From Scyliorhinus canicula (lineage: Eukaryota): 64,000 bases of DNA. Location: contig NC_052162.1 of NCBI RefSeq assembly GCF_902713615.1, positions 130,472,653 to 130,536,652 on the forward strand. Reading direction: 5' to 3'. This document shows, one piece after another, positions 1 to 64,000 of this stretch (the stretch's first letter is position 1; each line of letters starts with the position of its first letter). The notes beneath the pieces are model-generated. The model did no database searches, had not been told where the DNA came from, and worked only from the letters and a program-made list of their open reading frames with translations. The translations under genes were made by a program, and so were the position numbers.

Positions 1-282
1 CTATGGCGGGGTTGTGCCACTGGCATGAACTGTCGGAATGTTCCAGCTACTGTGTCTGACAATTATTGACCTGTCTTTGTCAGCAAGGTGAATTCTTCCT
101 GCAGACCTCAAAGTTAAATGTTTGGTTTTTGAAGCTAAATGTTAATTAATTTAAATATCAATTCAATAACATCCCAACTGGTCTCCATTACCATGGGGAC
201 AAGTGATACAGGCTGGAGCTTTGGTTAAAATTCTGGGTGTTTCTCACGGGAAGCAGGCAATCTGCAATTTGTTTGGAAGCTG

Positions 283-2361
283 CCAGCTGTGGGAGCAGGA
301 GCTGTGAACCGGCTGTGGGAGCAGGAGCTGGGAACCAGCTGTGGGAGCAGGAGCTGTGAACCGGCTGTGGGAGCAGGAGCTGTGAACCAGCTGTGGGAGC
401 AGGAGCTGGGAACCAGCTGTGGGAGCAGGAGCTGTGAACCAGCTGTGGGAGCAGGAGCTGGGAACCAGCTGTGGGAGCAGGAGCTGTGAACCAGCTGTGG
501 GAGCAGGAGCTGGGAACCGGCTGTGGGGGCAGGAGCTGGGAACCAGCTGTGGGGGCAGGAGCTGTGAACCGGCTGTGGGACCCGGAGCTGTGAATCAGCT
601 GTGGGACCCGGAGCTGTGAACCGGCTGTGGGAGCAGGAGCTGTGAACCAGCTGTGGGACCCGGAGCTGTGAATCAGCTGTGGGAGCAGGAGCTGTGGGAC
701 CAGCTATGGGACCCAGGAGCTGTGAACCAGCTGAGGGACCCGGAGCTGTGAACCAGCTGTGGGACCCGGAGCTGTGAATCAGCTGTGGGAGCAGGAGCTG
801 TGAATCAGCTGTGGGAGCAGGAGCTGGGAACCAGCTGTGGGAGCAGGAGCTGGGAACCAGCTGTGGGAGCAGGAGCTGTGAACCGGCTGTGGGAGCAGGA
901 GCTGTGGGACCAGCCGTGAGACCAGGAGCTGTGAACCGGCTGTGGGAGCAGGAGCTGTGAGCCAGCTGTGGGAGCAGCAGTTGTGGGAGTAGGAGCTGGG
1001 AACCGGCTGTGGGAGCAGGAGCTGGGAACCGGCTGTGGGACCCAGGAGCTGTGAACCAGCTGTGGGACCCGGAGCTGTGAAACCAGCTGTGGGAGCAGGA
1101 GCTGTGGAACCAGCTGTGGGACCCAGGAGCTGTGGAACCAGCTGTGGGACCCAGGAGCTGGGAACCGGCTGTGGGAGCAGGAGCTGTGAACCGGCTGTGG
1201 GAGCAGGAGCTGTGAACCGGCTGTGGGAGCAGGAGCTGTGAACCAGCTGTGGGAGCAGGAGCTGTGAGCCAGCTGTGGGAGCAGGAGCTGGGAACCAGCT
1301 GTGGGAGCAGGAGCTGTGAACCAGCTGTGGGAGCAGGAGCTGGGAACCAGCTGTGGGAGCAGGACCTGTGAGCCAGCTGTGGGACCCAGGAGCTGTGACC
1401 CAGCTGTGGGAGCAGGAGCTGTGAACCAACTGTGGGAGCAGGAGCTGTGAAGCAGCTGTGGGACCCGGAGCTGTGAAGCAGCTGTGGGAACAGGAACTGT
1501 GAACCAGCTGTAAAAGCAGGAGCTGTGAACCAGCTGTGGGACCAGGAGCTGTGAACCAGCTGTGGGAGCAGGAGCTGTGAACCAGCTGTGGGAGCAGGAG
1601 CTGGGAACCAGCTGTGGGACCAGGGGCTGTGAATCAGCTGTGGGACCCAGGAGCTGTGAATCAGCTGTGGGAGCAGGAGCTGTGAACCAGCTGTGGGACC
1701 AGGAGCTGTGAAACCAGTTGTGGGACCCGGAGCTGTGAACCGGCTGTGGGAGCAGGAACTGTGAACCAGCTGTGGGAGCAGGAGCTGTGAGCCAGCTGTG
1801 GGAGCAGGAGCTGTGAGCCAGCTGTGGGAGCAGGAGCTGTGAGCCAGCTGTGGGAGCAGGAGCTGTGAACCGGCTGTGGGAGCAGGAACTGTGAGCCAGC
1901 TGTGGGAGCAGGAGCTGTGAACCGGCTGTGGGAGCAGGAACTGTGAGCCAGCTGTGGGAGCAGGAGCTGCGAACCGGCTGTGGGAGCAGGAGCTGTGAAC
2001 CGGCTGTGGGAGCAGGAGCTGTGAACCAGCTGTGGGAGCAGGAGCTGGGAACCAGCTGTGGGAGCAGGAGCTGTGAGCCAGCTGTGGGAGCAGGAGCTGT
2101 GAGCCAGCTGTGGGAGCAGGAGCTGTGAACCGGCTGTGGGAGCAGGAGCTGTGAACCAGCTGTGGGAGCAGGAGCTGTGGGACCAGCTGTGGGAGCAGGA
2201 GCTGTGAACCAGATGTGGGAGCAGGAGCTGTGGGACCAGCTGTGGGACCCGGAGCTGTGAACCAGCTGTGGGACCCGGAGCTGTGAACCGGCTGTGGGAC
2301 CCAGGAGCTGTGAACCGGCTGTGGGATCAGGAGCTGTGAACCGGCTGTGGGACTAGAAGCT
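283..2361. repeat. Minisatellite, ~26-bp unit CCAGCTGTGGGAGCAGGAGCTGTGAA (~80 copies, with GGGACCC(A/C)GGAG variants)
   Basis: Tandem array is directly visible; ORFs 289-2128 are translations of it. Confidence 0.97.
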
Positions 2362-2659
2362 CAGAGGGCCATGAGGAACCAGGAGTATTCCTAATATTTA
2401 CATCCCTCAGCAAGAAGGTACTGCAGCTCACGTTTGAACCGAGGGGCCCATAGTTTGGAGGTCTTAAAGGTGGAGGGTTGTATAACCGAAAACCAATGAA
2501 GGACCCCTGTGAAAGCTTGGAGAATAGCTGGAATACTGAGGAGAATTAAAGTGAATTCTGGAGAGCTTTGGCATACCTTTGGAACAGAAGCGAATTAACC
2601 TTCAAATATTGTTAAGTATGAGGGAACTCTTTGGCTTGGAAGGGTGGCGGTTAAAGTGT

Positions 2660-2760
2660 AGAAACAGAAACCGAAAATACTGAAAAAGCACAGCATGTCC
2701 AGCAGCACCAGTGAGAGAGAAAACTCTGTGTGACTCTTCTTCAGAGGTAAAGAGAGGACT
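2660..2760 (+). mobile_element. Degenerate Penelope-type short repeat fragment
   Basis: AAACAGAAACCGAAAATACTGAAAAAGCACAGCATGTCCAGCAGCACC...GACTCTTCTTCAG resembles a shark Penelope-associated terminal repeat, recognised from memory; a similar reverse copy lies at ~30330-30440. Confidence 0.4.
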
Positions 2761-3439
2761 GGAGAAGTGGAATTAGGTTTAAATCTTCACAATAAAGTTC
2801 ATAGTTCTGATTTGTAATATTTATTTTGTTTTATACGTACAATAAAGTTTGTTTTTGTCGAAAAATGTGGAATTTTGTGGCGTAATTATTTTAGTTAATC
2901 ACTGGGTGTTCAAATTTATCTTTAAACATTAATGGACCCAACTGATAGCATTGCAATACTCACAAACAATATTTCAAAACAAATCAAAGAAGAAAAACAT
3001 GATTCTCCTTATTTTGTACAAAGCTTTACTTTATAAGGCCCCCACCTTCTAAAGTCCTGAATAATTTGTTGGTATGAGCAATTGTTTTAGAGAAACAATC
3101 CGATAATTGATGATTAAACAGAGAACTAATTGTCGTCCCTTCTAAACCAGGGGGCTATCGTCCAGCACAGAGGGTCATTTGGGGATTTCTCCCACAGACC
3201 AATTGATAGGGATTATACCATCCCACCCATCTGAAGTAAATTCTCCACATAAATCATCCCAGCCAGTGCAGTTTTCAACTTGCAGCTTGGCTGATCAGCT
3301 CAGGTTTTCTGCATCATTTCATCGATCACCGTGTGATTCCTTTCACAGAGTCCGTTGCTGAAAGGACTTTCAGCTGCGGTGTTCATGACCATAGTCTCGA
3401 ACTCGTCATTAGTAAATATCCTGCATTATATTAGATTAA

Positions 3440-3761
3440 GGGCAGCACGGTAGCACAGTGGATAGCACTGTTGCTTCACAGCACCAGGATCCCAGGTTCG
3501 ATTCCCGGCTTGGGTCACTGTCTGCGCGGAGTCTGCACGTTCTCCCCGTGTGTGCGTGGGTTTGCTCCGATTTCTTCACAGTTCATAGATGTGCAGGTTA
3601 GGTGGATTGGCCATGATTGCCTTTAGTGTCCAAAGAGGTTAGGTGGAGTTACTGGGTTATGGGGATAGGGTGGAAGCACGGGTTTAAGTCGGGTGCTCTT
3701 CCTAAGAGCCGGTGCAGACTCGATGGGCCAAATGGCCTCCTTCTGCACTATAAATTCTATG
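3440..3761 (+). mobile_element. HE1/V-SINE, long form
   Basis: tRNA-derived head with A/B boxes (GGTTCGATTCC), V-domain, tail GGCCTCCTTCTGCACTATAAATTCTATG. Confidence 0.9.
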
Positions 3762-4127
3762 ATTATCAGTCATAAACTTAGCTGGTGCCCCAGATCCAGT
3801 CCCTATCCATTTGTCCATGACTTGGTCTAGAATCACCCTTTTGTCCTTGCCGTTTATTATTGGAGAAAGACTAAATGGGGTCACCATGTCTGTAAAGTGC
3901 CGAATGGAAATATTTCTGTCTTTATCTCACATCTTTAGATCCATGACAACGGCCTCGCTAAAGTCACGGAGCAAGGGGTGGTTTACAATGGACAGCGTCC
4001 TGCAATACTTTTTTAAAAACAAATTTTAGGCTTTGCACTGAACTCTTCCAAGAGCATTATATACTTTTCATCAACCAGCGCTACATTTTGCAGCAGGATT
4101 TTTAATCCTTGTCAAGAAGGATGAGCA

Positions 4128-4353
4128 GGCGGCACGGTGGCACAGTGGTTAGCATTGCTGCCTACGGCGCTGAGGACCCGGGTTCGAATCCCGGCCCTGG
4201 GCCACTGTCCGTGAGGAGTTTGCACATTCTCCCCGTGTCTGTGTGGGTTTCACCCCCACAACCCAAAGATGTGCAGGGTAGGTGGATTGGCCACGCTAAA
4301 TTGCCCCTTAATTGGAAAAAATAATTGGCAACTCTAAATTTTAAAAAATAAAA
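4128..4353 (+). mobile_element. V-SINE, short form
   Basis: tRNA head and AATTGGAAAAAATAATTGG tail; TSD AGAAGG(A/G)TGAGCA on both sides. Confidence 0.9.
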
Positions 4354-4472
4354 AGAAGGGTGAGCAAATTGCCTGTTTGGCTTGAAGACAATTTGCTTTT
4401 TTTCTGTATTTTATCAGCTGATGCCATTAATCCTACTCAAACTACCTGATCTGAAGTATCAGGTATTGGTAA

Positions 4473-5044
4473 TGTTAAGGTACCAGACCAGACCCCAATT
4501 TATATTCGGAAAGCAGATGAGAGGAAAGGATACTTCGCTACAGAAGTGATTCCGCTGAAAAACAGGGATCTTTTATATTGAAACAAACTTTATTATGAAC
4601 ACAGGATTAAACACATTAAAGGAAAATAGCTTTATAATTAACAGCGAAACAGTTCCTAAAATAAAAGGAAACACTTCAATTACTATCTTATACCTTCACT
4701 ATCTCCAATCAAACAAAGCTCATTGTCGGTCAAAAGCCACTTGTAAATAAAGTTAGCAAACATAAGAATACTTGCTGTATTATTGTGTCGAGATTTCCTT
4801 TCAGAAAAGGAGAGAGAGCGACCCTTAAATGCACAACCTGGAAATCGTCTCTTTTCCAAACTAAAAAATCCTACGGCCAAACTGCTTGCTACAGACCTGG
4901 CTCCTTCCAATAATTAAAAATCTCTATCCCACTCAGATCCCATGACCTGATTACCTAAATCTAAACACACTCCCTTTAATTATCTACACCCCAGGGAACA
5001 TTCTTTCTAAAAACAAAATTCCATTAAACCCATATAGGTGAACA
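4473..5044 (-). mobile_element. Partial solo LTR (family A)
   Basis: Ends ...TAACA on the minus strand and has AATAAA; shares the GG(G/T)TTAATGGAA motif with the LTRs at 10483 and 37753. Confidence 0.55.
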
Positions 5045-5107
5045 TGTCCGTGGTTGGAATGTCATTTTGAGTCAGAACTGAAACTCCTGTCAATCCTTTC
5101 TAAGGTT

Positions 5108-5330
5108 TGGGCAGCACGGTGGCGCAGTGGGTTAGCACTGCAGTCTCACGGCGCCGAGGTCCCAGGTTCGACCCGGCTCTGGGTCACTGTCCGTGAGGAG
5201 TTTGCACATTCTCCCCGTGTTTGCTTGGGTTTCGCCCCCATAACCCAAAGATGTGCAGGGTAGGTGGATTGGCCACGCTAAATTGCCCCTTAATTGGAAA
5301 AATGAATTGGCTACTCTAAAATGTTTTTTA
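5108..5330 (+). mobile_element. V-SINE, short form
   Basis: Near-consensus copy. Confidence 0.9.
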
Positions 5331-5979
5331 AAAATCCTTCCTGAGGTTCATTTGTCTATTAGTTCTGTTCCAATCTTGTCTTTTGTTGTAATATCCAGAT
5401 CAGCTAAAGCTGCTTTCACCCTCATTCAGAACCTGACAAAGTCTGACCAGGCTTCATTGGCATCCAATAGATTACCTTGCGAGTAGATCTCATCATTGAA
5501 CCCCAATTAAAGATCCAAACTTTCATCAGTATCCAACTGACAGACATTCAGCTCCTTCTGATTTTCCTTTTGTTAGGAAGTGACAATGCCGAGGCCCAAC
5601 CTGTTTCCTCTTTGGTGGGGACCTAACGTGTGTCAACATCTCCACTTCATTCTTCCACTGGTCGTATGGCTCAGACTCCGAGAACATCAGCGGGAAATCA
5701 GACCCTGATCATTTCCACTCACTTTCAGCCATTTCTTCCAAAAGCTGCTGAGATTGTTAAGCTTCTGTCTGCAATTTTATTTTAGTTTCCAAACTTCACC
5801 ATTGGACAAGCATTCTCTGTTACCATGTTATAGTCAATCTTTATTTGGTCTAGATTTATTCACAGAAACAAACATTACAGGTATAACCTCCGACTCCAAG
5901 TTATATTAGTAAATCTCTCTTGTAAAGGTGCTTCTGATAACCATCTAATCAATACACTCCCATCTGTATATATTTGGCC

Positions 5980-7011
5980 TCAATTGACACAATTAGAAGC
6001 CACAGTCAGAGCATCTAAAAGGTGAACATCTAAATCAGTGTGACTGCCATGATGTCTCAGCAGCTTGGATGAACAAGTGAACCCCTTCCCACACACAGAG
6101 CAGGTGAACGGCCTCTCCCCATTGTGAATCCGCTGGTGTGTCAGCAGGTGGGATGACTGAGTGAATCCCTTCCCACACACGGAGCAGGGAAATGGCTTCT
6201 CCCCAGTGTGAATTCGCTGATGTCTCAGTAGGTCGGATGATGTTCTGAACCTCTTTGTACAGTGAGAGCAGCTGAACGGTCTCTCCTCGGTGTGAATGCG
6301 CTGGTGGACCATCAGGTAGGCAGAGGTTTTAAAGCAACTCCCACAGTCTGAGCATTTCACAAGTTTCTCATTGGTGTGGGTGCCTTGGTGTCCGAGCAGA
6401 CTGGATGACTGAGTGAATCCCTTCCCGCACACAGAGCAGGTGAACGGTCTCTCCCCAGTGTGAATGCGTTGGTGTCTCAGCAGGCTGGATAACTGAGTGA
6501 ATCCCCTCCCACACTCAGAGCAGGTGAATGGCCTCTCTCCAGTATGAACGTGTTGGTGTGTCAGCAGGAGGGATGAGTGAGTAAATCCCTTCCCACACTC
6601 GGAGCAGGTGACCAACCCCTCACCCGTGTGAAATCGCTGGTGATTCTGCAGTGCAGATGAGCGAGTGAATCCTTTTCCACACATGGGACAGGTGAATGGT
6701 CTCTCCCCATTGTGAACACGCTGGTGCATCAGCAGCGCAGATGAATCACTGAATCTCTTTCCACACTCCGAGCATGTGAACGCTCTCTCCCCGATGTGAA
6801 TTCGCTGGTGATTCCGCAGGGTGGATGAATCACTGAATCCCCTTGAACACTCAGAGCAAGTGAATGGCCTCTCCCCGGTGTGGCTGCGTCGATGGGTTTC
6901 CAGCTTTGAGGGACAACTGAATCCTTTCCCACACTCCCCACATTTCCACGGTTTCTCCCTGGTGCGAGTGTCTTTGTGCAGCTCCAGGTTCAGTTGAAGA
7001 ACTGTCCTCAT
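5980..7011 (-). CDS. Tandem C2H2 zinc-finger protein ZNF-A, 11 fingers, no KRAB/SCAN/BTB domain visible
   Basis: 11 CxxC...HxxxH fingers with TGERPF-type linkers. First in-frame ATG is 7011 (the track ORF starts at a GTG at 7092). Acceptor TTTCACAG|G with exon start 7342; candidate upstream donor GTGAGT at 8373. The C-terminal ~16 aa and stop come from an LTR. Confidence 0.85.
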   Translation of the reverse strand: MRTVLQLNLELHKDTRTREKPWKCGECGKGFSCPSKLETHRRSHTGERPFTCSECSRGFSDSSTLRNHQRIHIGERAFTCSECGKRFSDSSALLMHQRVHNGERPFTCPMCGKGFTRSSALQNHQRFHTGEGLVTCSECGKGFTHSSLLLTHQHVHTGERPFTCSECGRGFTQLSSLLRHQRIHTGERPFTCSVCGKGFTQSSSLLGHQGTHTNEKLVKCSDCGSCFKTSAYLMVHQRIHTEERPFSCSHCTKRFRTSSDLLRHQRIHTGEKPFPCSVCGKGFTQSSHLLTHQRIHNGERPFTCSVCGKGFTCSSKLLRHHGSHTDLDVHLLDALTVASNCVN

Positions 7012-7116
7012 AGAGAACACGTGTACAGTCTCTCCCCGCGGTGAACCTTTCAATCTTTTCCAGGCTGTGTAACTGGTTAAAGCTCCTTGCACAGTCAGTT
7101 CACTAGACCATTCTCA

Positions 7117-7119
<3 letters not shown>

Positions 7120-7155
<36 letters not shown>
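7120..7155. repeat. (TG)n microsatellite in the ZNF-A 5' leader
   Basis: Directly visible. Confidence 0.95.
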
Positions 7156-7158
<3 letters not shown>

Positions 7159-8439
7159 CGCTCGTCCAGGTGATTTTCCAGTACCACTGGTGTTTAAACA
7201 ATTTGAAGGGACAGACCAAACATTTCCTATTCTAGTTTCAAATGTCGATGATATTCGGGTCCCGAATAATCTAGTGACTCTGTCAGATCTTCACGTGATG
7301 TTCATTGAGATTTGAGTCTGTGAATCCTCCCCTTCTGATACCCTGTGAAAGCAGTTCATAAAAGTAATTGCTGTCAGCACTGGATAGAAATTCAGAATAG
7401 ATAATTCTAGTTTCCGTGGAACAGTCTTGCCCCGCTCATTCCCCAAAATGTATCAATCTTCATCCACACACTCTTCCCTCCATTCTCACTCTCCTGGACC
7501 TAAAATCCTCTACCAATTCTCGAGGAATTCATTCATGCTGATGAACAGATCCATGCTCACTGCTTCACATCCAGGACACAGATCTGAAAATCTTCTGCAG
7601 GCTGCTGGCCTATATATATATATATATATAGTGCACATAAATTTCTGTAATTTACAGAACGCTATTACTTGATTAGAGATACAGGCTGGATGACGGAGAA
7701 CGTTTTTTGGGGAAACGAGCGATCAAGATCTGGAACTCAGTGACTTACGAAGATGATCAAAGCGGAGACGCTCAATTTTAAAACAAAATTTGGATGGACA
7801 AATGAAGGAATGGGGGTATATTGGGGAAATGACACTGACTGGATTATCTGTTAAGAGTGTTGGCATGGATTCAAGTTGCTGAAGGATCTCCTTTTCTGCT
7901 TTGATGACTCTTTGACTGGAAATATATAATGTAGCTGCAATACTATGTTACAAGTTTGGAATAATAAATTAACTTTAATACATAACAATAAATAAGATAC
8001 TAAATATGCACCTTATATCAAATATGCACCATGTAACAACACCAGACATATTAAGGTTGTTACGATGCTCGTGGTGACCTCATACTAAACAAATTCCCAG
8101 AAAGCCCAATGGAACACACTGAAGGACAACGTTTCACATTTAAAAAACTTCTACTGTGACAATCAACTAAAGTCGACATAAATGAATCATTGCATTGAGA
8201 GAAACAGTATTTGAATAAACAGGATAAATTGGTCTTTAACTATCTCAGACAATAAAAACAGGTTCCACAAAATCACAGCATTTTGCCCCTCAGCAAATTT
8301 GTCTTTAGTTCCAATTCCAGAGTTCCACAACTCTCTGTATTTTCCAGGGGGAGAAAGAAAGTGTTTTACTCACAGATGTTGGACAGAGGAGGAAGTTTCA
8401 GTCTGTATGTGAAACTATAAACAGATGCTGTGCTGTTTA

Positions 8440-8860
8440 AAGTCAGACTGCGGGGCTGGGAGGAAAATGACGTGAAGACATTTTGCAAAGTCCCCTCCCC
8501 CACTCAGCTGGCAGCCCAGCGCGCAGGCGCAGAGAGCGCTGCTGAGCCGAGCTGTCCGGGGCAGGCGCAGTGCGACTGCCTCCAGCGGTCGCTCTCAATC
8601 TCTTTTTGGACCAACCAGCCGCGGTAGTGAGAGAGGTGGGGGGAGGGGGAGTTGAGCGGCTTCTCGTCAGGCCGGTTGCCTGGAAACCTTGTCTCCCCTC
8701 CAGGAGGTTTTGGGGGAGGGGGAAGAAAGGGTGGGGGCGGGGCTCCCGTTTTTGCGCGCGCTGCACCTGCGCACTGGAACCCGGAGACGTCACCACGGAG
8801 CAGTGATTCCTATTGGCCAATTCAGAGCAGAGATCCATTGTGACGTCATGTCTGAGGTTG
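8440..8860. promoter_or_regulatory. GC/CpG-rich bidirectional promoter 1
   Basis: NRF1-like GCGCAGGCGCA 8521-8531, GC box GGGGCGGGG, palindromic ATTGGCCAAT 8812-8821, CRE TGACGTCA 8841-8848. Lies between ZNF-A (-) and the ZNF exon remnant at 10101 (+). Confidence 0.75.
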
Positions 8861-9077
8861 GACAATGAAGGTTCTTTCATTGAGCAACATCTGGGAGGAG
8901 ATCAATAAAAAATAGCAACAGAAGGAGGCTCTTTGGCCCTGCTCTGCCATCCCCCCGCTGTTACCAGACTCCGAAACCATCCTCTTATGGACTGACCTGA
9001 TTAAAACTATGTTCCTGTTTGCTTCACCCTATGCCTGTGTCTATGTTTTTACATTGTATACCTTGTGTTGCCCTAGT

Positions 9078-9340
9078 GGCAGCACAGTGGGTAGCATTGT
9101 TGTTTCACTGCTTGGGTGCGGAGTCTGCACGTTGTCCCCGTGTCTGCGTGGGTTTCCTCCGGCTGCTCCAGTTTCCTCCCACAAATCCCGAAAGACGTGC
9201 TGTTAGATTAATTGGACGTTCTGAATTCTCCCTCCGTGTACCCAAATAGGCGCCGGAGTGTGGCGACTGGGGGTTTTTCACAGTAACTTCATTGCAGTGT
9301 TAATGTAAGCCTGCTTCTGACAAAAGTAAATATTATTATA
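9078..9340 (+). mobile_element. V-SINE with alternative tail (type c)
   Basis: V-domain followed by CCCGAAAGACGTGCTG...GGCGCCGGAGTGTGGCGACT...CACAGTAACTTCATTGCAG. Confidence 0.85.
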
Positions 9341-9852
9341 TTATGTTATACAGTAAATGTTAGATATTTGTGGTTCTCTAATGAAGCATATTTATTATTA
9401 TTTCTAGTTTTGTTAAACAGTGCTGTGTATGTGTACAGTTATTGAGTCATTCCAGCAACTGGAGTCCATGCTGACTCTTTGTAGAACGATCCAGTTCATC
9501 ACATTCCCCCTCCATATACCCATGCAAGTTTATTTCCTTCAAGTTCCCATACAATTACATTTTCCGCTTCCACCATCCTCATAGACAGAGAATTAATGAT
9601 CATATATGATATATACAGTGGCACCCTGACTAAGGAGTTTCAGGTCTCTGTGTCCGGAACGTGCAGCAGTGACTAGTGGTCTTTCAATCAACATGAGTTG
9701 CTCCTTAATGCAGTTCAATATTAGTTAAAGTGGAGTGATATGGAGACTGTGTGTGTCCGGGAGGTCTTTTGGTGAACAAGAAAGAAAAGTCTGATCCATA
9801 GAAACTAGAATTGTCTGTTCTGTATTTCTATCTTGTACTTTTAGAAAACTCT

Positions 9853-10082
9853 TTTTTTAAAAATAAATTTACAGTACCCAATTCATTTTTTCCAAATAAG
9901 GGGCAATTTAGCGTGGCCAATCCACCTACCCTGCACATCTTTGGGTTGTGGGGGCGAAACCCACGCAAACACGGGGAGAATGTGCAAACTCCACACGGAC
10001 AGTGACCCAGAGCCGGGATCGAACCTGGGACCTCGGCGCCGTGAGGCTACAGGGCTAACCCACTGAGCCACCATGCTGCCCT
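9853..10082 (-). mobile_element. V-SINE short form inserted in a polypyrimidine tract
   Basis: TSD TAGAAAACTCTTTTT at 9842 and 10083. Confidence 0.9.
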
Positions 10083-10100
10083 AGAAAACTCTTTTTGCAG

Positions 10101-10180
10101 GATTTTAGAAAGGGAGGATTTGCAGCCGGAATTGTCACACCAAAGGTCATGTTGACATCAGACAATCACGCGATTCATTA
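10101..10180 (+). pseudogene. Remnant start of a ZNF coding exon (partner of ZNF-A); finger array not found
   Basis: TTTTTGCAG|GATTTTAGAAAGGGAGGATTTGCAG matches the exon start of the other ZNF genes. The upstream intron motif TCCATAGAAACTAGAATTGTCTGTTCTG is shared with ZNF-A and ZNF-E. Confidence 0.7.
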
Positions 10181-10185
10181 TCATA

Positions 10186-10476
10186 TCATAGAATTTACAG
10201 TGCAGAAGGAGGCCATTCGGCCCATCTAGTCTGCACCGGCTCCTGAAAAGAGCACCCTACCCAAGGTCCACACCTCCACCCCATCCCCATAACCCAGTAA
10301 CCCCACCCAACACTAAGGGCAATTTTAGACACTAAGGGCAATTTATCATGGCCAATCCACCTAACCTGCACATCTTTGGACTGTGGGAGGAAACCGGAGC
10401 ACCCGGAGGAAACCCACGGACACACGGGGAGGATGTGCAAACTCCGCACAGACAGTGACCCAAGCCGGGAATCGAA
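10186..10476 (-). mobile_element. HE1 SINE, long form (5'-truncated)
   Basis: Reverse V-domain and tail. Confidence 0.88.
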
Positions 10477-10482
10477 ACAACC

Positions 10483-11700
10483 TGTGATGAATGTAGATTT
10501 TGTTTTCCATAGATTGCATTATATATACCTGTTACAGTAATGTTATTAACAAACTGGGTTAAGGTAGCCAGTCTGTGTGTCTGCTAGGGCTGCAATTAAG
10601 ATGTCATAAAAGTGAGATAATCATTCATTCCAACCATGTACTTGTTTACCTATTTCGGGTTAATGGAATATTGTGTATTTTGGATGGTTCCCTTCTGGGA
10701 GGCTGGGGCAGATAATTTGAGACATTATGTTTAGACTTAGATAAGCAGGTAATGGGATCTGAATGGGATAGAGATAAAGTAATTAATGGGAGAGGCCAGG
10801 TTTGTTGCATGCAGAGCAGCACGGTGGCCTAGTGGTTAGCACAACCGCCTCACGGCGCTGAGGTCCCAGGTTCGATCCCGGCTCTGGATCACTGTCTGTG
10901 TGGAGTTTGCACATTCTCCCCGTGTCTGCGTGGGTTTCGCCCCCGCAACCCAAAAATGTGCAGAGTATGTGGATTGGCCACGCTAAATTGCCCCTTAATT
11001 GGAAAAAATAATTGGGTAATCTAAATTAAAAAAAAAAAGATTTCTTGCATGCAGTTTTGGCTGTAGGAATTTTTGAGTTTGCCAAGGCAGAAGGATTTTC
11101 AGGTTGTGCCTGAAAAGGTCTCTTTCTCTTCTTCTGAAAGGAAATCGCTACCCAATAGTACAGAAAGTACCCCTGTGTTTGCCAACTATTTTTACAAGTG
11201 GCTTTTGACCTGTAATGAGATTTGCTTATTTGGAATTAGAAGTTAGCAGTTAAAGTGTTTCCCTGTTTTGTTTTGAACAATTTAACTGTTACTTGCATTT
11301 TTCTGTGATGTTGATGTGGTGAATACTGTGTTAATAATAAAGTTTGTAGGACGTCACAGCGGCGCAGTGGTTAGCACTGCTGCCTTACATGGCTGAGGAC
11401 CCGGGTTTGATCCCGGTCCCGGGTCACTGTCCGTGTGGAGTTTGCACGTTCTCCCTGTGCCTGCTTGGGTTTCACCTCCACAACCTAAAGATGTACAGGG
11501 TAGGTGGATTGGGCATTCTTAATTACCCTTTAATTGGAAAATTTTAAAAAATAATAATAATAAAGTTTGTTTTAATAGAAAAGATCTCGATTAGGCAGTG
11601 GAATTGCTCTTGGGGCAAAGTATCCTTTCCTCACAGTTTTATGTATTGAAACATTGTTGAGGTTTCTTGTCTGGTTTCCCTAACATAAATTTGGGTTATA
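10483..11700 (+). mobile_element. Solo LTR (family A) with two nested short SINEs (10815-11038, 11349-11560)
   Basis: TG start, AATAAAGTTTG, ...CCCTAACA end; clearly homologous to 37753-38510 and 58650-59060. Confidence 0.75.
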
Positions 11701-12500
11701 ATCGTGCGTCGGCTGAAAATTGAGGCAACGCTGGGCGCCCAACAGCATGTCCAGTGCCTCGACAGTGGTGTGAATGTGTTCCATGCCGAATGCCATCTTG
11801 GGTATGCAATTTGTACAGTAAAGGCTGTTTGCATATCATTCACGGCCCAATCCGGTATTCTCCGGGCTTCCCGCATACTTTGCCTCCGCCAGGTGGAATT
11901 ACCTACGGCGAGGTTCCCTTGTGATAGTGAAAATCGGGAACTGGCACCGTGATTACTGAGGAAGAGAAAGGAGGTACAAAAAGTGTTTAACATCGCTATA
12001 GTGTGCTGACAGTTGTGCCGATGGCTGGGTGGGGGCGGCACATCTGCCAGGGGGGCATCCAGGTGGTGGGCCATGGGTCGAGGTGGTAGGCCATGGACCA
12101 TCATTGTCACAGCCTGCAAGGCAGCCATGCTGTTGACTGCCCCACTGTGAACTGAGCACCACGGGTTGTATGGGTGCCTCCCCCCACACCCCCCACCCCC
12201 CAGTACTCTCTGGCCCCAGCCGACCCATCAACGTGCTTCAGGGCAACCAGTGCCATCTTCCTGGCTGGGGTGAGGATGCGGGGAGTGGAGTGCCGATATG
12301 CAGCTCCTGCTTGTCAGGCTCTCAGTGCCGATCGCGACCCACCGTATCAAACACCGGCATGCATTGGAATTCCAATAGTTCCATGTGGCACTGGTGCGAG
12401 CCCATAGAATGTCCTGAATCACTCCGGGCCCAGTGCTATTATCGTGTACGTAGAACACTCGCGATTCAGTCCCGGCATCAGCACGGAGAATCTTGCCCAT
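11700..12500. mobile_element. Degenerate GC-rich non-autonomous DNA transposon (Harbinger-type MITE family)
   Basis: Ends GGAGAATCTTGCCC, like the TIR of the 46256-47015 element; related pieces at ~13600-14030 and ~20500-21440. Confidence 0.5.
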
Positions 12501-12622
12501 TGTCTTCCCCAACCAATTTTTTGAATCAGTGTACCTTGTATTAACCAAATATATTAATTAAAGAATACTGTATCAATTAGCTAACAATCAGTAACAGATG
12601 ATTGCATAAGTTTACAGGAAGG

Positions 12623-12840
12623 AGGGCAGCAAGGTGACGCAGTGGTTAGCACTGCTGCCTCACGGCGCCGAGGACCCGGGTTCGATCCCGGCCCCGAGTC
12701 ACTGTCCGTGTGGAGTTTGCACATTCTCCAAATATCTGCATGGGTCTCACCCCCACAACCCAAAGATGTGCAGGGTAGGTAGATTGGCCACGTTAAATTG
12801 CTTCTTAATTAGAAAATGTTGGGTACTTTAAATTTTTTAA
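12623..12840 (+). mobile_element. V-SINE, short form
   Basis: Consensus match. Confidence 0.88.
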
Positions 12841-12844
12841 AGGT

Positions 12845-13590
12845 TTACAGGATATTATTGCTCTGGAGGGAGTGCAGAGGAGATTCACCAGGATCTTGCC
12901 TGGGATGGAACATTTAAGTTATGAAGAGAGGTTGGACGGATTTGGGTTGTTTTCATTGAAGCAGAGAAGACTGAGGGGGTGACCTCATAGAATTTACAGT
13001 GCCAAAGGAGGCCATTCAGCCCTTCGAGTCTGCACCGGCCCTTGGAAAGAGCACACTATCTAAGCCCATACCTTCACCCTGTCCCCGTAACCACTTAACC
13101 TTTTATGGACACTAAGGGCAATTTAGCATGGCCAATCCACCTAAACTGCACAGCTTTGGACTGTGGGAGGAAACCGGAGCACCCGGAGGAAACCCACACA
13201 AACACGGGGAGAACATGCAGACTCCGCACAGACAGTGACCCAAGCCGGGAATTGAACCTGGGATCCCGGAGCTGTGAAGCAACTGTGCTAACCACTGTGC
13301 GACCCTGCTGCCTTGATCGAGATGTGCAAGATTGAGGAGCATGGTCAAGGTTGATAGGGAGCCTTAGTTGAAGGGTCAGCCACAAGAGGACACAAGTTCA
13401 AGGTGAGGGGCAGGAGGTTTGGGGGTATGTGAGGAACAACCTTTTTACCCAGAGGGAGGTGACGGTCTGGAATGCACTGCCTGGGAGGGTGGTAGAGGTG
13501 GGTTGCCTCACATTCTTGAAAAATATCTGGATGTGCATTTAGCACAGCATAATATTCAAGGCTATGGGCCAATTGCTGGCAAATGGGGTT
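12845..13590 (+). mobile_element. CR1 LINE 3' fragment with nested HE1 SINE (12987-13312, -)
   Basis: CTGGAGGGAGTGCAGAGGAGATTCACCAGG (LEGVQRRFTR) and the RGHKFKV motif. Confidence 0.8.
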
Positions 13591-13714
13591 AGGTAGCTAG
13601 GAAACCCCATTTTACGGTGCCCCCCCCCCCCCCCCCCCCCCCCCGGCAGCAGGATCCTCTGTTCCGGCAGCTGGCCAGTGGGGTTTCCCATTGTGGCCAT
13701 CCCACGCCGTCAGG

Positions 13715-16700
13715 AAACCATAAGACCATAAGACATAGAAGCAGAATTAGGCCACTTGGCCCATCAAGTCTGCTCCGCCATTCAATCACGGCTGATATTT
13801 TTCTCACATCCCATTCTCCTGCCTTCTCCCCATAACCCCTGATCCTCTTATTAATCAAGAACCTATCTATCTCTGACACTCAGTGATTTGGCCTCCACAG
13901 CCTTGTGCAGCAAAGAGTTCCACAGATTCACTACCCTCTGGTTGAGGAAATTCCTCCTCATCTCTGACCCGGGGCATGGATGCGCTGCTGGTGAAGCGGA
14001 TGATCCCGCTGACAGAGAATCCCGCAGCAGACACGATGGGCCAGACACGCAGACAGGGGGAGAATGTGCAAACTCCACACAGACAGTAACCCAGAGCCAC
14101 TGCGCCACCGTGCCGCTCCTTTGATTCGCTTACCTAACAAAAATCTATCTACCTCTACCTTAAAACTATTCAGTGAGCCCCACCTCCACTGTGTCTGAGG
14201 CAGGGAGTTCCAGAGTTGTGCGACCCTCAGAGATAAAAATGTTCTATGTTCTAAAAGGGCGACTCATAATTTTAAAACAGTGTCCTCTATTTCTGGACTC
14301 GCCCTCAAGATGAAGCATCCTTTCCAGTTCCACTTTGTCAAGATCGTTCAGGATCTTATATGCTTCAAGCAGGTCACCCCTAAACTCTTCTAAACCCGGC
14401 AGCACGGTGGCACAGTGGTTTTATATATATATAGAATTTACAGTGCAGAAGGAGGCCATTCGGCCCATCGAGTCTGCACTGGCTCCCGGAAAGAGCATCC
14501 CACCCAAGGTTAACACCTCCAACCTATCCCCATAACCCAGCAACCCCACCCACACTAAGGGCAATTTTGGACACTAAGGGGAATTTTTTTTATCATGGCC
14601 AATCCACCTAACCTGCACATCTTTGGACTGTGGGAGGAAACCGGAGCACCCGGAGGAAACCCACGCACACACGGGAAGGATGTGCAGACTCCGCACAGAC
14701 AGTGACCCAAGCCGGAATCGAACCTGGGACCCTGGAGCTATGAAGCAATTGTGCTATCCACAATGCTACCGTGCTGCCTACAGCGCTGAGGACCCGGGTT
14801 TGAATCCCGGCCCTAGGTCACTGTCTGTGTGCAGTTTGCACATTCTCCCCGTGCCTGCGTGGGTTTCACCCCCACAACCCAAAGATGTGCAGGTTAGGTG
14901 GATTGCTCACGCTAAATTGCCCCTTAATTGGAAAAAAATAATTGGGTACTCTAAATTTAAAAAAATAAAAATAATAATAACTCTTCTAAACCCCAGTAGT
15001 TATAAACCCAGTCTGCCTAACCATTTTGCATCAGACAACCTGCTCCTACCAGGTATCAATCTAGTAAACCTCCTCTGAACTACATCCAACCCACTTACAG
15101 CGTTCCTTAAATAAGGAGGCCAAGTCTGTACACAATATTTGTGATATGGTCTCACTAGTACCCTGCAAAACTGAAGCATAATATTCTTTTTTTTAAATAA
15201 ATTTAGAGTACCCAATTATTTTTTTCCACTTCAGGGGCAATTTAACATGTTCAATCCACCTACTCTGCACAGCTTTGGGTTGTGGGGGCGAAACCCACGC
15301 AAACACGGGGAGAATGTGCAAACTCCACACAGTAAGTGACCCAGAGCCGGGATCGAACCTGGGACCTCAGTGCCATGAGGCAGGCAGTGCTAACCACTGC
15401 GCCACCTTGCTGCCCTTGAAGCATAATAGTCTTACTTTAATGTTCAATTCCTCTCATAATAAAGATGATGTGGAGATGCTGGCGTTGCACTGGGATGGTC
15501 ACATTAAGAGGTCTTCCAAAACTAGGTTAAAGTCCCAACAGGTTTATTTGGAATCACTAGCTTTCGGACCATAGCTCCTTCTCATAATAAAGGATAGCAT
15601 TCCATTAGTGTTCTTGGACTGCATGCTGTACCGTCATACTAACCGGTTGTGACTCGTGCACGGAAACACCTACACACCTCAGAATTTCAGAATTCTGCAG
15701 TTGTTCCCCGTTAAGTGATACTGTTTTTATTTTTTCTTCCTCCAAAGTGAGGAACTTCACATTTTCCCTCATTATACTCCATCTGCCAGATTTGGCCACT
15801 AACCCAACCTATTGATATCCACCTGCAAATTCCTTATGTCTTCTTCACAACATACTTTCCGACCAATCTTTGTGTTATTTGCAAATTTAGCTACCATGCA
15901 TTCGCTCCCTTCATCTAAGTCATTGATATAAATTGTTTTTTTAAATAAATTTAGTGTACCCAATTCATTTAGTTTCCAATTAAGGGGCAATTTAGCATGG
16001 CCAGTTCACCCACCCTGCACAGAGAACATAGAACAGTACAGCACAGAACAGGCCCTTCGGTCCTCGATGTTGTGCCGAGCCATGATCACCCTACTCAAAC
16101 CCACGTATCCACCCTATACCCGTAACCCAACAACCCCCCCCCCCTTAAATTTTTTTTTTAGGACACTACGGGCAATTTATCATGGCCAATCCACCTAACC
16201 CGCACATCTTTTGGACTGTGGGAGGAAACCGGAGCACCCGGAGGAAACCCACGCACACACGGGGAGGACGTGCAGACTCCGCACAGACAGTGACCCAGCC
16301 GGGAATCGAACCTGGGACCCTGGAGCTGTGAAGCATTTATGCTAACCACCATGCTACCGTGCTGCCCAATCTTTGGGTTGTGGGGGTGAGACCCACACAG
16401 ACACGGGGGGGAATGTGCAAACTCCACACAGACAGTGACCTGAGGCTGGGATCGAACTCGGGTCCTCGGTGCCATGAGGCAGCAGCGCTAACCACTGCGC
16501 CTCTGTGCCGCCAGTGATTGATATAAATTGTATAAATTTGAGGCCCCAGCACAGACCCCTGTGGGACTCCATTTGTCAATAACCTGCCAATAAATAAACC
16601 ATTTGTGCATACTCTTTGATTTCTGCCAGCCAGTCCATCTTCTATCCATGCTACTATGTTACTCCCTACACAATAAGTATTTGTTTTCCAATCCAGCTCC

Positions 16701-17830
16701 AGGATCCCAGGTTCGATTCCCGGCTGGGTCACCGTCTGTGAGGAGTCTGCACGTTCTCCCCATGTCTGCGTGAGTTTCCTCCGGGTGCTCCGGTTTCCTC
16801 CCACGGTCCAAAGATGTACAGGTTAGGTGGATTGGCCGTGCTAAATTGCCCTTAGTGTCCAAAAAAGGTTCAGTGTTGGTTTCTGGGTTACGGGGATAGG
16901 GTAGATAGGTGGGCTTGAGTAGGGTGCTCTTTGTAAGGGCCAGTGCAGACTAGATGGGCCGAATAGCCTCCTTCTGCACTGCAAATTCTATGATAATCTC
17001 TGATGTGGCAGCTTATCAAATGCTTTCTGGAATTCCAAGTACAGTACATCTACAGGCTCCCCTCTGTCCACGGCACATGGTACTCCTTCAAAGAACTCCA
17101 ATAAATTAAGTAAATATAGGAACATAGGAACAAGAATAGACAAGTCAGCCCTTTGAGCTTGCTCCACCATTCAATTAGATCATGGCTGATCTGTGACCTA
17201 ACTCCATATACTTGTCTTTGGCCCATATCCTTTAATGCCTTTGCGCAACAAGAAAAAACTATTTCAGATTTAAAATTAAGAATTGTTCTGTCATCAATTG
17301 CCATTTGCAGGAGAGAGTTCCAAATGTCTACGACCCTTTCTGTGTCAAAGTTCTTCCTGACATCTCTCCTGAAAGGTCTGGCACTAATTTTTAGACCATG
17401 CCCCCTAGTTCTAGAATCTCCAACCAGTGGAAACAGTTTATCTTTATCCAACCTGTCTTTTCCTGTTGAAGATTTTGATCAGATCACCCCTTAACCTTCT
17501 AAATTCGATAGAAAACAGGCCGACTCTGTATAATCCCTCTTCATAACTTAACCCCCGAAATCCAGGTATAATTCTTGTAATCTTACGTAGCACTCCCTCC
17601 GAGGCCAATATTTCCTTCCGAAGGTGTGGTGACCAGATCTGCTCACAGTGCTTCAAGTCTAACCAGGGTTTTGGAAAGCTGAGGCATAACCTCTGTGTCC
17701 TTGTACCCCAGTCCTCTACAAAAAGGCCAACACTCTATTAGCCTTCTTCATTACTTTCTGCACTTTTTTCGTGGCATTTTAAAGGTCTATGTACCTGAAA
17801 CCCCAGGTCTTTTTGGACATAGATTTGGGC
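13715..17830 (-). mobile_element. Stack of CR1 ORF2/3' fragments with nested SINEs (14397-14960 with 14432-14776 inside; 15186-15415; 15935-16510 with 16022-16367 inside; 16690-16992)
   Basis: Minus-strand translations show CR1 RT motifs: GVPQGSVLGP, IYINDLD...KFANNTK, DVLYLEFQKAFDKLPH, RPYHKYCVQTW. Confidence 0.8.
15464..15580. mobile_element. Penelope-type short insertion
   Basis: Same family as 58055-58206; flanked by duplicated TCTCATAATAAA. Confidence 0.6.
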
Positions 17831-17954
17831 ATATATTTAAGGTAAGGGGCAGTAGGTTTGGAGGGTATGTGAGGAAAACATTTTCGCCCAGAGTGTGGTG
17901 GGAGTTTGGAACTCACTGCCTTAAAGGGTGGTGTAGGCAGAGACCCTCATAACA

Positions 17955-20390
17955 ATTTTTTAAAAATGTATTTTAATCCAAACATATATAAAAGGTTACA
18001 AAACATAAACAATCCGGGGACAAACTCCCCAACACACAACTATACAGTTTGCACGAATTTTCCCCTTTTTCACCCCATTCCTCCCTCCCACCCTCTGTGC
18101 TGTTGTACGAAGTAAATAATGGCATGATGGGAAAACTGGTCAACTACTGGGTACCATGTAAGAAAAGCTGACTTCGCATGATCTAAAGCCTGAATAAGAT
18201 CAGAAAAGGTCAAGCTGATCCGAAATGCCTCCGCAAATTCTGATAAGACTAACTCGTCATAACCCAAAGCAGTCTAAATACGACAAGATAAGGTCAGAAC
18301 AAGTCTCCTCCGATTCATAAACATTCCATCAAAGGACAAAATAATGATCTGAGTGACGGGACAGAGTCCTGAAAAGTCAGCAAGATGACGCCTGTTTTAT
18401 GATATTGCTTATGTTTCTATTTCCGATCGAATTCCTGACTAAACTGTTGTCACACAATCTTGATAATGATAATGTATAAATATTGAGCTGATTCTCTGTG
18501 AAAGCGCGGACTTGAGTAGGAATCAGGAGTGACACACCCTGCTCTCCGACCTCAACTTTCAGCCATAAACTGCAGTCTGTTCGTAAATAAAGTCTTGTTA
18601 TGTTTTCTTAACGAGCGTGGTTGAATTTTTCTATCACAGTCCAGAAGCGGGAAAAATATTGACTTCTACACCTCAACCCCCCTGCGACGAACAGCTCCTC
18701 AAACACGGCCATGAACATCCCCCACCTTGCCTCGATAACCTCCGCTGAACCCCTTAATTCGTAATTAATCTTTTCCAACCGAAGGAAGTCATCAAAGTCA
18801 CCCAGCCTGGCCGCCACCCCCGGTGGCCTTGCCGACCGCCACTCCAGCAGAATTCTTCCCCGGGCAATCAGAAAGGCGAAGGCCACAACATCGGCCCGCC
18901 TCCTCTCCATCGGCTGCGGCTTCTCCGATATCCCAAATATCGGCACCAATGGGTCCGGCTCAAATCCACCCTCGCTGTCCTTGCCAGCGTCGCAAACACT
19001 CCTGCCCAGAATCTCTGCAACGTTTCACAGCCCCAGAACATATGAACATAATTCGCTGGTCCCCGCCCACACATTTCACACTCGTCTGCCACTCCCTGGA
19101 AGAACCTACTCATTCTTGACCGACTCATGTGTACCCTGTGTACCACCTTGAACTGTATCAGGCTCATCCTTGTGCACGAGGAGGTCGCATTCACCCTTCA
19201 TAGCACCTCACTCCATACGCCCCAGTTTATCTCCCCTCCAGCTCCCCCTCTCAATTCTCCTTAATCTTCATCACCTCCCTGCTGTCCCAGCCACCTGTAT
19301 ATGTCTCTCATCCTGCCCTCCCCTTCCACATCTGGAAGCAGCAGTCGCTCCAACAGGGTGTACCTCGATAACCTGGGGAACTCTTTCCAAACCTTACGTT
19401 CAAAGTCCCTTACCAGCAGGCACCTAAACTCACTTCCTCTCGGGAGCTCTACCCTCCCCTTCAGTTCCTCTATATTGGCAAACTCTTCTTCTCAGGTACA
19501 AATCCCTCACCTAAACCAGCCCCACTTCCTGGACATACCATCTATCTCCCACGGCTCCAAACCATGGTTTTCGCACAACAGAGTTACCCCTCTATCCTCA
19601 AGTGCCTCCTCAGCTGGTTCCAGATCTTCACCGTGGACTACACTACAAGGCTCTTCGAGTGTTTCCTTGGCGCCATTGGCAATGCCGCTGTCACCATTGC
19701 CCTCAGGCTGGACCCCCGACAGGATTCTTCCTCCATCCTCACCCATTCTATCCCTTCTCCTTCCCACCACTGCCTCGCCTTCTCCACGTTCGCGGCCCAG
19801 TAATAATGTAGCAGGTTCAGCAACGCCAACCCTCCTTTCTGCCTCTGTCTCTGCAACAGGGTCCTCTTGACCCTTGGCACCGTACAAAGTCTGAAATAAT
19901 CACAGCCAGTTTCCGAAAGAAGGCCTTCGGTTCAAAGATCGGGTGTGTCTGGAATACGAACAGGAACCTCGGCAGAATGGTCATCTTCACCACTTGAAGC
20001 CTCCCCGTCAGAGTCAAGTGCAGCGTGTCCCACCTCTTCAGATCCTCCCTAACCTCCTACACCAGTTTTGTTAAATTCCATTTGTGAAGCATTGCCCATT
20101 CCCTCGCTACCTGAATCCCCAGGTATCTAAACCTGTCTCTGGCCAGCTTAAATGGTATGCCCCCTAGATTGGCTCACCGACCAAACTCGTTCAACAGGAA
20201 CACTTCACTTTTCCCTACATTTAACGTATATCCCGAGAACGTCCCAAACCTCAACAACAGGCCCATTATCCTCACTATGCTCTCCGGCGGGTCCGAAACA
20301 TACAATAGTAGGTCGTCCACGTTTAGTGACACCCGATGCTCCCTTCATCCCCTTGTAATCCCTCACCACTCTGCCGACCCCCAAAGAGAG
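17955..20390 (-). mobile_element. 5'-truncated L1/Tx1-clade LINE (ORF2 RT to C-terminus, 3' end)
   Basis: HRVSLNVDDLLLY (YADD region), LTLTGRLQVVKMTILPRFLFVFQ, KGGLALLNL, Cys/His knuckle CEMC...HMFWGC; frameshifted. Confidence 0.88.
18096..18670 (+). mobile_element. Solo LTR inserted in the L1 3' end
   Basis: TGT...ACA termini, TATAAA, AATAAA, 4-bp TSD CCTC. Confidence 0.8.
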
Positions 20391-21082
20391 GTAAGTTGCA
20401 GTGAAACCACACTCTTAAGTGATTAATGTACTTAGAGCTTGCACTGACATCTCTTTGATGTGGTCAATGTTTACAAACATTGGGGTTTCACCACTTACAC
20501 CACTGAACCGTAAAGGGATTATGAATGGATCAAAGCTGCAGCTGGTTTGTAGAAGCTGCCAATCACAGACCACTGCTAGAAAGCTATGAATGGCTTGCAG
20601 CTAAGGGATCTGTGGGAACCAGGCGCAGGTCACAGCTCCTCACCATCGAGGAATGGCCATGTGGTACTGCAAGGTGTGCATTAGAGCTATAGTGCTTCCC
20701 ACTTCCCCTGTATGGACTGCTATCTGCCAACCAGGGGTCTGTTATCTGGGCGGGGGACATCTGTGCGTGGGGGAGGGGGTTTGTGGAGGGGGTTCCTTTA
20801 GGCAGGGGGTCTCCCTATTACAGGGTCCCTGGGGGGATTGCCCTACACAGGGGTCCCTGTGGGGGGGGGAGGGGGGGGCTTCCTATTACAGGGGACCTTG
20901 GGGTTCCCCCATTCCAAGGGTCCCGGAGGTCCGCCTATTAAAAGGGACCCTGTGGAAGGGGCATTCGGGGTGGTGGTCTGGTAGAGGAGGTGCAGGCAGA
21001 CAGTGCATTGTTGGGGTAGCCCTCGGATGGGCTCAGATGGTTTTTTAGCAGCATAGCCCTGGCATGGTGGACCTCACGGTGA

Positions 21083-21116
<34 letters not shown>

Positions 21117-21589
21117 CGCAAGGTCAATGAGGTCCACCACGTCACGGCCACACTAAACCACAAGTGATCTAAGCCAACGTGAATCCCAACTGTGGGGACC
21201 GGAGAATCGCGTAAGGCTTGGAGCAAAGGTTGCTGGGCCCACTTAATAGATTAAGACCCATTTGCATTTATAACTAAGCTGCCGCTGCGTGTGGAATGGA
21301 CCTTGTTCCTGCCACCAGCTGGGGGTCGGAGCATCACGTTCAGGTTGGCGTCCAGTGCCGATCCTGATTTTGCCCCGCATCCGATTCTCCGTCCATCAGG
21401 GAAGGCGATCCAGGTGTCCCGAGACAGAGAATCCCGCCGAATGTCTCTATCTACTCCCTGGAAATCATAACACAAACCCACTAGGCCGCTCCTTGTAAAC
21501 ATAAGCATGGCTTGAAAGAATGATGATCCCACTTTTTACGACATCCTCATTGCACCTTTTGCAGCCACAAGTATGTCTGTCTTTTGAAC

Positions 21590-23650
21590 CAGGATTTTAA
21601 AAAACAATATTGCTGCAGAAGCTACATACACACCCTACCCTAGGACTTTAAAACATTACTGCAAAAAATACATATAATACAATATATATACCAATTTCTT
21701 ACATTCATCAGTTGATTCTTCCCAATTGCCTCGAGTGTCCCAAAAGTGCAGCTATAAACTCTTTAATGGTTGCTTCTGATGCTTTCCACACAACAGACAT
21801 CAAGCTAACTGGCCTATAGTTTCCTATTTTCTGCCTCCCTCCATTCTTGAAGAGGGGTTATGTTTGCTACATGGGTGGCACAGTAGCACAGTGGTTGGCA
21901 CTGTTGCTTCACAGCGCCAGGGACCAGGGTTCAATTCCCGGTTTGGGTCACTGTCTGTGCGAGGTCTGCATGCTCTCCCCGTGTCTGCGTGAGTTTCCTC
22001 CGGGTGCTCCGGTTTCCTCCCACAAGTCCCGAAAGACGTGCTGTTGGGTGAATTGGACATTCTGAATTCTCCCTCTGTGACCCGGACAGGCGCCGGAATG
22101 TGGCGACTAGGGGATTCTCACAGTAACTTCATTGCAGTGTTAATGTCAGCCTACTTGTGACAATAAAGATCATTATTATTACTTTCCAGTCTGATGGAAG
22201 CTTTCCAAAATCTAGGGCATTTTGGAATATTTAACATCAAGACACCTGCTACCTTATTAGTCACCTCTTTTGAAAATGACATGAAAAATGAAAATCGCTT
22301 ATGGTCACGAGTTGGCTTCAATTAAGTTACTGTGAAAAGCCCCTAGTCGCCACATTCCGGCGCCTGTCCGGGGAGGCTGGTACGGGAATCGAACCGTGCT
22401 GCTGGCCTGCTTTAAAAGCCAGCGATTTAGCCCAGTGAGCCAAACCCGCCCCTTGAGACCCTCTGATGAAGTACACGGAGAGACGGAGACATGTCAAGCC
22501 GCATTCTATCAGTTTACTCACTACTAATTCTCTAGTGATTGTAATTTCACCATGTTCCTCTCTCCCTTCCCAACTTACAGAAATTGCTGGAATGTTTTTG
22601 TAGCTTTGATACTGAAGCCAGAAGCAAAATATTTGGTAATTTCATCTGCCATTTTTTTATTGAAATGAAGCCTCAGATGATCATTGGCTGCTGGTGATTT
22701 AACTTGGGAGTCACCACACCTCAAGCGAGGGGGAAGGTTGAGAAAGCGGGACCTTCATGAATATCCTCAGCCGGTACGGGAATTGAACCCGTGCTTTGGT
22801 GTCGTTCCCCATCATGAACCAGCCGTGACCTTCACTTCCTTATCTGCTATTAACTCCACATTTTCGGGCGAAATGCGGCGCATTGGTTAGCACTGGGACT
22901 GCGGCGCTGAGGACCCGGGTTCGAATCCCAGCCCTGGATCACTGTCTGTGTGGAGTTTGCACATTCTCCCCATGTCTGCATGTGTTTCACCCCCACAACC
23001 CAAAGATGTGCAGATTAGGTGGATTAGCCATGCGAAATTGGGTACTCTAAATTTATTTTAAAAACACCACTATAAAAAAATGTTTCATTTTCCTTTTTAA
23101 ATACTGGTGGAAACTATTGCTATCCGTTTTTACATTTACAGCTGGCTTCCTCTCACACTCGAATTTCTTCTCCCGATTAACCTCTTGATCAATCTCTGCT
23201 GTTTTTCATACTGTGATCAATAGAATTTTTTAGAATTTCGAATTTACAGTGCAGAAGGAGGTCATTCAGCCCATCGAATCTATACGAGCCCTTGGAAAGT
23301 GCACCCTACTTAAGCCCACGCCTCCACCCTATCCCCGTAACCCAGCAACACCACCGACCTTTTTTTGGACATTAAGTGATAATTTTATCATGGCCAATCC
23401 ACCTAACCTGAACATCTTTGGACTGTGGGAGGAAACCGGAGCATTCGGAGGAAACCCACACAGACACGGGGAGAACGTGCAGACACAGAACTGTGTGGAC
23501 ACAGACAGTCACCCGAGGCTGGAATTGAACCTAGGACCCTGGAGCTGTGAGGCAGCGGTGCTAAGGACTGTGTCATCAGGCCACCCAAATTATCTGATCT
23601 GCCAGTCATCTTTCTGCAGTTATATGCCTTTTCCTGAAGTTTGATGCTTC
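21590..23650 (-). mobile_element. Old CR1 fragments with nested SINEs (21871-22180 +, 22283-22450 -, 22866-23060 +, 23222-23583 -)
   Basis: SINE consensus matches; the intervening sequence resembles reverse CR1 ORF2. Confidence 0.65.
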
Positions 23651-23665
23651 TATGGAGAAGGTAAG

Positions 23666-24254
23666 TGTTATGGGCCATGGTTTAGAAAACTCCAAAGTAT
23701 ATCATGGAGTTCACCTGACCTACAACTGGTATTGATTTTGCTTACGATGAGCACAAGAGCCAGCATTTCAGGTGTTATTCAACAGAAGTCTTAGGCACTT
23801 TCAAACAAAAAAAACCAAGCTTTATTCTACGAATTTAGTTAACATTTTTATAAACACACACAGAAAGCATTTCTATCAACTACAAACATAAATACCCCAC
23901 ACAGCTGCAGTAATCTATGTATAACCCTTAATAAATTCCCCTCTTTAACTGTTCCAATTTAGTAACAAGACCCCATAAATTAAAAACCCCTTTTTACCAA
24001 AAACAGCAGGGTAACTATAATCATTGGGTTTTTTCCTTGGAATGACTCTTTACAAAGGCAGGCCACGATACTTCTCTGTCTGTACACAGCAGCCAAATGT
24101 AAAAACGAAACTAAAAACTCAGAGCCACAAACCAGCTCCAAATCAAAGTGAAAGTAAAACCAACTCCCAGATCTACGGCCCAGCTCCACCCACAGTGACA
24201 TCACTGAAGCCATGTGATAAGGCACAAACATTTCTTAAAGGGACACTCCTATGA
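23666..24254 (-). mobile_element. Solo LTR (family B)
   Basis: Reverse-complement homologue of 59373-60273 (GGCCCATAACA end, CTTTAAGAAATG start). Confidence 0.8.
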
Positions 24255-24438
24255 GCCCTTTAAAAGGGAATTAAAAGCATTTGAGATATTAAAAAGCACC
24301 AACACATTGGGTTTCACTACTAGCTAATTTATTCTATTTTTATTCTCAATATCAATAGGATGAGGTTTATTACCACCAGCAGAAACAGACCACAATGAAC
24401 AAAGTTCAGTCCTAAATGTGATGAACAGCAAAATCCAA

Positions 24439-25473
24439 TCATTTGTGAACTTGCTGGTGTTTGAGCAGCTGGGACACCTGAGTGAATCCATTCCCACACT
24501 CGGAGCAAATGAGCGATTTCTCCCCCGTGTGAACTCGTCGGTGTGTCGACAGGTGGGACGACTGTGTGAATCCCCTCCCACACTCAGAGCAGGTGAACGG
24601 CCTCTCCCCGGTGTGAACCCGCTGGTGTGAAAGCAGGTTGGATGACTGACTGAATCCTTTCCCACACTTGGAGCAGGTGAACGGTCTCTCCCCGGTGTGA
24701 ATTCGCTGGTGCATCAGAAGAGTGGATGAATGCGAAAATCCCTTCCCGCACTCGGAGCAGGTGAACGGCCTCTCCCCAGTGTGAGTGCGCTGGTGTACAC
24801 TGAGTTGAGATGATTGTCTGAACCCAGTCCCGCAGTGAGAGCACCTGAATGGCCTCTCATCAGTGTGAATACGTTGATGGAACATCAGTTCCTGGGAGCT
24901 TTTGTAGAACTTCCCACAGTCTGGACATTTAAAGGGTCTCTTGTCAGTGTGTACTCTTCGATGTGCCATTAGGTTGGACGAATTAATGAATCCCTTTCCA
25001 CACTCAGAACAGGTGAACGGCCTCTCCCCGGTGTGAACCCGATGGTGTATGAACAGCTGTGATGACCGACTGAATCCCTTCCCACAATCTGGGCAGGTGA
25101 ACGGCCTCTCCCCAGTGTGGACTCTCTGGTGGATGGTGAAGTCAGATAAACGTCTGAAATCGGTCCCACAGCGTGAGCACCGAAACGGTCTCTCGTCAGT
25201 GTGAACCCTTTGATGTGTCACCAGGATGGACGAAACATTGAATCTTTTCCCACTCTCGGAGTTTGGGAGTGACCTCTCCCCAGCGTGACAGCACCGATGA
25301 GCTTCCAGCTCAGATGTGTGATTAAACCCCTTCCTACAGTCCCCACATTTCCATGACATCTCCTTGCGACTGCATTCATGTTCTGAGGTGCCAGGCGATC
25401 GGGTGAAGTCTTGTCCACGCACAGAACGTGTGAGTGGTTTCTCCCCACTGTGAACCGAGCTTCTTCCTTCCAT
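24439..25473 (-). CDS. Tandem C2H2 zinc-finger protein ZNF-B, 10 intact + 2 degenerate fingers
   Basis: Open frame from AACATGG (25473) to HQQVHK*. Acceptor with exon start 25583; candidate donor at 29497; AATAAA at ~24370 and ~24330. Confidence 0.9.
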
Positions 25474-25999
25474 GTTCAAAATACGATTGATATCCAAGAT
25501 TACGATAAATTGAGCAACTCGTCAGATTTTAATGTGATGTTTGGTTTCAGTTTCCCAACTGCAAATCCTCCCCTTCTAACACCCTGTGAAATGCATTTAA
25601 AACAGAAAAAAGTGAGTGAGAGAGAATCCACAGAAACACAAAGGCAGGTTGTGAAATTGAGCTGAATGAATCTGGTCATTTGTGGGGCCGGCACTGGGAA
25701 AAAGTGACCATGAACGCTGCTGGATTGTCATAAAAACCCAACTGGTTCACCAATGTCCTTCAGAGAACAGAACCTGCCACCCAGTCTAGACCTAAACAAA
25801 GTTCTGGCCTATTTAACAGGAGAGACAGAGATAGGTGGGAGAGGTACGCAGCGAGGGAGAGGCATTTTACATTTCGACAACTTAACCAGAACGTTGACCG
25901 AATCCTAAACCGTAAACCTCCACCACTGAGAAGGCCTAAGGTGTCTGTGAACAGCATCATCTCGACGTTTCCCTCCAACACGCACATCATACCGCCCTC

Positions 26000-26226
26000 T
26001 TTTTTAAAATAAATTTAGATTACCCAATTATTTTTTTCGAATTAAGGGGCAATTTAGCATGGCCAATCCACCTACTCTGCACATTTTTGGGTTGTGGGGG
26101 CGAAACCCACGCAGACACGGGGAGAATGTGCAAACTCCACACGGACAGTGACCCAGAGCCGGGATCGAACCTGGGACCTCAGCGCCGTGAGGCGGTTGTG
26201 CTAACCACTAGGCCACCGTGCTGCCC
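26000..26226 (-). mobile_element. V-SINE, short form
   Basis: Consensus match; flanked by duplicated CACATCATACCGCCCT. Confidence 0.9.
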
Positions 26227-26229
26227 CAC

Positions 26230-27260
26230 ATCATACCGCCCTGACTTGACTGACATCCAGTACTGGATGAACTGAAATTTCCTCCTTTTCTATACTGGGA
26301 AGACCAAAGTCATTGTCTTCAGTCCCCTTGACATATTCCACTATCTATCCACCAACTATTTCCGCTCCCTGGCAACTGAGGTTGAACCAGACTGTTCACA
26401 CCCGTCAGGAAATATTTCCCCCCCCCCCCCAAGATGAGCTTCCACCTACTCACATCATCACCAAGACATCGCCCGACTCCCCCCTAGTCTCTGCTCATCT
26501 GCTGCTGAAACCCTCGCCCATTCCTTGGTTAGTTGATACTTAACTATCGTAATGCAGTCCAGACGGCCTCCCACTGTCAACCTTCTGTAATCTTGAGGAC
26601 ATCTAAAACTGCTGTCCATGTGCTTACTTATGCCAAGTGAAATGAAATGAAATGAAAATCGCTTATTGTCACGAGTAGGCTTCAAATGAAGTTACTGTGA
26701 AAAGCCCCTAGTCGCCACATTCCGGCGCCTGTTCGGGGAGGCTGGTACGGGAATTGAACCGTGCTGCTGGCCTGCCTTGAAACCCAGCGATTTAGCCCTG
26801 GGCTAAACAGCCCCTATTCTTATTCCATTCTATTCCATAAGTCTTATTCCATCTGTGCTTGCAGAATTTCGAAAATTCTGCTTTAAGATTTTGAATTTCT
26901 AATCCATGTTTTCAAATCCGTGAGTGTGATCATCTCTTTCTCTGACATTTCTTCCAGCCACACAACCCTCAGGGCTCTCTGTGCTCCTTTACTTCTGGGC
27001 TCCGGAGCAGTCACAATGTTATTTGCTCCACCTTTGTTGCGAGTTGCCTGGGTCCTGAAGTGAGAGAATTTGTCCTTAAACCTCCAGCTTCGCAATCTTC
27101 CTCTCCAGCTTTAAGATTCTCAACAAAATCTACCTCTTTGACCAAACTTATTGTTACGAGCCCCAATATCTCCTTAAGCGGCTCAGTGTCACATGTTGCT
27201 TTCAACAGTCTTATGAAACAACCTGGAACAATCTATTATGAAAGAGGTACTACATCAATA
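26230..27260 (+). mobile_element. Old L2-like LINE fragment with small SINE (26636-26815, -)
   Basis: Homologous to 56260-57060 in the ZNF-D intron; SINE has a (CATTT)n tail. Confidence 0.55.
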
Positions 27261-27279
27261 TAATGAATACATCAACAAG

Positions 27280-29075
27280 CACCTAATTAACCTCATCCCA
27301 TTTTCCAGCACTTGGCCCTTAGCCTTGGGTGCTGTGGGATTTCAAGTGCTCAGCTAAATACTAGTTAAATGTTGTGAGGGTTCCCGCCTCCACCAGCCTT
27401 TCAGGCAGTGAGCTCCAGATTCCCACTACCCCCTGGATGAATAGATTTTTCCCCACATCTCCGATAAACCTCCTACCCATTCCCTGAAATCTATGCCCTC
27501 TAGTTATTGACCCCTCTGCTCATGGGAAATGTTCTTTCCTGTCCACCCTCTCTATAACCCTCGTAATTTTATACACCTCAATCATGTCCCCCTCAGCTTT
27601 CTCTGCTCCAAGGAAAACAGTCCTAGTCTGTCTTGATAGCTAAAATGCTCCTGCACCCACTCTGGTACAATCACATTCTTCCTAGTGTGGTGACCAGAAC
27701 TGCACACACTACTCCAGCTGTTGCCGAATCAGCGTTTTATACAGCTCCATCATAACCTCCCTGCCCTTATATTCTATGCCTCAGTTAATAAAGGCAAGTA
27801 TCCCCTATGCCTTTGTAACCACACAATAATAATAATCACTTATTGTCACAAGTCGGCTTCAATTAAGTTACTGTGAAAAGCCCCGAGGTGCCGGAATGTG
27901 GCGACTGTTCGGGGAGGCTGGTACGGGAATTGAACCCGCACTGCTGGCCGCCTTCTGCTTTACAAGCCAGCTGTTTAGTCCACTGTGCTAAACTAGCCCC
28001 TTATCTACCTGTTCTGCTGTCTTTCGGGATCTATGAGCATACACACCAATATCCCTCTGATCCTCTGTACTTTTGAGGTCCCTACCACTTTCCCATGTCT
28101 TGTTAGTCGTCCCAAAATGCATTACCTCACACTTTTCAGGGTTAAATTCCATTTGTCACTATTCTGCCCATCTAACCAGCCTATCAATATCATCCTGTAA
28201 TTGAAGGCTTTCCTCCTCATTATTTACCACACTATCAATTTTTGTGGCATCTGTGAACTTACTGATCATACCTCCTACATTCACATCCAGATCATTAATG
28301 TAAACAAATAGCAAGGGACCCAGCACCAATCCCTGCGGAACACCACTGGACGCAGTCACAAAAACAATATCTGACCATCATCCTCTGTCTCTTGCCACTC
28401 AGCCAATCTTGGATCCAATTTGCCAAATTACCCTGGATCCCATGGGCTCTTCTTGACCAGTCACCCATGTGCAACCTTGGCAAAAGCCTTACTGAATTGT
28501 CATAGACTTTTGCAGCGCAGGAGGCCATTCGGCCCATCGAGTCTGCACCGGCTCCTGGAAAGAGCACCCTACCCAAGGTCAACACCTCCACCCTATCCCC
28601 ATAACCCAGTAACCCCACCCAACACTAAGGGCGATTTTGGACACTAAGGGCAATTTATCATGCCCAATCCACCTAACCTGCACATTTTTGGACTGTGGGA
28701 GGAAACTGGAGCACCCGGAGGAAACCCACACACACACGGGGAGGATGTGCAGACTCCGCACAGACAGTGACCCAAGCCGGAATCAAACCTGGGACCCTGG
28801 AGCTGTGAAGCAATTGTGCTATCCACAGTGCTACCATGCTGCCCCGAAGTCCATGCAGATTACATCAACCGCACTGCCTTCATCGACGCACCTCGTCACA
28901 TCTTTCTCCTTGAAAAATTCAATCAAATTTGTAAGACATGATCTCCCTTTGACAAAACCACGTTGACTAGCTTTGATTAATGCTGTCCCTCGGAACTTTT
29001 ACCAACAGTTTTCCCAACCACTGAAGTTGGATTCACTGGCCTGCAATTTCCTGATTTTCCCCTACTTCGCTTCTT
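27280..29075 (-). mobile_element. CR1 fragment with nested SINEs (27826-28000, 28500-28844)
   Basis: SGVPQGLVLGPLLFVYINDLD...KFTDATK; GNCRPVNPTSVVGK. Confidence 0.8.
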
Positions 29076-29329
29076 GAATAACGGTACCACTTTGTGGGAG
29101 CACCTTCGCCACACGGACTGCAGCGGTTCAAGAAGGTCAAACATCATCTTCTCCACAGGTAACTGGGGATGGGGAATATTTGCAGCTGGTCTTGTTGGTG
29201 AAAGGACAGGGGAGTGGGAGGAGCTGATTGACTCTGGCACAGAGAGCCAGCACAGACAGGACGGGCTGAATGGCCTCAGTCTGTACTGTCACCATTCAAT
29301 GATTCACTGACACAGAAGCGACGCTGGAG

Positions 29330-29900
29330 AACCAATGGCCAACCTGATACAAAGCGGCTCTCCATTGATCATTCAATGCAGCCCGGCTCGGTGTAAACAG
29401 GGAGAGGGGTGGGGGGGGATCCACTCAGTTTATTCCCGGGGTTTGCGGTTCACACATGTTTCCTGGGCCTCTCCGTCCACCCGTCAGACCCCGTTACCTC
29501 CCCCACTTTACCCAACGTGGACCCGTCTGCCCAGCTCCATCATTCTCACTGCGCATGCTTCACTCACAACCCGCCCCCGCTCGGTCCTCCAGACCCGCCC
29601 CCCCCTTCATTCACTCCGATTGGTTGGAGGACCGGCCGCTCCCGCTCGGTCCTCCAGACCCGCTCCCCCCTCATTCACTCCGATTGGTTGGAGGACCGGC
29701 CGCTCCCGCTCGGTCCTCCAGACCCGCCGCTCCCCCTCATTCACTCCGATTGGTTGGAGGACCGGCTGGACCTCCCACTTGGAGCCGGCTGTCGCTCGAG
29801 CATGCGCTTTGTTGGTCCGGCCCGATCATGCGCAGTACGGCTGGAGTTGGACGGTAGAGAGAGAAAAATGGTGGGTGAATGGTGAAGGTGGTGAGTGGGG
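29330..29900. promoter_or_regulatory. Bidirectional promoter 2 (ZNF-B / ZNF-C)
   Basis: CpG-rich; NRF1 TGCGCATGC 29550-29558 plus further GCATGCGC/CATGCGCA sites; three ATTGG boxes; GC boxes; outward-facing donor candidates at 29497 (-) and 29891 (+). Confidence 0.8.
29570..29767. repeat. Promoter tandem repeat, ~3 x 64-66 bp
   Basis: Unit TCATTCACTCCGATTGGTTGGAGGACCGGCCGCTCCCGCTCGGTCCTCCAGACCCGC; ATTGG at 29619, 29683 and 29749. Confidence 0.92.
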
Positions 29901-30990
29901 GAGCTATGGAGCGGAGGAGGCTTCATACACATCCAGTGGAGGCCATAGACCTCAGGAGGTTATAATATTAAAAACTGAAATTGTTTCAGAGATGAATATT
30001 TTTGAGATTCCTCTACAATTTGGAGTGCTGTGCTCTGTGGGAGGTTCCATGTCTCTGAGGCTGGTCTGACTCCTTTACTGTGGATCTAAATCCATGTCCA
30101 TCCATTGCTCTCTTCCACCTCTGTCCTCCCTGATCAGCTCTCTGCCACTGTCTAACTCCCTCTGTCTCTAACGATGGGTGTGTTTGACTCTATTTATTGT
30201 TGCTTCCACTCTGTCTAAATGAGGTTCCCACTGCTGTCCGTCCCCTGACCAGGTGATCAGGAATCCATTTCTCTTCTGAGCTTAGATTGACCATCAAATT
30301 CTGCACCATTTTTATTCCCTTTAATCCATTCCGAACACCCTGAAAACTTTGCTCTGGTTTCTTCCTCCACAGGTGCAGTCAGGCCAGCTGAGCGTTTCCA
30401 TTTCTCATTTCGGATCTCCAGCATACGGCAGTATTTTAATTTTATTTACGTTAGGGTGGTGTCTGACTTGGAAGGGAACTTGGGAGCTGGTGGGTGTTCC
30501 CAGACCCCTGATACCATGTCCTTCTAGGAAAGGAGGTTGAGGGTTTGTGAGATTCAGTCAAAGTTCTGGTTGAGTTTTAGATATATAAGGTTATTTTCTT
30601 GCACCCCCTGCCTCTTCCATCTCTCACAATCTGCTCCCGTTGTGCTCAGAGTCTTGTGTAGATCTGGACTAGGTGGCATGGTCCCTTCCCGGAAGGACAT
30701 TAGTGGACCAGTTGTATTTTTATGACACTCTGGTAACTTTCGTCATTACTTTTTCAAAGAACACAGAGTGCTGGTTCCTGTAATGACCAGATTCATTCAT
30801 TTTGATTAATCGCACAAACTGCCTTTGTGATTTTGTGGGTTCTCTCACTCCTTATTTCCTATTTCAGATCGATGTCACAGCATATTAGAAGATGAAGATT
30901 TTCAGTCCAGGGACTCAAACCAAACATTCACATCAGGATCTGACAGAAACTGCCAATTTATTGTGACCTGAATATCATCAGATTTTGAAA

Positions 30991-33051
30991 ATGGAAGGAA
31001 AAAACAGCGTTAATGGGGGGAAACCGTACACATGTTCTGTCTGTGGACAAGTCTTCAACCAATTAGCTGACCTGTCTGTACTTAAATGCAGTAACAATGG
31101 GGAGAAACTGTGGAAATGTGGAGAATGTGGGAAGGGATTCATTTACCCATTCAAATCGGTAAATGTGGACAGTCATACTGAGGAGAAACCATTCACCTAT
31201 CCTGTGTGTGGGAAGGGATTTAATACTTCAGCAAACCTGCTGAAACATCACCACAGTCTCACAGCAGAGAAGCTGTTCACCTGCTCTGTGTGTAGGAAGG
31301 GATTTGCTCGCTCATCCAACCTGCTGAGACACCAGCGGGTTCACACTGATGAGAGACCTTTTAAATGCCCGGACTGCGGGAAGTTCTACAAAAGTTCCCA
31401 GGAACTGATATCCCATCGACTTGTTCACACTGTCGAGAGACCGTTCAGCTGCTCTCACTGCGGGACTGGGTTCAAACAATCATCTGACCTCACTAAACAC
31501 CAGCGGGTTCACACCGGAGAGAGGCCGTTCACCTGCTCCAAGTGTGGGAAGGGATTTGCTCACTCCTCCAACCTGCTAAGACACCAACGCGTTCACACTG
31601 ATGAGAGGCCTTTTAAATGCTCAGATTGCGGGAAATGCTTTAAAAGTTCCCAGGAGTTGATGTCTCATCAACATGTTCACACTGATGAGAGACCATTCAG
31701 GTGCTCTCATTGTGGGACTAGGTTCAGGCAATCATCTTCCCTGCTGAGACACCAGCGAGTTCACGCCGGGGAGAGACCGTTCACCTGCCCTGAATGTGGG
31801 AAGGGATTTTCTCACTCCTCCAACCTGCTGAGACACCAGCGGGTTCACACTGATGAGAGACCTTTTAAATGCCCGGACTGCGGGAAGTTCTACAAAAGTT
31901 CCCAGGAACTGATATCCCATCGACTTGTTCACACTGTCGAGAGACCGTTCAGCTGCTCTCACTGCGGGACTGGGTTCAAACAATCATCTGACCTCACTAA
32001 ACACCAGCGGGTTCACACCGGAGAGAGGCCGTTCACCTGCTCCAAGTGTGGGAAGGGATTTGCTCACTCCTCCAACCTGCTAAGACACCAACGCGTTCAC
32101 ACTGATGAGAGGCCTTTTAAATGCTCAGATTGCGGGAAATGCTTTAAAAGTTCCCAGGAGTTGATGTCCCATCAACATGTTCACACTGATGAGAGACCAT
32201 TCAGGTGCTCTCATTGTGGGACTAGGTTCAGGCAATCATCTTCCCTGCTGAGACACCAGCGAGTTCACGCCGGGGAGAGACCGTTCACCTGCCCTGAATG
32301 TGGGAAGGGATTTTCTCACTCCTCCAACCTGCTGAGACACCAGCGGGTTCACACTGATGAGAGACCTTTTAAATGCCCGGACTGCGGGAAGTTCTACAAA
32401 AGTTCCCAGGAACTGATATCCCATCGACTTGTTCACACTGTCGAGAGACCGTTCAGCTGCTCTCACTGCGGGACTGGGTTCAAACAATCATCTGACCTCA
32501 CTAAACACCAGCGGGTTCACACCGGAGAGAGGCCGTTCACCTGCTCCAAGTGTGGGAAGGGATTTGCTTACTCCTCCAACCTGCTAAGACACCAACGCGT
32601 TCACACTGATGAGAGGCCTTTTAAATGCTCAGATTGCGGGAAATGCTTTAAAAGTTCCCAGGAGTTGATGTCCCATCAACATGTTCACACTGATGAGAGA
32701 CCATTCAGGTGCTCTCATTGTGGGACTAGGTTCAGGCAATCATCTTCCCTGCTGAGACACCAGCGAGTTCACACCGGGGAGAGACCGTTCACCTGCCCTG
32801 AATGTGGGAAGGGATTTTCTCACTCCTCCAACCTGCTGACACACCAGCGAGTTCACTCTGAGGAGAGACCTTTTAAATGCCCAGACTGTGGGAAGTGCTA
32901 TAAAAGTTCTGGGGAACTAATGTCCCATCAACGTGTTCACACCGACGAAAGACCATTCAGATGCTCTGACTGTGGGATTGGGTTCAGGCGATCATCTGAC
33001 CTCACTGTACATCAGCAGTCACACTGGGGAGAGGCCGTTCACCTGCTCTGA
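30991..33051 (+). CDS. Tandem C2H2 zinc-finger protein ZNF-C, 21 intact fingers (+3 degenerate N-terminal), ended by a frameshift
   Basis: ATG in AAAATGG at 30991; acceptor TCACAG| with exon start 30881; three 168-aa repeats. Confidence 0.88.
31315..32838 (+). repeat. Coding tandem repeat, 3 x 504 bp (six fingers per unit), nearly identical
   Basis: Units start at 31315, 31819 and 32323; I see only about three substitutions. Identical antisense ORFs at 31732 and 32236 are 504 bp apart. Confidence 0.95.
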
Positions 33052-33776
33052 ATGTGGGAAGGGCTTCACGACCTCATTCTACCTGCGAACACACCAGCGG
33101 GTTCACACTGGGGAGATTCCGTTCACCTGCTCTGAGTGTGGTAAGGGATTCACTCAGACATCCCACCTGTTGGTACACCGACGCACTCACACCGGGGAGA
33201 GGCCATTTATTTGCTCCACGTGTGGGAAGGGATTTGCCACTTCACCTCAATTGCAGACACACCAGCGCAGTCACACCGGGGAGAGGCCATTCACCTGCAC
33301 CCAGTGTGGGAAGGGCTTCACTTGTTTATCCCACCTGCTGACACACCGGCGAATTCACACTGGGGAGAGGCCATTTGTTTGTTCCACATGTGGGAAGGGA
33401 TTTGCTCACTCATCCAACATGCAGAGACACCGGCGAGTTCACACTGACGAGAGATCTTTTAAATGTACAGACTGTGGGAAGTTCTACAAAAGCTCCCAGG
33501 AACTGATGTCCCATCAAAGTGTTCACACTGACTAGAGACACTATAGGTGCTCTCACTGCGGGACTGGGTTCAGGCTATCATCTAACCCTCTCCACATCAC
33601 TGCACTCACACTGGGGAGAGACAACCTATCCGCTCCGAGTGCAGGATGGGATTCACTTATTTATCCACTTGCTGATCCACCAGCGAGTTCACACTGGGGA
33701 GAGGCCATTTAATTGCTCGAAACATGGGAAGAGATTGACCTGATCATCCAACCTGCTGAGTACCACCTTGTTCACA
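33020..33776 (+). pseudogene. Out-of-frame continuation of ZNF-C: 6 intact fingers, TAG at 33533, then degenerate fingers
   Basis: ORF 32933-33535 contains HTGERPF-linked fingers; 2-nt deletion near 33015-33023. Confidence 0.85.
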
Positions 33777-33777
33777 T

Positions 33778-34068
33778 GGGCGGCACGGTAGCACAGTGGT
33801 TAGCCCTGTTGCTTCACAGAGCCAGGGTCCCAGGTTCGATTCCCGGCTTGGGTCATTATCCGTTCTCCCTGTGTCTGCGTGGGTTTCCTCCGGGTGCTCC
33901 GGTTTCCTCCCACAAGTCCCGAAAGACGTGCTGTTGGGTGAATTGGACATTCTGAATTCTCCCTCTGTGACCCGGACAGGCTCCGGAATGTGGCGACTGG
34001 GGGATTCTCACAGTAACTTCATTGCAGTGTTAATGTCAGCCTACTTGTGACACTAATAAAGATTATTC
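33778..34068 (+). mobile_element. V-SINE type c inserted at the ancestral ZNF-C stop region
   Basis: Consensus match; flanks read GTTCACA...AAGTAG, like the VHK* ends of ZNF-B and ZNF-D. Confidence 0.88.
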
Positions 34069-34679
34069 TAAGTAGCCATGGTGATTGAGTTCTGCTGTTA
34101 TTCACATCCCAGGGCTGAACATGTTCATTTAGGTCTGTTTCTGCTGATAATTCAATTCCTGTTATGAGTGTTAAGATTATGGTTAAAAGTTAAATAAATC
34201 AGCTTTCTGTCAAAAAAAAATGTGTTGGATCGTTTAACATCTCGAACACAATTTTGAAGGGCTCTTCCTCTCCCGTCTCCTCCATATTGAACTCCAACAT
34301 GAGGAGCTGATAGAGCTTCTTTCTCTACTTTTTCCTTATCTACACTTCTGCTCCCTCAGAGCCCATCTTATCCATGACACCCAACCTTTCCCACGCGCCT
34401 ATTCCCACTAAACTGCTGACCACCCAACTTCTCCATGTTCACCGTAAGGTAAACAGTGCGCTTCCGTCAGATACTAGAAACAAAAGGACATCAGAACTAG
34501 GAGTAGACCATTCGGCCCATCAAACCGGCTCCACCATTCAATAAGATCATGGCTGACCTTTCTTGTGGCTTTAATTCCACTTTCCACATAACCCTTGACT
34601 CCTTTAAAGATCAAAAATCCTGTCTAACTCCACTTCTGTTCAATAACCCGTTCCCCCAATGTTCTCTGTGCACAGGAAT

Positions 34680-35406
34680 TCCTGAACCAATGGCCATCTG
34701 AGAGGAGGAGTTACTCAGATCCTTCTCATATCTCGCCCTCAGGAACCCGCGAATGCTATTCAGATGAACACACCTGTGATTGGATAAGAGCTGCATGACA
34801 GTGTCGGGAAATGCCAACGGACAGTTCTAATGGGGGGGGAATCAGTTGGGGGGTTCCATAGAATCCCTACAGTAGTGCAGGGTTTCCAGCAAAAGAACCA
34901 CCCTCAAGGGGATGGGTCTGGCAAAGAAAAGAACAAAGGAAATAAGGTAAATAAAGAAGCAAGAAACCAGGAAACTCGCAAGCAAACTGGAAGCTCCGAG
35001 GAAAGAAGTGGGTTGAACTGTTCCAGAAGTATTTTTTTTAAATTTAGAGTACCCAATTCATTTTTCCCAATTAAAGGGCAATTTAGCGTGGCCAATCCAC
35101 CCAGCCTGCACATCTTTGGGTTGTGGGGGCGAAACCCACGCCGACACGGGGAGAATGTGCAAACTCCACACGGATGGTGACCTGGGATCGTACCTGGGAC
35201 CTCAGCGCCATGAGGCAGCAGGGCTAACCCACTGCGCCACCATACTGTCCAGATGTATAGAGCTCACCTTGTTCTATAAATCACTGCCTGGACTTTACCT
35301 TTAGTCCATAAGTTTGTCCTGCCTTTCTCTTAATAAAAATGCTTCACGCCTGAACTTTTATTGTCACATCCGATCTTGTTTGTAAGTAAGGGGTTCAATC
35401 CTGACA
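34680..35406 (+). mobile_element. Probable solo LTR with nested short SINE (35030-35245, -)
   Basis: CCAAT, TATAAA, AATAAA and a ...CCTGACA end; 5' boundary uncertain. Confidence 0.45.
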
Positions 35407-35424
35407 GCCCGCCAAGTTCACATC

Positions 35425-35670
35425 AGGGGTTGTTGCTCATCTGCTCCATATGTGAGAAAGAATTCACTTCTGTGTCCAGCCTCACTGCCCATCTGGTTAT
35501 TCACCCCAATAAGAAACCTTTTTGTTGTTCTCACTGTGCGAAGAGTTTTAAAAATACTGTAAAGATCTGATGAAATAACAACTCACTCACGCTGGAGAGA
35601 AACCATTCGCCTGCACGGCGCGTGGTAAGGGATTCACTCAACCTGCTGACACACCAGCCACCCAGCCGAG
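35425..35670 (+). pseudogene. Fossil C2H2 zinc-finger fragment (~3 fingers)
   Basis: CSICEKEFTSVSSLTAHLVIHPNKKPFCCSHCAKSF, then frameshifted HAGEKPFAC...GKGF. Confidence 0.75.
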
Positions 35671-35847
35671 GGGAACAATTTCTTCCGATGTCAATGAAAG
35701 CTCAAAAGCACATTTCAACATCTCTATTTAATCACCCCTTCTCTGCCCTGGGGAGAACAACCCCAGCTTCTCCAGTCTCTCCAAACCTTTGTGATGCTTT
35801 AATTGCACCTATGGCTCATAAAGCCGAGCTGTCTTGCAAACCAGGAT

Positions 35848-36233
35848 CCTGGTTTAGCTCACTCGGCTAAATCGCTGGCTTTTACAGCAGGCCAGCAGCA
35901 CGGTTTGATTCCCGTACCAGCCTCCCCGGACAGGCGACTAGGGGCTTTTCACAGTAACTTCATTGAAGCCTACTCGTGACAATTAGCGATTTTCATTTTT
36001 TCATTTCATTTCAAAGACTAAATTCAAAGTTTTTTTTTTTTTTTTTAATTAAGGGGCAATTTAACGTGGCCAATCCACCTACTCTGCACATTTTTGGGTT
36101 GTGGGGGCGAAACCCACGCAGACACGGGGAGAATGTGCAAACTCCACACGGACAGTGACCCAGAGCCGTGATCGAACCTGGGACCTCAGCGCCGTGAGGC
36201 GGTTGTGCTAACCACTAGGCCACCGTGCTGCCC
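35848..36233. mobile_element. Small SINE type d (35848-36012, +) and short V-SINE (36030-36233, -)
   Basis: Consensus matches to other copies in the window. Confidence 0.85.
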
Positions 36234-37356
36234 ATCTAAATTCAAAGTTAACTATTTTACTGCAAAAACAACTTCAGCTGGGAGTCAGTGAATGAAGAGG
36301 AAAGATCCCTGGCAGCGGTTCTTCAAGGTTCACTGCAGGCCCGGCAGCTCAATCTACTCCATTCTCAGCTGAGGAGAGTTCAACAACTCCACAGAATGTC
36401 CACAGGGGAGTTCTGCTGGTGCAGTGGGACCAGCATCCATGTTTTAACTAACACCACCAGAAAAAAACTGGATTAAGCGGTCACTGGTCTTAGTAAGGAA
36501 TCTTAGCACAAACTAGCTGCAGTGAAACGGTAACGTCTTATATTTATGTAGCACAATTCATGTAATAAAACATCCCAAAGGTGCTTCAGAGGGGTTTCAT
36601 GAAGAAACAAATTGACACCGAGTCACGTGGGGAGATATTTGAACAGATGGTCAACACCTTGATTGGAGAGGCAGATTTTAACAGGCATCTTGGAGCAGTA
36701 CAGTGGCACAATGGTTAGTACTGCTGCCTCACAGCACCAGGGGCCCAGGTTCTATTTAGGTCATGCTAAATTGCCCCTTGGGCTGGGGTTTCAGCAATCT
36801 GGTGGGGGATTGGGCCTGGGCCCTGGTGCTCTTTCAGAGGATCGGTGCAGACTTGATGGGCTGAATGGCTTAATTATGCACTGTAGGGATTCACTGGGAT
36901 GAAATTCATAGTGGTGACTGAAGACAATGGCTTTGGTCTTCCCAATTTTAAAAAAAGTATGTTGAGATTTAGTATTTTAACAAATAGCGCAACGAAACCA
37001 CAGGAATGGTACAGCACCACAAGAGATGGTAACTGCTCAACATACAAACAGGAATACAGAGGGGAACAGCAGTATAGCTGGGTCAAGACAATCATTAGAC
37101 ATAACTTGATACTTCTAAACATCCCTGAGAAGAAGGGAGGGACACGATAAAGCCACGAAAACATGGTACACACGTCCCACGCGGCGATTGTCACGCCATG
37201 TTGCGGTGCGCACTAATGTACATCTCCGTCAACTCCAAAAGAACCAGAGTCGCCAATGACACACTGCAACCCCTTCCCTTGGATAGCGGACCCGTCTGTA
37301 TCCTTGCAGTATTCAATCACAGATTTATTATCCCCACCCATTAGAATAAACAAAGA

Positions 37357-37583
37357 GGGCAGCACGGTGGCCTAGTGGTTAGCACAACCGCCTCACGGCG
37401 CTGAGGTCCCAGGTTCGATCCCGGCTCTGGGTCACTGTCTGTGCGGAGTTTGCATATTCTCCCCGTGTCTGTGTGGGTTTCGCCCCCACAACCCAAAAAT
37501 GTGCAGAGTAGGTGGATTGGCCACGCTAAATTGCCCCTTAATTAGAAAAAATAATTGGGTAATCTAAATTTATAAAAAAAAAG
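37357..37583 (+). mobile_element. V-SINE, short form
   Basis: TSD AGAATAAACAAAGA. Confidence 0.9.
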
Positions 37584-37752
37584 AATAAACAAAGAAAATT
37601 CACAAGAACCCCAGTTCTAAGAGGGTGTTACATGTATACCACGCAACAACACAACATATCCCCAATTTTTGGCCATGTAGTGAACCAACATCATTCCATG
37701 CAATTATACAGAGAGGACCAGCAATTAGATATTCGGATTATGATCAGTGCCA

Positions 37753-38510
37753 TGTGATATATGTAGAAATTACCACATATAGTATTTCATATTTGTGGCA
37801 GTAATGTTATTAAAAACACTGATTTAAAATGTGTAAAGGCAGTGTGTCTACTAAAGCTGTAATTAGGAGGTCATAAAAGGTGAGGTAATCATTAATTCCA
37901 ACCACTTACTTGGTTACAGATAAAGGGCTAATGGAACATTGTTTATATTTTGGATGGTTCCCTGGAGTGTAGATAATTTATGAGGGATTGTTTTGAATCC
38001 TAGCTAAGCTGGGCACAGACTTAGTGGGACACAGATAATGCAATTAATGGGAGGAGCCAGGTCTGTCTGTAGTTTTTCAGTCTCATAGGATTTCAAATTG
38101 AGCCACAGTTTTGCCAAATACCGTTGGTTGAGCAGAGGTATACTGGACCTGCTCTTGAAAGGAATTCTCTCTCCAAAAATCTCTGCACAGCTAAGTAAGC
38201 AACCTATTTTATTAACTTTATTTATAAGTGGCATTTGAACTGTTGCTCAATTGGAATTAGTGGCAGGTATAGAAAGTAAACTCAAGTTTTTCTTTTTGCT
38301 TATGAACAGTTCAAATAATAATTGTAAACCTATTTCTTTGATGTCAATGTGATTCATTCTGTGTCTAAATTAAAGTTTGTTTTAACATAAGGATGGTCAG
38401 AGTCATCACTCCTGTGGTGTAGTATCCTTTCCTCATAGTTTTACATATAGAAAAATTGTTTGTAGTTCTTATCCGGTATCCTAACAAATATCGGGGTTGG
38501 TATCTTAACA
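37753..38510 (+). mobile_element. Solo LTR (family A)
   Basis: TGTGA...TAACA; homologous to 10483-11700. Confidence 0.78.
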
Positions 38511-39839
38511 ACCGTCAATGCCTCCCAAAAGGGGCAGAGAACTACCAGCAATGGATCACAGGATAACCAAAGGTCAGGACCCAACTATGGGTCCAGATAC
38601 CCCCCGTGCACGCCCACCATCGTTGATGAAAAAGAGTCAAAAAACAAACACTCAATAAAATAAGAAGCATCCCAACCACAAGGGGGGGGCAATAGGATGT
38701 CAACTAAAGTACAGAACCCGACTCAACCCCAGGCACCTATGTACAGAAGAATCTTCTCAAGAAATCCCTAATAAGTGCCTTCAAGAAGGGACAGCCCAGG
38801 CACTAGGGGGCGACAGGATACCAACCACAGCCCCGAATCTGATCTAGCCCAGAAGACTCCGACACACAATAATCATTGGCACAGGCCCCATACCCCTGTC
38901 GGTCTTGCACCTCCTCAACCACACCCAGGGCAGTGCACCTCAGCCACTGCTAATACACTAGCCCTAAAATTGTCAAGACACCCACTAATTGTGAGGAGGG
39001 GGGTAACTCCCTACCCCTAGTACAATAAGGGGATCCCCCACCCTGCTGTGGACTACCGAACCAACAAGGATTTATAACTGCACACTGTTCACCTAGATGA
39101 AGAGAAGACAAAAAAAAATCCTTCAGGGTAAACGCCAAATGAGAAAGAGAAAAAACCGTTCCGTCAAATTTTTAAAAGTACCCCAATCACAAGGGGAGGC
39201 AGCAGGATATCAATGAGAGTTCAGGACTTGGCTCAACACCAGGCCTCCTGTGCAAAGAAGAGCCCCCTCAGAATGTCCCTAATAAGTACCTTCGAGAAGA
39301 GACAGCCCAAGCTCCAGGGGGCGATTGGATCCCAACCACAGCACCGGACCTGGCCCAGTCCGGCATCCTCTGACACACAACAATCAGCTTCCCCATGGCC
39401 CCCAGCATAGCCCAGCTGCACCTCCTCAACCACACCCAGGGCAGTGTACATCCCCCACTGAACAGCGCACTGCTCACCCAGAAGAAGAGAAAAAAGAAAA
39501 CAGAAGGAAACAACGCTGGAGTTGGCCCAAGAACAGTCAACAAATCAATCAAGGATTGACTGTGCCGACCACGACATGCGCACTATTCATTCCCGAAGAA
39601 CACCGACCTCAAAGAAAAGCCAGAAGGAATCCAGTCCTTCCCAGGATGCGTAAAGTGCCCAGGTTATTGCTAGAGATCGGCATAGATTCCTAAATTTTAA
39701 AAAAAAATGAATAAAAACCTGGTCGTCATGAGCACCAAAGGGGATCGCTGATTGATCTCTCCATGGGCTTCATGGAATACAAGTTCCTGTGATGAGCAGG
39801 TGGATGCCCACCCAGTGAGAGCTCTAAATGTAGCTCCTA

Positions 39840-40065
39840 GGGCAGCACATTATCATAGTTAGCACGGTTATCTCACGGCGCCGAGGTCCCGGGGTTCGAT
39901 CCCGGCTCTGGGTCACTGTCCGGGTGGAGTTTGCACATTCTCCCCGTGTTAGCGTGGGTTTCACCCCCACAACCCAAAGATGTGCAGGGTAGGTGGATTG
40001 GCCACACTAAATTGCCCCTTAATTGGAATAAATGAATTGGATACTCTAAATTTATAAGGGAAAAT
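39840..40065 (+). mobile_element. V-SINE short form in the Gypsy 5' LTR
   Basis: 13-bp TSD TAAATGTAGCTCC. Confidence 0.88.
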
Positions 40066-41166
40066 AAATGTAGCTCCCGGACCTGGACTGCCAGTTCCCG
40101 ATAGTCCTGGTGAGTTGTTTTGTATGCCACAGTAACAATTTTATTTTTGGTTTAAAATAAACCAGTTAGGCCTTTCACTGCACACCTCCTGGACGACGAG
40201 GATCATGGGATTCTGAGCAACCCATTGAAACTCCCCGATGACAACTACGGTTAGAAACAAAGCAAAAAACAAAAAGGGAGACTCACTTGTTTGTAAAGTT
40301 GAGCCTTATAATGCGGACCTGGGGGACTGGCCCCAGTATGCAAATGCATGCGCTACTTCATCCGCGCTATCCTTCGGAATGCTGAGAAGGGGGCACAAGA
40401 ACTCCCAAGGCATGATTGACAGTCATGCCCTCAGGCTGGGAGGGGGGGGAGAATTACCTTCATACATAAAAAGCATTCCCAGTGAAGATTCCCATGTGCC
40501 TCACCCACCACCAACTCAGCATTCAGCCAGGACATTCTGGCATCTCAAAAGACGGTGGGATAACCCTAGAAGCACCAGGCAAACCTCCCCAGAGGACTAC
40601 AAGTGTCAGCTGCAAGACTGCTGTAACTGTGGCTAAAGGACACGACCCAGGCAAGGTTGCCACAATCAGCAGTATGTGTGCTGCCCATGCCAGAAGCCAA
40701 AGCCACCTCGGGCCCAGGCCTTGCAAGTCTATAAGCCTGCAAAGGATAAAATGATGCAGCTAAACTGCATCATCACTCCTAAGGTTGCCCTGATAAACAC
40801 TCTTGGTCAATGGCTATTCCCTATAAACGGATGTGGATACGGGAGCTGCATTGTCTCCATTGTCGGAGAACAAACCTTCCGGCGTCTTCGAATGGGCATC
40901 TTGTCCCTTGGCCTGTGAGACACCAGATTGGTCACATATACAAGGGAACCTTGAAGATTATGGGGATCACTATCATCTCCGTTGGCTCCAGAGGATTTGT
41001 CTGGACTGGCTTCAAACTTTTAAACTGGGAACCTGTGGACTGGACAAGGTCTTGGGCAAATATCTTGAAGTATTCCAAGAAGGCCTTGGTAGAACAAAGG
41101 GAGCAGGGATTCAAAGATTTATTTGGACCCTGGTGCCCTACCCTATTATGACCAAAGTCATATCTG

Positions 41167-41498
41167 GGGCAGCACGGTAGCACAAGTGGACAGCACTGTG
41201 GCTTCACAGCGCCATGGTCCCAGGTTCAATTCCCTGCTGGGTCACTGTCTGTGCGGAGTCTGCACGTTCTCCCCGTGTGTGTGTGGGTTTCCTCCGGGTG
41301 CTCCGGTTTCCCCCCACAGTCCAAAGACGTGCAGGTTAGGTGGATTGGCCATGATAAATTGCCCTTAGTGACCAAAAAAGGTTAGGAAGGGTTGTTGGGT
41401 TACGGGGATAGGGTGGAAGTGAGGGATTAGGTGGGTCGGTGCAGACTCGATGGGCCAAATGGCCTCCTTCTGCACTGTATGTTCTATGTAATCTATGT
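41167..41498 (+). mobile_element. HE1 SINE, long form
   Basis: Consensus match; flanked by AAAGT. Confidence 0.9.
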
Positions 41499-43290
41499 AA
41501 AGTAGAGACTGAGCTTGAACGGCTAGAGACTTGGGATAATATAACCAGTGCTATTTGCAGAGTAGTCCCCAACCTCAAGCCTGACAAGTCGGTCGTCTTT
41601 GCGGGGACTATAAATTAATGGTTAATAAAGCTTCACGTTTAGATTGGCACCCCATGCCATGCATAGATCCATATGCCAAACTGGCAGAGGGTCAAACAGT
41701 CACCAAACTAGATATGAGCCATGTGTGCCTTCAGCTAGAATTAACATATATTGTGATTGGTTGGGTCCTAGCACCAATCCCGATGGTACTCCATCAGTCA
41801 CTGCCTGCCAATTTGAAAAAGACCCATTAATTCCTACTCTTTGTTTCCTGTCTGCCAACCAATTTTTTATCCATCTCAATCCACTATCCTTAATCCCATG
41901 CACTTTAAATAGAAAATAAATAAATTTAGAGCACCCAATTCATTTTTTCCAATTAAGGGGCAATTTAGCGTGGCCAGTCCACCTACCCTGCACATCTTTG
42001 GGTTGTGGGAGCGAAACCCACGCAGACATGGGGAGAATGTGCAAACTCCACACGGACTGTGACCCAGAGCCGGGATCAAACCTGGGACCTCAGCGCCGTG
42101 ATACAGTAGTGCTAACTACTGCGCCACCGTGCTGAACTGCCATGCGTTTAATTTTACACGTTAATTTCTTATGCGGGACGTTTGTCAAAAGCCATCTGAA
42201 AGTCCAAATATACCACATCCACTGGCTCCCCCTCGTCAACTCTACCAGTTACACCCTCGAAGAATTCCAGATTTGTCAAGCATGATTTCCCCTTCATAAT
42301 TCCATGCTGACTCTGTCCGATCCTGCCCTATTTTTAAGTGCTCAGCAATAAAATCTTTGATAATGGATTCTAGAATTTTCTCCCCTACCAACATCAGGTT
42401 TACTGGTCCACAATTCCCTGTTTTCTCTCTACCTCCCTTGTTAAATAGTGGAGTGACATTAGCCACCCTCCAAACTGTAGGAACTGTTTCAGAGTCTATA
42501 GAACGCTGGAAGATGATCACCAATGCATCCACTATTTCCAGGGCCACTTCCTTAAGTTTGTAGATTGTCAGGGCCTGGAAATCTATCAGCCTTCAATCCT
42601 ATCAATTTACTCAACACTATTTCTCCACAGATACTGATCTTCAATTCCTCCCTCTCACTAAACCCTGCATTCCCTAATATTTCTGGTATCTGATTTGTGT
42701 CCTCATTTGTGAGGACAGAACCAAAGTATGTATTTAGCTGCTCAGCCATTTCTTTGTCCCCTATTATACATTCCCCTGTTTCCGACTGGAAGGGGACCTA
42801 CATTAGTTTTCATTAATGTTTTTTCTTTTCATGTACCTATAGAAACTTTTACAACCAGTTTTTATGTTCCTTGCGAGCTTACCTGTGTACTCTATTTTCC
42901 CTTCTCAATCAATCCCTTTGCTGAATTCTAGACTGTTCCAAATCCACAGATCTATCGTTTTTCTCGGCCAATTTATATGTTTCTTCCTTGGATCGAATAC
43001 TATCTCTAATTTCCCTTGTAAGTCATGGATTGGCGACCTTACCATTTTGCTTTTGTGCCAGACAGGAATAAACAATTGTTGCAGATTCACTGTACTCTCC
43101 ATGAATGATTACCATTATCTATCCACTGTCAACCCTTTAAGTAACATTCCCCAATCATCCATGCCAGTCCATGCCTCATATCATCGTAGTTTCATTTACT
43201 AATGTTCAGGACTCTCGTCTCTGAATCATCTACTTCACTCTCCACCTTGATGAAAAATGTTATCGTGTTGTGGTCGCTCGTTCATAATAA

Positions 43291-45369
43291 ACTTTTTAAA
43301 AAATATATTTTTATTCTCCATTTTCACATTTTCTTCAAAATTTACGCCCCACCAACAAACAGTGAACAGTATGTGGTGAATGTGATTCACACCGGATTAT
43401 AATCTGTATATACATGTGCCTATACTGTAAGTGCAGTTGCACTACCTGACCACCAGGGGGAGTAGCTCTGGGAATGCTCGAGAATTGTACTGGGTTTCTC
43501 CCTTGGTTCCGCCCAGGACTCCTCCCCCTGGAGCTGCTGTATAAAGATCAGTGCCACATGGTCAGCCGGCCAGTTCACTGAAAGTTCAACGGCTAACCGG
43601 TTGGCTCTGTTGTGAGTATATTAAAACCGCTATTCTAATCCAACAAGCACGTGTCCATAGAATTGTTAGTTCCAACACAGTAATGAATACAATGTCAATC
43701 CCCTTATTCACAACAACAATCCCGTCCTCCCACCAACCCCCAAACAACGGCCCGCCTGACAATATAAGCATCAAATAAAACAAAATCTCCAAAGGAGAGA
43801 AAAAAAAAGGAATCAGGAATCTCCTATGGTCACCATTGACATATACAGGCCACCTCCCCCCCCCCCCCCCCCCCCCCCCCCCCACCCCTCCCCCCCCCCC
43901 CCCCCCTCCCAATATTCAACGCCATCCAATCCCCAAAAGACTCCAACCTCGGTTCCTTCCCCCAACTTTTCATCCCGGCTAGACTCACCGAAACCTGTTC
44001 TACCAGGCTCCGATGGCTGCAGCCCCTCCCCCACCTCACTCCCGCTCACTGGCCGTCTTAAACTGCCCAGCGTGGAGACCCCGCCCGGATCTCCTTCCCC
44101 TTGCCTGGTCCCAGGAAAACCAAAAAATCCCCTTTAGCACACAACCCCCACATACACACCCAAGCCCCAAACAACAATCATTGCAAATGAAAGTCCCAAC
44201 TCTTCCCTTGTCCAAATATATACAGCGTCGACTCATTTAGTACATACACCAACACGCAGTGGTAAAATAAAGTTACATGAGGCTACATTGGTACAAGACC
44301 TGCTCTCAGTCCCATTTCTCAATTCTGCCACAGCCCTTCTGCCTTTGCAAACTCCTCCATCGCTTCCGTTGTCCCAAAATAAAAGTCCTTGGATTTGTAG
44401 GTCACCCTCAGCTGGATACATTATGCCGCACTGCACCTTGCTGATGTACAGTGCCTTCTTCACCCGGCTGAAGGCCGCCCGCCTCCTCACCAGCTCCATC
44501 GTAAAGTCCTGGTATATGCATATACCAGCTCCAGCCCACTGCACCACCTGCTTCTGCTTTGCCCAGCACAGGACCTTCTCCTTCATGCTGTACCTATGGA
44601 AACATACAGTTACTACTCTTGGCGGCTCACTCGCCTTTGGTAGAGGCCTCCACGACCGACGAGCCCAATTCAGTTTGTATCGAGAGGGATCGTCCCCCTC
44701 CCCCAATAGCTCCGCCAACATTGTGGCAAAATGTTCCCTGGGCCTTGGGCCTTCCAACCCTTCGGGCAGACCCACGATCCCCAGATTCTGCCACCTGGAT
44801 CTGTTTTCCAGGTCTTCCATTTTGGCTCGCAGACCCGTTTTGGTCTCTAACACCTTCTGCAGCTCCTTCCCCATCGAGGTGAGTTGATCACTGTGCTGCG
44901 ATAATGCCTCTCCACTTCCTTGAGTGTCTCACCTTACTCCCACATCTCTGCCGCTGCGCTCGATACCGCTGCTCTCACCGGAGCAATCGTCTCCTCCACC
45001 AGCACTTTCAATACCGCCCCCATCTCCTTCTTCATCGCTTCCATGTGCTTTGTGAACTGTTTTTCAAGTTCCACGGCCATCACCTTCATCATTTCTTCTG
45101 CTGTGAGCAATGCGGCCTCCCCTGGGGCTCCAGCCTCCGCTTTCCTTACAGTTCCTGCGCTGACTTTTCCACCCACCGGCGGACTTTCATTAACTCCCTT
45201 TCTCACGGCTGTTTCTTTCCCAAACTTGGACATTTCTCCTCACTGTACCTTCTTACAACTTTTTCAGCCTCCGTTGCCCCTGGGACCAGGCATTAAAACC
45301 TCGAAAATTCTATTCCCGAGCGGGAGTCCTCCAGTGTGCGGCTGCCTCCCGCTGCCGTCACCAGAAGTC
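43291..45369 (-). mobile_element. L1-family element with 5'UTR, ORF1, 3'UTR and polyA but no ORF2 (HAL1-like)
   Basis: 5' end homologous to the L1 at 63361. ORF1 MSKFGKET...DLENRSRWQNLGIVGLPEG...IYQDF (45233 to ~44300, frameshifted). AATAAA and A-rich tail at ~43315-43291. Confidence 0.8.
43372..43677 (+). mobile_element. Small solo LTR (306 bp)
   Basis: TG...CA, TATAAA, ATTAAA, 5-bp TSD CAGTA. Confidence 0.88.
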
Positions 45370-46255
45370 TATCCATTCATAATAATCTTAATTGTCACAA
45401 GTAGGCTTACATTAACACTGCAATGAAATTACTGTGAAAAGCCTCAAGTCGCCACACTCCGGCGCCTGTTCGGGTACACAGAAGGAGAATTCCGAATGCC
45501 CAATTCACCTAACAGCACGTCTTTCAAGACTTGTGGGAGGAAACCGGAGCACCCGGAGGAAACCCACGCAGACACGGGGAGAACATGCAGACTCCACATA
45601 GACAGTGTCCCAAGCCGGGAATCGAACCTGGGACCCTGGCTCTGTGAAGCAACATCCCAAACGGGTCTCACACAATTAGATTGCCAATGATTCCCAGTCT
45701 AATATGGCCGGTTCTCTAGTTGGTTCCTCAACATATTGGTCCAAAAAAACATCCCGTATACACGTGAGAATTCCTCCTCAACAATATTGTGGCTAATTTG
45801 GTTCGCCCAATCTACATGCAGATTAAAATCACTCTTAATTACAGATGAACCATTATCGTATGTGTCTCTAAGTTCCTGTTCAATGCCATTTTCAACAAGA
45901 CCACTGCGGTTTGGGCATCTAAATACCGTACCAATTAACATTTTTTGTCCCTTGGTGTTTCTCATGCTCTCCCCATATATAGATTCCACATTGTCAGAGC
46001 TAATATCCTTCCTCATTAATTTCCTATTTAACCAGCAATGCAACCCACCGCCTTTTCCTTTTTCTCTGTTCTTCCTAAATGCTGAATACTCCTGGACATT
46101 CAGTTCCCTTCTCTGGTCACCCTGCAACCATGTCTCCATAATCCTGATCGTATCATACCCATTTATGTCTATTTACGCAATTAGCTCATTCACTTTATTG
46201 TGAATGCTCCGCGCGTTAAGGAACACAGCCTTGAAGCTTGTCTTTTTCACATTAC

Positions 46256-47015
46256 TGGCGGAATTCTCCCCCCCCCCCCCCCATGCCGGGTGGGAGAATC
46301 GCTGGGGCGCCGAACGAGTCCCGCCACGCCGCCTCGGCACCCGCACGCGATGCTCCCGCCCCCCCCAAACCGGCGTGGTGAGATTCACGGCTGGCCGCTC
46401 GGAGAATCGCCGCTTGCCGTTTGTAATGGGCGAGCGGCGATTCTCCGGCCCGGATGGGCCAAGCGGCCCGCCCAATACGACATGTTCCCGCCGGCGCCGT
46501 CCACACCTGGTCACATCCGGCGGGAACAGCGCGGGAATGCTGGGGGGGGGGGGGGGGCGGCCTGTGGGTGGGGGAGGGGGGATCCAGCACCGGGGGGGGG
46601 CCTCAAAAGGGGTCTGACCCGCAATCGGTGCCCACCGATCGGAGGGCCGGCCTATCTGAATGAGGAACTCCTTTCCTCCGCCGCTCCGCAAGATCCATCC
46701 GACATGTCTTGCGGGGCGGCCGCTGGGAGGACGGCAACCGTGCATGGGAGGGTTGGCGCCAGCCAACCTGTGCAAGCGCAGGTGACGTCATTTACGCGGC
46801 GCTGGCGTGTAATGTATGCGGCGCTGGCGTGTAATGTATGCGGCGCCGCTTTTATGCGGTGCCAAGGCCCGGCGCGCGTAAATGACGCGGCGCCGCTCCT
46901 AGCTCCCCAGGGGTGGGAGAATAGGGGGCGGGGAGCGGCCTCCGACGCCGGAGTGAAACACTCCGGTTTTCACTCCGGCGTCGGGACTTAGTCTCCCGAT
47001 GGGAGAATTTCGCCC
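46256..47015. mobile_element. CpG-rich MITE, PIF/Harbinger-like
   Basis: TIR GGCGGAATTCTCCC / GGGAGAATTTCGCC (1 mismatch), 3-bp TSD TAC, no transposase. Confidence 0.8.
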
Positions 47016-47573
47016 TACATGTCTCGCTCCCAATATTTTTCACTGTGGCCCTGCTTAAATCTGGCCCTTGGCTTCTCTGTCTGTCACTTTTCTTATTCTT
47101 CTTTCTGTCTTTTGTTTTTGTCCTTGTTTCCTCCTCCTCTGACTTCTTTCATAGGTTCCCACCCCCCTGCCATTTTAATTTAAACCCTCCCCAAACACTG
47201 CCACTGGGATATCAGTCCCAGTCCTGCCCAGGAGTAACCCGTCCAGTTTGTACTGGTCCCACCTCCCCTAGAACCGATCCCAATGCTTTAGGAATCTGAA
47301 TCCCTCCCCCCTCACACCATCTCCTCAGCCATGTATTCAGCCGATATATCCCGCTATTTCTACTCTGACTAGCGCATGACACTGGTAGTAATCCTGAGAT
47401 TACTACTTTGTGGTCCAACTACTCAACTTTGCTCCGAACTCCCTATATCCTGCTGTTAGGACCTCTTCCCTTAATTTGCCTTTGTTGTTGATAACAATAA
47501 TTACCACGACCACTGGCTGTTCAGCCCACACACCCCCCAACCCCCACCGTTCCAGAATGTCTTGTAACCGCTC

Positions 47574-48323
47574 TGATAAAATATTAAAGCATGCCGCTGT
47601 GCAGAGAGACCTGGGTGTGCTAGTGCATGAGTCACAGAAAGTTGGTTTACAGGTGCAACAGGTGATTAAGAAGGCAAATGGAGTTTTGTCCTTCATTGCT
47701 AGAGGGATGGAGTTTAAGACTAGGGAGGTTATGTTGCAATTGTATACGGTGTTAGTGAGGCCACACCTGGAGTATTGTGTTCAGTTTTGGTCTCCTTACC
47801 TGAGAAAGGACGTACTGGCACTGGAGGGTGTGCAGAGGAGATTCACTAGGTTAATCCCAGAGCTGAAAGGGTTGGATTATGAGGAGAGGTTGAGTAGACT
47901 GGGACTGTACTCGTTGGAATTTAGAAGGATGAGGGGGGATCTTATAGAAACATATAAAACTATGAAGGGAATAGATAGGATAGATGCGGGCAGGTTGTTT
48001 CCACTGGTGGGTGAAAGCAGAACTAGGGGACATAGCCTCAAAATAAGGGGAAGTAGATTTAGGACTGAGTTTAGGAGGAACTTCTTCACCCAAAGGGTTG
48101 TGAATCTATGGAATTCCTTGCCCAGTGAAGCAGTTGAGGCTCCTTCATTAAATGTTTTTAAGGTAAAGATAGATAGTTTTTTGAAGAATAAAGGGATTAA
48201 AGGTTATGGTGTTCGGGCCGGAAAGTGGAGCTGAGTCCATAAAAGATCAGCCATGATCTCATTGAATGGTGGAGCAGGCTCGAGGGGCCAGATGGCCTAC
48301 TCCTGCTCCTAGTTCTTATGTTC
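47574..48323 (+). mobile_element. Young 5'-truncated CR1 (ORF2 C-terminus open, 3'UTR)
   Basis: QRDLGVLVH...VRPHLEYCVQFWSP...TRGHSLKI...WNSLP is uninterrupted; tail CCTACTCCTGCTCCTAGTTCTTATGTTC. Confidence 0.92.
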
Positions 48324-48981
48324 ATCCTCAAGTCCCATTTGCACCCCTTACAATTGAATCCCCTTTTGCATTCCCACACCTTTTACTCTCCTCTGCAGCA
48401 GACCCAACCGTGGTGCAATGAATTTAACTTTTGCTGCTTTCCCCTGAGAGGTCATTCCCCTCGACAGTATCCAAAATGATATATCTTGTTTCGCAGGGGA
48501 ATGGCCACATGAGATCCTGTACTGCCTGTCGAGCTCTCTTGCTCTGGCTGGTGGTCCTGCCTGTGGAGTCTGAGGCCTGTGATGTGACCACCTCTTTGTG
48601 TGGGCTAGCCACCAAACTCTCCACCAGGCGAATGCTCTGCAGTGTCCCTAGCAGCCTCTGCAGCTCCAAAACCCCGGCTTCCAGGGGCTGTAGCCGGGAG
48701 ACATTTCCTGCACACATGCAGGATGGGACAATGGCACAGAGAGACCGATAGCATACACATACCCAACCTCAGCGGATGCGGAAAGACACCATTCTCAGAT
48801 CGAAAAGGAAGGATCAGCTATTATCTTTGGGGTGAAGAAATTCCACCCATATGTCTACGGCTCACATTACACAATTATAACAAACCATAAACCCTGGCTG
48901 GGCCTTTTCAAAGAGGAATAGGTGATTCCCTCCATTGCCTCGGCTGTCTCCCAACGTTGGGCATAATTGTTAGCGTCCTAC

Positions 48982-49866
48982 TGTTACGGTCCTCTGCTTT
49001 AGTGTGCGGTCAATTCCAGACCCACTTGACCCCGAGTTGCAACGCAATTGAAATGAACAAATAATCCTTCGAAAATGCTCAAAGTCTTTGGTCTATGGTT
49101 GCCCAATAACCACAGTCACCAGGTTTGTAAATTTAAGCACAATTAGATTTTATTAATAACAATAACTATGAGTAAATAAGCAGAAAATACAACTGGTTAA
49201 CTATTATCTAGTTCCTACCCCGCCTCCCCCTACTCTTTAACTTGCCCCACCCTCCACACACAGAGTACAAACACAGAGGAGAAGGAGGGGTGTAAAAAAT
49301 AATACAAAAAGTAAAAGGATACAAATCTCTATTTCCGCTGGACGTCTTCCAGTGCACCTTTCTTCAGTCTAGGGCCTAGACTCTAGGCCTTCATTTGGAG
49401 ATTTTTGCTTTCAGTCTTTAATGGTTTTCACTGTAGATTCATCAAGGTCTCAAAACGTCTCTGCAAGTTCAGAAGATAGGCAGCATTTCTGGAGCAAGAG
49501 ACAGAGAGAGCAGCTCCCAGCTCCTTATCTCAGCATCCAAGACTGTCCCTTCCTGGGTTCTCAGAAAACCATCCCAAACGGGTAGGACCCAATCAGAGCC
49601 TGTCGGAAGGCAGAATAAGACCATTGGCCAATTCATGGGGAACCAGCCAACCAATTGAACCGATTCCCTCCGATCTACCGGGTACAAGAAAGCCTGAGTT
49701 CTGTTGTTCAAAAGCTAAATTTCCAATAGCACAGTGTGCTATTTTGCAACTTTCAAGTTCTTCAATTCCTCTGCTCAACTTAAAGGTTCATTAAATGTCC
49801 ATGGATCAAAATGATGACAAGTCAAAGAAATGGGAAATAAGGGAATCAACAGGTAGGGTCCTTACA
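48982..49866 (-). mobile_element. Solo LTR (family C), with a partial duplicate at 49908-50040
   Basis: TGTTAC...TTACA termini; flanks CTAC/GTAC; homologous to 63227-63360. Confidence 0.75.
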
Positions 49867-52034
49867 GTACGAATACTCTCTCGAGCACTGCCCACATGGA
49901 TGCTCTGAATACAACTGGTTAACTATTATCTAGTTCCTACCCTGCCCCCCCCCCCCCAGTCTTTAACTTGCCCCACCCTCCACACACACACAGTACAAAC
50001 ACAGAGGAGAAAGAGGGGTGTAAAGAAAAATAATACAAGAAGTATTATGCTGATCACAAGCTTGGCCCCTCTGTTGGCATTGGAAGACGTCATCACTTCC
50101 TGGATACTTTGACAGTGTCCGCAACGCAGATTCAAGCGTGGACCCCACACAGGCATATTTGTGCCATATGATCCTCAAGCAGTGGAATCTGAGGACACCC
50201 CACAGATGATATGAAGCCCTTCCTCCCTGAGCACCAAGAGCTGAGTGTAGAAGATGGCATCATCCTGTGGGGAGCCCGAGCAGTCGTCCCCGCCCAGCTC
50301 AGCTCCCAATTCTGATTGAGTTGAATATTGGACACCCGGGAGATCCAAGTTCAATGCTTGCAAGGAGCAATGTCTGGTGTCCTGGGCTCGATACAGATAT
50401 CAGGAATCTGGTGAGGCAGTGCTCCTTCTGCCAGCAGAACCAGAAGCTCCCACCTTTGACCTCCTTGCACCATGGGAATGGCCAGGAAGACCAAGATACG
50501 GGTGCACGTGCACTTCGCTGGCCAGTTCTTGGGATTGATGTTCCATATTATGGCCGATGCCCACACAAAATGGTTAGAAGTACTTTGTATGTCCTCCATG
50601 ACTTATCATCCAGTTGTAGAAAAACTCCTGTAAAGTGTCTGTAGCCACTGCATACCTGAAGTCCTCATCTCCGATATTGCTACTCCTTTACCGATGGAGA
50701 ATTTCAGGCATTCATGAAGCCAGATGGCATTAAACATATCCGAATGCGCCATACCATCTATTGTCTAATGGCCTAGCATTCAGAACCAGAATGAAGAAAG
50801 CCTGCTGGTTCCCTGGGTATGAAATTGTCCCGGTTCCTCTTTAACTGTAGAACCACTTGGCACATAGCAACAGGAGTGACGCCAGTGGAATTTTTAATGA
50901 GACGCCAACTGCGCACCAGGCTCAGCCTTCTTTTTCTTAACTTAAGGATGGGGTGGGGGCGTGGGATGGGGAGGTGGAGTCAAAGCAGGAAACCCAAAAA
51001 ACGAACTATAACACCAGAAGACTCAGAACAGGATACGCTGTCTATGTGCGGAACTTTGGAGATGACTCCCGATGGAACCCAGAAGTCATGCTGGAAAAGA
51101 CTGGCCCGGTTTCTTACAAAGTCAAAGTTCAAGTGAAGGCTATTAAAGAACACCTGGACCAACAGAGAAGCAGAGATCCCACTCCAACACAGTTTCATGC
51201 AGAGACGGCGTCCTTGATGCCCGCTGCACCTACCTGCAGCAAGGGGACTCAGCCTATGTGGGACCCTAGAGTTGCTTCTCCCTCCCCACTCCCGACGACG
51301 AAGATTCAGAATCCAACATGGAGACTGAGGGGATTGATCCTCCGCTGTAGCTCAGCACCGAAGAGGAGCCTCCGTCTGTGGCCCTTTGGCACTCAACGAG
51401 GAAGCGGCGATCCCCACTCCCCTCCCCTCCACCCATATCCGGTTCCACCTGCCACCGACTCGAGACTTTGTGCCAAGCGACGAAAGAGGCCTCATTACCG
51501 TTGGGTGGGGGGGGGGGGGGGGGGGGGAGGTGGATGATTGGGACTTGAGGGGAAAGGGTTGTGATAACCCTCACGGGGACCACGGGGTATCGCTGAATTA
51601 TCTCCCTGTGGCTTCATTGAATACGAGTTCCCACAGTGAGCATGCTGTAGCTCGGTAGCAGGACCTTCAAATGTAGCTCCCAGAACCGGACCCGCGATTC
51701 CCGACAGTCTTGGGCTGGGAGGTTTGTTTCGTCCGCCACAGTAGTGGCTTTTTCAGCCTTTCACTCCGTGCCTACCAGAACTACTGCAGATTAGCTCTAA
51801 CTGGGGGACTATCCTCAATCTTGCTGAGGACGTAACTAACCCTACCACCCAACTCCACAGCAACCATCCACTCATGACCCATCCACTCACCTTCACTATC
51901 GACAAGAGATGGGAAGTCCAAAGTACACTCCCCTCCCATAATGCAAAGAGAACCGCACATTAAAAAAGAGTGAAACTGCACACAGACCACATATCATGTA
52001 ATATTCTTTGTACGTTAGCTTTTTTTTCCTTTTT

Positions 52035-52330
52035 GTAATGGGATGTGAGCATCGCTGGCTGGGCCCAGGATTTATTGCCCACCCCCGAGGGCATTTAACG
52101 GTCAATCACATTGCTGTGGGTCTGGAGTCACATGTAGGCCTAGACCGGGTAAGGACGGCAGATTGCCTTTCCTAAAGGTCATTAGTGAACCAGATGAGTT
52201 TATTGCATCGACAATGGGTTTATTAGACTTTATTAATTCCAGATGTTTTATTGAATTCAAATTCCACCGTCTGCCCTGGGTCTCTGGATTGCTAGTCCAG
52301 GGACGTTACCACCATGCCACTGTCTCCCCT
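52035..52330 (-). mobile_element. Older SINE (Deu-type-like); also 60880-61160 and fragments upstream of the ZNF-B/C/D acceptors
   Basis: GGTCTGG(A/G)GTCACATGTAGGCC...ATTAGTGAACCAGATG is shared between copies. Confidence 0.6.
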
Positions 52331-53189
52331 TGGCTTCATATGGTTTTTACTCGAGCAGGATTACAGATGGATTTAACCCTCATGCACACATCTCGCCCAC
52401 CCTTGCAGGAGAAAAGACAACAATGTAAAATCAGCATCATAATCACAAGGGAGCAACGTCCAGGATTATTGAAAAAGTGTAGGGGGAACAGATCATAAGC
52501 CTTGAAGACCGATACATCGTGCTCCATCAAACGTGATCCATCCAGCCTCCACATCAGGATTCCTAAAGCATGGCAGCCAATCTTCAAACTCAGTCAGAAA
52601 TTCGCCTCTCGCTTCCCGACGGAAACCAGACACGTGGACACACCTTGTCTGGCACTTGCTTCCCGAAACCGTCAGGTTAAGCGACATGCCATGCAGTAGG
52701 ATCTCAATGGACTGAAGGCGGGCCTTAAACCAGAGAAAGTGCTCCATTAAATGCAGAGATTCTCCCCTGCACCTCTACCCTTCTCCCAGGTTTACACTCC
52801 AAAGACCTGCTACACGGAGCCAGGTCACCACCCAGATCGAGACTCCCAGGGGCTGTCATCACCCCAATGCCCATTGCACCGCTGGGGCGCAAGCCCTGCT
52901 CATCAGCAACAGCGCCACTGCAAGCCGGGCCCTGCCCCAGCCAACTCCAACCACCTCAATCACACGATTTCACTCAGCTCCTCCTCGCAAAACTCCAGCC
53001 AGGATCATCCAGGGACATCTTACCAAGCATACGCCCCAAGGAAAGGCTTCTATGAAATGAGCACAAGGATAAAATAAAGGATTAAAAGACGGGTGGAGAC
53101 AGAGCCGGCGAAAATTTGCAGCTGCTCCCGCCCTCACATCACATGCCCCCCCCCCCCCCCCCCCCCATCTTACCAATTTGTAATTGGAG

Positions 53190-54240
53190 GAAATTTCTGT
53201 TCATCCAGTACTGGATGCGGGATAAGCAGTTTGATAATTTAGTAACAGTGGAGGAATGGAGAGGGATGGGGGTGAGGTAGAGCTGGGTGTTGTCAGTGTC
53301 CATGTGAAAACTAACCCGGTGCTTTTGGATGATGTCACCTGGTGGCAGCGTGGAGATGAGAAAGAGGAGGGGCCGAGGACAGATCCTTTGGGGACACCAA
53401 GTACAAAGAGAGGAAGGGGAGTGCGGAGATGGGGGCGGCAGTTTGAAACCACAGTAGTGTCAAGGGTTTTTTAAAATTTTGATTACCCAATTCATTTTTT
53501 CCAATTGAGGGGCAATTTAGCGTGGCCAATCCACCTCACCTACACATCTTTGGGTTGCGGTGGTGAAACCCACGCAGACACGGGGAGAATGTGCAAACTC
53601 CGCACGGACAGTGACCCAGGGCCGGGATTGAACCTGGGACCCCGGCGCCGTGAGGCAGCTGTGCTAACCACTACGCCACCGTGCTGCCCTTCAAGGGTTT
53701 TTTTTTAGGTTGGATGATGAGGGTGAATTCAAAGGTGGGACGGACAGGACCAGAAGAGACAAAACCATTAACAATATCAGATAACGTGGAGAAGTTGGGT
53801 GATCAGTAGTTTGTTGGGAAAAGGGTAAAGGGAGAATGCATCAGGCCTTATGGACAAGATGAGCAATGAGAGGGTTTAACAGGAGATACATATAATAATA
53901 ATCTGTTATTGTCACAGGTAGGCTTACATTAATACTTCAATGACGTTACTGTGAAAAGACCCTCGTCGCCACATTCCGGCGCCTGTTCGGGTACACAGGG
54001 GGGGAATTCAGAATGTCCAATTCACCTAACAACACATTAGATAGGAGGGCAGCTGGAGAAAGATGTGAATTCAGAGCTTGGAAAAGGGGGAGTTTTAGAG
54101 ACAGTTTGGTCTGGTGGGCGAGCGGAAGGGAGGGAAGTGGCTGAGGCAGCTGATCAGATTGTCTCGATATTAGTGAGACAGAAGCTCCATGAGCTCCTCC
54201 ATTTGTTGTTGGAGGGGTGGATGGAGGAGGCAGAGGGGGA
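53190..54240 (-). mobile_element. L2-like LINE fragments with SINEs (53465-53689, 53892-54033)
   Basis: GVPKGSVLGP motif followed by a frameshifted DDTQL-like segment. Confidence 0.65.
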
Positions 54241-54440
54241 GAAACATTCAAAAGGAGAACCCTTCAAATATATTAAAAGGACACAGTACACAATTTTTAA
54301 CACAAAGGTGACGTATTGATTTTCGTCCAGAATATTAGCCTCTATGACTGGCCTGAAATTTATTAACATCAGCAGAAACAGACCCCAATGAACAGGCCTC
54401 AGTTCTCAAAGTGATTAACAATAAAATCCAACCACTGCAG

Positions 54441-55478
54441 TTACTTATGAACTTGTTGGTGTCTCAGCAGGTTGGATGACTGAGTAAACCCCTTCCCACA
54501 CTTGGAGCAGGTGAACGGCCTCTCCCCGGAATGAACACGTTGGTGTGTCAGCAGGTTGGACGACTGAGTGAATCTCTTCCCACAATCAGAGCAGGTGAAC
54601 AGCCTCTCCCCAGTGTGAACCCGCTGGTGTCTCAGCAGAGCGGATGACTGAGTGAATCTCTTCCCACACTTGCCGCAGGTGAACGGTCTCTCCCCAGTGT
54701 GGACTCGCTGGTGTCTCAGCAGGGTGTATGATTGAGTGAATGCCTCCCCACACTCGGAGCAGGTGAACGGCCTCTCTCCCATGTGAGTGCGCTGGTGCAC
54801 AGTGAGATGAGATGATCGCGCGAACCCAGTCCCGCAGTGAGAGCACCTGAACGGTCTCTCGCCAGTGTGAACCTGTTGATGGAACATTAGTTCCTGAGAG
54901 GTTTTATAACTCTTCCCACAGTCCAGACATTTAAAAGGTCTCTCGTCAGTGTGAGCTCGCTGGTGTGTCATCAGGTTGGATAAATTAATGAATCCCTTCC
55001 CACACTCGGAGCAGGTGAATGGTCTCTGCCGAGTGTGAACTCGCTGGTGTGTCAGCAAGGTCGATTGGTGAGTGAATCCCTTCCCACACTCAGAGCAGGT
55101 GAATGGCCTCTCCCCAGTGTGTATTCGCTGGTGTGTCAGCAGGGTGGATGACTGAGTGAATCCCATCCCACACACAGAGCAGATGAACGGCCTCTCCCCA
55201 CTGTGCGTTCGCTGGTGTGTCAGCAGGGTGGATGACTTAGTGAATCCCCTTCCACAGTCCGAGCAGGTGAATGGCCTCTCCCCGGTGTGAACTCGTTGAT
55301 GAGTTTCCAACACTGATGGATAATTGAATCCCTTCCCACAGTCCCCACATTTCCACGGCTTCTCTCCATCATGACTGCATTTATGTTTTGACAGGCCAGA
55401 CGATCGGTTGAATCCTCGTCCACACAAAGAACACTTATACGCTTTCTCCCCACTGCGAACGTTGCTTTTTCCTTCCAT
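54441..55478 (-). CDS. Tandem C2H2 zinc-finger protein ZNF-D, 12 intact fingers
   Basis: Open frame from AACATGG (55478) to HQQVHK*. Exon start 55587; donor candidate AAG|GTGAG at 57424; AATAAA at ~54360. Confidence 0.92.
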
Positions 55479-55834
55479 GTTCAAATTCCAATTATATTCA
55501 AGTTACGATGAATTGGGCGACTCTTTCAGATCCTGACGTGATGTTTCATTTCATCTTTCCAACTGCAAATATTCCCCTTCTAACACCCTGTGAATTTGAT
55601 CTAAGACAGATAAAAGGAAATGAGAGAGAACCCACAAAAACACAAAGGCAGGTTGTGAAATTGAGCTGAGTAAATCTGGTCATTTGTGAGGCCGGAACGA
55701 GGATAAAGTGACCATGAAAACTGCTGGATTGTCATAAAAACCCAACTGGTTCACTGATGTCCTTGAGGGAAGGGAATTTGTCACCCTGGCCGGTCCTACA
55801 CATCATCCAGTATTTATTTATTTTTTTCTTTTAT

Positions 55835-56878
55835 ATTTTTTTATAAATTTAGAGTACCCAATTCATTTTTTCCAATTAAGGGGCAATTTAGCGTGGCCAA
55901 TCCACCTACCCTGCCACAACCTTTTAGGTTGTGGGGGTGAAATCCACGCAAACACGGGGAGAATGTGCAAACTCCACACGGACAGTGACCCAGAGCCGGG
56001 ATCGAAACTGGGACCTCGGCACCGTGAGGCAACAGGGCTAACCCACTGCGCCACCGTGCTGCCCTTATCATCCAATATTTATTGCAGGGGTGAGAGGGAA
56101 GGAGCTGGAAGAACCAAAGGGTAAAGGAGAGGGATTCTCGAGCTTGACCAGAACACTGACAGAATGTCTTAACCCCTCACCCTCCAACATCTAGATCGAT
56201 CAGGGTTGTAGGTGCATGTGAAGGTCATCACCTCCAAGTTCCCCTCCAACACACACTGTCCTGACTTGTCCGACATCCAGTACTGCAGGAGCAGAAATTT
56301 TCCATCAATTAAATACTGGGGAGACTGAAGCCATTGTCTCCAGTCCCCACCACAAACCTCATTCTCTAACCACCATCTCCACTCTTCTTTCTGTTGACTG
56401 TCTGAGGCAGAATCGAATTGTTCAGAACCATGGTTGTCATATTCAACCCCGAGTAGATCTTTTCACTACATAGTCACATCGTCACCAAGACCACCTTTTC
56501 CTCCTCAGTAACATAGGCCGACTCCACCTTACTCTCTGTTTATCTGCTGCAGCCAATCTATTCCATCTAATTCCAGCTTCTTGAACAATCCTGATTTTTA
56601 ATAGCTCCTCCATTGCTGATCATTCTTTCACTTGACTCAGTCGCAAGCTCTGGAATGTCTTCTTTAAAAAAAAAATTAATTTAGAGTACCCAATTCATTT
56701 TTCCAATTAAGGAGCAATTTAGCGTGGCCAATCCACCTACCCTGCACATCTTTGGGTTGTGGGGGTGAAACCCACGCAAACACAGGAGAATGTGCAAAAT
56801 CCACACGGACAGTGACCCAGGGCCTGGATCGAATCTGGGACCTCGGCGCCGTGAAGCAACTGTGCCACCGTGCTGCCC
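55835..56878 (-). mobile_element. Two short V-SINEs (55835-56064, 56665-56878) in the ZNF-D intron
   Basis: Consensus matches. Confidence 0.85.
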
Positions 56879-57179
56879 TGGAATGTCCTCTTTAAGCCTC
56901 TCTGCCTGTCCACCTCCTCCGCTTTCTATAAAACCTAATGCTTTGACCAAACCTTTGGTGACCAGTCCGAATATCTCATGTGGCTCAAAGTCAAAATGCT
57001 ACTTTGTCACCTTTCTGTGAAACGACCTGGATTGTTTTATTCTGTTAAAGACACAATATGAATACTAATCATTGTCACCGACCTCGTTGTTCTGCCTCAT
57101 CATTAATAAATTGGAAGTGAAAGGGTGAAGAAGCAGTTTGATGGACAATTTGTTCACTGAGAGGAATGTCAAAAATATT

Positions 57180-57750
57180 GCCCCTAAGAAAGATGGCGGC
57201 TCCGCATACACCCTGCTGCTAGTGCCCCCAATAGAGATGGCGGCGATTAACCCAGGTAAACTGGGAGGAAGCTGCACCGCTGCTGTGTGCAACGGGCGCG
57301 AGGGGGGGGTAAACCTGTGTGCCGGTGGATTCCTTCACAGGGGTTTATGGTTTATATAACATGCTTACAAGGCATTTTCAACTCCCCGCCTCACATATCG
57401 CCCCAGTCGCCCCGCCATCCTCACCTTTGTGGATTGTGGATCCGAGAAAAAAAATTCCTATTAAAAACCGTCACTAATCACACTGCGCATGCTTCACTCA
57501 GTCCCGCCCCCTCATTCACTCCGATTGGTCGGAGGACCTCCCAGTCGCTCCTCCAGCCCCGCCTCCTCTCCTGATATTGGCCTGGTACTGCCATCAATCA
57601 TTCTCCGGGCATTGTGAGGTGTCAGGTGAGAGGTCAGTGTCGGGGGGCGGGGTTTGCAAATCCCGAGTGGGGCCCCAGAGCCGAATGTGTAACAATGAAC
57701 ATTCTCCACTCTCACTATCCGTCACTTCCGGCTTCTCTCCACAACCTCAT
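57180..57750. promoter_or_regulatory. Bidirectional promoter 3 (ZNF-D / ZNF-E)
   Basis: YY1 AAGATGGCGGC at 57190 and AGATGGCGGC at 57235, NRF1 TGCGCATGC 57484, ATTGG 57524, GC boxes, ETS CACTTCCGG 57723. The core is homologous to promoter 2. Confidence 0.8.
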
Positions 57751-58054
57751 CGAGACCAGGGGGGTAGACACTGACCCAGTGACAATGTCAGTGCATTAGT
57801 TACCCAGAGAGACAGGAGAATGTTCTGGGGACATGGGCTCAAATCCATTAAATTAATACAATCTGGAATTTAAAGTTTGTCCCATATGGATGCCAAACAT
57901 TTATGGGGACAGTCAATTAATATACTATGTTTCCAAATAGGGGCATTAAGAAATAGTGCTTTTGGCAACTCGAGTCAATAGGGACTCTCTGTAGAGCAAT
58001 CCCGTCATTCCCATTCCGCCTCTATATACCCATTGCCCTGCCATGTTTATTTCC

Positions 58055-58206
58055 ATGATGAGGAGATGCCGGCGTTGGACTGGGGTGAGCACAGTAAGAA
58101 GTCTTACAACACCAGGTTAAAGTCCTTCGGAAGGAGCAGTGCTCCGAAAGCTAGTGTTTGAAACAAACATGTTGGACTTTAACCTGGTGTTGTAAGACTT
58201 CTTACT
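58055..58206. mobile_element. Penelope-type short insertion with internal inverted repeat
   Basis: Perfect 33-bp inverted repeat 58093-58125 / 58174-58206; 12-bp TSD ATGTTTATTTCC. Confidence 0.75.
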
Positions 58207-58649
58207 ATGTTTATTTCCTTCAAGTGCCCACCCAGTTTCAGCTGTTAGATTGCTCCGAGTCTTGGAACAATTTCCATATTTGTGCAGGTTAGGTGGATTG
58301 GCCATGATAAATTGCCCTTAGTGTCCAAAATTGCCCTTAGTTTATGGGTGGGGTTACTGGGTTATTGGGATAGGGTGGAGGTGTTGAACTTGGGTAGGGT
58401 GCTCTTTCCAAGAGCCGGTGCAGACTCGATGGGCCGAATGGCCTCCTGCACTGTAAGTTCTATGAAAGAACTTTCTGTTTTAGATCCCCTCAGGAAAGTT
58501 TTCAGCAGCCAGGATTAGGCCCACAGCCTTTATCAGAGAAATAAATCACTGCTTATGTCTTCTTCGACCATCCTCATAGGCAGCGAGTTCCAGGACATGA
58601 CAACATTCTGTCCAATTAAAGTGCCTCTTAACCCCCAAGCATCAAGTGA

Positions 58650-59060
58650 TGAATGCAGGATTTTGAAAATATAGATTGTATGATATATCTGTTGCAGTAA
58701 TGTTATTAAAAGCCTGACTTAACGTATATCAGTTGCATTTTTTAAAAATCCTGCTGTAACACACAGGCAGACTCTGTCTGCAAAAGGTGCAATTAGGATG
58801 TCATAAAAGTGAGATCATCATTCATTCCAACCATGTATGTGTTTACCGACATGAAGCCTAATGGAATTTTGTAATGATTGCTGGAGATTCCCTGGAGAGT
58901 AGATAATTTGAGACATTGTGTTTAGACTTAGGTAAGTAGGTCATGGGATCTACGTGGGATAAAGATGCTGTAATTAATGGGAGGAGTCAGATTTGTAACA
59001 GGCAGTTTAGTTTTAGTCTCCCAAAGACACCTAGACTTGCAGCTGGTACTTGAAATGGAT
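58650..59060 (+). mobile_element. Partial LTR (family A)
   Basis: GTCATAAAAGTGAGAT...CATTCATTCCAACCATGTA is shared with the 10483 copy. Confidence 0.7.
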
Positions 59061-59283
59061 TTTTTGTCCAAAATGTGAGGTGGGGTTACCAGGTTGCGGG
59101 GATAGGTTGGGGGCATGGGCCTAGGTAGGGTGCTCTTTCCAAGTGTCAGTGCAGACTCTATGGGCCAAATGGCCTCCTTCTGCAGCATAAGGATTCTGTG
59201 AATATTCCATAGAAACTAGGATTGTTTATTCTGAATTTCTGTCCTCTGTTGACAGTGTTGACTTTTGTATACTCCTTTTACAG

Positions 59284-60875
59284 GATATTAGAAGGGGAGG
59301 ATTTGCAGACAGAAATCTCGGAGCAAATGTCATGTCAGGATCAACAATCATTCGATGAATGGGAATGGAATGTATCATGTGAGAGTACCTTTAAGAAATG
59401 GGTGTTTATAAAATAGCTGTAGTGGATGTACCTTTAAGAAATGGGTGTTTATCAGTGATGTCAGAGTGTGTGTGGAGCTGGGCTGTCTGTCTGCTTTACT
59501 TTAATTTTAGGCTGTTTGCTACAGTGTGTGTTTTAGTTTTGTTTTGAGAGCTGGATAACTGCAGGCAAAGCAATGAGCTGTATAAGGATCTCTCTGCAAA
59601 CTAAAGTGGCTCCAGATGAATTTGGTGATTTCAAAGTGCTGACTGCTCTCAGTCGTGAATTTAAACCTGATCTCTGTGTTAAATAGGGTCTTTTGTCTTA
59701 TGGATGTTAACGAAATGAAAATGAAATGAAAATCGCTTATTGTCACGAGTAGGCTTCAAGTGAAGTTACTGTGAAAAGCCCCGAGTCGCCACATTCCGGC
59801 GCATGTTCGGGGAGGCTGGTACGGGAATTGAAACCGCGCCAATAAGGAAAGATTAAGGTTTACTTATAGAATATTGTATCTGTGGGGAGGATTGGTGTTA
59901 GCACAGGGCTAAATCGCTGGCTTTGAAAGCAGACCAAGGCAGGCCAGCAGCACGGTTCGATTCCTGTACCAGCCTCCCCAAACAGGCGCCGGAATGTGGC
60001 GACTAGGGGCTTTTCACAGTAACTTCGTTTGAAGCCTACTCGTGACAATAAGCGATTATCATTTTAATAGTTAAGATGTTTACTGTGGGTTTATAAAGTC
60101 TTACCTGCTTTCATAAACAAACATTGTTTTAATTTAAAAGTACTGTGGATCTCTGGTGCATCACACCTGTAAGGTAGGCCCGTGTGCTCCCCATAACCAC
60201 AATCTATTAAAAGTTGTGGGTCAGTTGAACTCCATGATACACTTTGGGGTTCTCTAAACCCTGGCCCATAACAAATGTCATCGGCCTTTGAATTGAGGAG
60301 GAATAGCTGTCTGTTCTGTCCGCTTCAAAATACTTTAAACATCAGACTGACTGTTAAAGCTCCGAGTACATCCAAATGAGAATGTTCTAGAGCACTCATT
60401 TTAATCAGTTACGCAGTTGAAAAAAGAACACACCGTTCACTGTGAGGAGGTACCGTTCACTGTGGTACCCATTCACGTGTAAGGTGTCTGGATGAGGCAT
60501 CAACTGTTCACTGAACACAGAGAGATACAAGGACACCTGCACTATGGAGAGACCTTGGATATGTGAACACCGTGAAGGGAAGCCTGTCCTCATTGGAGCT
60601 GCAAAGACTTTGAGCCAGTGAACGGTCTCTCCCAGGTGTGAATATATCAGTGTGTGGAAAGGGATTCACTCAGTCAATGGATCTGCTCACACATCTCGGA
60701 GAGGTTGAGAGTGTGGGAAGGCACACTTGCAAGTTCATACCCCGTGGGGAGGGGCCGCTCACCTTTTCTATGTGTGTGGGAAAGCATTCACTCAGTCATG
60801 CAGCTTAGACACCAGTGAGTTAACACTGGGGAGAGACTGTTTACCTGCACTGAATGTGGGAAGGGATTCACTTCT
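59284..60875 (+). pseudogene. ZNF-E pseudogene (partner of ZNF-D), split by a solo LTR
   Basis: Acceptor TTTTACAG|GATATTAGAAGGGGAGGATTTGCAG; degenerate fingers 60280-60875 (GGAAAGGGATTCACTCAGTC, ACTGGGGAGAGACTGTTTACCTGCACTGAATGTGGGAAGGGATTC) with stops and indels. Confidence 0.8.
59373..60273 (+). mobile_element. Solo LTR (family B) with two nested small SINEs (59713-59836 -, 59893-60062 +)
   Basis: 4-bp TSD AATG; ends CCCATAACA; homologous to 23666-24254. Confidence 0.85.
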
Positions 60876-61169
60876 TTAAATTCGCTATTGTGGGCATTGC
60901 TGACTTGGCCAGCATTTGTTGCTCATCCCTAATTGCCCTTGAAATGAGTGGCTTGCTCGGCCATTTCAGTGGGGGGGGGGGGGGGGGGGAGGCAGTTAAG
61001 AGTCAACCATGTCGCCATGTGGGTCTGGGGTCACATGTAGGCCAGACCGTGTTCGGGCGGTAGATTTCCTTCCTTGAAGGACATTAGTGAACCAGATGTT
61101 TTCTTTAATGACATTAGAATTTTAATTCCAGATTTGTATTGAATTCAAATTTCACCACCATGCCAGAGT

Positions 61170-61980
61170 ACATGCGTCAGAGAGATAGAGAACCCAGTGG
61201 AGTGGTGTAACATCAATTTCTCCTCAATGTCAGCAAAACTAAGGAGCTGGTCACTGACGTCAGAAAGCAAAGTGTTGTTCACACCCCTGTCAGCATCGAT
61301 GGTGCTGAGGTGGAGATGATTGACAGCTTCAAATTCCTAGGTGTGCACATCATCAACAATCTGTCCTGGTCCACCCACGTCGACACCACGACCAAGAAAG
61401 CACAACAGCGACTATACTTCCTCAGGAAACTAAGGAAATTCGGCATGTCCTCGGACACGTACCAATTTTTACAGCTGCACCATTGGAAACATCCTATCGG
61501 GCTGCATCACAACCTGGTCTGGCAACTGCTCGGCCCAGGACCGTAAGAAATAACAGAGTCATGAACGCAGTCCAGTCCATCACGCGAACCCGTCTCCCAT
61601 CCATTGCCTCCACCTGCTGCCTTGGGAAAGGAGGGAGCATAATCAAAGATCCCTCCCACCTGGCTTACTCACTCTTCCAACTTCTTCCATCAGGCAGGAG
61701 ATACAAAAGTCTTGAGAACTAACAGATTCAGAAACAGCTTCTTCCCGGTGTTACCATACTCCTGAATGAACCTTGTAAGGACTGATCTGATCTCTTCTCT
61801 ACTGAGTAGTACTGCATTCCTGCAGGCTTCACCCGATGTCTGTGTCTATGTATTTACATTGTGTATTTATGTTTGCCATTTGTTTTTTTTCATGTATGGA
61901 ATGATCTATCTGGACTGTACGCAGAGCAATACTTTTCACTGTACCTTGGTACACGTTAAAATAAACAAATCCAATCCAAT
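61170..61980 (+). mobile_element. Rex1/Babar-type LINE 3' fragment
   Basis: FKFLGVHIINNLSWSTH...KKAQQRLYFLRKLRKFG; tail AATAAACAAATCCAATCCAAT. Confidence 0.8.
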
Positions 61981-63226
61981 CGGGTCTCCACCTAAATTCT
62001 ATTCAAGTCTGGAAGTCTGTAGGTGAGTTAATCAATAAGTTGATTGCTTTCTCTTGGAGATATCTGCATCCTGACTGGTGAACTTTGAATCAAAGAAAAC
62101 TACATTTTGCAGCCTGGCAACTGCCTGAAATAGGGGGACCGTAACAGGGGGTGATAAAGAAAGACAGAAATCCACTTCGATCTTGGCGACAAAGGCACTT
62201 GAAAGTTAGAAATATGTGGTCTGATATCGGGCTACCGATGTGCAGATGTGATTTGTTCCATGTGAAACAAATAACATATAATTTCAAGATGAAGACTGGA
62301 TCCCAAACATATCCACTTGACAAACACCATGAATGAAATGGTTAATGTGGCCAGGAGATTGAGAGAACGTGTTGACATCATCAACGCGGAAAATGACTTT
62401 AAAACAACCAGGATTCAATTAAATATACTGGTCATGGTCACAAAGTGAATAAATTGGGGAATAATACTCAGTGAGGACTGTCCACAAGTTGGATTAGGGG
62501 TAAAGAGAGAGCTGAAGAATCTTTGACATCCATGCTCGATCAGATGCTGGAAGTATATGTCCTTACGTACGAGTAATCCAGAACACACTGTGCTCCTTCA
62601 GAAGAAAAGATCGAGTTTATGTTAACCCAGGTGGGGCCAGAACTGAACTGGATTCAGAGAGAGTACTGCCCCCCTCAAGGTGTGGATTGTAAGAATCCTG
62701 GGGGACCCTTTGTTGATTAACAAACATTAAACTAAAATTCTTTGACTAGCTGTGGATTTATTTTGAATGTGATTGTTACACTTCTCCTGTTTTTATTCCT
62801 GTTGTGATTACGCTCTGGGTAAGGATGGTTGGCAGGTGACAGGATGGGAAATTGTGGTTTGGGTCTTCACTGACCAAATGTTTTATTGATCCGAAAGGTG
62901 TAAAAGGGACCAAACTCCAGCAGAAATCGAGCAGAGCCGAGAACAGACGACTTGCTGTGTGGGAACAGGGAGATAACCAGCTCCCAGAGGACAGAGAAAA
63001 CAAGAGTGCCTGGAATCCTAGACAACACCTGGGTGTCAAGGCCACCATGTTTTCACTGCTTGGCATGGGGATGCTGACTCCCTGTACCGGGGACGGAGCG
63101 TGGGGAAGACAATTGTTTGAGAGTTTGACGTGGCTTGGGCGGGTACAGATGGTTCAATGACAGGTTTTGTAATTGGTCCAATCAAATGTTAGCTCAGCAA
63201 TGATTGGGTTAAATCATTCTCCATCG

Positions 63227-63360
63227 TGTTACAAGACCCTGGACTAGTGGGCGGTCAATTCCAGCCCCACCTGACTCGAAGTCACAACACAAGTGAATTA
63301 ACCAATAATACTTAGTTGGCCCATGGCTGCCCAATAATTACAGTAATGAGGTTTGTAAAC
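63227..63360 (-). mobile_element. Family C LTR end, interrupted by an L1
   Basis: GCGGTCAATTCCAG...GCCCAATAA...GGTTTGTAAA is shared with the 48982 copy. Confidence 0.7.
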
Positions 63361-64000
63361 GACTTCCGGTGACGGCGGGCAGGAGGCAGCTGCGCGTTGG
63401 AGGGCTCCCGTTCGAGAACGGCATTGTCGAGGATTGACGCCCGGTCCTAGGGGCAGCGAAGGCGGTGAAGGCCAGGAGGAAGCACAGGGAAGGGATATGT
63501 CGAGGTCCAGTAAGAAAACGGCTGTGAAAACATCTGAAAATTCATCAGGGAGTAGAAAGGTCACCGTGGGGTCACCAAGGAAAATGGAGGCTGGAGCATC
63601 AGGGGAGGCCGCATTGCTTACGGCTGAAGAAATAACCAAGGTAATGGCTGCGGAATTCGAAAGGCAGTTTACAAAATACATGGAGACAATGAGGAAGGAG
63701 ATGAGGGAGGTTTTGAGTGTGCTGGTGGAGGATGCGATTTCCCCGGTGACGACGGAGTTGGCGAGCGCAGTGGCGGAGGTGCGGGAGCAAGGGGAGGCGC
63801 TGAAGGAAGTGGAGGAGACATTATCGCAGCACGGTGATCAACTTACGTCAATGGGGAAGGAGATGCGGAAGGCGATGGAGATTAATAAGGATCTGCGAGG
63901 AAAAATGGAAGACCTGGAAAACAGATCCAGGCGACAGAATTTGAGGATTGTGGGGCTGCCTGAAGGAGTTGAAGGGCCGAGGCCGACTGAGTATTTTGCT
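63361..64000 (+). mobile_element. 5' end of a young L1-clade element (5'UTR + ORF1), continues past the window
   Basis: Starts GACTTCCGGTGACGGCG; ORF1 is open from 63497. Confidence 0.88.
63497..64000 (+). CDS. L1 ORF1p, N-terminal part (missing from the ORF track because it has no stop in the window)
   Basis: MSRSSKKTAVKTSE...coiled coil...KMEDLENRSRRQNLRIVGLPEGVEGPRPTEYFA; 168 codons with no stop. Confidence 0.85.
   Translation, partial: MSRSSKKTAVKTSENSSGSRKVTVGSPRKMEAGASGEAALLTAEEITKVMAAEFERQFTKYMETMRKEMREVLSVLVEDAISPVTTELASAVAEVREQGEALKEVEETLSQHGDQLTSMGKEMRKAMEINKDLRGKMEDLENRSRRQNLRIVGLPEGVEGPRPTEYFA

Follow-up and report, generated by a model that had tools for sequence, protein, structure and literature searches.

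INTRODUCTION

Does a group of head-to-head C2H2 zinc finger (ZNF) genes in the catshark Scyliorhinus canicula represent a fixed gene pair that was amplified as a unit, or has it grown and decayed as ZNF clusters do elsewhere? In animals at large, ZNF expansions in individual lineages are believed to follow transposable elements. To our knowledge, how this works has been established only for families with an effector domain, which is KRAB in tetrapods and FiNZ in cyprinids. A fingers-only family of very large size in sharks and rays would be a useful third case beside these two. The FiNZ genes of cyprinid fish are a lineage-specific poly-ZNF expansion outside the tetrapods, and in zebrafish they repress LTR elements at zygotic genome activation (PMC10547256). 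Sharks and rays are absent from the main text of that paper (PMC10547256), and our literature search found no description of a fingers-only ZNF family in sharks.

Here, we analyze a stretch of 64,000 nucleotides of S. canicula (contig NC_052162.1, positions 130,472,653 to 130,536,652), which we refer to as the window. An earlier note on this sequence proposed that it contains a repeated cassette of effector-less ZNF genes, in which two genes flank a shared GC-rich promoter and are duplicated together as a pair, the left member staying open and the right member decaying.

RESULTS

Six ZNF units form three head-to-head pairs

Six copies of the family leader, and no more, are present in the window, and their strand order (- + - + - +) delineates the head-to-head pairs A/psi1, B/C, and D/psi3 (Table 1). 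This strict alternation corresponds to 1 in 64 random orientations of six units. A splice acceptor (..ACAG, with the exon opening on G) is conserved in 6/6 units, about 105 nt upstream of the ATG. The head-to-head arrangement described in the earlier note is thus borne out three times, and the six leader copies with their common acceptor confirm that the finger exons open in the same way. What stands of that description is the layout; the repeated promoter cassette and the rule of an open left and a dead right member are not supported, as detailed below. Exons were analyzed separately, and candidate first exons were placed from sequence features.

Table 1. ZNF units and associated features, with coordinates counted from the first nucleotide of the window
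Feature	Position	Strand	Details
Gene A finger exon, class a, probable pseudogene	5980..7342	-	leader 7211-7342; open frame 5980-7092 with 11 intact fingers
GC-rich promoter-like region, pair 1	8440..8880	.	CRE, CCAAT palindrome, GC box, GCGCAGGCGC
psi1, class-a right-hand gene remnant	9742..10211	+	intron end 9742-9860, then inserted SINE-like copy, then leader 10075-10211
Gene B finger exon, class b	24439..25583	-	ATG 25473, 344 codons
Decayed first-exon-like stretch, pair 2	29330..29470	+	aligns with YY1/ATG stretch of pair 3
Promoter module, pair 2	29549..29790	+	NRF1-like site, then three tandem 64-bp units
Gene C finger exon, class b	30881..33800	+	ATG 30991, open to 33051
Isolated relic	35382..35693	+	3-4 degenerate fingers, without leader
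Gene D finger exon, class b	54441..55587	-	ATG 55478, 345 codons, 12 intact fingers
Candidate first exon of right-hand gene, pair 3	57190..57258	+	two YY1 consensus sites and ATG
Promoter module, pair 3	57483..57575	+	single copy, orientation as in pair 2
Non-coding block common to Heptranchias class-a gene	57625..57721	+	between module and leader
psi3, dead class-a right-hand gene	59200..60890	+	intron end and leader 59200-59400, then finger remains
Leaders	7211-7365, 25460-25605, 55465-55604	-	
Leaders	10075-10211, 30868-31005, 59255-59400	+	
Finger arrays	5980-7092, 24439-25497, 54441-55484	-	
Finger array	30985-33051	+	onward out of frame to about 33800
Decayed finger remains	60274-60890, 35382-35693	+	

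The units differ widely in their state of preservation. Gene D is the only fully intact copy in the window. Gene B is open and holds 10 intact fingers, and the cysteines are gone from its fingers 1 and 3. The open frame of gene C spans 686 codons with 21 intact fingers; a frameshift cuts off its 3' tail, where six further fingers lie out of frame and are followed by stops. Within gene C lie three units of 504 bp each (31315-32826; 99.4-99.8% identity), an in-frame expansion during which the reading frame stayed open. Of the right-hand genes in the outer pairs, psi1 is without fingers (tblastn of 7000-24400 found none), and psi3 has repeat insertions after its leader and finger remains that carry stops and frameshifts.

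Gene A is probably a pseudogene. The earlier claim that the left member is open in all pairs is formally correct, but gene A has lost its ATG, with a TAG at the position of the family start codon, and its leader and fingers are split by an insertion of ~100 bp that includes a (CA)n run. Its first finger is degenerate, and among the family features tested, it keeps only the leader and finger 2. Collinear homology to a gene of the sevengill shark Heptranchias perlo (71% over 1465 bp) stops at 6036, and the Heptranchias array extends ~650 bp beyond this end, indicating that the 3' end of gene A is cut.

The genes belong to a family shared by sharks and rays

The family is characterized by the acceptor with its ~105-nt leader, a MEGKS start, a constant finger 1, and a W-containing finger 2. 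The full set of features is present in B, C, and D, and also recurs in Cetorhinus, Stegostoma, Mustelus, Scyliorhinus torazame, Heptranchias, and others; many sharks and rays have relatives that carry this leader and these lead fingers. We retrieved these relatives through a protein word search with residues 1-75; a whole-protein query mostly matched generic ZNFs. The four ORFs of the window have no exact match in the protein collection, and therefore none of them is confirmed as an annotated gene. The nearest database names on the shark relatives are OZF-like, ZFP2-like, and XlCOF/XlCGF-like, which rest on finger similarity only. Those genes of other vertebrates likewise encode proteins of fingers alone. 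Unlike them, the shark-and-ray family has its own leader, a MEGKS start, a constant W-containing finger 2, and a promoter block.

The encoded proteins consist of fingers

The MEGKS start codon falls within the finger exon and, in B, C, and D, comes after in-frame stops, and two basking-shark gene models (P0168 and P0177) begin at MEGKS. Since the ORFs start 12-15 residues ahead of finger 1, there is no room for an N-terminal domain such as the one that defines the FiNZ genes. KRAB was not found in six-frame pieces of at least 20 aa of the window (local HMM based on 49 KRAB boxes from tetrapods; best E, 3.7), nor was SCAN in its six frames (local HMM built from 14 SCAN-bearing N termini; best E, 0.8). 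P0048, the single human protein among the matches, was excluded from these local profiles. Pfam searches of the arrays returned zf-C2H2 and zf-H2C2_2 (E values of 1e-58 to 1e-140), finger and related zinc-binding families only, and each gene holds 10-21 intact finger motifs. Among 16 other long ORFs, Pfam found nothing on 15 and a weak match to RVT_1 (reverse transcriptase) on one, and Rfam found no family in the window (scanned at 1-26100 and 26151-64000). The position of the start codon, the upstream stops, and the two profile searches together uphold the claim that no known effector domain is encoded, and the sequence supports genes that encode fingers and nothing else.

The catshark cluster resembles tetrapod KZFP clusters in its tandem C2H2 arrays with TGEKP-type linkers and one large 3' exon, in the birth and death of its genes, the in-frame addition of finger blocks, and its repeat-rich setting, and in contact residues that change faster than the framework. 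Unlike KZFP genes, the catshark genes have no KRAB exon in any frame and are interrupted by stops between acceptor and ATG (B, C, and D), and they begin with two constant lead fingers instead of an N-terminal domain. They offer no basis for TRIM28 recruitment.

An old promoter block is shared by two of the three pairs

A GC-rich promoter had been described as common to all three pairs. Pairs 2 and 3 do share a homologous NRF1-like/GC-box/CCAAT block, which occurs in these two pairs only; the 64-bp unit of pair 2 combines a GC box with TCATTCACTCCGATTGGT, and its copies match at 95%. In contrast, the pair-1 region is unrelated, with no detectable homology to this block (local alignment versus shuffles; z at most 2.1), which rules it out as a diverged copy. 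The NRF1, CCAAT, GC-box, YY1, ETS, and CRE motifs that were listed for these promoters all occur across the three regions, but no one region holds the full set. The CpG observed/expected ratio of the promoter regions is 0.65-0.73 versus 0.46 for the whole window, a modest enrichment.

The module core recurs in the sevengill shark (Heptranchias perlo L001, 13356-13439), where a related gene follows about 2 kb downstream and the order is collinear: module core, a block shared with the window, leader, and fingers of the plus-strand gene. The block would thus be older than the catshark/sevengill split. As the genes face away on both sides, it probably serves both neighbors. The Heptranchias locus, the one foreign locus compared at the DNA level, has no divergent partner within 13 kb, and pairing is therefore not universal. 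Motif content and divergent genes recall mammalian bidirectional CpG promoters (NRF1, NF-Y [CCAAT], Sp1, YY1, and ETS/GABP). Unlike those, the catshark blocks are only modestly enriched in CpG, and in pair 3 the candidate first exons seem to point toward each other and to overlap rather than diverge. The earlier note also took it as established that KRAB-ZNF clusters often use bidirectional promoters; our literature search found nothing establishing that this is common.

The head-to-head pair is not the unit of duplication

Intron ends and leaders divide the units into two old classes, a (A, psi1, and psi3) and b (B, C, and D). At their intron ends, the class-a units can be aligned with Heptranchias, whereas the class-b units cannot. 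Pairs 1, 2, and 3 accordingly have the class makeup (a,a), (b,b), and (b,a). Collinearity between B and D begins in the finger exon and reaches the promoter block. Homology stops at the right edge of the module, so that pairs 2 and 3 have nothing in common beyond the left gene with its intron and the module. Different class combinations and homology that does not span both genes contradict the gene pair as the duplication unit.

A decay rule by position is not supported either. The right-hand gene C keeps its 686-codon frame, and A on the left is broken. With three pairs, too small a number for a test, the left/right asymmetry gives a Fisher P of 1.0 when A is scored as broken and 0.10 under the earlier scoring; because A is broken and C is largely open, it carries no statistical weight. 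Birth-and-death evolution of the cluster is supported. The window yields a clear negative: what is copied is not the head-to-head pair, and no left/right rule of decay can be demonstrated.

Base-contact residues diverge faster than the framework

Genes B and D are separated by a dS of 0.59, with a dN/dS of 0.28 in the framework versus 1.02 at helix positions -1, 2, 3, and 6. Amino acid identity shows the same difference, at 23/48 contact positions versus 209/296 framework positions (Fisher P = 0.003). The four helix positions for which the earlier note asked for selection tests change faster than the framework, but a dN/dS of 1.0 is no proof of positive selection. The framework ratio of 0.28 at a dS of 0.59 shows that at least one of the two lineages was under purifying selection for a long time. 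The proteins are predicted to be sequence-specific DNA binders whose framework would be under purifying selection while the base-contact residues drift or diversify.

DISCUSSION

The window is an ordinary slice of a fast-duplicating ZNF gene cluster. We consider it likely that it is a piece of a large, old shark-and-ray cluster of two-exon fingers-only C2H2 genes, here in three head-to-head pairs, that arose by duplication of variable segments. Each unit would comprise a short non-coding first exon near the promoter block and one long exon, in which an untranslated leader of ~105 nt is followed by the ATG (MEGKS), two constant lead fingers, and a variable array of 9 to >20 fingers. Segmental duplication of variable-sized pieces together with inverted duplication, rather than the copying of one fixed pair, would account for growth of the cluster, and point mutation, repeat insertion, and truncation for its decay. 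The present state would then be an intact D, an open B with two damaged fingers, a C open for 21 fingers, dead psi1 and psi3, and an A that is probably dead as well. Fingers-only proteins, birth and death, and fast contact residues are thus retained from the interpretation in the earlier note; the pair unit and the decay asymmetry are not.

Three other readings deserve comparison with variable-segment duplication. A fixed head-to-head cassette that amplifies as a unit, with a systematically decaying right member and KRAB-independent recognition of transposable elements, would explain the three head-to-head pairs, the homologous modules of pairs 2 and 3 with their common orientation, and the fast-evolving contact residues. 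We regard it as improbable, given that each pair has a different class combination, that homology between pairs 2 and 3 ends at the right edge of the module, that the pair-1 region is non-homologous, and that A is broken and C largely open. The cluster could also be a fossil in which no copy is still functional and D is the youngest pseudogene, consistent with half of the units being dead, the loss of ligands from two fingers of B, the lack of a match between any window ORF and an annotated protein, and the fact that, among the listed sequencing runs holding the stretch, none is recorded as RNA. This is hard to reconcile with the 12 intact fingers and intact start of D, the framework dN/dS between B and D, and the in-frame expansion of C that left its frame open, and we give it little credence.

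The remaining alternative concerns the N terminus. In some shark gene models, the protein starts at an ATG farther upstream and continues through the leader, and therefore a short N-terminal peptide may exist in some members. More specifically, translation of at least some members could begin at the exon-1 ATG in the YY1 site (MAA...) and read through the leader, yielding an acidic effector peptide of ~75 residues. Models P0213, P0134, P0128, and P0208 run through the leader in this way. The candidate first exon of pair 3, which sits left of the module, has an ATG that reads MAAINPG (57237-57258) and then a GT; Heterodontus model P0187 begins MAAINPG, and Mustelus model P0213 begins MAAVN and uses the conserved acceptor to join the leader. 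Between A and Heptranchias, the leader is 85% identical in its second half, with 6/8 differences at third codon positions (P = 0.02). However, codon periodicity is absent in the other 13 comparisons, and one nominal P of 0.02 falls short of significance when 14 tests are made. The leader carries in-frame stops in B, C, and D, its first half is in different frames among the models, the sequences upstream of it are unrelated between models, and those models have no Pfam record besides fingers. A hidden effector peptide thus seems a poor prospect, and with no codon periodicity in class b and one nominal signal in 14 tests, we reject the leader as coding in general. An untranslated leader in fingers-only genes remains our preferred reading.

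From sequence, repression of transposable elements is a candidate role of the family proteins, one that we consider possible but tentative. Much more speculative is a scenario in which sharks and rays would run a KRAB-independent ZNF system against repeats, with constant fingers 1 and 2 recruiting a silencing partner as a substitute for an effector, and the old promoter block and YY1 sites tying expression of the family to one program; we think this unlikely. The promoter block and lead fingers have been kept long across sharks, and the family could show whether target recognition works without a classical effector. The contact residues of finger 1 are constant across species, and finger 2 bears W/proline.

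Head-to-head arrangement and state of the copies

A search with all copies of the leader, the conserved ~105-nt start of the finger exon that precedes the ATG (MEGKS), found exactly six places in the window, in the orientations - + - + - +, a pattern expected in 1/64 of random orientations of six leaders. The head-to-head layout claimed in the earlier note is real. It comprises the pairs A/psi1, B/C, and D/psi3, where A to D are C2H2 finger-array genes and psi1 and psi3 are dead right-hand members. The four arrays match only zinc-finger and related zinc-binding families in Pfam, and the proteins nearest to the zinc finger (ZNF) genes of the window are all from sharks.

Features of the ZNF cluster in the window and of the related Heptranchias perlo gene (L001)
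Feature	Position	Strand	Detail
Leader A (pair 1)	7211-7365	-	leader search
Leader psi1 (pair 1)	10075-10211	+	leader search
Leader B (pair 2)	25460-25605	-	leader search
Leader C (pair 2)	30868-31005	+	leader search
Leader D (pair 3)	55465-55604	-	leader search
Leader psi3 (pair 3)	59255-59400	+	leader search
Array A	5980-7092	-	11 intact C2H2 fingers
Array B	24439-25497	-	10 intact C2H2 fingers
Array C	30985-33051	+	21 intact C2H2 fingers in frame
Array D	54441-55484	-	12 intact C2H2 fingers
Decayed finger remains	35382-35693	+	tblastn with B and D
Decayed finger remains (psi3)	60312-60890	+	tblastn with B and D
Pair-1 GC-rich stretch	8440-8880		CRE, CCAAT palindrome, GC box
Pair-2 module	29549-29790	+	64-bp unit tripled, 95%
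Pair-3 module	57483-57575	+	single copy
Heptranchias module core	L001 13356-13439		
Heptranchias shared noncoding block	L001 13948-14044		matches window 57625-57721
Heptranchias intron end and leader	L001 15269-15533		
Heptranchias fingers	to L001 17341		
Interspersed repeats, example group 1	4128-4348, 9850-10082, 10813-11040, 37356-37584		
Interspersed repeats, example group 2	3440-3762, 10186-10476, 14431-14778, 28500-28844		

Gene A is not intact: a TAG occupies the position of the family ATG and is followed by a ~100-bp insertion with (CA)n, finger 1 is degenerate, and, compared with the Heptranchias gene, its 3' end is truncated at 6036. B has an open frame and has lost cysteines from fingers 1 and 3, while D is intact. 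C has 686 open codons and a dead tail, in which six further fingers lie out of frame past 33051, followed by stops, and reach about 33800. Its array includes three in-frame units of 504 bp with six fingers each (31315-32826; 99.4 to 99.8% identical, 1 to 3 differences), representing either a very recent in-frame expansion or an assembly effect. All that remains of psi1 is an intron end and a leader, split by a SINE-like copy, and repeats separate the leader of psi3 from its broken fingers. With A broken and C open, the proposal that left members stay open while right members decay does not hold in this window (Fisher P = 1.0 with A scored as broken, 0.10 at best).

Unit of duplication and promoter regions

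The intron ends define two old gene classes, a and b. Our outside reference was the one relative with DNA, a single plus-strand gene of the sevengill shark Heptranchias perlo. In class a, A, psi1, and psi3 have intron ends that can be aligned with one another and with this gene (L001 15269-16693 to A 7481-6036, 71%; 15273-15395 to psi1 9742-9860; 15324-15502 to psi3 59200-59378). In class b, B, C, and D share another intron end, and the Heptranchias match starts at the acceptor. By class, this makes the pairs (a,a), (b,b), and (b,a). Collinear homology between B and D runs through the finger exon, the intron blocks, ~280 bp left of the module (the promoter block of pairs 2 and 3), and the module itself, to the right of which no homology between pairs 2 and 3 was found. 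C represents a class-b gene copied in mirror orientation together with about 430 bp of its intron. Both the class composition and the end of homology at the module contradict the pair as the unit of duplication; the segment duplicated between pairs 2 and 3 is the left gene with its intron and the module.

The module carries CTGCGCATGCTTCACTCA (NRF1-like), a GC box, and TCATTCACTCCGATTGGT (inverted CCAAT), and occurs on the plus strand only. Local alignment against shuffled controls found no homology between it and the pair-1 GC-rich stretch. The three pairs do not share a single repeated promoter, and the motifs listed in the earlier note are present just as a union over the three regions. CpG observed/expected ratios are 0.65 to 0.73 in the three promoter regions versus 0.46 in the window. 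The order of module, noncoding block, leader, and fingers is the same in the Heptranchias gene and psi3, which makes the module an old component of the upstream region in this family. No divergent ZNF was found in the 13 kb left of the Heptranchias gene, and pairing is thus not obligatory.

On the plus strand of pair 3, two YY1 consensus sites lie about 250 to 290 bp left of the module, beside ATGGCGGCGATTAACCCAG/GT, which reads MAAINPG; the plus-strand YY1 sites of pair 2 have decayed. A Heterodontus model starts with MAAINPG and, 50 residues on, has short, weak matches to the peptide translated across the NRF1-like site. On the minus strand, the module reads as CCAAT, GC box, and NRF1-like site, followed by GTGAGGATGGCGG (YY1-like). 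If both sides of the module were used, two first exons would face each other and overlap.

Leader, absence of a known effector, and selection

The leader of B, C, and D consists of a pyrimidine tract and ACAG/G, followed after ~105 nt by ATG GAA GG. (MEGKS/MEGRS/MEGKN). These three genes have stops in the finger frame between the conserved acceptor and the ATG, and therefore no upstream exon can add to the protein. The basking-shark models P0168 and P0177 begin with exactly MEGKS. The longer N termini of other shark models are translated leader that continues upstream into unrelated sequence, with differing frames across the first half of the leader. In the Mustelus model P0213, the conserved acceptor is the exact junction between an exon-1 peptide (MAAVN...) and the leader, which supports a two-exon gene structure. 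Class-b leaders show no third-position excess among the differences between copies. In class a, the latter half of the leader (A 7230-7289 versus L001 15470-15530) is 85% identical and reads DLTESLD.SGPEYHR; 6 of the 8 differences fall at third codon positions (nominal P = 0.02, one of 14 tests). We read the leader as 5' UTR.

Profiles built from 49 tetrapod KRAB boxes and 14 SCAN N termini, excluding a single human match, found neither domain in any six-frame piece of at least 20 residues in the window (best E values, 3.7 and 0.8, respectively), and the only Pfam match among 16 other long ORFs was one weak reverse transcriptase. These results support the earlier description of the genes as effector-less. 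In B, C, D, and their shark relatives, the contact residues of finger 1 are constant across species (R/Q-S-G-K/R) and finger 2 is near-constant, with proline at helix position 1, so that fingers 1 and 2 (e.g., 55311-55478) form a constant two-finger head ahead of a variable array.

Comparison of B with D gives a dS of 0.59 and an overall dN/dS of 0.34, with 0.28 in the framework and 1.02 at positions -1, 2, 3, and 6. Amino acid identity is 23/48 at contact positions versus 209/296 elsewhere (P = 0.003). Contact positions usually diverge faster than the framework in poly-ZNF paralogs. The rates show past constraint but do not prove positive selection.

Sharks are absent from the main text of the metazoan ZNF/TE study that defines FiNZ (PMC10547256), and our literature search found no paper on a shark fingers-only ZNF family. 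What the window contains is genuine but ordinary, a section of a lineage-specific cluster of fingers-only ZNF genes.

Other sequence features

Two short interspersed repeat families (about 230 bp and 300 to 350 bp; each with at least 10 copies, 75 to 96% identity) fill the cluster's introns and spacers, and neither has an Rfam match. A 26-bp tandem repeat (CCAGCTGTGGGAGCAGGAGCTGTGAA) at 283-2352, with about 80 copies, ~90% identity, and a strong G-over-C skew, is the source of long spurious minus-strand ORFs. The window has a single strong CpG island (46161-47100; GC 0.63, observed/expected 0.97, 92 CpG), which lies far from the ZNF genes; the ORFs that cover it match no Pfam family and resemble GC-rich noise. 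A 278-codon ORF at 47398-48231 (+), ..LEYCVQFWSP..RRFTR..ERL..LGLYSLE.RR.RGDLIE.YK.., has no Pfam match and looks like the C-terminal end of ORF2 from a CR1-type LINE. An inverted pair with 75% identity lies at 44726-45369 and 63361-63999, and about 55 C residues form a run at 43850-43910.
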